A stretch of 63,831 bases of DNA, filler included, from Lenisia limosa (lineage: Eukaryota; Protista; Breviatea): the NCBI GenBank assembly GCA_001655205.1. It is 15 parts of 15 records of this genome, joined end to end, with 100 filler letters (N's around TTAATTAATTAA, not from the genome) between each part and the next. Parts side by side here need not be neighbours in the genome. Positions count along the whole stretch, not along the records: positions 1 to 7,254 come from LPNZ01010793.1; positions 7,355 to 10,233 come from LPNZ01009123.1; positions 10,334 to 22,878 come from LPNZ01010185.1; positions 22,979 to 25,901 come from LPNZ01008430.1; positions 26,002 to 27,407 come from LPNZ01003720.1; positions 27,508 to 31,409 come from LPNZ01006605.1; positions 31,510 to 33,058 come from LPNZ01004891.1; positions 33,159 to 41,451 come from LPNZ01003679.1; 7 more parts are not named here. One strand, given 5' to 3'. A program made the translations under genes and the position numbers. Each line of letters begins with the position of its first letter. The first letter of the stretch is position 1. Positions 1 through 63,831 of this stretch are shown piece after piece. The notes below the pieces were generated by a model. It had not been told where the DNA came from. It searched no databases and saw nothing but the letters and a program-made list of their open reading frames with translations.

Positions 1-756
1 GTTGCCCCTCCCCAAGACCCAGAGTACCCCCCACTCCCATCCAGTTCACCCCCCTCCAAACCCACCCAGAAGGGCTGCACGCGCTGTGTGTCTCCGTGCC
101 ACCAACAGGGGTGCTCGAAAAGGAAAAGTCTGACAGGAGCACCTTTGGATGTGAAGAAGTATCGGTTAACACTATTGGAATTCAAGATTTGTCAGGACCA
201 AACGTGAATACACGTCCGACAACAGTAATTTTGCTTATCTTCAAGTGAGTTTATTCGGCAGTTTGACACATTAGGCTCTTTATGCCGCTTATGAGGAGTT
301 TATTGAAAATATTTCTCGCGTTATCCCTGTAATTAAGGTCAACTGGTCAGAGGTTCGTGTACATAATTGTATACGTAAAATCTGTATACCCGAACGGTCC
401 CTCAAACCAATTAAAAAAATATGGACATTTATCGGGCTGGTTTTTTCCCCATTTCCATCTACAATTAGTGGGGTAGAGGAGGTCCCCCGTAGATAAGTTT
501 CACTCTAGTTTCTCATAAAAGGTATAAATTCTTGATACATTTCGATGATTTACTAGCCTTTTAGAACTAAATGAGTATGTACATATAACGTATTGCATAG
601 CTATATGGAAAACTGTGTACATACCCATCGGAAAAATCACTATCTCAGAAGTGATACTATCTTACGATTATGGGTATATTTAGAACCGAAACGTAGCGGC
701 CGGATTTCGCCTCTCAAAAACCAACCTTTTCACCGGTCATCCAAACGCCAGCGACC

Positions 757-3074
757 TTACTCATCTAAATCGTCATTGTATGCATAGGGACCTAACAAGA
801 TATTACTTTTCTATGCTTTCACATCATTGGTATTTGAGCTTCTTTATGTCTCAAAAAGAATTAATTTATCATAATAGTGTGATAGCTTCCCGACAGTCCC
901 AAGAAGAATTCCGAATTTCTCGATAAATTCTTGATAGATATCGATAAAAGTAAAACCGAAAAGAAGACCTACTCTTACCATTAAAAAGTCTCTGGGGGTG
1001 GCCGTGATATGATCGAAATCCTGAAAGAGTAAACACTCAGACTCCAAGAGATAGTGATAACCAGGCCAAAGCCGTCCACTATCTATCACATTTCAGAAGT
1101 ACATATATTTTAATACGAAGTGTTCTCTCTGCTTTCTGCTTGGAAAAAATTTGGATTTTCCAGGTATTTTGAGGCACATAGAAAAAAGCTGTGTGCACAG
1201 AGTTGTAAGGTAAATGAGGGAGGTCATCCAATTTATATAGTATATATATATTAAGTTTTCCATGGGGGGTACGTAATATATACACCCATGGGGCATGAGG
1301 TCAGAGGGTGAGAATCATATATCATATGATATATTTTAGTTTTAATTCTGATGAAAATGAGAGTTCACCAATTGAAGTTAACTTCAATTGGCGAACTTTC
1401 ACTTACATCAGAATTAAGGGGTATTTGTTGACACCAAATTTTGAAAAAAAAAATATCTGTCTTCATGGGGTCATGGAGTATGAGGCCTGAAATCACGCTT
1501 TTAATCACGCTTTTTTTTTTTTCATGGGGTCATGAGGTCAGGAAAAAACTTACTATATANNNNNNNNNNNNNNNNNNNNNNNNNNNNNNNNNNNNNNNNN
1601 NNNNNNNNNNNNNNNNNNNNNNNNNNNNNNNNNNNNNNNNNNNNNNNNNNNNNNNNNNNNNNNNNNNNNNNNNNNNNNNNNNNNNNNNNNNNNNNNNNNT
1701 CCACTTGTTGCTTGGTTATGCGAGATTATTGGGCACTTATTGGGATATTTGAAGGCAGGAAACAACCCCTTTTCAAACCTGGAGGGAAATATAGAACTCA
1801 TCCCCACACTCCCAGCTGTGGGCCTTCCATTCAGCCCAGGTGGACATTGACGCTAATGTAATTAGTGTAAATAATACATCATATGAAAGTGCAAGTAATG
1901 TAAATGTAACTGTCGATGAAATCTCAACTCCATAGGCATGGGAGAAACATAATGGGAGAAACATAATATAATGTAAACATATCATATGATGCAAATTTGG
2001 CTTTTCATCGGTCAGGATCAAAATGAAGCCGTAGAAACAATAAACAAAAATATCATTTTCAATAATGAACCGTAAAGTAAATATTCGCTCACTACTCATA
2101 TAAAACCGCCCCTTGGCGCCGTTCAATTTATTGAGAAAACAATTTTGAAATTTGGAGTGGGATGGGATATGTGGTAGTACCCCCCCCCCCCNNNNNNNNN
2201 NNNNNNNNNNNNNNNNNNNNNNNNNNNNNNNNNNNNNNNNNNNNNNNNNNNNNNNNNNNNNNNNNNNNATGCCATAGGCGGCGGGCATGCGCGACTCGGA
2301 TTTGTGAGAGCCCTTGCAATGACCACGAATTTTGCCCCGTCATGGTACATCATATTGAAGGTTCGTAGGACTCCATTGCTGATAGTTAAAAGGGAAAATT
2401 TCTGGGCCCAAAATAACGGGGTGATACTATTGGGTATATACGTGGGTGAGGGGTATGAAGTGCTTTACTAATCCAGGTGGTTTATCGTGGTCACTGTATA
2501 TTATACATCTATGTATATAGTCTCATATGATATAAGTAGGGCTTCACTTAGGTTCAAAACAAACCGAGAAAATATCGGTAGTTTTCGAAGATTTATCAAG
2601 GAATTCAGTCTTTTTTCGAACCGAAGTGAAGCCCTAGATATAATACATAATATAAAACTTCACTTTCAGTTCCAAATGATATGATACAAAAAAATTTACC
2701 CTTCAATTTATCGAGAATTTATTGAGAATTCTGGTACCCCTCTTACACCATCATTTCACAGGGACCTTCATTGGTTGCTTCCGAGCACGGAAACATGTAG
2801 GTAGTCATGAAATTGGCAAGATACTCATCAAGGGTTCGGTTACCGATCTAAATAGTCCATGTGTGAGAACTTTGACAATTGATATACTATTCCGTAATGC
2901 GAACCAAGTATCTAGCCGAAGCCGTCCAAAACATCAAGAGAGAGAAAGAGAAAAAAGTGGATGAGAAAAGAACAGTCACAGTTCTATTAGGCCTCCTCCA
3001 ACCGAGACATTGTCAAAAGTGGCAGTGGTAGCATTGAGAGATTCAACTTTAGCTTTCACAATTGTTGCGTCATC
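757..3074 (-). CDS. Multi-exon hypothetical protein, possibly a secreted/lysosomal glycoprotein; 5' end not found
   Basis: Phase-consistent GT-AG exons joined by hand: DDATIVKAKVESLNATTATFDNVS|IGNRTLDEYLANFMTTYMFPCSEATNEGPCEMMV|NGVLRTFNMMYHDGAKFVVIARALTNPSRACPP...WAEWKAHSWECGDEFYISLQ...FRSYHGHPQRLFN|GPYAYNDDLDE*. Several N-x-S/T sequons. N gaps hide parts. No family recognised. Confidence 0.5.
2537..2636. mobile_element. hAT-like MITE (family C), full 100-bp copy
   Basis: TIRs tagggcttcactt...aagtgaagcccta; flanks gatataag / gatataat (7 of 8 bp match, TSD). Confidence 0.85.
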
Positions 3075-3290
3075 TTAACACTATCAGTTTGGAACCCTTT
3101 GTTGCATTCGATTCTAATAATCTAACCACATTATCTTGATATTAATCCGCTTTTTTTTCTTCATATAATTCCGCAATTTATCTGCAAACAAAGGGAGTGA
3201 CAAAAATAACAAAATAACAAATAAAACAAGAAATTTCTATTGATGAATATTAAAATTGAAAATTATAAATGTTTACCTATGGCTGAATAT

Positions 3291-3401
3291 GAAACCAAAG
3301 CGCGGGTTAAGAAGAAACCAAAGCGCGGATTAAGATGAAACCAAAGCGCGGATTAAGATGAAACCAAAGCGCGGATTAAGATGAAAACAAAGCGCGTTTA
3401 A
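3291..3401. repeat. Tandem repeat, 23-bp unit gaaaccaaagcgcggattaagat, about 4.8 copies
   Basis: Read directly from the sequence; no spacers; intergenic between divergent genes. Confidence 0.9.
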
Positions 3402-3905
3402 AATATGTATAGAAACTGGAATTGACCTTTTCCGGAAGACATATGCTTAATCTACTAAAATGGTAGCTGGATATATCCATATTTTGACAATGATGTAGGA
3501 AAATGGTATGAATGACAAATGTAAACTTGATGGTCAAATAGGTCCGGGCAATTCCTCATAAGCATACCACAAGCAAGTGAGCTAATTTCAACGCCGCCTG
3601 TGGCTTTTGTACTAAGAAAGCCAAGGCTATAGAAGTTAGAAGGCTCTTGTGGTCAGAGCACCGACAAACCTAGGCTGAATAAACAAAATTCCCGCCACGA
3701 ATAGAACAATTAGTTTTTGCTGCAAGTAACTAAGCATGATGGCTAACAGGGCTTGAACAGGGCAAGAGCAGAAAACGAAAAATTTTTAAACAAGTATAAA
3801 CACCACGGATTTGAAAAACTTGAATTTTGTGAAACAATCCATCTTTTAACAAATTACTACCTTAAATAAGCTTATTTTTTGTAAGTTGTGAAAGAAAAGT
3901 AATCA

Positions 3906-6900
3906 ATGTCCCGTTTAGCCTCTCTTGCCGCTGGTGTTGGACCTGTCACCCCCTCAATGACTCCCTCCGTCTCACCCAGTGTCCAGAGAAGAGGCAACAC
4001 TGCTTCTCCTAACCCTGCCATCACACAAACCAAGAACACCCAGGTTTGTCGGGTTTCCCCTTTCTGCTCTTCCAGATGAATTGTCTTCATGTCGCTTAGC
4101 TCGAGCATTGGGCCACTCTCGATGTTGAAAACGAGGCTGGTGTCCTTAAGCTGACCGGGCTTATCTGCACAATCGGTTTGAGGAGACTATACTGCCGATC
4201 TGATGATGATTTCATTTGTGCTCATCTTAACTAAATATGAAACGCGGAGGAATTAGGGGATATGGGAGGGTTCTTTTCTTTGCTCTTCTGAAACACCCAC
4301 TATAAATATGAAAGTAGTGAGTGCTCCAGTAGTCCTCTCCTGACATTATGTATCCATTATTCTGTAGAATGTTCGCGAACGTTTTTTTTTTGTTATTCTC
4401 TCTTTTTTGCTGTGTGTACAGAAGTGCAAATGATTGGGTGAATAATATTATGCTCTAATCCAATATCTCTTATACGCGTGATGGTGTGGACGTCTTCGGC
4501 CAGATACAACCTTGTTTTATTGTTCATCTCTGCTTCTTGTGCTCATGAATTGATTTTTTTTGCTCTTTTGAAACTAGGACAGATGGGTGCGCATACCTGT
4601 CGATTGGTCATATTCAGCGATACATTTTGCCTCTATCCTTTGCTTTCACCGCTGGAACCCATAAGTCATTTCTTTTACAGTGCCATCTTCTTCACATTCT
4701 TTACCGATGTATATTATACTATATGGCTAAGGTCACAAAAAGGCTGTATTTCTCTATAAATCTTCGATAGTTATCGATATTTTCCAGGACTTTTTGTGAC
4801 CTTAGGAAGCCCTAATTATTTGTATATCATGCTTGTATGAACTAGAACTTCAAACGTCTAATTTCAATATTTGTCAATTAATCTGAAATCCTAATAGTAA
4901 CCTCCATAGGCCCCAAGACAAACAAACCAGATGTTCTTGAGGACTTGGTCAGTGCTGGCATGAACATTGCCCGACTCAACTGCTCACATGGCACTTATGA
5001 CGTGGGGGGGTATATATGATATACAGTATATGCATGTTTATAAAATTTAGTACCATAAAAAAATTTAGTGTCACAACCAACATTTATTATCATAACCAAC
5101 TTTTAGAATCATTATAACTAGGACTTCCCTACGGTCCTAAAAAGACTGAATTTCTCAATCATACCAATTTAGTACCATAACAATTTAGTATCATAACAAT
5201 TTAGTATCATAACAATTTAGTATCATAGCAATTTAGTATCATAACAATTTAGTTTCATAACAATTTAGTATCAGAACAATTTATTTTACCAATTTAGTAT
5301 CAGAACAATTTAGATTAACAATTTTGTATCAGAACATACTAAATTTAGTATCATAACGATTTAGTATCATGGTTCTGTCATCAAGCACGTGAGAGAAGCC
5401 TCCGAGAAGTCCGGCAAANNNNNNNNNNNNNNNNNNNNNNNNNNNNNNNNNNNNNNNNNNNNNNNNNNNNNNNNNNNNNNNNNNNNAGTATATCATATGC
5501 ATATCTTATCATATGTGATCTGTACAGCGGGTGTTTTAAACAAATCACATGGCAATAATGGGAGAAAGAGGGGTGTTATTCCTAATTTTTGCCCCTTACC
5601 CCCCCTGCAGAAGGACTGACCTGGGATTTGTTTGTTTTGTTGTTATTAACCCTTGTGTGTTGTCAGCCAACAGAGTTAATTTTGGACTTTTTATTGTTTC
5701 ATAAATTTACCAATTTTTCTCCACCTCTCTCTTCCTACCCCCCACTAATTCGACCCCTTCAGCATTGCTCTCGATACCAAGGGCCCCGAAATTAGAACTG
5801 GACTCACCCCTGATGGTGGAGAGGTGGGGGGTACTATGTTATTCGGGGTTCCCTACGGTCCCAAAGACCGAGTATCTTGACTAATCCTTGATCAATATCG
5901 ATATTTTGCCGGGTTTTTGGGGTATAATTACCGCATGACTGACTGCCTTGATCGGTATAATTGTCATGTACTGTCAATAGAAACTAATAAATAGTTTCAT
6001 CCTGACCGATTCAGTTCCATTTGGAGTGTAATGCCCCCGTCACTATCACTACGGATGAAGCGTTCAAAGAGGTAGGATGGGGGGGGGGGGTAAAATACTG
6101 TGACTTGAAATGGGCACTTGTATTTTTTGCAAAAAAGATACTTACCTTTTATAGAAGTGCTGTGCTGAAGTCATTTACGTGGATTACACCAATCTGCCTA
6201 ATGTTATTAATGTGGGTTTTCAGCTGCTCTATTTAATTTCTACTCCGTTATTCTTTTTGGTTTCGGGCTTTTTATTGCATAAACAGTCTCAACACTGCTG
6301 CAGAAACGACTGGTGGGCGTTGTTTGTTTTGTTGCCCAAATCACAGAGTTGATTTTGGGTTTTATTTGTTTTATAAATTTTCCATTCCTTTTGTTTGATA
6401 CCCCCTCACCCTGGGCAGGTTGGCGCCCACATTTACATCGATGATGGGCTGGTGCAACTCAAGGTAGAAAGCGTCAACGGCAAGAACGTATACTGCAAAA
6501 CCCTCAACGCAGGTTTGCTTTTGCCTTCCTTTTATGGAAGGTTGGGGTTCAGCTCACTTTCCTTTTTTGGAAGGATATATTTTTTTAAAAGTTAACATAT
6601 TAGGAACTTTGTCTTCTCGCAAGGGTGTTAATCTCCCCGGTGTTGATGTCGATCTGCCAGCAGTTTCGGAGAAGGATAAGAACGATCTCAAGTGGGGGGG
6701 GGGGGTATAGCTAGGGCTTCACTTCTGTTCAAAAAAAGACTGAATTTATCGATAAATCGTCGAAAACTATCGATATTTTCTCGGTCTTTTTTGAACGTAA
6801 GTGAAGCCCTAGGTATAGCGAGTGGTAAGAAAATGATGAAAATCATCAGAAATTTTGAGTAATTTGAAAAACACAATATTCATAAATTGTCCAATATACT

Positions 6901-7006
6901 CACGATTCTTCATCGAAATTCCCTTTATTCACCCCCACAGGTTCGGAGCTGATCAAGGTGTCGATGTCATTTTCGCTTCCTTTATTAGAAGAGCCCAGGA
7001 TGTCAC
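3906..7006 (+). CDS. PK: Pyruvate kinase, N-terminal half (10 exons; truncated by the contig end at 7254)
   Basis: Exons 3906-4043, 4100-4175, 4910-5001, 5365-gap, 5763-5823, 6015-6071, 6155-6211, 6419-6512, 6604-6691, 6941-7006, with GT-AG boundaries and consistent phases where sequenced. Hallmark motifs [62 protein letters not shown]. Confidence 0.97.
4440..4520 (-). repeat. Dispersed repeat family D (core gtatctggccgaagccgtccacaccatcacgc); other copies near 1060, 2905, 8510-8615, 22755-22830, 29720-29790, 54495-54560
   Basis: The same core, often with flank agagatattggatta, seen by eye at 7 or more non-coding positions on both strands. Confidence 0.7.
5165..5370 (+). repeat. 16-bp tandem array (aatttagtatcataac) made of the PK intron-3 acceptor plus the first 6 nt of exon 4
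   Basis: About 11 TTTAG copies between 5168 and 5364; the last is the in-frame acceptor (tttag|tat cat ggt = YHG). Confidence 0.9.
5605..5762 (+). repeat. Family A splice-site-anchored repeat at the 3' end of a PK intron
   Basis: ctgggatttgtttgttttgttgttattaacccttgtgtgttgtcagccaacagagtt...tttcataaattt...ccccc...cag|exon. Confidence 0.85.
6295..6418 (+). repeat. Family A repeat (internally deleted) ending at a PK acceptor
   Basis: ctgcagaaacgactgg...cacagagttgattttggg...ttataaattttcc...ccccctcaccctgggcag|. Confidence 0.75.
6712..6811. mobile_element. hAT-like MITE (family C), full 100-bp copy in a PK intron
   Basis: TIRs tagggcttcactt / aagtgaagcccta; perfect 8-bp TSD ggtatagc at 6704-6711 and 6812-6819. 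Confidence 0.92.
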
Positions 7007-7147
7007 GTGAGCTTCTGGTGGTGTACCTTGACTTTTTTTTGATATGATATGAGATTGGCTTTCATTGAATATCATATAGTATATTATCCATATATTATAG
7101 TGAAAGCTGCGAACATCAAAACTCCCGGGCAGCTTGAATATAGGGCT

Positions 7148-7254
7148 GGGATGCGGGGCTGCAGGCTTTGGTTGTTTTGTTGTTAGCAACCCTCGTGTAT
7201 TGACAGCCAACAGAGTTGATTTGGGCTTTTGTGTTTTATAAATAATCCTTTTAC
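7148..7254 (+). repeat. Family A repeat including its 5' end (gggatgcggggctgcag), cut by the contig end
   Basis: Matches the A consensus (ctcgtgtattgacagccaacagagttgatttgggc). Confidence 0.8.
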
Positions 7255-7354
7255 NNNNNNNNNNNNNNNNNNNNNNNNNNNNNNNNNNNNNNNNNNNNTT
7301 AATTAATTAANNNNNNNNNNNNNNNNNNNNNNNNNNNNNNNNNNNNNNNNNNNN
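7255..7354. other. Artificial contig linker N44-TTAATTAATTAA-N44. The other 13: 10234-10333, 22879-22978, 25902-26001, 27408-27507, 31410-31509, 33059-33158, 41452-41551, 43260-43359, 45667-45766, 50207-50306, 53789-53888, 61049-61148, 62353-62452
   Basis: All 14 are exactly 100 bp with a 12-mer carrying stops in all six frames; genes (PK, PMM, dynein) are cut at them and do not continue across. Confidence 0.97.
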
Positions 7355-10233
7355 TTTGGACAGGAGGCGGCATGGGTGAAGGTGAGGGTGTGGAGGCTAC
7401 GGGGCTCTGAGGGGGCTCGATAGCAACTGGGGGGTTGATATTAGAGCTTCACTATCGGTACAAACTAGAAAATATTGATATTTATCCAGGATTAATCAGT
7501 CTTAATTAAGAACTGAAGGGGAAGCTTGAGTTAATAATACGTATGGAAATTAATGAAGCAAAAAAAAACTTTGTTGTACTTTCTACAGAATACTGCTATG
7601 CTTGAAACAAGCAGGATGTTGTCATGTGCTTGTAAAGAGCAGGCGCCTACCTTCGTCCAGGTCCTCCTGGTAAGTGGCGGGTGTGGATGGCGTGAGGCGC
7701 AGACGTGTGTCGCGTCGTTGCTTACGTGATCGGACAGGAGATGTTCGGCGCGGCGGCGTGAGGGAGTAGAGCTCACGTGACACTGACCTGGAGGGGGGGG
7801 GGTGTAAAATGTGGAAAATTTATGAAACAAAAAATGCCTAAAAACAACTGTTGGCTGACAACACACGAGGGTAGATAACAACAAAAAAAATAAAACAAAG
7901 CCCAGGCCCGTCACTTCTGCAGCACCGCATCCCATCACTCGCGTATTGAGTAACAATGGAAAATATTTGTGAAACCAAATACCCAGAATCATTGTAATTC
8001 CCAATGCTTAAGAGCTTCTGCCCCCCCCCCCNNNNNNNNNNNNNNNNNNNNNNNNNNNNNNNNNNNNNNNNNNNNNNNNNNNNNNNNNNNNNNNNNNNNN
8101 NNNNNNGGTGATGGTGATAGCGACCTTGAAGGAGAACGCTCTGTCGAACTTGTGTGTCAAGATAAATGCAGAAAAACACAGGACAAACGGGCTCAATGCA
8201 ATTGATTGAAAAATTATTCAGATACTTTAATTTCAAATTTTGTCGATCAATATCTTCAGTCCTTGGATAACTTGATAAATGTTGGATAAATGCAGGATAA
8301 AAACAGAATACTAGATATAGGATATAAAACAGGAAACTAGATATAGGATAATACAGGATACTAGGTGTTGGATAAATATAGGATAGATGCAGGATACACA
8401 TTTGACATGAGTTAGTATACCGCAACTATAATTTCTAACTCGTACTTTACATCCATAATATGGTATGATAAACTCAGAAATGTTGGGATGAGTGCTGCAG
8501 GATTACTATGAAGAGGATAGCTGAAGCCATCCACACCATCACGCCCGTAGGTGATATTGAATTATATCTAGCAATGAGAAAAAAAAAAAGGTTTTATCTG
8601 GCCGAAGCCGTCCACACCATCATTATTTGCCTAACAGCTCTGTGCACACATTTTTCTGATGAAGGCTAGTATTGGTATATTTAAGGTTTCACTCAGTTCG
8701 AAAAAAAAAATGGTAAACTATCGAAGTACTGTATGTCGAGGATTTATCGAGAAATTCAGTAATTTTCTGGAGGGAAGCACTCGGTATATTATTTGAACTG
8801 AGAACAGCTCCCCAGATTCCTACCTTTGGACTCGGGGAAGCGGAGAGGAGGACTTTTCGTTGGGGTGGGGGGAGGAGCTGGGAAGTTAATGGTGATGAAG
8901 GGGTGACGTGGAGGTGACTACTCATACATATATAGCGATAAGTCCTGACACAGATGTTTAGCTTTATCTTTAGTCAATCGTGTCAGGACTTATCGCGGTC
9001 ATTGTAAAGGTAAATAGGAATCATCTTGTATAATATATGTAATAGATTGCTATCATCCCCCCCCCCCCCNNNNNNNNNNNNNNNNNNNNNNNNNNNNNNN
9101 NNNNNNNNNNNNNNNNNNNNNNNNNNNNNNNNNNNNNNNNNNNNNNNNNNNNNNNNNNNNNNNNNNNNNNNNNNNNNNNNNNNNNNNNNNNNNNNNTTAA
9201 AAAACAGAAGCTATAAGTTCCATTTGTAAGGAAGATAAATCATCATTATTCACTAAGTGCGAGCACTACAAAGAAAAGAAGAATCAGATGTTGCTGCGTT
9301 AATGAAGAATTCAAGAAAAGTTTAAGCTAGAGAATTATGAACGTGAAGCTATCAAGACAGCAACAGACCTTCTTTGATGGGGCTGCGGGGGGGAGGCTTC
9401 TGATTGAGGGGAGTGACTTGCATTGTGAGGTGGGGGCGATTGTGACNNNNNNNNNNNNNNNNNNNNNNNNNNNNNNNNNNNNNNNNNNNNNNNNNNNNNN
9501 NNNNNNNNNNNNNNNNNNNNNNNNNNNNNNNNNNNNNNNNNNNNNNNNNNNNNNNNNNNNNNNNNNNNNNNNNNNNNNNNNNNNNNNNNNNNNNNNNTGT
9601 TGTTATTGGTTGCCCAACTAAGTATTTATAATGCTCCGTGCAATTAATTTTTTGAAGAAATTAATTGACAAAATTTGAAATGAAAGTGTCTCAAATGGCT
9701 TCTCGTTACAATATTTCTCATTTCAACTTTTGCAATTATTTTTTCAATTAATTTCTACGGAGTCTAAGTATTTATCCACAGCATCCCCATACTGCTGAAT
9801 TGGAGAAGGCGATTTGCGAGTAATCTGGAAAAGTAAGCGTANNNNNNNNNNNNNNNNNNNNNNNNNNNNNNNNNNNNNNNNNNNNNNNNNNNNNNNNNNN
9901 NNNNNNNNNNNNNNNAAAAAAAAGTAAACAAAAGCAAATGAGACTTATTGGAACACTTGGATTGGTATGATTGAGGCTTCACCCCGATCCAGAATACGAC
10001 TGAATGTCTCGATGAATTGTCGATAAATACCGATTTTTACCAGTCTTTATTCGAACAGCCCAAGATATGTAGTTTTCCCTACGGTCCGAAAAAGACCGTT
10101 AAAACATCGATATTAATCGCGAGATCGTACGGAAGCCCTAATAATATGTCTATTCATAGTCTAACCTGCAGTGGTTCGACCTTGTTTGCTGCCCTCTCCT
10201 CAAGTTCCCGCATCAAATCATCCTCGGAATCTG
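7355..10233 (-). CDS. Multi-exon hypothetical Ser/Pro/Arg-rich protein (internal fragment)
   Basis: Exons DSEDDLMRELEERAANKVEPLQ, ITRKSPSPIQQYGDAVDKYL, VTPSSPLTSQLLPPPQRKVLLSASPSPK, SVSRELYSLTPPRRTSPVRSRKQRRDTRLRLTPSTPATYQEDLDE|VAIEPPQSPVASTPSPSPMPPPVQ, with C-rich acceptors on the minus strand. Confidence 0.55.
7788..7933 (-). repeat. Family A repeat, near full length, ending at a minus-strand acceptor
   Basis: Reverse complement: gggatgcggtgctgcagaagtgacgggcctgggctttg...gtcagccaacag...tttcataaattttccacattttacaccccccccctccag|. Confidence 0.88.
8935..9005. mobile_element. Small MITE related to family E, with a perfect 17-bp inverted repeat
   Basis: gcgataagtcctgacac (8935-8951) and gtgtcaggacttatcgc (8980-8996); right end ggtcattg|ta resembles the family E terminus. 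Confidence 0.65.
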
Positions 10234-10337
10234 NNNNNNNNNNNNNNNNNNNNNNNNNNNNNNNNNNNNNNNNNNNNTTAATTAATTAANNNNNNNNNNN
10301 NNNNNNNNNNNNNNNNNNNNNNNNNNNNNNNNNTACT

Positions 10338-10375
10338 TTAAGGCTCTCAACAGTTTGGGCTTTTTGGTCTTGTAT
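10338..10375 (+). mobile_element. TTAA-flanked element terminus; perfect inverted partner at 11903-11940
   Basis: ttaaggctctcaacagtttgggctttttggtcttgtat is the exact reverse complement of 11903-11940. Confidence 0.7.
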
Positions 10376-10482
10376 CACTCAAGATTGAGTGAATGTGCAC
10401 TGTGTTTGTCATAATAGCCACGTATTTGATAGCCAAGGCCCCTCCATTCTTCCATTTAATCCTTTTTCATTCATCAAACCAG

Positions 10483-13400
10483 CATCCCATTACTCACACT
10501 CCAGACGAGCCTCCCCGAGCCTATTTTGCCGCTGATCGCGACGCACATTATTGATAATGTTATGTCAACGGATGTGGTGCGCGGGGGGGGGGGGTCATTT
10601 GCAAACCACACAANNNNNNNNNNNNNNNNNNNNNNNNNNNNNNNNNNNNNNNNNNNNNNNNNNNNNNNNNNNNNNNNNNNNNNNNNNNNNNNNNNNNNNN
10701 NNNNNNNNNNNNNNNNNNNNNNNNNNNNNNNNNNNNNNNNNNNNNNNNNNNNNNNNNNNNNNNNNNNNNNNNNNNNNNNNNNNNNNNNNNNNNNNNNNNN
10801 NNNNNNNNNNNNNNNNNNNNNNNNNNNNNNGCTGTTGTGATAAGGACCTAGCCAAGGGCCACATGAACATATTTGAAACTGTTGGGAGGGGGGTATGCAT
10901 ACAGTGATCAGGATAAGTCTTGATCTATTTTCCTTTGGAAATCAGATGTGAATGTAAATGTCATATATTATATCATACAGTATACTTTTATATGTACATA
11001 TTGATATGTATATGACATGAAGCATAAATATATATATCATATATTATATTCATATAGCTATGTAGGATGAAATATCATACATATATTATAGTAGTATTAT
11101 GGAAAATTAATGAAACGAAATGGGGGTAATAATCCATACTGAAGGATGTCTAACCTGTGAGGGGCTTATTATCAACCTCAGAAGCATCAAAAAAGTTTCT
11201 GACCGCTCTTTAGTGTCTCTCTGAGGACCAAGATGAGCCCGCTCAGGTTGCAGTTCAGGTAAGAGGGAACCTTTTTTTGTGGAAATTTTAAGTTGTAGGC
11301 CTTTTTACTAATGAAGCGCAAAGATAGCTTACCGTAATAGTTTTAAAACACTTAAAAAAAAACCATATTTGGTAGTCTTTACTGAATTAGGCAATGTATG
11401 ATCTTCTAAGCATCTTTGGTCTTGGGATTATCAGTGCCGAAAATGAAGACGAAGATGAGGGTTGGGAGGGAGGGCGTAACTCTTCATTGAGCCCTTTTTA
11501 TATATTATCGTCAAAGTCAATGGTTAATATTGTATGTTTTTTTCTCTCACAAATTTCCGTTTTACATCCGCCACAGAAAAAGTAGGCATTGAAATCCTCA
11601 GTGGTTTACTCGACCTTTTGCGTGACGATGACCCCGTGATTCAACGCATTGCTGCCGCGGGGGCAGCTAAGATGAGTCTTCACAACATCATTACCGTTCC
11701 CATGGTGAGTGGAGGGGTGGATGGAAGTGACTTGTATGATGTGTACAGTGATCGGGATAAGTCTTGACTGATTTTTCTTGTGAAATCGAAAGAATCGAAT
11801 TTGCAGCTTTTCAAATGGATCAAAAACTAATTCAGCAATTTAATTAATCAATAGTCCTAGAATTTGCGCCATTGCGCCTTGGTTAACTACGTGGTTATTT
11901 TAATACAAGACCAAAAAGCCCAAACTGTTGAGAGCCTTAATAGAGTCTTTAATGAGCTTCGAGTGCTCAGAAATCTATCAAGTGTTTCTTGAGATGTGGA
12001 ATAATAGTATTAGTACTTGTCGAAATACATGAAGCGAATACTGTCAGGGTTTGTCTGCCAATAAGGCAGACAGTGTTGCCTGGTGGCCCCAGAGAAGATG
12101 GGATGATAGATTCAATAATAAGTAGAACCAGAAAATAACGATATCTTGAATTTGGATTTGAAAGAAGAACAAGTAGAGTTACTCATCCAATCTTGATTGC
12201 ACTTTTCTTCAAATTTTCCCTTGAGTGGCGAAAGTTGATATCTGTCTTCTAATAAAGTTGCAAAAGTAGTAGTCGGAAATGAGTTTGTTTGAGTTTAAAC
12301 ACGGTAGTATCCACTATTACGCTAATAACAATGGATAATAGTTTACAATATGTTCATCATCGAAATTTTATTGGGTTGAATAGTTTCCGTATTTGTTTTG
12401 TGTTCTTCAAGTTCACCAGTCTTCTTTAAATGATTGGCCTGGAGTGTTTTTTCAAATTAGTTAACAATTGTGTTGATATTATTTAGTTTCTATTATTGTT
12501 TTTTTTTGTTTTTTTTATTGTTTNNNNNNNNNNNNNNNNNNNNNNNNNNNNNNNNNNNNNNNNNNNNNNNNNNNNNNNNNNTTTTCCATTTTCACCCCCT
12601 CACCCAGATCAACTTGCACTTGCTGCGTGCGTATTGGGAGGAGGAAATGGACGAAGAGGTCCTTCAAATCATTTCAACGTTTTTCGATGTGAGGGGTCTA
12701 ACTAACTACATAATGAGTTGCGATGAGAATCCAAATTATCCAGCCCTATGCATACCGATCAATTGGGAATTCCTACCCTCCCCCCCCCCAANNNNNNNNN
12801 NNNNNNNNNNNNNNNNNNNNNNNNNNNNNNNNNNNNNNNNNNNNNNNNNNNNNNNNNNNNNNNNNNNNNNNNNNNNNNNNNNNNNNNNNNNNNNNNNNNN
12901 AACAGAATTTTGGGCTTCTTTTTTGTTTCATAAACTTTTCATTTTTAACGCGAATATTCTTCATCGAAATTTCCTTCGTTACACCCCCCCCCCCCTAGGC
13001 CTACGCAATGGATCGAACTCAGCGCCAGCTCTTAATGGCAGCTTCTCCCGTCTTCCTGCTAGAGAGGGAAATCAGAAGCAAGGTGGAGGGGGGGTGGGGG
13101 TGAGTTAGGAGTACTTGGGAAGGAATAAGCGAACAAATGGGAGGAGGGGGAGTAAAACGAAGGAAATTACAATGAAGAGTAAAAGTACTAATCACGAACC
13201 GAATAATCTGAAACTCCAAACAAACAAACACGAGACCAAAGCTAAAACTAGATAGAAGCCAGATGAAAATTACGCAAAACAAAAGCAGTGGGGGAGGGGG
13301 GGATTAACAATATACTGTATGTACAGTATATATTTTAACAATGGAAGAGTTAAAGAAAGATAAAGGGAAAGAGAAGAAAGAAGATGGGTGGTATCCCCTT

Positions 13401-16400
13401 AAAGGAGGTATATATGATAGTAAGTTAGTATTAAGGAGCGGGATAGTATTAATAATATACGACTTTGCCTCAATAAAAGGTGTTAAATGAGGATAAATAA
13501 ACTAAATAAACTAAATAGGCTAAATAAACTTATTTTGGGGGATTTATGAATTTTTATATCGAAATAGTTTCCAACCCTCAGCGGCCAAGAACCGGATATC
13601 GTAGGAGTAGTTTCAGAGTAATTACAGTCATCCGTCTTCCTGCTGGAGAGCGATATTGAAATATTGTGGAAGATGGGGCTAATTAGGAAGGTGTACTTAC
13701 CATATTAGGAAGGTTTACGTGTGTTCAAATGGCTACTTGGATTGGCCCAGAGCCCCACTCCTGCTGACCAGAAAAACCGTGAGACTCAAAGTTNNNNNNN
13801 NNNNNNNNNNNNNNNNNNNNNNNNNNNNNNNNNNNNNNNNNNNNNNNNNNNNNNNNNNNNNNNNGAACGTGGCGCTTCTGACCTTAACAAGGTCCTTGGC
13901 CTTGACCATCAAGGGCTTCCCGTCCTTCATCTCGCCCATGTCCAAGGTGCGCTCATTTGGTGCTGATCTAGTCACTATGACAAATGGTAATTTGTTAAAG
14001 TCGGGGGCACATATTTGATTGAAAAATCCATACACTTTGTTTGTGACCATCTTGAATTAGTCTCCTTAAAGATACTTGGCATATGTTGGTCCGGGATAGA
14101 TTGAATCATTGAGAAAAGAAATACAATATTCAATTTTTCAGGCTTATGATTTATCCCCCCAAAAGGCAATTATTTTCCCTTATTATCTACTGGCCTGGGC
14201 TTTGTTTGTTTTGTTATTTTTAACCCTCTTGTGTTATCAGCCAACAGAATTGATTTGGGCTTTTTTTTGTTTCATAAATTGTCTAACCCCCCTCCCCCCC
14301 AGCTCTGCCCCTCCCTCNNNNNNNNNNNNNNNNNNNNNNNNNNNNNNNNNNNNNNNNNNNNNNNNNNNNNNNNNNNNNNNNNNNNNNNNNNNNNNNNNNN
14401 NNNNNNNNNNNNTTCCGGAACTACCAAATTGAAGACGTGGGGGGGGGGTGAAATTAGTTAATTTATGAAACTAAAAAAAGCAATGATGAAGATAAATCAT
14501 CATTATATCTTCTTCAATTGGAGAGGAGTGAAATTGGAGGTAAACAGCATGATAGGGATAAAAGAACGATAAGGGGGTAGGTAGGAAATGTGTGATTAGT
14601 GTGGCTATTGAGAGAGGGGTTGGTGATACTAGCTAGCATGGGGGGTAAAGGCGTAAGCGAATGCAAGGAGAGGATTGGGGGTTCACAGTAGTACATTTTT
14701 GCAGATCAGATGGGATGAACAGGTCAAGCTTCTCCTGGTTATTTGCAAATGTTACTCTCTTTAGGGCTCAAAAGGCACTCAAAGACCTCTCCAATCGCCT
14801 TCAGGTTGGGGGTGTTTTCGGGTGATTTGCACCGCATTATCCCCTCCTCCTTCAGATTATTTGGTTCGTGATTAGTACGTTTACGCCAACATTCTTCATC
14901 GAAATTCCTTCGTTTTACCCCCTTCAATATCCTTCTCATCATCAATCATACAAGCTTTATTGCAAAAACGAATCATTTTCCGATTTACTATGGGGGAAAA
15001 AAGTAACCATGTTCAGAAGTACTGTGATACATTCGAAGACATGGTGAAGGAGAAGGAGGAAGAAAGGAAGAAGGAACGTGAAGAGAGGAAGAACAGGCCA
15101 AATGAAAAAAAGATCGCATTGGCAAGACAGGAGGCAGCGTTAAAGGAACTTGAAGATGCTATGAAGGGGTTGAAGAAGGGTGATGAGGGGGAGAAAGATG
15201 AAGAGAAAGAAGAGACAGAAGAAAAGAAAGAAGTGGAGAAGGAGGAGAAAGGTAAAGAGAAAGATGAAAAGAAAGAAAAGAAAGAAGAAGAGATAGAAGA
15301 GAAGGAAGAAGAAAAGAAGGAAGAAGAAAAGGAAGAGAAGGAAGAAGAAAAGAAGGAAGAAGAAAAGGAAGAGAAGGAAGAAGAAAAGAAAGAAGAGAGG
15401 GAAGAAAAGGAAGAAGAAGAAGATGATGAGGATTCCATTCCCGTTTTGAAAATGGATGACTTAGACTCATACGAGTTAACTGAAGTAAGAAAGAGGTACT
15501 AATAATACTGCACATTATTATCAACTCTCTTGTTTTTCAAGCCAGCAAGTTGATTTTGGCAATTTTGTCATTATTTTTCCAATGTTTCACCCCTCTCCCC
15601 CTCAGAATGAAATCGGCTCTGTCAAGCTTCATGGAGACGTGCTATTATCAGAGAAGAACCGAGAGAAGGAGCACGAAAAAGCCGTGAAAAAGCAGGCCAA
15701 AAAGGAGGCTAAGGAGAAGGCTGCAAGGAAGACCAAAGGCAAGCCAATTAAGAAGCCCCCGCAAAAGGTGGCGAAGAAGGTTGGAGGAAGGGTGGTTGCA
15801 CACTATGTTTTGTTGTGATTTTGGGCTTTTTTTGTTACAGAAATTTTCCCGCTGTACCCAAATGGAAAAACATGTATGTTTGTTAAAGCTGTGTATTTGA
15901 CCATGTTATAAGTTCTTAGTATTTCGATACAAGTTGTGGAAGGAAGGCAGACGAGGGAGTTGTGAAAGGAAGGCAGAGGAGAGTGTTGTGAAAGGAAGGC
16001 AGATTAGAGAGTTGTGAAAGGAATGGAGATATGACCCAGTCTAAACATGGCATACACTTATCGATTCGAATAGGCACCAATCCAAGATATTTTTTTTAAA
16101 TTGTTTACATATGAAATTATTTGTATTGTTTTGTTTTAATAGTAGCTTATTTGTTTCATTTGTTTATTGTTTAGATTTATATATACTATATATATTGTTT
16201 GTTTTATAATTGATTTCAGGGCGAGGAAGGCTCCAAAGAGCCAGTCGGCGAAACTGAACCGGAAGAGGTGAGTCATCAGCTGGACTGAAACGGGGCTTTA
16301 TTTGGGTTTTTTCCCTTGATGATGTGTTCGACCTGATCCGATATACAATATATCATAGACGGCTATGGCCAATTGCAATCAATATCCCTAATATATATTC

Positions 16401-16601
16401 ACCCGCATAACCTCACACCCCTTCAAACGTGACAACAAGCCAACTCTTTAGAACAAGAAAATCGACTGATGATGATGTTGTTGATTCACGCTTTAGGACA
16501 AGGAAATAGACATTAACAGCGATGATGACGATGCTGACTTCATTGACCCCGAGACCCCGTCTAAACCCCTTCGTCCCGTTGTGCATCGCCAAGCTGTGTA
16601 G
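10483..16601 (+). CDS. NCAPG: Condensin complex subunit CAP-G (Cnd3/Ycg1), C-terminal portion with an E/K-rich tail
   Basis: Exons give ...CCDKDLAKGHMNIFET|CLSEDQDEPAQVAVQ...GLLDLLRDDDPVIQRIAAAGAAKMSLHNIITVPM|INLHLLRAYWEEEMDEEVLQIISTFFD|AYAMDRTQRQLL. From recall this is collinear with the CAP-G C-terminal HEAT region (AxEGxxKL...LxxxW...xxLxxFF). Phase-consistent continuation through RAQKALKDLSNRLQ|KYCDTFEDMVKE, the E/K exon to 15485, NEIGS..., GEEGSKEP..., DKEIDINSDD...RQAV*. 5' part missing. Confidence 0.72.
10900..10945 (+). mobile_element. Tc1/mariner-like MITE terminus (family E): TA|CAGTGAYCRGGATAAGTCTTGA; also 11744-11790 and 60934-61040
   Basis: CAGTG terminus next to TA in four places (10900, 11744, 60992-60998, 61034-61040); inverted ggataagtcttgacc / ggtcaagacttatcc at 60937-61029. 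Confidence 0.7.
12901..12998 (+). repeat. Stacked family A end plus family B repeat ending at an acceptor
   Basis: aacagaattttgggc..tttcataaactttt then aacgcgaatattcttcatcgaaatttccttcgttacacccccccccccctag|. Confidence 0.8.
13141..13221 (-). repeat. Family B repeat inverted at the 5' (donor) end of a plus-strand intron
   Basis: gggagtaaaacgaaggaaatt...gtactaatcacgaaccgaataatctgaaactccaaac, about 60 nt after the donor gtggagggggg at 13083. Confidence 0.8.
14187..14302 (+). repeat. Family A repeat at an acceptor
   Basis: ctactggcctgggctttg...tcagccaacagaattgatttgggc...tttcataaattgtctaacccccctccccccccag|. Confidence 0.85.
14437..14481 (-). repeat. Family A 3' end inverted directly at a donor; same arrangement at 40147-40200
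   Basis: |gtgggggggggggtgaaattagttaatttatgaaactaaaaaaagc is the reverse complement of the A tail. Confidence 0.7.
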
Positions 16602-17809
16602 ATCGGCCTCATCTACATTTGTCTCTTTTATCTTTTTATTTATCATTTCGTTTTTTTTCAGTCGCGTGAGGGGAGGAGGCTACTGAATCTCTCAATATTT
16701 AAAGGAGTAACCCGGAGGAAAATGATAGATTTATTTTCTTGAATCTATATTAAATCGGTAAATTGAACACCAACACTTCAAAACTGGGGGGGGGGGTAAA
16801 TTGGGGTGTATGTTGTACCATCTTCACTCAGATTAATTGGATCTTTACATTTCAGGTCTGACAACACTCAAACCAAAAGAGCCCGAGGAGAACTGTAACA
16901 CCATTGTTGATGACTATGATAACAATATTCTGTCTTTGTAGTTATGTTTTTTGCGTATTCGAACAAATATACCTTGACATTTTATCGTTCTATTTGCATA
17001 TAATTAAATGGATTTTTATTAATTTTCAAAAATGCAGTCACAGTCATGTTACAGGTCCCAGTTGTGCACTCCCCTAAGTAAACGAGGAGCTACATTGAAT
17101 CATGCAGTAAAAGGTCCGTATTCCTGCTTGAGGCAAGTGATCGATGTTCCTGTACTGTTCGAAAGCACACACCATTGTATTAACTCGTGGAACAAGGTTC
17201 ATCAAGCTCTAACTGCGCAATTTGGCTACGTTTGAACCTAATCCAGAGAAAAATCCTTACACTCCGAGGTTTCTCAGGTTTTAGCGGCCTGCTTTGGTCA
17301 TTTTATTATACAATCCCATCCACATCACCACAAACAGACCGCCGTCTCTTTAACACATTGGAAACTCATAATAATATTCTTTGTCGTCGAAACAAAAATT
17401 AGCTAAATAGAACTTGGAAGCTAGGAAAGAGAGGGGATGGATTGGGAGAGGGATGATGCTGAGGATGAGGATGAGGATTATATGTTGGTTTTATGGGACG
17501 TGGACCATGACGTGGACGGACAATGCTGACAGTAGAAGGGCAGCAGGATAGTAGGATAGTAGTATCAACCCGCTCGAGTCAAACTAAAAGAAAGAGTGCT
17601 CCGCTCGGCTCGGCACTCCTTTTTCTTCGTTTCTTTTCCCCTTTCTCATCTTCCTTTCACTTATTGGTTACTTGCAGGTTACTTGAATATAGTTATGTAT
17701 ATATTTTGATGCATCTTGGTTTTAATTGAAGTACCCGGGATAAAGGTGAGCTCCAATCGCTTTTGTTGCCAGCCAATTCCCACGCCTCCTCTTTATGTTC
17801 ATCTCCCAG

Positions 17810-20533
17810 CTTAAACGTCAACGCAACGTCACATTCTTTGCGACGGAAACAGTGGGGTCAAGCAAAGGAGCCAAACATCTCAGGAAATATTGGTACGTAA
17901 TCAATGTCAACCCTCAACGTTTTTCAACGTTTTTCAACACATCTTTTGAAATAAACCATTATTTTGGAGTATCTGGTTGAAAACCGTTCACCTCATTGTG
18001 TTAAGAGACATTGATGATAGTATCATGTTAATTCACCTATTTCCCCAACTCCGTGCACACAGCTTTCAGTGTACTTCCCCGTTTTTTTTTTTTTTTTNNN
18101 NNNNNNNNNNNNNNNNNNNNNNNNNNNNNNNNNNNNNNNNNNNNNNNNNNNNNNNNNNNNNNNNNNNNNNNNNNNNNNNNNNNNNNNNNNNNNNNNNNNN
18201 NNNNNNNNNNNNNNNNNNNNTCCAAGTTCATAATGTGTTGTAAAGCTAAAACAGTATTGTCTTGTTTTTGCGCGCTATTGAATATGTCATTCTGGGGGGG
18301 AGGGGTGATTCAACTTTGTAACGAGCTTAACTTAATCCATACTTATCTCCATTCTCATTTTTACTTCTGCTTCGCGTTTTCTGTTTCGTCCCAATGATGA
18401 CTTTCTCTGCCATTCCCCTACACTTCAACACCTTCATCCTGATCAAAGACCCTTCCCTCCCCATCGCAGCCCATCAAGTATAATCCCAAGCCTCCATCAA
18501 TACCCGCAATATAACACTCTAGCCAACAGAGTTGATTTTGGTGACGTCAATTCCCAATTTTATATCTATTTGGCTTTTGTTTTGTTTAATACACATTCCA
18601 ATTTCACACCTCAGGCTCCGTAAATGCCCTACCCAAAGAAGCAGGTGTCAGCAGTAATAAAGGGGCATGCCCCTGAGCTGACGTTTTCTAATCAAGCTTC
18701 CTCTTTGGTGGGCGGGGGTATTTTTACTATTTTATGGAGGGGTATTTGGTGGTGGGATAAGTCCATTTAGACATCTGGTTTATATAGGTTGGGCTTCACT
18801 TCGGTTTGAAAAGTCCAGAAAGATCTCGATAGTTTTAGATCTTTCTAGACTTTTTCAAACCGAAGTGAAGCTAGATTTTAGAGGCTTTTTCAAGAAATCA
18901 GTCTTTTTTCGAACCGAAGTGAAACTATATATAGGGCTTCCCTACGATCCCAAAAAAGACTGAATTACTCGATAAATCCTCGATAAATATCGATATTTCG
19001 GACCGCAAGAGGCCCTAAGAATATAACACCCCAGGTCCATTTATACATCAAAACCTTCTGGCGTGACGTGGCACAAGAGGCCAACCTTCTCACTGATGCC
19101 GCCCACGGCCCGGCCTATCCAAGGTGGGATATATGAGGGTATTATGTAGCGGATACATGGGGGGTATTGTTGGTTATTGGGAATAGCCACATTAAAGCAG
19201 AGTTTCGAATGTGAAAGTTGTCTTGGATATCCGAAGCACGCTATTCTTTTCGCGAATTGACAATCACTGCAAATAATGGTGTATATTGAGGACACTAGTG
19301 ACTGTATTTTTGGTATTTGCACAAGACTTTCAGAGGTTCATTTTGTCCTGGAAAATGGATAAGTTTTTCAACGTAGGAACCAATCAGCACTACATTCAGC
19401 TCCCCTATCTCTCTCTAAAAGATACAACAGCCTCTATCGTGTATGTATAAACTGCACTATGACCTTTTGATGGAAAGCTCTGATGAACTGACAGTTTTAA
19501 ATAGGAAAGCTGTCTGAAGCATTGCGCGTCATAATGAACTTGATTTACGCCACTTTTGCCTCTTTGCTCTTTTCTCAAAATCGACTTAAGAGTCATTATT
19601 GAGTTATTATCAATACATATTGATTAACATTCATAAATCGCTCTAAGGAAGGCCTATTCTTCGATTATTCATCTGTTATCCGAGACAACTTCCCATTTGA
19701 AACCCTGCTTTAATAGCCATATTATTAGTCACACTGCAGGGTATCACGGGTGCACTTTCGTGAGGCAGCCGAGACCGTGCTGAAACGCTATAAGGACAGA
19801 GGCGACTCTGCCCTCGATGAACTCACCGCCGCCATACCAGGTGGGGGGGGCGGTAATGACAGTGATGATGATGGTGATGATGATGGTGATGGTGGTGATG
19901 GCGGTAATGATGATGGTAACGATGGGGGTAATGATGATGATGATGATGATGATGGTGGTGATGATGGTGATGATGATGGGTGATGATGGTGGTGATGGTG
20001 ATGGTGATGATGATATTGATGATGGTGATGATGATAATGATGATGATGGTGATGGTGATGGTGGTAATGATGATGGTGATGATGATGGTGGTGATAATGG
20101 TGGTGTTGGTGGTGATTGTGGTGATGGCGATGGCGTATTTGGTAGTGGGAAGTGGTTCTGCAAGGATTTTCTGATAGAAATTCCAACCTCATGTTTCACA
20201 GATTCTTTCATATAATGAAGAGTGGATAAAGGCCTCTTCGGCTCATAAAATGGGATGAATTATTTAGAGCGTCGGTTGGATAAAACAAAGGACGAAAATT
20301 AAGGCCAATTATTGCAACTGCAATTCACAAATACTTCCTCATGATTAGACAACCCCCCATGTTTCTTGATCTATGATCTAACTCTTTCAGCCCCAGCAGT
20401 GGAAGACGAAAGCGATTCAGAGTCGGAAGGCTCGGCGTCGGAATCGGAAGGAGTAAGTACTGATAACGCCACTTCCGCTTCCGACGATTCCGATGAGGAA
20501 ATGTGGGAGGGGGCATTTGTAAGGAAGGAGTGA
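17810..20533 (+). CDS. Multi-exon hypothetical protein with an acidic Ser-rich C-terminus (the exons may belong to more than one gene)
   Basis: Exons LKRQRNVTFFATETVGSSKGAKHLRKYW, VHLYIKTFWRDVAQEANLLTDAAHGPAYP, VSRVHFREAAETVLKRYKDRGDSALDELTAAIP|APAVEDESDSESEGSASESE...FVRKE*. Confidence 0.45.
18791..18873. mobile_element. Family C MITE variant forming a near-perfect hairpin of about 34 bp; further copies follow to about 19018
   Basis: gcttcacttcggtttgaaaagtccagaaagatct - 10-nt loop - agatctttctagactttttcaaaccgaagtgaagc. Confidence 0.8.
19852..20135. repeat. Intronic (GAT/GGT)n microsatellite; similar tracts at 52340-52510 and 60497-60572
   Basis: Begins just after the donor gtgggggggg at 19841. 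Confidence 0.9.
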
Positions 20534-21186
20534 TGGGAATTTCTCGATAAATTCTTGATACTTTTCAAGGCTTTTTTAGACGGAAGTGAAATCATAATCA
20601 GTCTCTTCAAAATATTTCTTTCACAACTAGGGCTTCACTTCGGTTCGACAAAAGGCTGAATTTCTCATTAAATCCTCGAAACTATCAATATTTTCCAAGT
20701 TTTTCTGAGCCGAAGTGAAGCCCAACCACTTCAACTTTCTCTCACAATGCAGATAACCGAATGTTCGGTGGTTGCAGCGTGTGGCTGTGTTGTGCTGTGT
20801 AACGTAGTTCTTGTACAATATTTTCTTCTTTGTACAAATCAAATGGATTTTCTTGTCAATGTCGTAAAAAGAAAACTGTGAAACTGAAGTCATCCCATAC
20901 ATTGTCTTTGAGTTTCTTTCTCTGAGGAACTCAGTAAAATGAGATATCTTCATAGTCGTCATTTTACGAAAAAAACCATAGACAAAACACATACAATTCA
21001 CCTATCACCAGTTGCAACATTATATCATATATTATCTAATACATGTTTATACACGATAGTGCGTACAAGGGTATCTGGCCCGAGCGTACAAGATATAGTA
21101 GAATTACTTCACCCAATAATTTGCCTTACAACATTATATCATAGTAAACATCAACCTAACCGTAAAAACCATAAAAAAAGAAACGC

Positions 21187-22633
21187 TTAGAAAAGCTTCG
21201 AAAGAATTTCGATAGTATCCGAGGGTCCAGTGACAGTGTGTCCGATGGTTTTCTCAGATTCGAAGATCTCGTGATCGTTGCCACCCTGGAATGTCAGAAA
21301 TAATAAAAAAAGACCAATTTTTACAACAGGAGATGCTTTCCAAAAAATGTCAGAAATGGATGAGAAATGGCAAAAAAGAATGTCAGAAATCCCATGCTAT
21401 TATATCAGTCGGCTTCACTGATACTCTGGGGGGGGGGGGGGCANNNNNNNNNNNNNNNNNNNNNNNNNNNNNNNNNNNNNNNNNNNNNNNNNNNNNNNNN
21501 NNNNNNNNNNNNNNNNNATTTGTTTCCCTAGATTTCTTGAAAAAAAGACTGAATTTCTCGATAAAAAATATCGATATTTTCCACTCTTTTTTTCGGATAG
21601 GAGGGAGCAATGAACTAATAGCTGCCTCCACCCTCTGTACCCCCCACCTTGTAGGTCTTATCTCCAAAGAAGTGGACGGTTTTGATCTCCTGATCTAGGT
21701 GCTGCAGGCAGTAAGTCTTGTCCCATCTAAATTGGTCAGGCCAGATCGGGTGCTTATATCTTTTTCACAAACTATCCCACACTTTGGTGTTTAGGATTCT
21801 TTTATGTTTGCATGTGTCAATGGACAAGCTGTTTTTATTCACCTGTAGAACCTTTCCTTCCTATGTCCGTGCCAAATGCTACTCGGGGATCCCAACTCCA
21901 ACAAAGATACTCGTGGAGTTTGATGAAATTAAATATAGGGATTCCCGTGTAGCATTTGATTTGGAGAATTTTTTACATTCTCCAAGTCCAAAAGACCGAA
22001 TTTATCGATAGTTTCAGGATCTTTTTTGGACCAAAAGAAAGCACAAGATGTCCAATATAATAATAATCTTTGCATAACTGTACACTATGGTATAAGACCC
22101 AACCAACCCAATGGGGAAAACATCGAATGAGATCTGACCACCAATAGAGAACTGCAGTCCTAAAATCGTAAACACTCTCCAATTCTGAGTAAAAAAAGAC
22201 TGAATTTGTCGACAAATCCTTGAAAAATATCCACTATATTTATTTGGTCTTTTCAGAATTTTCAAGCCATGCATACCCCATTCTCCAAATTCTTCCTGGA
22301 GGGCGGCAACCATAGCGGGACGAACCTTGGCTTCCTTATAGGGTAAGTGATTGTTCCAAATAAGTAAAGTTTGGTTGAAAATAGTAATCAACGTGAACTG
22401 ACATAACGTCGATACAATGCAAAGGTTGATCAATCTGGACAGTCCGGTTGTGCCATATTCTTCAACAGTAGAATGCGTCACCCTCCACCCCCCACACCTT
22501 CATAAAATCAAAATCCCCTCCCCCCACGAAATCGAACTTCTCGAAGTCGCAGCGTTCTTGTTGACTACAGTTACGGCCGATGGGAGAAACGTTAAGCATT
22601 CCATTACGGAACTCAATGAACGTTCCCCTGGAG
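21187..22633 (-). CDS. PMM: Phosphomannomutase (eukaryotic HAD-type), C-terminal 5 exons; the 5' end lies beyond the contig edge
   Basis: [45 protein letters not shown]|[17 protein letters not shown]|[27 protein letters not shown]|[32 protein letters not shown]. Confidence 0.96.
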
Positions 22634-22978
22634 CTGTGAGTACTAGGACTCCGTGCAAGTATTTGTTTTTGAGGAAATAATTGATAAAATATTTATTAAA
22701 CTGTCTGAAAATTTTCAAAAATATAAAGTAAATGCTCAATTACGTGTTTTCAGACATATATAGCAATGAGAATAAAAATAAAGATGTATCTGGCCAAAGC
22801 CGTCCGCACCATCACGCTTACAAGAGATATTGGATTATAGTATATTTTATATAATATGCATATCATATGTAGTTTGCANNNNNNNNNNNNNNNNNNNNNN
22901 NNNNNNNNNNNNNNNNNNNNNNTTAATTAATTAANNNNNNNNNNNNNNNNNNNNNNNNNNNNNNNNNNNNNNNNNNNN

Positions 22979-25901
22979 CCACCAGGACGAGGCTCTTATC
23001 CAGGCCCTCCAAGCCGCCCGAGCCAAGGCTGCTATCCTGTCTACTCGACTGCTTGAGGCCGAAGAAACGGAAAAGGTGGGCTGTACCCCCAGGTTAAATA
23101 TATCATATAGTATACAGTATACGTATCATATATAGACGTGTAAATAATAGCAGATATTTATTATTTATTTTTTTATTATTTTTTTTTTTGTCCCAAGATC
23201 CCCCAGAAAGTGTTTCATTCTTCTCAAAAAACAGAAAATCGACCAAAATCGCAAGTTCTACCTCCCGGTTGCGGAGCGGGGATCGCGCCTCTTCTTCTCT
23301 GTTTCGGGTCTTGCCCGCCTCTCTCCTATGGCTCATTACTCATTNNNNNNNNNNNNNNNNNNNNNNNNNNNNNNNNNNNNNNNNNNNNNNNNNNNNNNNN
23401 NNNNNNNNNNNNNNNNNNNNNNNTTGGGTGAGAAGGGGGTATTATTGGTGAACGTTTAATATGATTACACATATCCACTAGTGATATGATCATATGACCG
23501 ACTTTGTCGAAATGATGAACGAAGATAACACGAGGGTTCATCCCGAGTGTATCAGAGTATCATTGTGACTTGTTGGTCAATTATCACTGGATATGACATC
23601 CAGTTCAAACAAGTGAAAATGATTATGTATGGTAAGTAGGGTATTATTGGTGGCCGTTTGATATGAACTTCTACTAAGTATGATAGTGGGAAGAAGGCCA
23701 TTCCCTCTCGTAGACAACAGGTCATTTTCTTTGGCTCGGGTTTTCTTGTGATAGTAGTCTTTTTCGAACTTATGTACATTATATGCTATTGCTTCCATCA
23801 TCTTATTCTCTTTGATTTCACAGCGGATCATTTTTCAAGATTAGAAAGTATCAGTTTGGTTTCGTATTTTTTTTATCACGAACTTATATTACATCATATT
23901 ACGTACTTGCCTACCCATTGCAACGTCATGCCTAATTCCCCCTTACCAGCGCCCTGGCGTCAGCACCCGAGAGTGACGTCCCAACAACCCGACTGCAACT
24001 CCTTCAGGACGAGGTCACTCGATTCGTGTGGAATCTCGTGGCTCCATCTGTGTTCGCCCAGCATCAACCGGTGCTTTCTACTCTTATGGCTAAGGTTGGG
24101 GGGGGGGGGGGNNNNNNNNNNNNNNNNNNNNNNNNNNNNNNNNNNNNNNNNNNNNNNNNNNNNNNNNNNNNNNNNNNNNNNNNNNNNNNNNNNNNNNNNN
24201 NNNNNNNNNATTCACCCATAAATATCCATTACCAAAAAAGGCAAATATGCTTACCAGATTAGGCAGCTATACTTACCAAATAAGGCCACTATGCTTACCT
24301 TATTAGGCAATTCTTGATGAGAAGTCGCCCATCAAAGACCAGGACTGGGGCCTTCTTCTTGCCCCAAGCTTCCGCCCGGTATGTTTTGCCGCTTTTGCTT
24401 CTGTGGCACTTAATTGGAATTACATTTGTGAAAATAATGGGATTTTCTTTCTCATTTATGTTTTTAGTGGTTTTCTACCCATTTTCTCCTTGTCTTCGTT
24501 TTTCTTATTTTACACTACCCCTCTTTGTTTTGCTCTTATTTTCCTCAAATGTTTGGTTAGATAAACAGATTGGCCTTGGCCTTTGTTTTGTTTTTGTTTT
24601 TGTTTTTGTTTTTGTTTTTTTACAACTCGCAGGTGTTTCATGTTCAGCCATTAGAGTTGATTTTTTGGGGCTTTGTTCCATTGAATTTCCTATTTTTACA
24701 CATCCCTCCAAATAATCCCCACACCCCCAGGCTGCCTCCGATGCCCCTCCCCCAAGTCCGCATAAGTGGCTTTCCCCTCACCATTGGAATGAAGTGTATT
24801 TCCTCTCCCTCTGCTACAACGAATTAGCAGGATTCACTCAGGACATTTCGGATAACGTTGCTCTCTACAAGGCACACAGTCTCGGTAGTATCAAGTAAGA
24901 CGGTTGTGATTTGGTCTTCATTTTGTTCCCAATAAACTGAATGTTCATAAGTTACTTTAATAATCCCCGAAAATCTTCAATAAATCCTCGATAAACCCTT
25001 AATAAATCCTAGATAAATCCTTAATAAATCCTCGATAAATTCTCATTAAATCCTTGATAAATCCTATGTTTGGAGTTTCAGATTATTCAGTACGAAGATA
25101 TTTCCTTCATTTTACACACACCNNNNNNNNNNNNNNNNNNNNNNNNNNNNNNNNNNNNNNNNNNNNNNNNNNNNNNNNNNNNNNNNNNNNNNNNNNNNNN
25201 NNNNNNNNNNNNNNNNNNGAGTCGAATCTCCTTCCGGATACTCCTTTTATTGCCGTGGGTGTGGTTGTGGGGGTGATGATGATGATCCTCATCTTTAGTT
25301 AATCCATAGGTATCACTTTACCCTTTTCCCCAAAATGAGCCATTTTCACCCACATCCCCCCAGAATCTATCCAAGTAATTGGAATGGGGATGTCTGTTGA
25401 TTTTCTAATTTTCCCCCCCCCTCCCTTTTTTTTATTTTTTTTTTGAAGTTTCAGATTGTTCGATTTGTGATTAGTACCTTTGAGTCAAAAATCTTTATCG
25501 AAATTTCCTTCATTTTATTCCCCCCAGAATCTATCTGTGTTTGGAAGAGTGCTGGCAGCCAAGGCACTTCGATCCGACCTCCTGCCTTTGGCGTTTAAGG
25601 GTGGGGATGTTGCGTTGAACATGGGGGTGAGTGCTAATGTTACCTTTTCGAGGATGCATATCTCTCCTCCTTACACACGCTTGAAATATCATATCAGAGT
25701 ATGTAAGAACAAACTTTTGCCAACATAGGTAGTACGCCTTTAGGTACGCCTATACTTCTAGGGGTACGCCTATACTTCTGATTGGGGGTGTTGCATAGAA
25801 TTCTCCATTTTCACGCGCTCAGAACTCGTGACATCCATCCTCGGCCCCGACTTCACCTCTCCTCCTGAGTCCGGACTTCGCGTGGCTTATGAGGCTTCCG
25901 A
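22979..25901 (+). CDS. Dynein heavy chain fragment (AAA5-AAA6 linker region), axonemal type
   Basis: DEALIQALQAARAKAAILSTRLLEAEETEK, FYLPVAERGSRLFFSVSGLARLSPMAHYS, RLQLLQDEVTRFVWNLVAPSVF, PSPHKWLSPHHWNEV, LSVFGRVLAAKALRSDLLP, LGPDFTSPP: these dynein motifs occur in the correct order. Confidence 0.9.
23540..23600 (+). repeat. Dispersed repeat F (tcatcccgagtgtatcagagtatca...gacttg..ggtcaattatca); second copy at 26002-26066
   Basis: Near-identical stretch of about 50 bp on two different contigs. Confidence 0.7.
25446..25527 (+). repeat. Family B repeat at a dynein acceptor; other B copies near 6895-6940, 14850-14925, 25070-25122, 39880-39916, 42570-42615
   Basis: agtttcagattgttcgatttgtgattagtacc...ctttatcgaaatttccttcattttattccccccag|. 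Confidence 0.8.
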
Positions 25902-26141
25902 NNNNNNNNNNNNNNNNNNNNNNNNNNNNNNNNNNNNNNNNNNNNTTAATTAATTAANNNNNNNNNNNNNNNNNNNNNNNNNNNNNNNNNNNNNNNNNNN
26001 NTCATCCCGAGTGTATCAGAGTATCACTGAGACTTGTCGGTCAATTATCATACGAGTGGATATGAGGTAGCATATCACTGCATTGAAAATGGTTGTTCAC
26101 ACGTGTTGAAATGACCCAAAAAGTGATATGTAGCCAATTAC

Positions 26142-27407
26142 CTCCATGTGGTTCAGAATATCGGCATGAAGCCAGTTTGCAGTGTCAGCGTATCTGCCTG
26201 AAGACATACAAACCGAGCTGTTGAAGAAACTGAAATTCTCCGTATACTGTATGGTTAGATAACGACTTGCAAACAACACTTAAGATATGAATGGGAGGTG
26301 GGGTGCTGTATAATTATCATATCACAGACACTTGAATAAGTTGAAGAAAATGACACCCATAACATTTTAAACCCTAACTAAAACCCCCATTAGCCCCTAC
26401 CAACACCTTATATCTTAGTACCCATCAATCTAACACCCTGTATACCATCATTTTATGCCCAGCACGCCCTGTTACCAAGTCATTTTCGACCGCCAAAGCT
26501 CCCGCATCGTGGAGCAAAGATCCCGAGTCTGTAAACTCGGAATTGATGAAGACTGCGTCAGACCTTTCGGAAAGTACTATCGCACCCCCGTCCAGCTCGG
26601 ACCGGCAAGATGTGAAACTGGGGGTGGAGGGGGGGTGAAGATGGAAAACTGATGAAACAAAAAAAAAACCCAAAAGAAACACTGTTATCTGACAACACAC
26701 TAGGGTTGATAACAAAGCAAAGAAACAAAAAAGCCACAAATCAACTCTAGACCACATCAATAATCCCAACCAGTAGTAACCAGCAATATAGTATAATACC
26801 CATCCAACCTACTAATTAATTAAGATTATACCCATCCAACCTACTAATTAATTAAGATTATACCCATCCAACCTAGAGTCAGTAACGGTCATGTGACAAT
26901 ACGGAGACTCCACACCCTCCGAAGTGTACAATTGGATACAGGCAGCAATCGCACCTCCAGAATGCCCACTAAAAAAAATGAGTCTTTATTAGGCTCCTCG
27001 AGAAATCCTGGATGTATATGCATTCGGAAGTACTTTTCGAACAATTGGGAAGCCTAACCCCCCCCCCCTNNNNNNNNNNNNNNNNNNNNNNNNNNNNNNN
27101 NNNNNNNNNNNNNNNNNNNNNNNNNNNNNNNNNNNNNNNNNNNNNNNNNNNNNNNNNNNNNNNNNNNNNNNNNNNNNNNNATGGTGGAGTTAACCTAAAG
27201 CGTGACACGGGATCTAATAATTAGTAATTCACTTCGAACTGAAAAAAAGACCAGTAAAATATAAATAGTTTTGGAGGATTTCTTACGAAAAGGATAGTAC
27301 TATAATATGCCCATTTCGATTCATTTCTCATACATTTGACGAAAAGCTGATTGCACCTCCTGCAGACGCAGCTGAGCACCGAGTGAACGTACAGCTAAAT
27401 GGTGATG
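26142..27407 (-). CDS. GGA(I)-repeat, parallel beta-helix (Pmp/pectin-lyase-like) surface or secreted protein, fragment
   Basis: SCTFTRCSAASAGGAISFSSN, GHSGGAIAACIQ...TVTDS|SFTSCRSELDGGAIVLSERSDAVFINSEFTDSG...DAGALAVEND, YTENFSFFNSS... Confidence 0.65.
26618..26755 (-). repeat. Family A repeat ending at a minus-strand acceptor
   Basis: Reverse complement ...gtgtgttgtcagataacag...gtttcatcagttttccatcttcacccccctccacccccag|. Confidence 0.75.
26796..26876 (-). repeat. 32-bp tandem repeat (about 2.5 copies) containing the donor junction tag|gttggatgggtat
   Basis: atacccatccaaccta starts at 26796, 26828 and 26860. Confidence 0.85.
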
Positions 27408-27608
27408 NNNNNNNNNNNNNNNNNNNNNNNNNNNNNNNNNNNNNNNNNNNNTTAATTAATTAANNNNNNNNNNNNNNNNNNNNNNNNNNNNNNNNNNNNN
27501 NNNNNNNGGGATAGGGTTTGCATTAACTATTAATTCAATGCTGCTATTTGTAAGGTTCTACTGGTTCATATTTCAACTTATTGATCATATATCATACTAA
27601 ATATGTAG

Positions 27609-29877
27609 GCAGCACTAAGTTACCACAACTTTGCCCTGATTATTCCAGCCTCCGACAACGTTTTAATGTTCATTGAAGATAATTCGTACATCTCGCATAA
27701 TAACCTGGTGTACACCAAAATCGGCGAAATCCCTGCTGGTGTGTGGTGGCTAGAACTTCACTTCGGTCAGAAAATACCGGGGGAAATATGGATAGCTTTC
27801 TAAGATTTATCGAGAAACCCAGTCTTTTTTCGAACCTAACTGAAACCCAGTGGTGACTTCGGTTTGACTCCGAAGGCCTGTGAAAATGTTAAAAGTTATC
27901 ATGAGGGCTTCACTTCGGTCCGGAAAATCTGGTGAACTATCGATAATGCTCGAGGAGTTATCGGGGAATTCAGTTTTTTTGTTTTCTGAAAAAAGCCTTG
28001 GGGTGTTGGTCCATCCCCATTGTGTTTTAACGATTTTCATAGAATTTCCATTTTTTGTAAATGAGCGATTGGAAATATGAGGATTATCATTCGGTTTTAC
28101 AAGCCGAAAGAGAAACTCAGGTTTTAATAGTGATAATTCGCAAATGTTTCACCAAAAGAGTTATTTTTGAACTTTTGTGTTTCATATTGCTATCCGCCTC
28201 CCTCAGTTTTTATGATTTACCACTTTAGGAGCGAAGGCGTTGACAATACAAACCCTGGCCGATCCCCTCTATATCACAGGTGCAGATAAAACTTTCTTTG
28301 TTTAGATTTGTTAATAGGTTTATCTTCTCAATATTTCATGCGGTGTGTAGCATATATTTAGAGTTGTGAAATCCCAATTTTTAATGTTTTTTTCTCTTTC
28401 TTTCAAATGAATATATTTTTGACAACCCAGGGGACAACAAGATTGTGGCCTTTTGCTACGACAATGACCTATACCTGGGAGGCCTCGGGTATAAGAAACC
28501 GCTTGATTACAAGGTAGGGGGATAGTCAACCACCTTGCCTACCCCACATCCAAGGGGTATCACAATATACACATTACATCTCAGATCTTGATCAGGCGTA
28601 GGGATGCTTCCATCATAATAATCTGAATATTCCTTATCTTTCACCCGGTCCTAGGTCGGTACTGGGTCTGAGCACTGGACTGTCGGCCAAACGAGTGCGA
28701 ACCCCTTTGACCCACGGGAGATGATCCAACACCTCGTCCACACCGTGGATGCGGTTTACTCTGTCAACACCCATGAAGTTGATGTGCGATTGGAGAATCT
28801 GATATGCTTATGATTAGGGCTTCCCTACGTTCCGAAAAGACCATCAAAATATAGATATTTATCGAGGATTTTTTGGGAAATTCTATTTTCCGTATTAAGT
28901 AGTATAGATACAAAACCCATATTCAGTAGGAATATTCCTATGACCGACTTTTGGGTTGAAACCTATTGCCAATTTTGTCAATCTAAAAAAAACTAATTGT
29001 GCAATATGATGAAGCGAATCTTATATAAGTCAATATATGATGAAAGGAAGACTTCACTACTGCCTATGGACTCATATACTAAATTTACCGTCTAGGTACC
29101 AGGCACAGTTGCAATGACGGGCATTCCTTTACCAAACAACTACATCAAGCACTTTCCAAATCCTTCGTATAAGTACGACTTGTTCCTCTACGGTTTGCGG
29201 TGGTGTAAGTCAGATGTTCGCCCACACCATGAAATAGATATTGCATTATTAATATGATATAACAGCTTCCCTCTTCTCTCATCATTGGGACTTTACTCTG
29301 ATCCAGAAAACGACTGAATGTTTCGATAAATCATCGATAATCGATAGTTTACCGATCTTGTTCGTACCAGAGTGAAGCCTGAATCATCATTCATTATTGA
29401 TTAGCATCAAAAACTATCCCAAGAGAAAAACGCTATTTTTTTTTCCTTCACACTCGAAATTCCCCCCCCCCCCTTTTTTTTTTNNNNNNNNNNNNNNNNN
29501 NNNNNNNNNNNNNNNNNNNNNNNNNNNNNNNNNNNNNNNNNNNNNNNNNNNNNNNNNNNNNNNNNNNNNNNNNNNNNNNNNNNNNNNNNNNNNNNNNNNC
29601 TTTGAATTTATAAAGTGTGTCAACAAGAGTCATCCTCGTCATATGTATAATATGACAATCCTGTGTGACAGCCAACATAGTTATATAATGAATGGTGTGC
29701 CACTATTCCTTTCCAAATTAATACAAGACTCTAATACACTATCTCTAAACATGATGGTGTGGATGGCTTCGGCCAGATACTACTATTTCTTAATTCACAT
29801 CGCTTGATATTTCCCCACCCTTCTCTAACCCAGCAGAAAACGGGACATACAGACTTGACTACAACTCCCGCTCTGGG
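27609..29877 (+). CDS. Multi-exon hypothetical protein (fragment)
   Basis: Phase-consistent exons AALSYHNFALIIPASDNVLMFIEDNSYISHNNLVYTKIGEIPA|GAKALTIQTLADPLYIT|GDNKIVAFCYDNDLYLGGLGYKKPLDYK|VGTGSEHWTVGQTSANPFDPREMIQHLVHTVDAVYSVNTHEVD|VPGTVAMTGIPLPNNYIKHFPNPSYKYDLFLYGLRW. Confidence 0.65.
27751..27849. mobile_element. Family C MITE, diverged, with TSD
   Basis: tagaacttcacttcgg...cgaacctaactgaaaccca; flanks gtggtggc / gtggtgac. Confidence 0.75.
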
Positions 29878-30758
29878 GTAGGTGGTTTTACTCATGTCCA
29901 ACAAAGCCCAAGAAAATCTTGATGTTCATCAAGGATTTGTCAAGAAATTTAGTCTTTTCTTTGAACTGAGGTGAACTTTTCGGTTCAAAAAAATGACCGG
30001 ATCCATCATAATTACTCATCTTTTGAGAACGCAATTATAACTCTTTTCACTCCCCCCCCCTCCTTTTTTTTTTGTTGCTTTTTTATCANNNNNNNNNNNN
30101 NNNNNNNNNNNNNNNNNNNNNNNNNNNNNNNNNNNNNNNNNNNNNNNNNNNNNNNNNNNNNNNNNNNNNNNNNNNNNNNNNNNNNNNNNNNNNNNNNNNN
30201 NNNNNNNNNNNNNNNNNNNNNNNNNNNNNNNNNNNNNNNNNNNNNNNNNNNNNNNATTTATCGAGAATTCAGTCTTTATTTTGGTCAAAAAAAGGAGCAT
30301 TACCCTTGAACATCTTCATTTCATAATCTACCAAGAACTCTCCTCTCCTACTGCGGCTTTATTATTCTGCGTAACGTATGCCCAACTCCGCTAGCTCAGC
30401 GCTAAGTTCTAGAGCCCTTGAAAACTCAGCTTGTGCTAGAGAAGAATTCTTTCTGGGACCACGAACCAACACGACAAGCCCCCCCCCCCCNNNNNNNNNN
30501 NNNNNNNNNNNNNNNNNNNNNNNNNNNNNNNNNNNNNNNNNNNNNNNNNNNNNNNNNNTCACTCCTTAATCAAATTTACATCAATCATCATAATTCATCA
30601 TTATTCACAATCTTCTCTAGTCGAAGTAGTGAATGCTGTTGCATTGGAAGCCTAGTAACTAATCGTTGGTTTCACACTACAAACAAAAACTGGACACTGA
30701 TAAGCAATCCTTCTTAAAACAAATGGCAAATCTCAAAAAATAAAACACAATTACCTAC

Positions 30759-30883
30759 CTTGGAGTGACACCATTAATTGTCACGTCCCGAAGGGTGATG
30801 CCGTCGTCACCTATAGGGTTCCATGCGTCACTCTTCTGAGCTGCAGATATTGAAGCTCGCTCAAAACAGGCGACAACACCCTC
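30759..30883 (-). CDS. Isolated exon of an unidentified gene
   Basis: tag|EGVVACFERASISAAQKSDAWNPIGDDGITLRDVTINGVTP(R)|gtaggt. Confidence 0.4.
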
Positions 30884-31509
30884 CTAGTCACCAATACCCT
30901 CCTGGTACCCTCTTTCGGCCAAAACGTTTTTATCGGTGATTGTTACTCTGATCTATACATACGGTGAGTGATGGAATGTTATTATTACTAACCTTTGCGA
31001 ATTTCACGATTTCAACTTTTTTGTTAGCCACGATTTCAACTTTTTTTTTTTTTTTTTTTTTTTNNNNNNNNNNNNNNNNNNNNNNNNNNNNNNNNNNNNN
31101 NNNNNNNNNNNNNNNNNNNNNNNNNNNNNNNNNNNNNNNNNNNNNNNNNNNNNNCGCAAAGTGCGCACTTGAGAGATTTTGGTTTTTTATAAAGGAGCCC
31201 GCTTACGCCTAGTGGAGTTGGACATACGCTAAAACTATCTCTAAGTGGTGTGCTATCTTTTTGTATTTCTCACCTCCATATTATTGCACCCTTTCAAGAG
31301 CTAACCGACGCTCCGCCCCCTCTTCATTTAGCTTCTTGATTTTCAAAACTACCCCTTACCTCTCCTCTTCCTCGCTCTGTTTATCAGCATACCCCTTACC
31401 TCTCCTCTCNNNNNNNNNNNNNNNNNNNNNNNNNNNNNNNNNNNNNNNNNNNNTTAATTAATTAANNNNNNNNNNNNNNNNNNNNNNNNNNNNNNNNNNN
31501 NNNNNNNNN

Positions 31510-32902
31510 GTAGCCCCCCTCACACGGCCCGTTACAACTTTGTCCGACATTCCTTCTCTCATCCAGGCTGCCAGCTCTGGCCATATCCCGTCACCCTCAG
31601 GTTGGGGCAAACTTTTTGTTTTTGAACAAGAGAAATAATAAGTATGTATACATCAGAAATCAAGGGAAACTAATAAATGGATATCATAAAACCAATTACC
31701 GTTCTCTCGTGCCAACGCTCCTTGTCTCCCCGAAGCATATGCGCAAACCAGATTAGCATGTGCTATTTCGTGAGGCGCTGAGTCCTGAAAATTTAAGCAT
31801 TCCAACGTGCTTATCTTGTGTCAACAAGATAGTAAACAATATCATATACGGAGTAAAATCTCAATTTCCCTTCCTTTTGAACCGTCTCTTTTTATCCCAT
31901 TCTGTTTAATCCCTTGTTTTTTTTTTTAATATCCTGTTGTATGACCATTCAGCAAGCTGCTCCCCCTATTCCGAACATTCGGGAAGCAACTCCCCCATCC
32001 CCCAGCCTTGCGCAACGGTGGGAGGTTTTATGAGAAAAGGGGGTTCTGTTTTATGCGAGCGTGATAAAATACATGAAAAAAAAGAAAGAAAAAAAAAAAA
32101 AAAAAAAANNNNNNNNNNNNNNNNNNNNNNNNNNNNNNNNNNNNNNNNNNNNNNNNNNNNNNNNNNNNNNNNNNNNNNNNNNNNNNNNNNNNNNNNNNNN
32201 NNNNNNNAACTTGGTAAATGCATGAACAAGGTAAAGCATTAACCCTTCAGCCCCCCAAAGTTTCTCCCATTGCCATCCCCTCCGTCAACGTCCGTTCAAC
32301 CCTTGCCAATGACCGCCAATACTCCACGTCGTGCCCGTCCTGCAATATTCCCCCTAACGCTCCCCCGAATCTTCATGTCGTTACGCTGCAAGCGGTGGGA
32401 AAGGTTTTTTTTGGAAGGGCTAAAACACATTCTATACATACAACACCCATAATACATATATTCCAAAGAACCCCGCCGTATAACCCTTCAGGCCCTAAGC
32501 CGGGCCGAGCCAGACGAAACCTCCCCCATCCGGACCCGAACCAATTCGGCCGCCTCCCAGCCGTACTCAACCACGTCGTCGTTTATTGAACCGCCGGTCA
32601 CGCCGCCCCTGGGATTGATGCCCCCCGTCGGGTCTCCAGCGCCTTCTGTATCCCCCAGGTGGGAGCTTTATATGATGATATTATTTATGGGGGAGAGGGG
32701 GTGCTTGAACCAATAATACGATTTGTACTTCGGGGGTTGAACAAGTCAGTTTTAGAACGATCTGTGCGTTTACCCCCATCTCAGGGTCCTCTCCCCGCGG
32801 GTCCTTCAAACTGCGCGTAACACTGCGCGTGAATTGGCGTCAGCTACTCCGGAGCCTGACGGCTCTACTGAAAGAATTACGGCCGCGGTCAGATCATTTT
32901 CC
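31510..32902 (+). CDS. Multi-exon Pro/Ser/Thr-rich hypothetical protein (fragment)
   Basis: Five exons with matching phases, e.g. ALSRAEPDETSPIRTRTNSAASQPYSTTSSFIEPPVTPPLGLMPPVGSPAPSVSP|RVLSPRVLQTARNTARELASATPEPDGSTERITAAVRSFS; all donors GT(T/G)GG. Confidence 0.6.
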
Positions 32903-33461
32903 GTGGGGGGGGGGTATAAATATAGGATATTATCTTATATATATATGTAATATATGTAAGGGGGGGGAGTAACATATTGAAGGGATAAAGGATAAGACAA
33001 ATATATATATATATGCTGCTGCACCAAAACCGTGTCATTAATTCAGAAACCGTGTCATNNNNNNNNNNNNNNNNNNNNNNNNNNNNNNNNNNNNNNNNNN
33101 NNTTAATTAATTAANNNNNNNNNNNNNNNNNNNNNNNNNNNNNNNNNNNNNNNNNNNNAAAGAAGAGAGAAAGAAGAGAGAAAGAAGAGAGAAAGAAGAG
33201 AGAAAGAAGAGAGAAAGAGGGAAAAAATAAATCTTTTAGGGAGCAATTTTTGTGTTTTAATCTTGTTCATAAAAATACCTCTTTTATCCCTTTTTATTAT
33301 AGAACTACAGAAAATAATCATGCCTCATAATGCTTCCCCATTTTTTGATGAGACTACAATAGGTCGAAGACACCCCCAGGACAAAAAAGCAAGAAAGGAG
33401 GAGTTATTCAGTGCATTTCCTTATCAAATCCCTATAACCCGCAAATTAATGCCCCGCTGAC

Positions 33462-36416
33462 GAACGCAGGAGACGGAGGGGAAGTTCAAAGTGTCCTTTG
33501 CGCAAGTTATATCCACAGAGATGCCGCTGTAATCCGCAAGCTCATAACCCTCGTCACAGGTCACGGTACAATAGTTGTCAACGGTGTCCCCGCTGACACA
33601 CGTGTGGCTGGCATGGGCTTGGGCAGGGTAGAGGTTGCATTCCTTGGCTGGAGAGATTTAGATGAACAAATACATGTATATAAGGGTGGCCGTCATATTG
33701 TATATACATTTTCTTTCGGCTTGCCTTCCCCCTCATATATAGTATATATAGACCCCTACCCCCTTATATACGTTTTTTATTTACATTTGATAAAAATAAT
33801 ATATGATACAGTACGTTTTATTTAAAAACCCCAATTTTCAATAAATATCAATTCACATTAACAAAGTGATAAATTAAAAAAAGCCTCATCAAGTCAGTTT
33901 GGTTTAATTCGAGAACCGCTTTATCCATATATGATATAGCTATATAATTATATACATATATCAGATATATAAGACGACCCCCCTAATAAAAACAGCATTC
34001 TGGGATATCCGCATACGAACGCAGTCAGAGGAAGAGAAGTCCCAATCTCCGGTGGTGTCGTCACAGGAAAAAGTGGTGACAAAAGGGATGTTATGCTCAT
34101 AGCCAACGTCGCAATCAACTTCGCAGTTCTGGGGAAGGTAAAACGAAGGAAATTTCGATAAAGAATATTGTCGTAATTGTACTTATATCGAACCGAATAA
34201 TCCTAAACTCCAAACTCCAAACTCCAAACAAAAAACAAGAGGGAGGGGGGTCGGTAAAATTTGAATATTAACGAAACAAAAAAGCCCGAGATCAACCTGT
34301 TGGCTGACAACACAAGAGGGTTGAAAGTAACAATGCAAAATAACTTTTTTCTAAGCTAGCATAACCCAAAATTTAGCATAAAAAAAGTAACTCTTGATAA
34401 CTGCAATTTTATGATCTTTTGTACAAAATCGCTTGCTCCATCCTCCAACAGTCTGAGTAGTGGGATCGATGCAAGTGGATGACAATTCACCATTAGCAAT
34501 CAGGGAGTTGTTCCAGGCTAAGCAGTCCATTTCTAAAACCGTAAAAAAGATACAGTGTCACTCGGGCTTCCCTATGGTCGGAAAAAGACAGGGAAAATAA
34601 TATTGATGAAGGATTTATCGAGAACAATTTTTTTGAGAACGTAGGGAGGCATCTCCACGGGAGGCATCTCCACATACCGACACATTTAATGCTTTGGCTG
34701 TAGTCACTTGTGAGAGAATCGCAGAAAAAGTGGCCTTGCGTTTCCTTGTCAGTGTTGTCAAACACATAGCCAGCATCACAGGTAAAACCACAGCCAGCCA
34801 CAGAGTCATCAGAATCACATGCGTCCTGGGTGACGTACTTTGACGTAGGGTCGAAGGAGGAGCAAGTTTTGGCTACGGAAATGAGATGTGAAGATGGATG
34901 TTGTTGTCAGAGTAGGACACATAAAGCACAAATAAATCCCAAACCCACGTTCACAGGAGCCGAAGGACCAGCTTTGAGTTGCCAAATCACATTGGATGCT
35001 GGTACTAGTACCAACAATAGCATAGCGATCATCACAGGTGAACTGACAGTTGTCATTTTCATTCAAAAGACCCCAGTCATTGTTTGTGCATGACAGAATC
35101 ATATTGGCCTTCTCTGTGATGATTGGGCATCCTGTGGAGTAAGTGGACGATGAAAATTTCAATAAGACCTTTAGGTTCCATTGACATATCAATCAAAAAA
35201 AATATATATATATATATATATGATATATGATATGTTTTGATCTGGCTTTGACAATGACAGCTCTGCTCCCCCCGAACCAAGACAATCTTCACCACTCCAA
35301 GACCCATCAATAGATGAGCAGCTAAAAGGGTCTTCGGTCGACTTGATGTAGCCTGAGTCACAAGACGTCAGCGTACATGTCTGCAATAATTAGTTCTGTT
35401 GAAGTGATAAATGAATAATAAATAAGACAGGCGATACTCATCGATCTTCGATATCTGTCAAATTAATGACAGAGCAAGGAGGTAATTAAGAAGAAAAGTC
35501 TACTATATTAGGGCTTCGCTACGGTCCCAAAAAAGACCGAATTTCACGATAAATCCTCGAGAAATATCGACAATTTACCGGTCTTTTTCGGACCGTAGAG
35601 AAGCCCAAGTTACCACCCAGTGAGGCAGGGATCCAACCGGTTTAAAAAAGACAGATACAATATCGATAATTTAACGGTCTTTTTTCGGACGCAGGGAAGC
35701 CCAAACTATATTACCTCCTTGGACAGTAGGGCGTGGATCCCTAATACGAAAGGTCTCTCTGAACTAACTCCTCAGCTTGCTCAGCTGTGAACCTCGGGTC
35801 GGTTCAGGGTGTCAATGGTGATCAACATGCAACATCCCTCTCCCCTCCCACGTGCTTTGAAGTCAATCCATTAAGGACAGAACGGACAGCGGTTGTTTCG
35901 GTCCAGCTACATTGGGTGTCACCATGCTCCACAAAGAGAGGATCACAGAAGGACATTGAATCTAGTCGATCAACGGGTAAGGGAGGGAGTTTTCTCGCGA
36001 CCATTCAAGACCACGGGTAATTATTATATGCTCACATCACCCTTAACAATGTGGGGAAGAATGATGAGGGTTTCAATAAAATTTTCACCAATCCTCAAAC
36101 ATTCGCATTTGCCGTCAATGCAGGTGGATTCAGCTGGACAAATATTAGAGCACATTCCACAGTGGGTATTGTCTGTCTGGATGTTGACACATGAAGAATC
36201 ACAGGTCGTTAACGGACAATCTGAATGGTCACCTGGGTACTAATAGATTCTTATATTCATATTTTGAGTATACACCGGCTTCCTGTCTTCCTTACCGCAA
36301 ACACCGCCTTCACAGATTTCGTTTAAGCCACATTGCACGTTGCAAGCGCCGCAATGATCAGTACTTGTTGTAACATTTACACATGAACCTCCGCAGTCAA
36401 TTGCAGGGGTAGTACA
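33462..36416 (-). CDS. Cys-rich extracellular protein: two Stig1-like repeats followed by at least 5 sushi/CCP-like modules
   Basis: DCGGSCVNVTTSTDHCGACNVQC, TCDSSCVNIQTDNTHCGMCSNIC; then CTLTSCDSGY, CQFTCDDRY, CGFTCDAGY, CEVDCDVGY, CTVTCDEGY, several followed by W..C. Confidence 0.75.
34129..34340 (-). repeat. Stacked family A, C-run and family B ending at a minus-strand acceptor
   Basis: Reverse complement: A...aattttaccgaccccccctccctc - tttggagtttaggattattcggttcgat...ctttatcgaaatttccttcgttttaccttccccag|aactgc. Confidence 0.85.
35510..35703. mobile_element. Tandem/composite family C MITEs (cctacggtcc-type ends)
   Basis: tagggcttcgctacggtccc...ggaccgtagagaagccca and a second ...ggacgcagggaagccca; flanks tactatat / aactatat. 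Confidence 0.7.
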
Positions 36417-36901
36417 CTGAAGAATGAACGGGGCCACACAAGTCATCATCAAACCTCTCCAGAAACCGCTGAATAAAGACCAAGAAATATAAATAGTATT
36501 ACAGAGAACGTCCTCGGCATTTTAAAGCACAAGAAAATCGCTTAGTAAATGTCAGGCTAGCCCGTTGCTCGCTAGAGCTTCAAATAGGATGCTTTATTGG
36601 ACACTACCAATAAATACACAATCAAAAGATCACTAAATGAAAAAGAGCCTTTATTTAACAGTTTTTTGTTTAAAACGCAACTCCGCCACCGTAATTGCTT
36701 TTCTTTCTGCTCAGTATTTATAACCCTTGGTCGAATCTAGGATCTCATTTTTTCATACAGAATAAAAAAGCCTCAAATAACAAGCATAGCAACGGTCACA
36801 TGTCTCCGCTCCGCATAGGCTCCAATGAAGTGTCAAAAGCTTATATACATTGACGGTTGACAAGTTACAGACAAGTCAAGGTCAGAGAGTGGAAGAACAC
36901 A

Positions 36902-38974
36902 CTACGCCAAAAGGCTCAAAAGACTGCGTCCGGCAATGACTGCAGTCTCAACTTCACGGGAGCTGGCTTCCTTGTGGGAATCTAAAATATTAACAACTTA
37001 CAAAGAAAATATGTTCTTTACTGGAAATCTAATCAGATTAACATTACATCGGCGCTTATAAAAGAACATTCAACATATTTTGAGATGAGAAAAAAAATAT
37101 TGGCTACAACTGAGAAAATAATACGACAAAATTAAATTTTCTAAAATATACATATTGATCTGGAATTTATAAGCTCTAGCATGATAATCAACTCAAAAAG
37201 GACCCACCTCCGCTGTCGTTGGAATCGCTCTTCTTAATGCAGTCTGGGAGAAGAGGTCCACCGCCTGTGAAGTGTCATTTTTTTTTTGTCATTTTTTTTG
37301 CAGTAAAGTCAATTAAAACTAGGACCATAAAGATCCGTGGTTGAAGGGTCAATATCTTCAAAATTTGACAATAACAGTGATATATGCTGGCCGCGATATG
37401 GGAAGCCTGCTACGATGAAAAAGATAAGGCTCAAAAACATTGACGTACGTATCACGGTCACCACGCCCTGCTTACAGAACATTGAAATGATGAAGTAGAT
37501 GAAGAAGAACACAATGAAGACAATGATGAGAGTGAGCTTCATGTTCTGAAAAAAATAAGAAATTAAGGACTTTGGGTTAGAATACCTTCCACCACATAGC
37601 ACGCTTCAAAGTAGTTGAGTTCTTCTTAAATCTGAATGCCTAACATGTCAGAAAAACGGGGGTAAAATTGTAAAATTTATGAAACAAAAAAGCCCAAGTC
37701 AACTATGCTAACAACCCACGAGGGCTGATAACAACAAAAACAGAGCCCGGGCCAGTCGCTTCTGCATCACCGCATCCCGGCGTGGGGGGGGGGGGCAACA
37801 NNNNNNNNNNNNNNNNNNNNNNNNNNNNNNNNNNNNNNNNNNNNNNNNNNNNNNNNNNNNNNNNNNNNNNNNNNNNNNNNNNNNNNNNNNNNNCAAAACA
37901 ACATATCAAAAGCAATGCCGGCTTGTATGGCTCGGTAAATCCGTAAAAGTATCGACTTTTGTGGGAAACTATCTCATATTATGGGAGCAACGCGGATCCC
38001 AAAAAGAAGAAATGGATTGTTAAGAAAGAAAACTCCAACTACCCTCGTACTGTTGTGTTGAGGTTTTCACTTTTGCCCACAAGAAGGTCAATACGCTCAC
38101 CACGACCAATGACCTTATCTATACCCAGTGTCAGACAAGAGATTGTTTCATATCAAAAATCAAACAGCTAAGTCAATTAAAAAAAAAAAATCCGTGGTAG
38201 TGATATTAAAGAAAAGCCCCAAATTAATCAGATTAGCCCACCGATGTTGTCCTGCATAATGGATTGGACCTCGTCCACCTCGCCTTGAATGGCTGTCACC
38301 TTCTCATTTCCAGAGTTGTTGAAATAGTTCTACTGTGTGACAAAAGAGAAAAGGGAGCTTGTGAGCAATGACACTCCAAATAATGACGACACCATCGGTA
38401 CCCTCTAACCATCTGCTTTTGAAGGATCTTTGGGAAGTCTTGGTTCATAGCGTATGACATGGCGGTCTTACCCCTGGGATATCATCTTCGGAAATACAGA
38501 TTGAAATCAAACTCAAAAATATAACCAGGTCCTCTTTGATGTGATCTGTCTGAGAAATGGCAAATCACACCTGCTTTACTCATCCATAATAATTACAAAC
38601 TGCACTCGCGCTTACTGGTCGCTGTATGTAGACACCCAGCGGTTCTTGATGTCTTCGAGGAAAGCAAAGGGAATGTTGCGACCCATCGCCTCATCAGCCA
38701 TACACAGGAAAGTCATTCCATCGTGAATAATATGGTGGAAGGCATGTCTAAATCATGGTAAGCAGGGCAAAGAGAGAAGTAGGTTCCCACTTATCATAAA
38801 CATAGGACATTTTCTCCTGATCAATCTTAGAAAGCAGTGTTCTGGTGATAGTGGTGAAATTGCCAGAGGTGGAAGTGAACTCTAGGATGTTAGTGAAATA
38901 GTATTAAAAAAAATGAATGTCCAACCTGCGAGAACAGTGGTTTCCCGAGCAACAAGGGAGTATATGATTGGCAT
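36902..38974 (-). CDS. VAMP7: Vesicle-associated membrane protein 7 (longin R-SNARE), complete
   Basis: MPIIYSLVARETTVLA|EFTSTSGNFTTITR...KMSYVYDK|HAFHHIIHDGMTFLCMADEAMGRNIPFAFLEDIK...|GKTAMSYAMNQDF...|...IQGEVDEVQSIMQDNI|DKVIGRGERIDLLVGKSENL|AFRFKKNSTTLKRAMWWK|NMKLTLII (TM)...MFCGGPLLPDC...*; all junctions GT-AG and in phase. Confidence 0.95.
37658..37778 (-). repeat. Family A repeat, full length, near the 3' end of a VAMP7 intron
   Basis: gggatgcggtgatgcagaagcgactggcccgggc...tttcataaattttacaattttaccccc, ending 17 nt before the acceptor at 37640; preceded by another C-run. Confidence 0.85.
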
Positions 38975-39314
38975 TGTGGTTTAGAAAGCGGGAATATAAA
39001 CAGTGTAGCAACTACTCAATCCAGCTAACTTATAGAATTGTTTCAGAATAGCAATAACTTTGATATTGTTGTATAAATGAATGTATTTACTTGATGTGTA
39101 ATACCGCACTGGATTTTTTAAAATTTTCCTAAGTTTATATAGTTAAGCGGCCGTGTGCTTCCGGAATCAGTCAAAAAGGCCCAGGGGAAAAAATCCAGTA
39201 TCTACACTGAATACTTCTTTATTATTATATTTTGACAACCAACCTATGGAATGAACCAATTTATCTTTTGTATATTCCCATGAGAATGACGCGTCAGCTA
39301 TTTTTCTTCAGACA

Positions 39315-41052
39315 ATGACTCTAACACCCCCATCTGCCCCCAGCCTGAGACCATCACGTTCATTTTCAAATCTTCCCTTGTCAGATGGAATTGTTTTGCC
39401 ACCTAGCACAGCACGACCTAGACCTAAGTCAGCGCATCCCGCTGGAGACTGGAGAAACTGTATTCTAAACACTGCTAGTACTCGCAATAGACCCGCGTCA
39501 CCTCCGGAGTTTTCTCTGTTGTCCATTAAAGAGTCTGAGCCAAAATGGATGCCCCCTCCAGTTCGCTACGCCTTTCTGCAATCCAATGACGAGAATGATG
39601 GTGATAACCGCGACAAGGGCCCCACTGCCCTTTGCTTTCTCGAGGAGGACACGATCATATATCCAGGAGACCAGCCGGAACCTGAAAAACGCCCATTTTC
39701 CCGTTCTAATACGTCCTCTGATGAGGAGTCTGACGGAGACAACGAGATTACTGGATTATCCTTCGACCTTCCCGTGTAAGTTGGAGCTAAGTTATGTATT
39801 AGTATGCTCGTGTATTGCTAGCCAACAGAGTTGATTTGATTTGGGCTTTGTTTATTTCATAAATTTTCCCTTTTTACTTTAGTACCTTTACGCCAATATT
39901 CTTCATCGAAAAATTCTTCGTTCTACCCCCCCCCCCNNNNNNNNNNNNNNNNNNNNNNNNNNNNNNNNNNNNNNNNNNNNNNNNNNNNNNNNNNNNNNNN
40001 NNNNNNNNNNNNNNNNNNNNNNNNNNNNNNNNNNNNNNNNNNNNNNNNNNNNNNNNNNNNNNNNNNNNNNNNNNNNNNNNNNNNNNNNNNNNNNNNNNNN
40101 NNNTCAGCCGAGCGCCTTTCGTGCCATCAGGTGACAACTCCACCATGTTTGGGGGGGGGGGGTTAAATTGGAAAATTGATGAAACATAATGGGGCAAAGC
40201 AGGTCAGTTGCCATATAGGGAGTAGAAATACACCAGTTTTAGGCTGATATTGTCATCACTTGGTTCGCAAAAGACTGTAAATATAGTTCAATTGTATAAT
40301 TATGTTCTCATAGCTTTGGTTGGATGGAAATATCTGAACAGGTTTCTCTCCCCGGATATACCTTCAACAGCCCATGATACTTCGCTGTATATTTTGTTGT
40401 TTTTGTTTCAAATTTCCTTCCCNNNNNNNNNNNNNNNNNNNNNNNNNNNNNNNNNNNNNNNNNNNNNNNNNNNNNNNNNNNNNNNNNNNNNNNNNNNNNN
40501 NNNNNNNNNNNNNNNNNNNNNNNNNNNNNNNNNNNNNNNNNNNNNNNNNNNNNNNNNNNNNNNNNNNNNNNNNNNNNNNNNNNNNNNNNNNNNNNNNNNN
40601 NNNNNNNNNNNNNNNNNNNNNNNNNNNNNNNNNNNNNNNNNNNNNNNGTCCTCCCTGAGTTCCAGCGGTTCTCTTTCGCCAGGGCTTTTCAGCTGCAATC
40701 GCTCGAGTCCGAGGAATTCAGTCCTACTGTTTGGGGGGAGGGGATATGTCCTTGGTACGTTTCAACTTGGGCTCTGTGCAAATAATTGAAAAAATATTTG
40801 CAAAATTTGAAGTGTGATACATTTTAATGTAAACTCAATTTGACACTTTAATTTCAAAATTTGTCAATCATTTTCTTCAAAAAAAAAAATTGCACGAAGT
40901 CGTAATTTCAACATATTGTGCAACCCAAAGTGAAACTGAAGGTATTCACCGCAAAAAAATTGAGACCCATTTTCTCCATTCACCTTAACCAACAGCAGCA
41001 ATATTCACCAGCAATATTCAACACCACTAGCAGTATTCACCTCCAATCTTAA
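39315..41052 (+). CDS. Hypothetical Pro/Ser-rich, acidic protein; large first exon 39315-about 39774, later exons partly in gaps
   Basis: 154-aa ORF with natural composition (MTLTPPSAPSLRPSRSFSNLPL...DEESDGDNEITGLSFDLP); downstream exon VLPEFQRFSFARAFQLQSLESEEFSPT. Confidence 0.55.
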
Positions 41053-41568
41053 CCATCACAGGGGCGGACCTACACCCCCGGAGTTGGCTGCCACTGTCAC
41101 TACGACTGGGTATTAGGGCTTCACTTCGACAACCTATTTTTATAATTGTTTTTGCATCATACAACCGGATATTCTACTATACCAAGTTCAGTAATCGAGC
41201 TAGAACAGAACCAAATAAATGATCGGAGACACTATATAGAGGAATGACTATTTTTTATTTTGGTTTTTGCGGCATACCCTTCTTTCATGCCCTTCTTTTG
41301 TATTCTCATTATGACTGAGTATGCTGGGGGTTTTTTTGTTTGTTGTTTTTTTGTTTTGTTTTTTTGTGTGTATGTGAACAATAAAAAGATAATAATCTAT
41401 ATTTAAAAGTAAGAGAGGATGAAAAATTGATATGCTGGGTCTTCTTCTGTANNNNNNNNNNNNNNNNNNNNNNNNNNNNNNNNNNNNNNNNNNNNTTAAT
41501 TAATTAANNNNNNNNNNNNNNNNNNNNNNNNNNNNNNNNNNNNNNNNNNNNCCCCCCCCCCCCCTCAG

Positions 41569-43096
41569 CTCGTCTTTTGCGTTTGTACAAAAGCCGGGCG
41601 GTGAGGCGGAACTGATAAGTCACCTAGTGTAAGTGGGGCTCTTAATTTACTGGAGAAAGGGGGGGATGGGTGTTTTTGTTGAGGGTTTCTCAAATGCTTG
41701 TGTAAATGTGTAAATGGAGGTGGGAATGTTAAATCGTTTTGTTTAAATGTAAGACTCTTAATTTCTTTTGATATGGTGGAAACAGCAATAGATTGAAGGT
41801 ATTTACGTGTGGTGGGTGGCTTTCTTCAGTCCAAGTATATTAGGATGCTTATGGAGAATTTATTGAGAAATTCAGACTTTTTTTTTTGACTATAGCGAGT
41901 TTCTAATATTATTTTTTAGATTACCTTCAGCGCCAGTAGAAGACTCTCATGCCACAAACAAGGTAAATAAGGGTTACTTAAGCAAAAAACATGGGATCAC
42001 CGCATAATTGAGTAATTCCTTCACATATTGTCCCTGACCCATTGGGAATTAATTCAAAACCAGCTATATTCATCTTGACACAGATGGAATATGATATTAA
42101 TAGCGTTCAAAATCTAGTTATAGTTTCTCTGCTCATTCATTTCAGCTTTACGTGGACTCTCAGAATGCGGTGCTTCAATCGGAGATTGACGTAAGCATAA
42201 TCAATATCAGGCTTGTTGTTTATTTTGAATAATATGTAGCTAATAATAATAATGTAATATCTGATACTAGTATATCATATTACTACGTTCTATTGACTTA
42301 GTATATTGTAATGTAGGATGAATAATATGTGACTAAGTTCCAAGATCTACCCCTTTTTTCACCCACTGAACCCCCTCCAGTCCATGAAATCCGAATTGAA
42401 TATTATTGCTGGCCGTTTCTACGTACATGTACAGAAAGTTGCTGTAGGGGGAGGGGACTCGCTGGTGATTTCAATTTTGTGTTTTTTTTTGTATTTCCCT
42501 AACATGGGCTTTTTTATTGTTGTTTTCAAACTGATGCCGACATAATTGATTTTGGGGTTTTTCAATATTTTATTGTTTACGCCAATAGCTTTTCCATCAA
42601 AATTTCCTTCGTTTACTTGGGCTTTTTTGTTTCATAAATTTTCCAATTTTACTNNNNNNNNNNNNNNNNNNNNNNNNNNNNNNNNNNNNNNNNNNNNNNN
42701 NNNNNNNNNNNNNNNNNNNNNNNNNNNNNNNNNNNNNNNNNNNNNNNNNNNNAGGGTTATACCCGGCACTACTTGACAAATACGAAATTACACGTTTGTG
42801 GCTATGTTTAAATAAGATATTACACGTTTGTGGCTGTGTTGATATACGAAATTTATAACCTGAAAGGTTCTACCCATAACACGAGATCATATTATCGAAC
42901 ATACCATCCCAAAGAAGTGGCAGTGCATAATACCGGAGTTATTCAAAGTTGGAGCATCACTGTCAGTTCCAAAAAGACTGAATTCTAGATATATTCTCGA
43001 CAATATTGATAGTTTATCCATCTTTTGAGCTCAAAAATGACCTGCCTCAGGAGGAACTGCCAGCCCCGTGTGTTCTCCACAACCGAACAGAAACTG
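41569..43096 (+). CDS. Multi-exon hypothetical protein (fragment)
   Basis: SSFAFVQKPGGEAELISHL, LPSAPVEDSHATNK|LYVDSQNAVLQSEID|SMKSELNIIAGRFY, EELPAPCVLHNRTET, with canonical junctions. Confidence 0.45.
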
Positions 43097-43825
43097 GTGT
43101 GAGTGTTAAATGCAACACTCTTAACAGTTCTTTTCAGTCCTATGTGAGGGGGACGGGTGTGAAGGAGGGAGAATTTGGTATGGGGGGATATGAGGAGGAG
43201 TGGAGCACAGGGGACTATCTAGTCCTCTGTGATGAGGCGTCAGGAAGGACAGGGGGAATNNNNNNNNNNNNNNNNNNNNNNNNNNNNNNNNNNNNNNNNN
43301 NNNTTAATTAATTAANNNNNNNNNNNNNNNNNNNNNNNNNNNNNNNNNNNNNNNNNNNNCTATACTAATTATATCATTATGAAATAGCTGGGATTCCAAT
43401 GTAATATATTATGGAAATCTGAAGAACGGGATTACAGCCCTAGTGGACTATACTGTGAACTTGAAGGGACTCTATTGAGTGCAGGTCCGCAAGTCCCGCC
43501 CATTGTTGCCCCTAGTGTTCTGATGCTCGCAGTCATGGGGGGTAGGCTGATTTTTTAACAAAAGTGGGACCTCCTCTAACCCCCACGCAGTGTGCGAAGT
43601 TTATTAAAATGAGCAAGGCGAGTTTGTTCGGCAAAACTGTACCTTATTAACAGAAACACAGTACTACAATTGCACGAGAAGTATTATACAGGTTCGGCCT
43701 ACAGTTGGATAGTCGTCGAATTGGGTAAAAGCCTTCAACTGAATTCTTGTGAAAATATTAGGAATTTTCATATCTTACATGGGAATCCTGCAATTTTTTG
43801 AAATTTGAAGAAAGGGATTGCCCAT

Positions 43826-45405
43826 ACAACAGGGAATCCCAAGTCGATGCGCCGTAGTGTGTCATTCAAGCCTTGGTGTTTGTCAATGTTCCCTATCGGA
43901 TCAAGTGAATATGTAGGCTGGTTATAATTTAGGTCAAACAATATCAGATGAATCAACAATGCCCCCCCCCCCCTTTTGGAATCAACTCTCAATGCATTTT
44001 TATGTGATCATCAAGACAAGATTAACATACAAATTCATAGAAACAATAAATGGAATCTAGGGGGTGACTTAGACAGACACGGCGAAAATGGTCTCATCAG
44101 CTGAAGCGTGATAGACATTGACGCGTTGCGGAATTGTCGTAGCATCGGGTCGGAAGAGGCACGTGCTGGGTGATGTGAAAGCAATTTACGTAAACAAAAA
44201 AAAAATCGCTTTCTTTATACTATTTCATATGATCTGTAGAGGTGAGATGCTATTAAAGCGGGTCTCCACCAGATTCACAGGAAACAACGTTTAGAGATAA
44301 AACCATACACCTTCCCCTGTACTGGGCTTTGTTTGTTTGACATCCCTTGTGTGTTGTCAGCCAACAGAGTTGCTTTTTTTTGTTTCATAAATTTTCCAAT
44401 TTTNNNNNNNNNNNNNNNNNNNNNNNNNNNNNNNNNNNNNNNNNNNNNNNNNNNNNNNNNNNNNNNNNNNNNNNNNNNNNNNNNNNNNNNNNNNNNNNNN
44501 NNNNNNNNNNNNNNNNNNNNNNNNNNNNNNNNNNNNNNNNNCCTTACCCTCCGAGATTAGTTCAGCAGCCTGCGTAAAAAGGGAAGCCCGTGTATTATTG
44601 GAAATTATGGGAATTTTTGGGACATATTGTACAGGTCCATTCAGACAATCTATTTCAATTTTTGTAGAAATGAAAGAATGGCTTCTACATAAGTAGGGCT
44701 TACCTACGATCCGAAAAAGTTATCGAGAATGGGTCATCTTTTCCCAGTTATATATATTACTATCCCAATGATCCAAAAAGATATTCCTCCAAANNNNNNN
44801 NNNNNNNNNNNNNNNNNNNNNNNNNNNNNNNNNNNNNNNNNNNNNNNNNNNNNNNNNNNNNNNNNNNNNNNNNNNNNNNNNNNNNNNNNNNNNNNNNNNN
44901 NNNNNNNNNNNNNNNNNNNNNNNNNNNGTTTTTTTTCTCCTGAATTTTATGAATTCATTGACCAATAAAAGATGCCTATTTATTATGATTTTCTAAAAAA
45001 AGGCAACTTATTACGCAATTTAAACTTGTTTTAGAAGCTAGAAAAGGAACAAGATACAGATTCATAAGTCTGGGAGCTTTCAAACAATTGCTTCAAAAAT
45101 ACAAATTGAATATATTCATTCACGCTAGAAATTCTCTATTGTTGCCTTTCCAAAGTCGAAGCGCTCATTCAACTCAAAAGATGGACAGTGATCGTATGGC
45201 CTTCCCCTACATTACACACATATTCATGATAATTGAGAGATTCAGAACTTTTTTGGACAGTAGGGAGGCCCTATTCCCCAAACATCACACTCATCTTCAC
45301 TGTTGATACTCCCCACCTACAGCACATTTATCTTCAGGGTTGGTGTACCCTCCATATTTCGAAAAGTCAGTATTGATAGAATACTGGTCATTGCAGTAGT
45401 TCGTG
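43826..45405 (-). CDS. Probable exons of an unidentified gene
   Basis: TNYCNDQYSINTDFSKYGGYTNPEDKCA, AAELISE, PTYSLDPIGNIDKHQGLNDTLRRIDLGFP, bounded by AG/GT; linkage uncertain. Confidence 0.3.
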
Positions 45406-47030
45406 CTAAATCATAAATACTGATTTCACGCAACAATAATAAAAAGACTTAGGGCTCCCCTACGGTCTGAAAAAGACCGCCAAAATATCGATATTTATCG
45501 AAAAATTATCGGGAAATTCAGTCTTAATAAAACTACATAGGGATGCAAGTCGGGCTTCACTTCGGTTCAAAAAAAGACTAAATTTATTGATAATCCTTGA
45601 ACAGTATCGTTTTTTACCGGTCTTTTTCGCCGAAGCGAAGCCCAAAAATACAACTAGCCAAGCAACNNNNNNNNNNNNNNNNNNNNNNNNNNNNNNNNNN
45701 NNNNNNNNNNTTAATTAATTAANNNNNNNNNNNNNNNNNNNNNNNNNNNNNNNNNNNNNNNNNNNNTGGGTGGTTTATGGTGATTTTGTATGGAAAACTC
45801 AAGCTGTCCGGGAGTTTTGATGTGTCTGGGAATTTTGAATGATGTCCGGAGCTTTGACTATACATATATGATATCTGTTTCACAGTTTTTCCCTCCAGCA
45901 TAGTGTGTAAACATCTTTTGCCCAATGTTACCTTGTATTTGGCAGGGAGCATCCCATTTTCTGGAGACTTCTTCGTAGTAAACAACTAAGCATCAGATTG
46001 GATATGCAGCTGAGAAAACGCTACATTGAGTGTTGTTAAATGGGAAACATATTGGAATTTGTATTATGTAAACGCATTCTTTACAACCTCCTCTTCCCCC
46101 GAGCTATAAAGTATAGAAATGTTAAGTGAAAGGAAAAAGTGTGAAATTCGAAATGAGACATCTCAAAATTGTAAGGAAAACAAACCTATCACCATCATCG
46201 TGAGCACTGTGTAACAAAAAGGATGAAAGAGCGGATAAAACAACAGCATCAGTACTACAGCGAAGTCCTACAATATCATCTTCACTAAAAAAGAGAAGAA
46301 CGATAATTAGCACCAGAAAGGAAATGCTGGACCTGGTCTGGAAAAAGTTTTGGTTGAAAGAAATTCACAACCACAGACCTTTGTATTTTTGGATGAGGAA
46401 CACTTTTCTGTCAAGCATGATATCCAAGGTCTCATCATTTCGAAGACTGACAGGGTCTAAGATGTCATTTTACTTGCTTTTTGCATTTTTCTTGGAGTTT
46501 GCAATTCTGCGCCAGCATGGTCCTGATGAAAAAAATTTTACAGTCAATGGTACAGTGGACAAAAAAAATAACGTCATACAGGCCACACAACATTGTATTT
46601 TCATGGTTAGAATTCAAACCTGACCTACCAGGTTGTTGTGGTAAACTCTTGATTATTTCTGTCTCAATCTAAAAATTCAATATAGCCTATTTTCGGTCCT
46701 GTTGAACTGGGTTTGTCATTAAACTCTCAAAATGGGTAACTGAGTGCATACTCACTATTCTCATAATATACTGTTCAAATAAAGTACCACGTATATCCCC
46801 AAACCTCAAGACCACGCGCAAGGCAACATATCTGCCAAACATGCAAGGAATCTCGCCCAATATGGTTCTGTTCAATATCATCCAGTTCAGCCTACAGCAG
46901 ATGAACTTCATATCTTATCATCATAGCGGATATGGTAAAACATCTCATCATCATAGTAGACATTGTACAATATCATACAATTGACTTCTACAACACTTGC
47001 TTCTATATTTATGTTTCAGATTCAGCTGAA

Positions 47031-47100
47031 CCTTCACCAACCTCAATGAACTTGCTAAGTTGCAGCCTTCACCAACCTCAATGAACAAGCTAAGTTGCAG
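47031..47100 (+). repeat. 35-bp tandem duplication ending in a possible acceptor (ctaagttgcag)
   Basis: ccttcaccaacctcaatgaac(ttg/aag)ctaagttgcag, two copies. Confidence 0.85.
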
Positions 47101-48585
47101 CTTTGTTGGCGGCTTTCTGGAGGACAACAGCTTCTTCTTCATCGACGCCATTAAACCATTTCAATAAGGTGGGATTGAGGGGGGGGGGGATGCAACAGGA
47201 GGAGGTGAAGCGAAACGATACTGCAGATATAAAGATATTTAGCGAGAATAGAGGATGAAAGAGGAAATGATAAAGTGCAGGAAAAGTGTGGAAAGGGTAA
47301 GTTCCCCGGTCCGCATTCCCCTTTTTTTGTGTCAACTTTTTCTTAGTTTTTTAGTTTTAACTTTTTGTGTTTGTGACAAAACAGCTGGAGTGGAGCTCGG
47401 TGTGTGAAAGTCAGATAGAAGAGCACCCAACTTACCCCCCACAACAAGTAGTATGAGAGACACCAAACGTCAAGGAAGTGACGACACTCTCCCCCCAGGA
47501 CAGAAGGCTAAGCATTCCCCACTGCAGGTATCAGGAGTATGGTAGGTATCTCATGCCAAACTAGTAATGTTCAAGAAACAAAAAAGAAGCAGAACATTGC
47601 TAGATTTGTTTCAGAAACCGGCTCATGTTGACAGGGGAGGGAGAAATCTTTGGTTTATTCACATGCCCTAATAAAAAGACCCATTATGAATTCTTATTAT
47701 CCTTTCATATAAATATTTTGATCTGACCGACAGTGCAGACACAATCACCTTTAAATAAGCTTGATTAACCATTTTCCCTTCTCAACGTTCCCACTTCTCA
47801 TGTCCTCTTATGTGAGTAGGAGGATTGCCGAACGGAGTACCAACTAACAGATGAGACGGTTTGCCTGTTCATTACGTTTGAGTTTTTTTTCACCCTTATC
47901 GTTTTTGTTTGTGATCTATTGAGAAATTTAATCCTTTGGAGCCAAAAAAAGTCCTATTGGGTCTGCTTAATTCCTCCTTTAGATAAGCGAGCAGTTGAAG
48001 GAATTGAGAGCTTTAGCAAAAGAAATGGTTACTCTCGGGTTCAACAGAGCCTCAAGTGGTGGGGGGGGCAATAAGGTTCAAGGATTCAAAATTGCTAAGT
48101 AGGTCGAATGAGACCATAATATTATGTTTATAAAAAGATTGATTTGACGAATCGTTTACACATTCTCACACTATAGGCAACGTATCCCTTTGTGTTAGGA
48201 GAGAGGCGAAGTCCTTCATGGTGATCACAGCCTCGGGAACAAGAGGAGATCAAATTAATTCCATCAGTGACCTGACTTGGGTTGGAGGGAAGGGGCTTTA
48301 TGCATTCTGTTCCAGCAAACTTGGCCACATTGGAACCAGCTGACTCAACACTATATACTGAGGAATGCATTGTATGATATGAGGATTTTTCTCTTCAAAT
48401 TATAGTAGGTTCACCCCACCAAACTTATTTTCAACAAATTGGCTTCGTAATGCCCAAGTCCTTTAAAATATTAGTGTAGATCGAAGATTGTTTACCCAGG
48501 AAGAGTGTGAATAAAAAAAATGTACAATTGCTGTGCTTTCTGATTTTAACACCAAACTAGGTTGATTTGCAAAGTGGTGCCCACA

Positions 48586-49690
48586 TTATGGGAGGAAAAG
48601 GCTCTTCGGAAACAGGGTGGGAAATCGGTCTAATCTACCGCCCCAGTTCTTACTGGCAATATTCAACCACATTTGGTCTCGCATCACAGTATCTATTCTA
48701 CCTTTTCCCTGTGTATAAAACTTTGACTTTCCTTTTTAGTCAATCTGTATACTATGTATGGTTGCCATTCTTCGGATTATTTTGTACGTGCATATGGAGT
48801 CTCTTATTCTCATTGTTCACAACCTGACACTCCAAGAATGCACCGACAGGTCTATCTTCATAACGAAAACGTAAGGGGGCAATGTGTCCTATTCACTGCA
48901 ACAAGTGAAATGCATATGGCTCTTTTTGACACAGTAGGCCAACTTTGTGGCCCATAGTCACCCCCCACAAAGCATCGCCCTGACCATCAAACACAAGGAG
49001 TTACTCTATCTCCATGCACACATGGGCCTTTTCGGTTGGTTGGGGCTGGATTCCCTAAATCCAACACAATATTGTTTCTTAGTTCCATCTTTTTTGGAAT
49101 ATGACAGGGGCAAATAAGCAAAAAAAAATGTTTCACCCAGTCCTCGATATAATGTATATTTTCATTATTACTAACTCTATTGTGGATCAAGTGGATCCCT
49201 GATGTTATTACACAACGTGGATGTTATGTAAATAGATAGCATCTAGTGTTGCATTATTCATCATTCACCCCAGGCGGTCAAATTCCCATTGCCCCGTACT
49301 GTCTATTCGGAACTCCGGTGAGAGGGCAATTGCATTGGTGACTTTAAGGAATCAAAGAGTTAAATTATATTGTATATTTATATTCACACAACTGGTTTAT
49401 ACTCCTTTTTCAAAGATTGTTACAAAACCCAAAGTCACGCTTTAGGCCCTAGCAGAGAGCATCAAAGGTTGCAAGCATGGGGTGGGCCAGGTTTCTTTGG
49501 GCTTTTATTGAGAACAAGAATAGAGTAATTTAGTTTAGGGATAGAAGAAAATAGTGAATACTACCATCATATGTTTGCGTTTTGATATCTGACCAACCTT
49601 GTCTGATGATAAGGGCTGGATATTTTGCTCTTGTTTTAAGGAAGACGACAACATCATGTTTTGCGGGTGATGCCTATAGGCGTGCTTGCT
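48586..49690 (-). CDS. C-terminal exons of a hypothetical protein
   Basis: ASPAKHDVVVFLKTRAKYPALIIRQ, GHIAPLRFRYEDRPVGAFLECQVVNNENKRLHMH|GKGRIDTVMRDQMWLNIASKNWGGRLDRFPTLFPKSLFLP*. Confidence 0.45.
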
Positions 49691-50812
49691 GCGGTTCCAC
49701 GGACTGATCACTCATGGGCGGACAGCACAGGAAGCAGTGGACCGTTCTGGTACGTTGTTCGGGGTAACTTATGGCATGATAGTGCCAAATGGTGAATAGG
49801 GATTCGTAGCAGTTCAATCCTGAATAAATGCCATAGCGTACATATCATAGAGTTATGAAGGGTTGCTACTTGAATCTAGAATTACTTATCTATCATCATT
49901 TTATTCCTTGGTGCCTTTTATGATGTGTATGTAGTGTTTCTAGCCCAAGAGTTATTGAGTTTTCAATATAGACCAACTTTTTCGTTGTCATTCATTATCT
50001 TCGTTAACATTGTAGTTGAGGTTGAACACATGTGTAAAATCCAACTTCTCCTCAACTTAGTAGGGGTGGAGGTTTTAATTGGTGGTAGTAGTATGTACAA
50101 TTTTAACCGTTTTAGAATGCTGACTATGACCGGTTCTCTCTAGAAGATGCTGATGTTGAAGAGGTGCGGGGAGGGGGGGGGGTAGCAGGACCAGGATAGA
50201 ACACATNNNNNNNNNNNNNNNNNNNNNNNNNNNNNNNNNNNNNNNNNNNNTTAATTAATTAANNNNNNNNNNNNNNNNNNNNNNNNNNNNNNNNNNNNNN
50301 NNNNNNGAAAGTTCTAGATTTTCCCGGAATTTTCTATAGACTTTTTCAGAATGTTTAAGACTGAAAATTTATCCAAACTGAAGTTAAAACTCAAAAACAA
50401 CTCCCTAATAGAAGGGACATATCTGTGTGGATGTTTTGCAGCCTTTTTCTTGATATATTCACAATACAAACAGACTTGTCCTTGATAATATAATCCTAGG
50501 TATCCACGTTGTGCTTCTCCAATGGTCTTGTTCGCAGCACAAGAATGGATAATAATAAAAACAAGAATGAATGATAATAATAAACAAGAATGGATAATAA
50601 TAATACTAACAACAACAGCAAACACAAAAAAAACAACAATAAAACGAAAAGAACAATAACAACAATAACAACAACATCAAAAACAGCAACAATAACACTT
50701 TTTTCAATCATAAGCAACACAAGCACCAGCACCCACATTAACAGCACAATCTCATCGTCGTCAACATTTAGTAGCACCAAAAAGAGCAGCAGGAGTAAGC
50801 AACGCCGATCAT

Positions 50813-53609
50813 TCACATGGACAAGTATTCCCAACGCAAATGCAAGTAACGCATTTCAAAAGTCACATAGACATACCGACAAGGTTGACTTCTAACAAGG
50901 ACTGAGAAGCTGGAAGATTTTGGGTTACTGAAAAAAATATACTATAACTAATCGGAACACGTGCTCTAAATTTGTTCTAAATCTGAGAGGCTTTGAAATA
51001 CATATATTGTCGACATTTTTGATAGTATTGTCTCCATCCATCTCTCCATTTCTTTAGTCAACCCCAAGTCAACCCGCCCACAGCTAGAACTTGATCTCTT
51101 GCTGATCTCTTAATTTGACATATTAATTCCTCTACTGCTTCTTGACTGCTTCACCACACAACAGTTGCCGTTTGATCATGATCATGTATTTTGCCACAAT
51201 AATAGAAAATCACACATGACACAAAACACCTACATTTCCATAATATAATAACCCCATCTGATTCTAATGAGACAGCTGAAGCGTGTAATTAACTGGAAGC
51301 TTCCTAAACGCATGATTGAAAATGGGACAGGGACTCAAAACCACATTCATTTAAACGAACAAAATAAAATTAACTCATAATCAACAACACCGAAAAGTTT
51401 CAGGTTCAATTCACCTTTGTGTGCTCTATAAATTACTGCATATTGTTACTGTAAACCTGGTCGCTCAAGTTCAATGAGGAACTTGGAAACATAATTCAAT
51501 GAATTTGAAAATTAGAGTAAAAATGTACAAAAGGGAAAGAAACAAACAGAAAGTATTGTTTATAAACCTCCCTTTTTTTTTTGATCCCAAAGCGAAACGC
51601 AAAAATATTAAAAGAGTAACACAAGTCACCACCTACCCATACATACTTTTAAAAGGGCAGCAGGCTTCAATCGAGATTCCCTTTAAACCTTCCCACGCCA
51701 CGGGCCCAATCCGGGTGTTCACCAATTTGAGGAGTTCCTCTAAAAGGTAACAGCTCTCTGACGGGATCCTCCGTGACAATTGCTGGAAATCTAAACGACA
51801 GAAGCAAACGAACAGTCATATCCTTCGTGGAACCTACAAGGGTGAAAACCCGAAAACAGCTCCTCAGAGTTATAGCTAATTCTTTTTCACCAAAAAGTAA
51901 CAATATTTCACTGGATGGTTGATTCAGAAGATTTTACTCTGCCACCCCCTGTATACAACACACACACACAAAAACATACAATTAAAGATAAAATAAAATA
52001 GCATGATTTGAAAAAGTTCACAAAACAGTCAGCATTAGCCAAGACTAACATTTAACGTATGAGAAAAGGCGATTGCTGGTTTCGAATCCATCAAAGAAAA
52101 CCTGAACATGAATCAAGAAGTAAAAAGACATTAACTAGTAACTTAGAAGTAAAATCGGTAAATAAGTAAGTGAGAAGCAAAATTACTAACTACACAAAGA
52201 AGCTTAGAAGCCAAAAAACCGGTTTCAAATATGATACGATAATCCTTAAATCTCACTTTCATTTTGATGTCCTTGCCGAGTAACTTGATAACCTCCTGGG
52301 CATCATTGGTGTACTTAGTACCTGAATGTATGAAAACAACAACATCACCAACAATAATGATGATAATGGTGGTGGGGATGTTATTGTTGCTGTTGATGAT
52401 GATGGTGATGATGATGATGATGATGATGAAGAAGAAGATGATGATGTTGTTATTGTTGATAATGATGATGGAGATGATGATGAAGAAGAAGATGATGATG
52501 ACGATGAACCACAAATGTGGGAGAAATCACCAGATACATGAAATCAAACCTGGTAGCATGAACTGCAAATAGAGACCATCACTGACGCATGTATATTCTA
52601 AAAAGTGAATTCTGTAAAGAGAGGTAATTATAAGTTGGGGGTATGGATATATTTTGGCAAAGTAGCAAACCCATTGATTTGGTGTCGAGGGTAATGTTGA
52701 AAGCACCCAAAGGAAACTCAAGGTTTTGATATTTACTCGATCTAAAAAGTTAAAATGGCGAATTAAATGAGAAGACCAATATGGTGTGAAACAATTCAGA
52801 GAGCATCGTATTAGAAATAACACTAAATTGCCTAACAATAATTATTTACATATTATTATCAAGGGTAGTATAGTACTGGTTCTTATGATCAGCGATGGAA
52901 TCGCCTTCATGTACATGACAATGAATCAGTCTCCAATGTTGTAGTTTTCCGCAGATTTTCGTTGTTTTATTATTCTATTGAATTCAACATTTTAGAATAG
53001 TTTTTCCGAATTTCCTACGTCAATATGAAGCGTGATATCCAGCCTGAATGCCTCTCAAAATGCAAGAAAGGGTGATGAAATTTTGTCCCGTTTTTGACCC
53101 ATTTTGAGGGCGATTCAGAAGTATCTTCAAGAAGTTGTACCAGCTGCCAAGTTAGTTTTGTTTTCTTTCTCCCAGATAAACAAAGGAGAAAGAAAAAGAT
53201 TCCTTTCTTAACACAAAAAAGTATAGAAGAAAAACAAATTAAAAGAACACAGGCAGCACAATATTAGAAAGTAAACTTTCTTTAATGAACAAATACGACT
53301 AAATACCGACAAGAGTTTTTATTTATGTGTGTTGTGCATAATATATTTTTATGGGTATTGTAGAATTATATGTATATAGATATGTATGTATTTTGTATGT
53401 ATGTTGGTATGTATGTTTGTATGTACGTGAATGTATTGCAGTGAACACCAGTGTATATGAGTTTAAGTGAGTGGAGTGTGTCTGTGTGTGTGTGGAAGTC
53501 ACCCAGCTCACATTATTAGACGCCGCCTCATCTCCAAGACTGATGAGATTTCGGAAGCACAATAGAGGAAGTCCTTCGAGAATGTCTTGGCCAAGTATGA
53601 TGTGATAAG
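50813..53609 (-). CDS. Multi-exon hypothetical protein, C-terminal part
   Basis: AYHIILGQDILEGLPLLCFRNLISLGDEAASNN...KYQNLEFPLGAFNITLDTKSM|EYTCVSDGLYLQFMLP|GTKYTNDAQEVIKLLGKDIKMK...QLSRRIPSESCYLLEELLKLVNTRIGPVAWEGLKGISIEACCPFK|KELICQIKRSARDQVLAVG|GSQPCRYVYVTFEMRYLHLRWEYLSM*. Confidence 0.6.
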
Positions 53610-53902
53610 CTGGAATGGATGAGTATACAATGGTATGACGTGGTGTGGTGTGGTGTGATGTGATGCGATATGATGTGTCAGAGTAAACAATAAGAAAATC
53701 AACACCGTTCATGCGTATATTGATTCAATAACACAACATTAAATTATTCATAAATACATACAATACATATAAACACTGTATATCATATNNNNNNNNNNNN
53801 NNNNNNNNNNNNNNNNNNNNNNNNNNNNNNNNTTAATTAATTAANNNNNNNNNNNNNNNNNNNNNNNNNNNNNNNNNNNNNNNNNNNNAATTTCCTGTTT
53901 AG

Positions 53903-55099
53903 AGGCTTCTGACGAGCATGGAGAGGAGTCGCAGGTTCAGTTGGATGTGGACAGGTCAATGTGGAGCTTTCTGAGGGATCGAAAACACACACAGTAGGCG
54001 GGTTTCTCTTTATCCCGATAATACTGTCAGTTTATCCATGTATTATTACAAGTGTTTCACTCCGATCCAGAAAATGACTAAATTACTCGATAAATCCTCG
54101 ATATATTTCGATAATTTACCGATCCTATTCGTGCCTGAGTAATCCCTAATTATTACACCCCCCCCCCCCNNNNNNNNNNNNNNNNNNNNNNNNNNNNNNN
54201 NNNNNNNNNNNNNNNNNNNNNNNNNNNNNNNNNNNNNNNNNNNNNNNNNNNNNNNNNNNNNNNNNNNNNNNNNNNNNNNAATTTCCATGATTTTTTTTTG
54301 CGTCTCGTATCACTTGTTTTAGATTACGAAATGCATTGATAATAAAAAGACATACTACGTGACAGAAGAAACAATACAATTGAACAAATTCACAAAAAAC
54401 GAACAGTTTTTATATCATGTTGCATGCTATATGCGGGGCACGCAGAGAATACACAGAGTTGTAAGGCAAATGATTTGATGAGTTAATATTATGCAATAAT
54501 CCAATTTCTCTGATACTCGTGATGGTGGACGGCTTCGGCTGGAAACAGCCTTTATCATCTCTATGTATAGCTATATATGATAGCATTCTGATGGATCAAT
54601 TGCCTCACCCAGCCAGGGAGCGTTATCGCAATTCACTGTCAAAAGTGATCAATTCCTGTTTAGCCAGATATAAAGACTTTCACTACTACCAGGTCTGAAT
54701 GGGGAGTGTTTGGTTTCCAACATTGTTTTCCTTCTTTTTCTTTTCAAGCATTCTTTTCAATATTCTTTTCAGAGTATTGATGCCATTTTAGGGTCTCAAC
54801 GACATTGCCTCAATTCTGCTGTTAGTTTTGGGCGAAGATGACTCGGAAACTGCCTTAGCCGTTCTCTGTCAGGAGCATATCAAGTGGGATATATGGAGAT
54901 AATGTTGGATTACATTTAAACCGCCCAGAACTTGTCTTTTCACCCCCCTCCCCCAGGACAATATTATTGTATTCTAGTTCAAATAATTGATCTTACACCC
55001 TTAAGACAGATTTAAATAAACCTGGTTCAACTTTAACTGTTCAGATTCAATCTTGATGAGACGATCAAACATAGTGTCGGACTCTTACGCCTAATTAAG
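53903..55099 (+). CDS. TBC1D20: TBC-domain Rab GTPase-activating protein, TBC1D20/Gyp8-like (fragment)
   Basis: EESQVQLDVDR (catalytic IxxDxxR-type motif), RERYRNSLSKVINSCLARYKDFHYYQ|GLNDIASILLLVLGE (YxQG motif; the HYYQG.xDI form is typical of TBC1D20/Gyp8). Confidence 0.8.
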
Positions 55100-55444
55100 G
55101 TTTTCGGGAGGCACATAGAAAGCTGTGTAATTATTATGGTTGTGGGGAAGCACACAGAAAGCTGTGTAATTAAGGTTTCGAAAAGGGCACTAGGTTGTGT
55201 GTGTGTGGGGAGGGGACAAGCAGAAAACTATCAGATCGATGCTGAATGTCGGATGATGTAATGTTATTATTCAGATCAATGTGAGGTGTAGACTGCTTTG
55301 GCCAGAGGCTACAATCAATATATAATGGATACTCCTTTATTATTTCTTAGTTCTATATAATATGAAAGAGTGTTCTTTTAACCCAAATTGTCTTGAACAT
55401 TATATCGATTTTGGAGCATTCAAAAAGACACAAAACAAGGCATC

Positions 55445-55486
<42 letters not shown>

Positions 55487-55913
55487 NNNNNNNNNNNNNN
55501 NNNNNNNNNNNNNNNNNNNNNNNNNNNNNNNNNNNNNNNNNNNNNNNNNNNNNNNNNNNNNNNNNNNNNGCAGTCGTGTTGAGCAGCACTTCAGTTCAAA
55601 AACACACCGATTTTTTTATTAAATCCCAATAATAATAATAATAAAAACGGTATTACGTTTGATTCCATTTGGGAGGATCTTCCCTGTTAATGAAAGAGAA
55701 TCTTAGAAAATCATAGAAGCTGATAAGGACATCATCATACGTACCAAATGTTACCCCATACGCTCAGCGTGAATTATTCCTGCTCCCCCCACGTTCTCTC
55801 TTTTGTTTGTGTTAATCCCTGTTTTATCTTCTTCCCTGTAGTATTAATATGTTGACCATATTCAAATTTCACGAGCTGTGATTCTGCAAAACCCAGATTG
55901 AAGCTTCTCTCAC

Positions 55914-57849
55914 CAGTTTAGATTGAAGACTACATCTTTGCTCTGAGTTGGACTCTGACGTGGTTCAGTCACAACATTGAGGCTCTTGAGGATTGTGCAA
56001 GGGTCTTTGATGTGTTTCTGACTTCGCACCCGCTCTATGTCTTTTATTTCTCTGCTGCAGTTGGGGGGGGGGGGGTTGAAAATAACAAAAAAATAAATAT
56101 CCAAATCAACTCTGTTGGGGCTTGACTATGGTTTTAATTAGACCCTAGTTTTAGGTTCATCGAAACACCAGTCTGTTGGGAGTGTGTTATCGACTCTTTG
56201 TTGTTCCTCTTTCCCTTCTCATTTGTTACAGCTTTTCAACTTTTCAACAAATCTTAAGACTGGTCTTGCTGTTGTTTTTCTCTCTTTTTCACTGACTCTT
56301 TATCTCTTTATCTCATTGTCTCTGTTTTGTTATGTCTTATTTTCTTCACCATCAAGCTCATGATCCTAAATCAAGGAAGCATTCTGAGCAAAGAACCTGA
56401 ATTCTCCCTGCTTCACCAGCATCTCACTCATCTTCCCCAGCGTAAGGTCGCATTTAATAATTTGCAAATGTTCAAGTTCTCACTGTCTCAACTTTTCTTA
56501 ATTCGTTTTTCAATCTACTGTCAATAGTTGTTTTCTATTCTAACCGCCTAGACATTAATATTGAAGAGTGCTTTGTCCTGTCGGAACAGCTGTTTGAACG
56601 ATATCCCCCTCGATCACTTTTGAAGAAACTTCCAGAAGAAATGTAGGCAAACGATAGCATCCACCGGTTCATTTTGTATGATCCTAAGGTGGTCGTAAAT
56701 ATAGGTGGACCAACAAAACCGCGCCCACTAACAAAACCGCGCCCACTAACATAACCGCGCCCACTAACATAACCGCGCCCACTTTTTGAAAAACTATGTT
56801 TCTTTGGACAAAAAGTTTCGCTTAAACGCCTTTATACAAAGCATAATCAGTTGAANNNNNNNNNNNNNNNNNNNNNNNNNNNNNNNNNNNNNNNNAAGTG
56901 ATCAAAGAAGCAAGCAGGTAATAGACCAATTCCACCACTCCCGACTTTGAATACGCTTGAAAGAAAAATCTAAGCGAGATCGAGTGTACATAAAAGAGAA
57001 AAGTTCGGTTCAGTTCAGTTCAGTGAATTTGTTGGATTATTTTGTCCTCAGATAATTTTCTACAAAACAACCTTTGATTGAATAAAAATGGACAATTATA
57101 GAGAGATATCGCTGTTTTAAGGGAAAATAATTCAAAAAGAAGGGCCGATGTTCACGGTCAGGTTAGTGTTCACGGTCAGGTGACGTGCCTTATATATATA
57201 TTATTGGATTAATGCAACAAAAGACAAACGCACAGTCGAATTAGTAATCCTCATCGGTCTACGGATTCTTGGCAACATTGAGCCATCAAGCTCAAGTCTG
57301 GCCTCTGAAATACTGACAGGGGTAGTGTTACTGTGCTAATAGGGATAGACAAACAGGTGACTGACGAGGGATCGGATCAGGCATTGATACTCTCAGGAAC
57401 TGTCTCATATTGTTCAACATGACTGGTAACCAAGGATAGGACTGAAGCTCAAGGATGAGGCCAAAGAGAAGGGGGCTGTGAGTCTAAAAAAAGTTAATAC
57501 AAATATGAAAGGGAAGGAATTTATTTTTCAAATGTTTTTGAAAAACCATCATCACCCCCATTACTCATTACTGTACGATATCCACACTTTCATGGAAACT
57601 GAATAGTTAAATGAACAAAAAGAAAGAAGTATAACCCTTACGACGTGAGGTGCAAGGTCGGGATTGTAGTCCTTTCGGTTCCACGATTTCCAAGTGACAG
57701 CCATGACCTCCTCAACCACGCACCACTGTAGCTTCACATAATACATCAATAACCGTTGTAGGGGGCAGGTACTACTTCGGAGGGGGCAGCCATGAGCTGA
57801 GGATGAGAATTACAACACAGAATAGAGGTAATCTAGTAAAAGGGGGCAT
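55914..57849 (-). CDS. Probable multi-exon gene with an N-terminal hydrophobic segment; exon chain not resolved
   Basis: MPPFTRLPLFCVVILILSSWLPL... at 57849; exon REIKDIERVRSQKHIKDPCTILKSLNVVTEPRQSPTQSKDVVFNLNW behind a family A acceptor at 56055. Confidence 0.3.
56712..56783. repeat. Tandem repeat, 18-bp unit aaca(a/t)aaccgcgcccact x4; related inverted unit at 62466-62502
   Basis: Read directly from the sequence. Confidence 0.9.
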
Positions 57850-57909
57850 ACTGTGGTGGGCTCGGGTATCACAGTCAGCTCGTGCTGGATGGGATACCGC
57901 TCCTTCAGG

Positions 57910-59353
57910 TTAGTTGGTGGCATCAACGCGCAAATCATGGCTGTAGCATCGTTGAGAGAGGAAGTGTCGAGAAGTGTAGTGGCTTTCGTGGCACTGGTTG
58001 CTCTTCAGGGACTGAAAAACTGCTTTCGTGAGTAGCTTAATGAGCTCATCGTCGGGTTGTTGACACGTCTTGATGGGGTCAAAGTCTTGGTTGTCTGCTT
58101 GAATAGCTTTTTTGACAAGTTGGGATTTGTCCTTGAGAAACTCGGTCTCAGCAAGGCGGCAATCTACACATTGATACGAAGACGGTGTCGCAAAATCTGG
58201 GCGCGTTGAAGATCTAGGCGCAACTGATGGACTGACTTGAGCAACGATACCTTTTCTGGTGTGTCTTACTGACCAGTCCACTTGTGAAAGAATTCTTTCG
58301 TTAGTGAGACCAAGACAAGGAGGTTGGGGCCACTGATGGTCGATGGTAGTCGACTTGAGTCCAAAATCAGGAATGCACTCAACTTGAAGTTTTCCTTTGG
58401 AAGGGGTATACCTCGATACAACAAACGGAAAACCGTTCGTTGGCTGATCATCAATGTAGTTTGATCTAGGAAACCATCATCAATGTTGTTATTGGGTCTA
58501 CTCAGAGTCACATAGAGTAGGAAGAACAGATCATAGATTTACTCAAAACATACAAGTTCTGCATTGAGGACAGACGGGACAGAAGAATCCATGTTGACAA
58601 AAAAGGCCTTAAATATGGAATATCCCCGTTCCAGGTGTTTTTGCCTTCGATTATCACATGCCATGGGAGTTTTGCCGTCATCATAGCCCTCGAGCTTAGT
58701 ATATGTGTGTTGACGATACCTGGACGATTTACTTGTTTTGTCAGGCTTGTTTCGTTTGTACATTCTCCCCGTCATCATTCAGAGTGTTATTGGTAGATAT
58801 TTGGTGCTGATATGATAATCCCTGTTCCACTGTTTGTTCACGATAAACGAATCTATAATCTTTACTATTTGCTGATTTCTGCTTTGACTCCAGAAAAAAA
58901 TAGTTTTGTTGACAATCTTCAACACAGTATTCTCTCGTTTTTTCCCCTTTATTTTATATCATTTTCTAAACATCTTACAAAATACCATTTCCACATCACA
59001 TGCAATGTGATATAAGATGTAATATCCTTAATTCCGAAATTGTGGTCACCATCCAGAACGAAGCGAACAAAGCAGCAGAAGGCTCTTCGATACGCCACGA
59101 TTTCAATGTCGGTAGCCACGGCGTGTGCGTTGTATTGGATGCAGAACTTCCTTACCTGAATCTTGGCGGTTTTATTTTTGTTTTGCGCGAGAAAACTCTT
59201 GTCAATCAAAATAGATCTGTGCATTGATTTTTTTTTATACAAAGAGTTTGTTTTTGTTTGGTTATCTTTTATGCATTGTGGCTTCAGTTCTTTTAATTTT
59301 GAAAGTTCGGTTTCGAAGAATTCAGGTGAAATACCTTTTGTAGAGATATTCAC
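57910..59353 (-). CDS. Hypothetical protein, about 3 or more exons
   Basis: Long last exon SNYIDDQPTNGFPFVVSRYTPSKGKLQVECIPDFGLK...RVDATN* (about 180 codons open), joined in phase to ...LPWHVIIEGKNTWNGDIPYLRPFLSTW...; upstream 134-aa ORF with FVLDGD (possible DxD). Confidence 0.5.
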
Positions 59354-59547
59354 ACAAGTTGACCACTACATGAATTATGGTAGAAGATTTACCCGATCAT
59401 TTGTCTTGCAATTGAACAGCTCAAGAACATACTTTGATATGGGATCCGCTCATTTGGAAACAGTTAGACCTACATCAATCCTCACAATAACAGATTATCA
59501 AAAGTCGCGCCTCCGGGGTACTTGGTGTTTAAAATAGTTGGCGATAG

Positions 59548-60681
59548 TTACACGTCATCTAATCGGGCTCTCTTGCGGCTGCCATTGGCTTCAAATGCTG
59601 ACTTTCTGGGGGGGGGGGGGNNNNNNNNNNNNNNNNNNNNNNNNNNNNNNNNNNNNNNNNNNNNNNNNNNNNNNNNNNNNNNNNNNNNNNNNNNNNNNNN
59701 NNNNNNNNNNNNNNNNNNNNNNNNNNNNNNNNNNNNNNNNNNNNNNNNNNNNNNNNNNNNNNNNNNNNNNNNNNNNNNNNNNNNNNNNNNNNNNNNNNNN
59801 NNNNNNNNNNNNNNNNNNNNNNNNNNNNNNNNNNNNNNNNNNNNNNNNNNNNNNNNNNNNNNNNNNNNNNNNNNNNNNNNNNNNNNNNNNNNNNNNNNNN
59901 NNNNNNNNNNNNNNNNNNNNNNNNNNNNNNNTCTAATGAACATCGATATTATATCGGTCTTTGTCGGACCTGACACCATGCATACCGTATGCTGTCCCAT
60001 AGAATGGCATTCTCCTCCGACGTCGCTTCGATTGTGTCAATAACACTACAGGGGTCAAATAAAGTCAAAACACAACACGGGTCAAATATACTACAAATGG
60101 GGGTAATTACACTAAAAATAAGGGTCAAACAAGGTCAAAAACACGTCCCCCTCTCTTGCCTGTTTTATGATTTCCATCAAGCCTGTTTACAACATAGTAC
60201 AGCAACTTAACCATCGCCGTCTCCCCATTTCTCAAAAATAGCATCGCCGTCTCCCCATTTCTCATAAATAGGCATCGCCCTCTCCATCATACCTTTATTT
60301 CTTAGACATATACCCCTCTTGCCTGTTTACGATGGCGAAGGTGTCCATGGGGAGGAAGTTCTCACAAGCCTGCAGGAATCGAACACACGGCATGGGGCGG
60401 GTGGCGAAGGCTCTCTGGGGAGGGGGTGAGGATACNNNNNNNNNNNNNNNNNNNNNNNNNNNNNNNNNNNNNNNNNNNNNNNNNNNNNNNNNNNACCATG
60501 ATCAATCATCACCACCATCATTATCATCATCATCATCAAAATAATCATGACCATCATCACCACCACCAACCAAATCAGCGGATTTAAAGAGGAAGGTTGA
60601 AATCAGGGGTGTGAGTTTGGTGGAGAATGAGCCGGCAGCAAGTTGAACGACTTCAGTCAGACACGGCGAAATGTCACGAAT
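59548..60681 (-). CDS. C-terminal exons of a hypothetical protein ending in a basic, NLS-like tail
   Basis: IRDISPCLTEVVQLAAGSFSTKLTPLISTFLFKSADL|RAFATRPMPCVRFLQACENFLPMDTFAI, VIDTIEATSEENAILWDSIR, KSAFEANGSRKRARLDDV*; C-run acceptors. Confidence 0.5.
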
Positions 60682-62662
60682 CTGAGGGGGGGGGGGAGTA
60701 AGCCACTGTTTTTGATTTGAAAACAAAAGAGGGAAACAAACAAAAGAGGGAAACAAAACAGGGAGATTATTAATTAAGGGTGCGGGGTAAGTTCAAATGC
60801 AAACTATAAAAACAAAGTTGACAGTTTAACCTTGGTAAATCCCTTCTGCGTACATGTTGACAACCATTTTATCCCTCTTGATTATTGCCATGGAAAAAAC
60901 GTATTTAATCCCACTTGGTTTCTAAATAGAGTACCGGGATAAGTCTTGACCTATTTTCATGGGGAAATCATAGCAAATTGATTATCCCGGTCACTGTATA
61001 TGACATAGCCAATCGGTCAAGACTTATCCTGGTCACTGTATATATTTTNNNNNNNNNNNNNNNNNNNNNNNNNNNNNNNNNNNNNNNNNNNNTTAATTAA
61101 TTAANNNNNNNNNNNNNNNNNNNNNNNNNNNNNNNNNNNNNNNNNNNNAAAATACGTGTCATCTTACCACAGTATCACATAGAAGGCAGTTAGAATATCT
61201 GTGTGTAATAACAATAGAAACCAATTTTTGCAATCTCATTTTGCCTTCAATTGTGTCCTACTTACCTTTTTCACTTGACACTATATAGGTATTTCCCTCT
61301 TCCCTTTGCAGCTGAAGGTACTCACTGTTTGCCTAATTTTATGGTTGATATTTTAATTTTTTTGTTTCTATCTAATTTTGTGGTTCAAGGGGGGCTAAAG
61401 GGTGATCATCGCTTATGGTGATAATGGAACCTCGATTTCGATTATTTGTCTTCATAATGGACATATCAATAATCACTCTAGTAGTGGGATTGACATATCA
61501 ATCTGTCGTTTTCATTTGTGTTTACAGATCGCTGATCTTTTTGAGTTTTAGCTAAACAATAAATCAAGCACTTCGAATGGTTTAACACGCAAAAATTTGT
61601 TCCATTGTCCGAGATGTGGAAAGGGGACGGATTTGGCTGAAGTTCGCAGAGAAACAACCTATCAACCAAGATATCAAAACAAAGTACTTAGAAGCATACC
61701 TGCCGAGTGAATGAAATTCCGCGACGAATCGGTGGTTTGACGGCCATCCGCATCACTTTTTCCGCAGCGCAAAATGCGGATTCTATGTGAAGACCACCGA
61801 CCCCTCGCGGAGAAATGGTCATGCAAATGGGTTTCATTTGCTTTTAAATATTTGTTGGAAATAATTCGCAGATCTCTCAGTGGCAAGGAGCTGAGGAGAA
61901 TTTCTCTGGAATTTCTACTTATACTCCCACCAGAGAATACCTCATATCTCCCTTGAAGAACAAATCAGCAACTCTTCAACTCTCGAAGCCGTAAAACGAT
62001 CTGAGCCACATTTGATGGATCCATTGATTTTGACAGTTTTGACAGATAAGAACCGCCTAAGATAAGAATGTAACAGTTTTATCTGCTTGAGCACCCCTTA
62101 AAGCTGTAGCTTACTAGGGTCTAGGGTTATCGAATAATCAGCAAGGGTGGTCTACTTGAAGTGACATGGGTAACTTTAGCACTGTAGATTTGATCCTTAT
62201 TGGCTTATATGATTTTGACAGTTTTGGCAGAAAAGAATGTATATTACCAATAAAAAAAGAGCAGATTGGAGAGATAAAAGACTACAAATTTCCATGAAGG
62301 TCCATTGACAGGCCACACTCCAGTAGATGGGTAGTAGCCTAACACTGTCAAANNNNNNNNNNNNNNNNNNNNNNNNNNNNNNNNNNNNNNNNNNNNTTAA
62401 TTAATTAANNNNNNNNNNNNNNNNNNNNNNNNNNNNNNNNNNNNNNNNNNNNCATTTTTAAAAAGTGGGTACGGTTATGTGGCTGGGTACGGTTATGTGG
62501 GGTCACCTATATTATGGTACACACACTCTCACTCACTCACTTTGTGATAATTAATAATTACTTTGTTTACTACCCTCACCACCTCCACCACCTCCTGAAT
62601 TCATTGAAATACTGTTTTAATATCCTTTAGCGGTGTGTACAGAGGGTCTTGTCCAGTCCCTG

Positions 62663-62743
62663 TCATCCACCACGGCTCTTGGGGGCGGCAGCTTCAACCC
62701 CTCGCTTGTTTCGATAAACCTTGATCCGACGTCCCCACAGGTA
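62663..62743 (-). CDS. Terminal exon of an unidentified gene (upstream exons probably in 62870-63831)
   Basis: aag|YLWGRRIKVYRNKRGVEAAAPKSRGG*. Confidence 0.35.
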   Translation of the reverse strand, partial: YLWGRRIKVYRNKRGVEAAAPKSRGG

Positions 62744-63080
62744 CTTGGTCAAAATCGGAAATTAATTTAAGACTTCACTTCGGTTCGGAGAAATACCGAT
62801 AGTTCTCGAGGATTTATCGAGGAATTCAGTTTTTTTTTTTTGAACCGAAGCGAAGCCCAATAGGGAATTCATAGAAATAAATGGCTCAAACAAAGNNNNN
62901 NNNNNNNNNNNNNNNNNNNNNNNNNNNNNNNNNNNNNNNNNNNNNNNNNNNNNNNNNNNNNNNNNNNNNNNNNNNNNNNNNNNNNNNNNNNNNNNNNNNN
63001 NNNNNNNNNNNNNNNNNNNNNNNNNNNNNNNNNNNNNNNNNNACTTAAGAGAATACTGGGCAATTTATGAAGGTAGTAGG

Positions 63081-63158
63081 TAGGGCTTTAGTTCGATTCA
63101 CAAAATAACGGGAAAATATCGAGTGTTTTCGAGACTTTCGAACCGAAGTGAAGCCCTA
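63081..63158. mobile_element. Family C MITE, internally deleted
   Basis: tagggcttt...gaaccgaagtgaagcccta; flanks gtagtagg / gtagtatt. Confidence 0.75.
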
Positions 63159-63831
63159 GTAGTATTGTTCTGTGGAAAATCGGAAATTTATCCCCTCCTC
63201 CGAGATGTAATTACCCCTTTTTTTTTCTTTTTTTTTTCTTGTTTTTTCAATGCTCATCTTTTTTTTACACGCTGGAGTGATGGNNNNNNNNNNNNNNNNN
63301 NNNNNNNNNNNNNNNNNNNNNNNNNNNNNNNNNNNNNNNNNNNNNNNNNNNNNNNNNNNNNNNNNNNNNNNNNNNNNNNNNNNNNNNNNNNNNNNNNNNN
63401 NNNNNNNNNNNNNNNNNNNNNNNNNNNNNNNNNNNNNNNNNNNNNNNNNNNNNNNNNNNNNNNNNNNNNNNNNNNNNNNNNNNNNNNNNNNNNNNNNNNN
63501 NNNNNNNNNNNNNNTCAGCCGGCTGCGGGGAAGGTCCGACTCTTCCTATCTAACGTATTGGGGGAGTAATAACGAAAACTATGAATGGTCGGACTTTTTA
63601 GTCGGACAGAGTCTTGCTTGGGAAGTATGAGTTTCTATAAGAAATAACGTGGAAAGGGCGGTTCAAATGACTGACTGGAGGGAGAATGGTCCACTTACCA
63701 TATCTGGTAACCCCTCCTTTCCATTTACCATATTACGCAACTTCTCCTCCCACTTACCATATTAGGCAGCAGTCGAGGCCCGGCAGATTGGTATTCAACT
63801 CCAAGCTGGGCGAATCCACGACACCGCAATC

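What the first reader, a model, noticed from the sequence alone, without database searches (positions are those of the whole stretch)
5605..56118. Family A: oligo(C)-tailed repeat docked against splice sites in unrelated genes
Seen: a repeat of about 140 bp (gggatgcgg.gctgcagaag.gactggcctgggctttgtttg..ttgttattaaccctcgtgtgttgtcagccaacagagttgatttgggcttttttgtttcataaattttccaatttt[a/c]C-run) occurs about 18 times by eye (5605, 6295, 7148, 7788, 12901, 14187, 15540, 18518, 24565, 26618, 34241, 37658, 39807, 42615, 44322, 56062, and inverted at 14437 and 40147). Where an exon is visible, the C-tail faces it: sense and ending at or near the acceptor AG in PK, CAP-G, dynein, VAMP7 and others, or inverted right after a donor GT. 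Copies share the C-tailed end and are truncated to different extents at the other end. Known: Introner elements (Micromonas, Zymoseptoria-type fungi and others) create families of sequence-similar introns, and 5'-truncated 3'-coterminal copies are typical of target-primed retroposition. Inference: a non-autonomous element that targets G/C tracts at splice sites (C-tail pairing with a G-run, analogous to polyA tails priming on T-rich targets) or that supplies a ready-made 3' splice site. I do not recognise this architecture from described elements.
Basis: partly seen in the sequence, partly recalled or inferred. Interest (0 to 1): 0.82.

Follow-up and report, generated by a model that had tools for sequence, protein, structure and literature searches.

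The report
C-run-targeted retroelement stubs at splice sites
A short, very abundant repeat in the breviate protist Lenisia limosa sits with one fixed end against the C- or G-runs beside splice sites; it is likely the stub of a retroelement that inserts at C-runs, as known Penelope-like elements of green algae do, and its last bases may stand in for the intron's branch point.

Summary
The repeat is real. All 18 listed copies and 3 more were recovered. They share a 3' end, are cut to different lengths at the 5' end, and are 85-98% like the consensus. A DNA run shows roughly 1000-fold depth over them. Docking holds in this window: 13 of 16 scorable copies end within 45 nt of the facing splice site (3.7 expected, P about 7e-8). 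Only one of those sites is RNA-confirmed. Eighteen copies are sense; three are inverted after a donor. It is not an introner. The C-run is probably target, not tail: a sister family (D) stacks at the same point, and one D insertion lies in a 17-bp duplication that already holds six C and the AG. The architecture is published: Chlamys Penelope-like elements target (C)n and leave intronic, 5'-truncated stubs (median 128 bp). No reverse transcriptase partner was found, so membership is unproven. Not explained by C-run targeting alone: 10 of 13 acceptor C-runs are occupied but only 4 of 24 donor G-runs. Likely a selection filter: the element's end mimics a branch point in sense and makes a cryptic donor in antisense. 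New variant of a known kind; interest 0.5.

The parts
5605..5719 (+). Family A, sense, pyruvate kinase intron; ends 43 nt before AG; C7 run on its 5' side
6296..6400 (+). Family A, sense, pyruvate kinase intron 6212-6418; 18 nt before AG
7148..7254 (+). Family A, near full length, sense in pyruvate kinase intron; scaffold ends behind it
7803..7945 (-). Family A, longest copy; C10 then AG at 7788 (acceptor from signal only)
12901..12947 (+). Family A 3' part, directly followed by family D, CAP-G intron
14189..14286 (+). Family A, sense, 16 nt before AG 14302 (CAP-G by frame)
14449..14481 (-). Short family A end, inverted 12 nt after donor 14437 (weak copy; strand by frame)
15515..15591 (+). Degenerate family A filling 64% of a 121-nt intron; 14 nt before AG
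15817..15855 (+). Short family A end, sense, not docked (364 nt from AG)
18520..18607 (+). Degenerate family A; 7 nt before AG, no C-run
24565..24698 (+). Degenerate family A in dynein heavy chain intron; 32 nt before AG
26636..26731 (-). Family A, sense to a minus-strand PMP-repeat gene; 18 nt before AG
28152..28186 (+). Weak family A piece, 20 nt before a likely AG
   Evidence: E 0.025
34254..34340 (-). Family A, then C-tract, then family D, then C-tract and AG, in a Sushi-repeat gene
37662..37783 (-). Family A, near full length, in VAMP7 intron; 22 nt before the RNA-confirmed AG; C12 on its 5' side
37640..38050 (-). RNA-confirmed 411-nt GT-AG intron of VAMP7 that holds the copy
   Evidence: spliced product equals P0018
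39807..39878 (+). Family A, followed by family D, C11 and a gap
40163..40210 (-). Family A end, probably inverted 16 nt after donor 40147 (gene strand not proven)
42503..42561 (+). Degenerate family A piece ahead of family D
42617..42653 (+). Family A end joined directly to the end of family D; gap follows
44318..44403 (+). Family A; gap follows
56076..56118 (-). Family A end, inverted 16 nt after donor 56060 of a TBC-domain gene
63269..63283 (+). Head of a family A copy running into a gap
6893..6932 (+). Family D before AG 6940 (pyruvate kinase)
12948..12983 (+). Family D between family A and C12-AG
13152..13232 (-). Family D, inverted, about 70 nt after donor 13083
14851..14918 (+). Family D, sense, about 98 nt before the in-frame AG
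25066..25115 (+). Family D with internal deletion; gap follows
25439..25519 (+). Family D inside a 17-bp duplication, dynein intron
25355..25371 (+). Upstream copy of the 17-bp duplication (T, six C, AG, 8 exon bases); second copy 25519-25535
34138..34236 (-). Family D between family A and the acceptor
39879..39925 (+). Family D joined to the end of family A
42566..42616 (+). Family D between two family A pieces

Best explanation
Family A is a high-copy, 3'-coterminal, 5'-truncated repeat of about 145 bp that abuts C-runs, and is likely a non-autonomous retroelement copied in by target-primed reverse transcription at (C)n tracts, as Chlamys Penelope-like elements are. Shown: the repeat, its shared end, the C-tract behind it, the docking, a second family (D) stacked at the same point in both orders, and one 17-bp duplication that contains the C-run. 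Inferred: an unseen partner nicks the G strand at the edge of the run and copies the RNA from its 3' end, often stopping early. The docking follows because these runs lie beside splice sites. Selection then filters by orientation (inferred): in sense, the end (TTTAC-like) would replace the displaced branch point and do little harm; in antisense, the same end reads G/GTAAAA just behind the true donor and would compete with it.
For: 3'-coterminal, 5'-truncated, no terminal inverted repeats, no poly(A). C-rich 3' flank in 10 of 18 copies against 2.5% background, P 3e-12; the MITE control has a C/G-rich flank in 3 of 25. Genome-wide, loose ends of 101 contigs behind A and 53 behind D read as C-runs. 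A and D join end to head with no C between at 12947, 39878 and 42616, so new inserts land at the 5' edge of the run. The 17-bp duplication holds six C on both sides, so that insert added none. Host donors carry G-runs without any repeat, 20 of 54. Precedent: Chlamys insertions were all intronic, median 128 bp, (C)n target (PMC9977147, passages; PMC8557442). The three docked antisense A ends all lack GTAAAA and are only 33-48 nt.
Against: No reverse transcriptase or GIY-YIG gene was found: none in 234 frames of the window scanned against Pfam, and no genome was held. No clear pseudo-LTR or tandem copy. C-runs at acceptors occur almost only with a repeat (10 of 14 against 3 of 39, P 1e-5), which also fits an element that brings its C's. 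Occupancy of 10 of 13 acceptor runs against 4 of 24 donor runs (P 8e-4) is not predicted by C-run targeting alone. Three copies start at the same ACGC, suggesting a discrete short unit, not the end of a long element. The clear duplication is one case and concerns D; A shows only an 8-nt candidate at 5605. A and D ends are no more alike than shuffles (P 0.41).
Confidence: 0.55

Rival explanations
1. The element carries its own oligo(C) tail, which pairs with short G-runs on the target strand, so the acceptor C-runs are insertion products.
For: Repeat-free acceptors are not enriched for C-runs (3 of 39, P 0.19), repeat-bearing ones are (10 of 14). Genome-wide consensus behind both families is a C-run.
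Against: The 17-bp duplication has the same six C on both sides. Flanks are mixed C/T/A tracts, and 18520 has no run. G-runs at donors exist without the repeat.
Confidence: 0.18
2. The element is steered to 3' splice sites as such (by transcription- or spliceosome-linked targeting), and C-runs only mark the subset it can prime on.
For: 18 of 21 copies are sense, P 0.0015, and acceptor runs are occupied far more than donor runs. 35 of 75 C/G runs of 6 or more lie away from annotated sites and gaps.
Against: Inverted copies dock at donors (56062 by Pfam; 14437 by frame). Selection explains the skew without new machinery. Gaps behind donor G-runs (e.g. 24095) may hide antisense copies.
Confidence: 0.1
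3. Copies spread by a DNA route: a rolling-circle element (Helitron/Replitron type) or repair synthesis primed by G-run microhomology at breaks.
For: No RNA-level feature found (no Rfam, tRNA or conserved fold). A possible fixed 5' start. Replitrons also give variable target duplications (PMC9977147, passage).
Against: No CTRR end or terminal hairpin, no terminal repeats (Helitron end motif recalled). Heavy 5' truncation is the retroelement pattern. Repair alone would copy many flanks, not two families at high copy (inference).
Confidence: 0.12
4. Introner: the element creates the introns it sits in.
For: Sequence-similar DNA next to splice sites of unrelated genes.
Against: The repeat fills 9-64% of 9 introns measured, and 14 intron remainders share no BLAST hit. 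It holds neither GT nor AG of the intron. 8 of 9 RNA-confirmed VAMP7 introns lack it.
Confidence: 0.03

Closest known systems
Chlamys Penelope-like elements, esp. Chlamys-9/Chlamys-N4_cRei of Chlamydomonas reinhardtii (PMC8557442; PMC9977147)
   Same: (C)n target, frequent 5' truncation, short intronic insertions (median 128 bp), non-autonomous families, no canonical hammerhead, target duplications hard to see.
   Different: Host is a breviate (Chlamys were reported from green algae, spike mosses and a slime mould). No pseudo-LTR or tandem copies seen, no partner found. The passages read say nothing on splice-site docking, orientation bias or a branch-point-like end.
L1/Alu target-primed insertion at T-runs (own knowledge)
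   Same: Insertion at the edge of a homopolymer run, 5' truncation, variable target duplication.
   Different: C/G instead of A/T; no poly(A); no tRNA- or 7SL-type head; bias is for the sense strand.
Introner elements (Micromonas, fungi; own knowledge)
   Same: Repeated sequence at splice sites of unrelated genes.
   Different: Here the repeat is a part of a pre-existing intron and supplies neither GT nor AG.

Membership tests
Chlamys/Naiad Penelope-like elements | Autonomous partner with N-terminal GIY-YIG, CxC motif and RT | not testable with these tools
   No genome held; no TE domain in 234 window frames
Chlamys/Naiad Penelope-like elements | Insertion at (C)n or (CA)n | tested here: met
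Chlamys/Naiad Penelope-like elements | Frequent 5' truncation, shared 3' end | tested here: met
Chlamys/Naiad Penelope-like elements | Pseudo-LTR / partial tandem or adjacent inverted copy | tested here: inconclusive
   None clear in 6 regions; only an 11-nt repeat at 26654/26722 and two A pieces split by D at 42503-42653; gaps hide several flanks
Chlamys/Naiad Penelope-like elements | No canonical hammerhead ribozyme | tested here: met
   No Rfam hit; core motif near 1 of 8 copies only
Chlamys/Naiad Penelope-like elements | Non-autonomous family shares its 3' end with an autonomous one | not testable with these tools
   Partner unknown; A versus D ends not significant, P 0.41
Introner | Element spans the whole intron and introns are alike end to end | tested here: not met
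Introner | Intron presence/absence between relatives | not testable with these tools
   No relative's genome found
tRNA/5S-derived SINE | Head derived from a Pol III RNA | tested here: not met
tRNA/5S-derived SINE | A-rich tail | tested here: not met
MITE / cut-and-paste transposon | Terminal inverted repeats | tested here: not met
   0 inverted pairs in 6 regions
Helitron | 3' hairpin and CTRR end (recalled) | tested here: not met
   Ends read TTT(T/C)AC; 3 of 4 A copies fold no better than shuffles

The most novel reading that the evidence does not exclude
Two retroelement families in a breviate have made splice signals their safe haven: they insert between branch point and C-tract, and their last bases have been shaped into a working branch point, so that a large share of this genome's long introns now splice on transposon-supplied branch points. 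At 25355-25535 the insertion even duplicated the acceptor, and the dynein frame suggests the new, element-served acceptor is the one used.
Probability: 0.25. Interest if true: 0.75.

Novelty: new variant of a known kind. Interest (0 to 1): 0.5.

Why it matters
It would extend (C)n-targeted retroposition, so far reported from green algae, spike mosses and a slime mould, to a breviate protist. It also offers a testable case of a mobile element that lands inside splice signals at high copy without breaking them. If the element end is the branch point, transposons would have rewritten 3' splice signals genome-wide without creating introns, a route distinct from introners. If not, it is an ordinary C-run-targeted repeat filtered by selection.

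Tried and rejected
Whole-genome search: no genome held. Relatives: 22-nt core, 0 matches in JGI metagenomes; 20-nt core, 1 match (L001), judged chance because nothing beyond the 20 nt aligns; 0 in viral contigs. Structured RNA: no Rfam hit at gathering, two chance-level hits (E 1.3, 1.7) on one copy, no tRNA; z-scores of 4 A copies +1.5, -3.2, +2.0, +0.9 and of 2 D copies +0.1, +0.2. Partner gene in the window: none; the 188-aa frame at 57913-58476 gave no Atlas hit. Target duplications: searched around 21 A and 9 D copies, one convincing. My first idea, that host acceptors generally carry C-runs, was rejected (3 of 39). Shared 3' signal of A and D: not significant. PDB searches did not confirm three short exons, so the CAP-G strand near 14437 and the dynein frame near 25527 rest on frame continuity. 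Homologue searches for two exons found nothing. RNA could be laid on one 7.9-kb stretch only; lack of RNA cover elsewhere is no evidence. Earlier scan notes: nothing on this genome; one search listed Penelope findings of other genomes that did not bear on this.
Full report
Source. The window is about 15 small scaffolds joined by a 100-bp artificial spacer, with many internal gaps at C/G runs and repeat copies. No whole genome was held. The nine introns that RNA run X2 skips in the VAMP7 gene give a spliced protein identical to P0018, whose source accession names Lenisia limosa, a breviate.

The repeat. A profile seeded on 10 copies found 24 hits at E<=1, 20 at E<0.03, against one hit (E 0.43) on the reversed window; seed copies match by construction. 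All 18 listed positions are covered, 14437 only weakly (E 0.47; BLAST E 6e-5). I count 21 copies, about 360 per Mb. The 18 copies compared are 85-98% identical to the consensus over aligned columns. They share the 3' end and differ at the 5' end; three begin at the same ACGC, giving a unit of about 145 bp. In DNA run X1, unique contigs mostly have depth 28-40 while bins over A reach 20,000-33,000, and 5187 records were laid on 7.9 kb. The tool warns this is no copy number; I read it only as order 1000. There are no terminal inverted repeats, Rfam or tRNA match or conserved fold.

Docking. Gene strands come from Pfam (PK, TBC, Sushi, Cnd3 weakly), PDB (dynein, E 0.003 and 0.04), PMP-repeat homologues, RNA and frame continuity. 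Five copies were dropped because a gap or scaffold end follows. Of 16, 13 end within 45 nt of the site they face (3.7 expected for uniform placement in their own introns, P 7e-8) and 11 within 25 nt (2.1 expected). In the 13 better supported cases it is 10 against 3.1 (P 9e-6). The tail is nearer its site than the head is to the other end in 15 of 16. Two more reach the acceptor through family D; one (15817) is not docked. Caveats: sites are hand-annotated, I looked for AG near copies, and only the VAMP7 site (22 nt) is RNA-confirmed. Eighteen copies are sense and three antisense (P 0.0015): 56062 (Pfam-supported), 14437 (frame) and 40147 (probable).

Not an introner. The repeat fills 9-64% of nine introns measured, and 14 intron remainders share no BLAST hit. 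Only 1 of 9 RNA-confirmed VAMP7 introns, the longest, holds it.

Tail or target. Ten of 18 visible 3' flanks have 8 or more C in 15 nt (background 2.5%); the MITE control shows a C/G-rich flank in 3 of 25. Genome-wide loose ends behind A (101 contigs, agreement 0.46) and behind D (53 contigs, 0.64) read as C-runs. A second family, D (9 copies, no control hits), uses the same spot: A-D at 12947 and 39878, D-A at 42616, with no C between, and A-C-tract-D at 34254. So inserts land at the 5' edge of the run. One D copy lies within an exact 17-bp direct repeat, 164 bp apart, made of T, six C, the AG and 8 exon bases; both sides have six C, so the run predates the insertion. This is one case, and 67 of the inserted bases are not D. 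Against the target view, repeat-free acceptors are not C-run rich (3 of 39, P 0.19) while repeat-bearing ones are (10 of 14); 3 acceptors beside gaps were set aside. Repeat-free donors do carry G-runs (20 of 54, P 5e-15).

The asymmetry. Ten of 13 acceptor C-runs hold A or D, but only 4 of 24 donor G-runs (P 8e-4); gaps behind some donor runs may hide copies. My inferred reading is selection. In sense, the end resembles this organism's branch-point-like pentamers, which mostly lie 6-16 nt before AG at repeat-free acceptors. By my reading of the table, the last such pentamer lies in the element's end in 9 of 14 docked acceptors, in the flank in 3, and is absent in 2; such pentamers are common by chance, so this is suggestive only. 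In antisense, the end would form a GTAAAA donor just behind the true one; all three docked antisense A ends lack it. At the duplicated dynein acceptor, the downstream AG gives an open frame and the upstream AG a stop, though a micro-exon reading is open in another frame; I prefer the first from recalled dynein sequence. No RNA was laid there.

Comparison with what is known. PMC9977147 (passages) reports that Chlamys-9 and non-autonomous Chlamys-N4 gave insertions of median 128 bp through 5' truncation, all intronic, matching their (C)n target. PMC8557442 (passages and sections 9 and 10) describes (C)n and (CA)n bias, hidden target duplications, pseudo-LTRs and lack of canonical hammerheads, in green algae, spike mosses and a slime mould. 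Its one held supplement names no breviate; others may exist unseen. Family A works like these elements. Membership is unproven: no partner was found in 234 window frames scanned against Pfam (mostly from the 336 of 544 frames passing a filter) and pseudo-LTRs are not evident. I found no paper on this repeat or on branch-point mimicry by such an element in searches (listings only; the library lacks most subscription journals). Introner, L1/Alu and Helitron features are from my own knowledge.

Verdict. Observation confirmed; interpretation partly supported. Best explanation: (C)n-targeted retroelement stubs filtered by splicing constraints (0.55). New variant of a known kind. Interest 0.5, or 0.75 if the element supplies working branch points (probability 0.25).

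Noticed in passing
window, 14 places, e.g. 7255-7354: Artificial 100-bp spacers (44 N, a 12-nt stop-in-all-frames linker, 44 N) join about 15 scaffolds; neighbours across them are not real.
   Followed up: yes
e.g. 2537-2636, 6712-6812, 35509-35609: Family B: about 100-bp palindromic MITE-like repeat, 25 copies by BLAST, often starting at TA; depth over its bin about 32,000 in run X1.
   Followed up: partly
4426-4527, 8564-8623, 22753-22844, 29728-29813, 54466-54555: Family C: about 90-bp intronic repeat, 5 copies in both orientations.
   Followed up: no
58 hand-annotated donors: The commonest donor is GTGGG (16 of 58, against GTAAG 9), and 20 of 54 repeat-free donors are followed by a G-run of 4 or more: an unusual 5' splice-site signal.
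   Followed up: partly
14303-14436 and 39937-40146: Exons flanked by a sense copy upstream and an inverted copy downstream; these could pair across the exon (untested).
   Followed up: no
26446-26617 (-): Exon like bacterial PMP/beta-helix repeat proteins; possible lateral origin, untested.
   Followed up: partly
57300-59600: Intron-poor region with several open frames and no Pfam or Atlas match.
   Followed up: partly
11560-11576, 25805-25822, 6875-6892: Very short ends resembling A or D before acceptors that I scored as repeat-free or D-only; the true share of acceptors touched may be higher.
   Followed up: no
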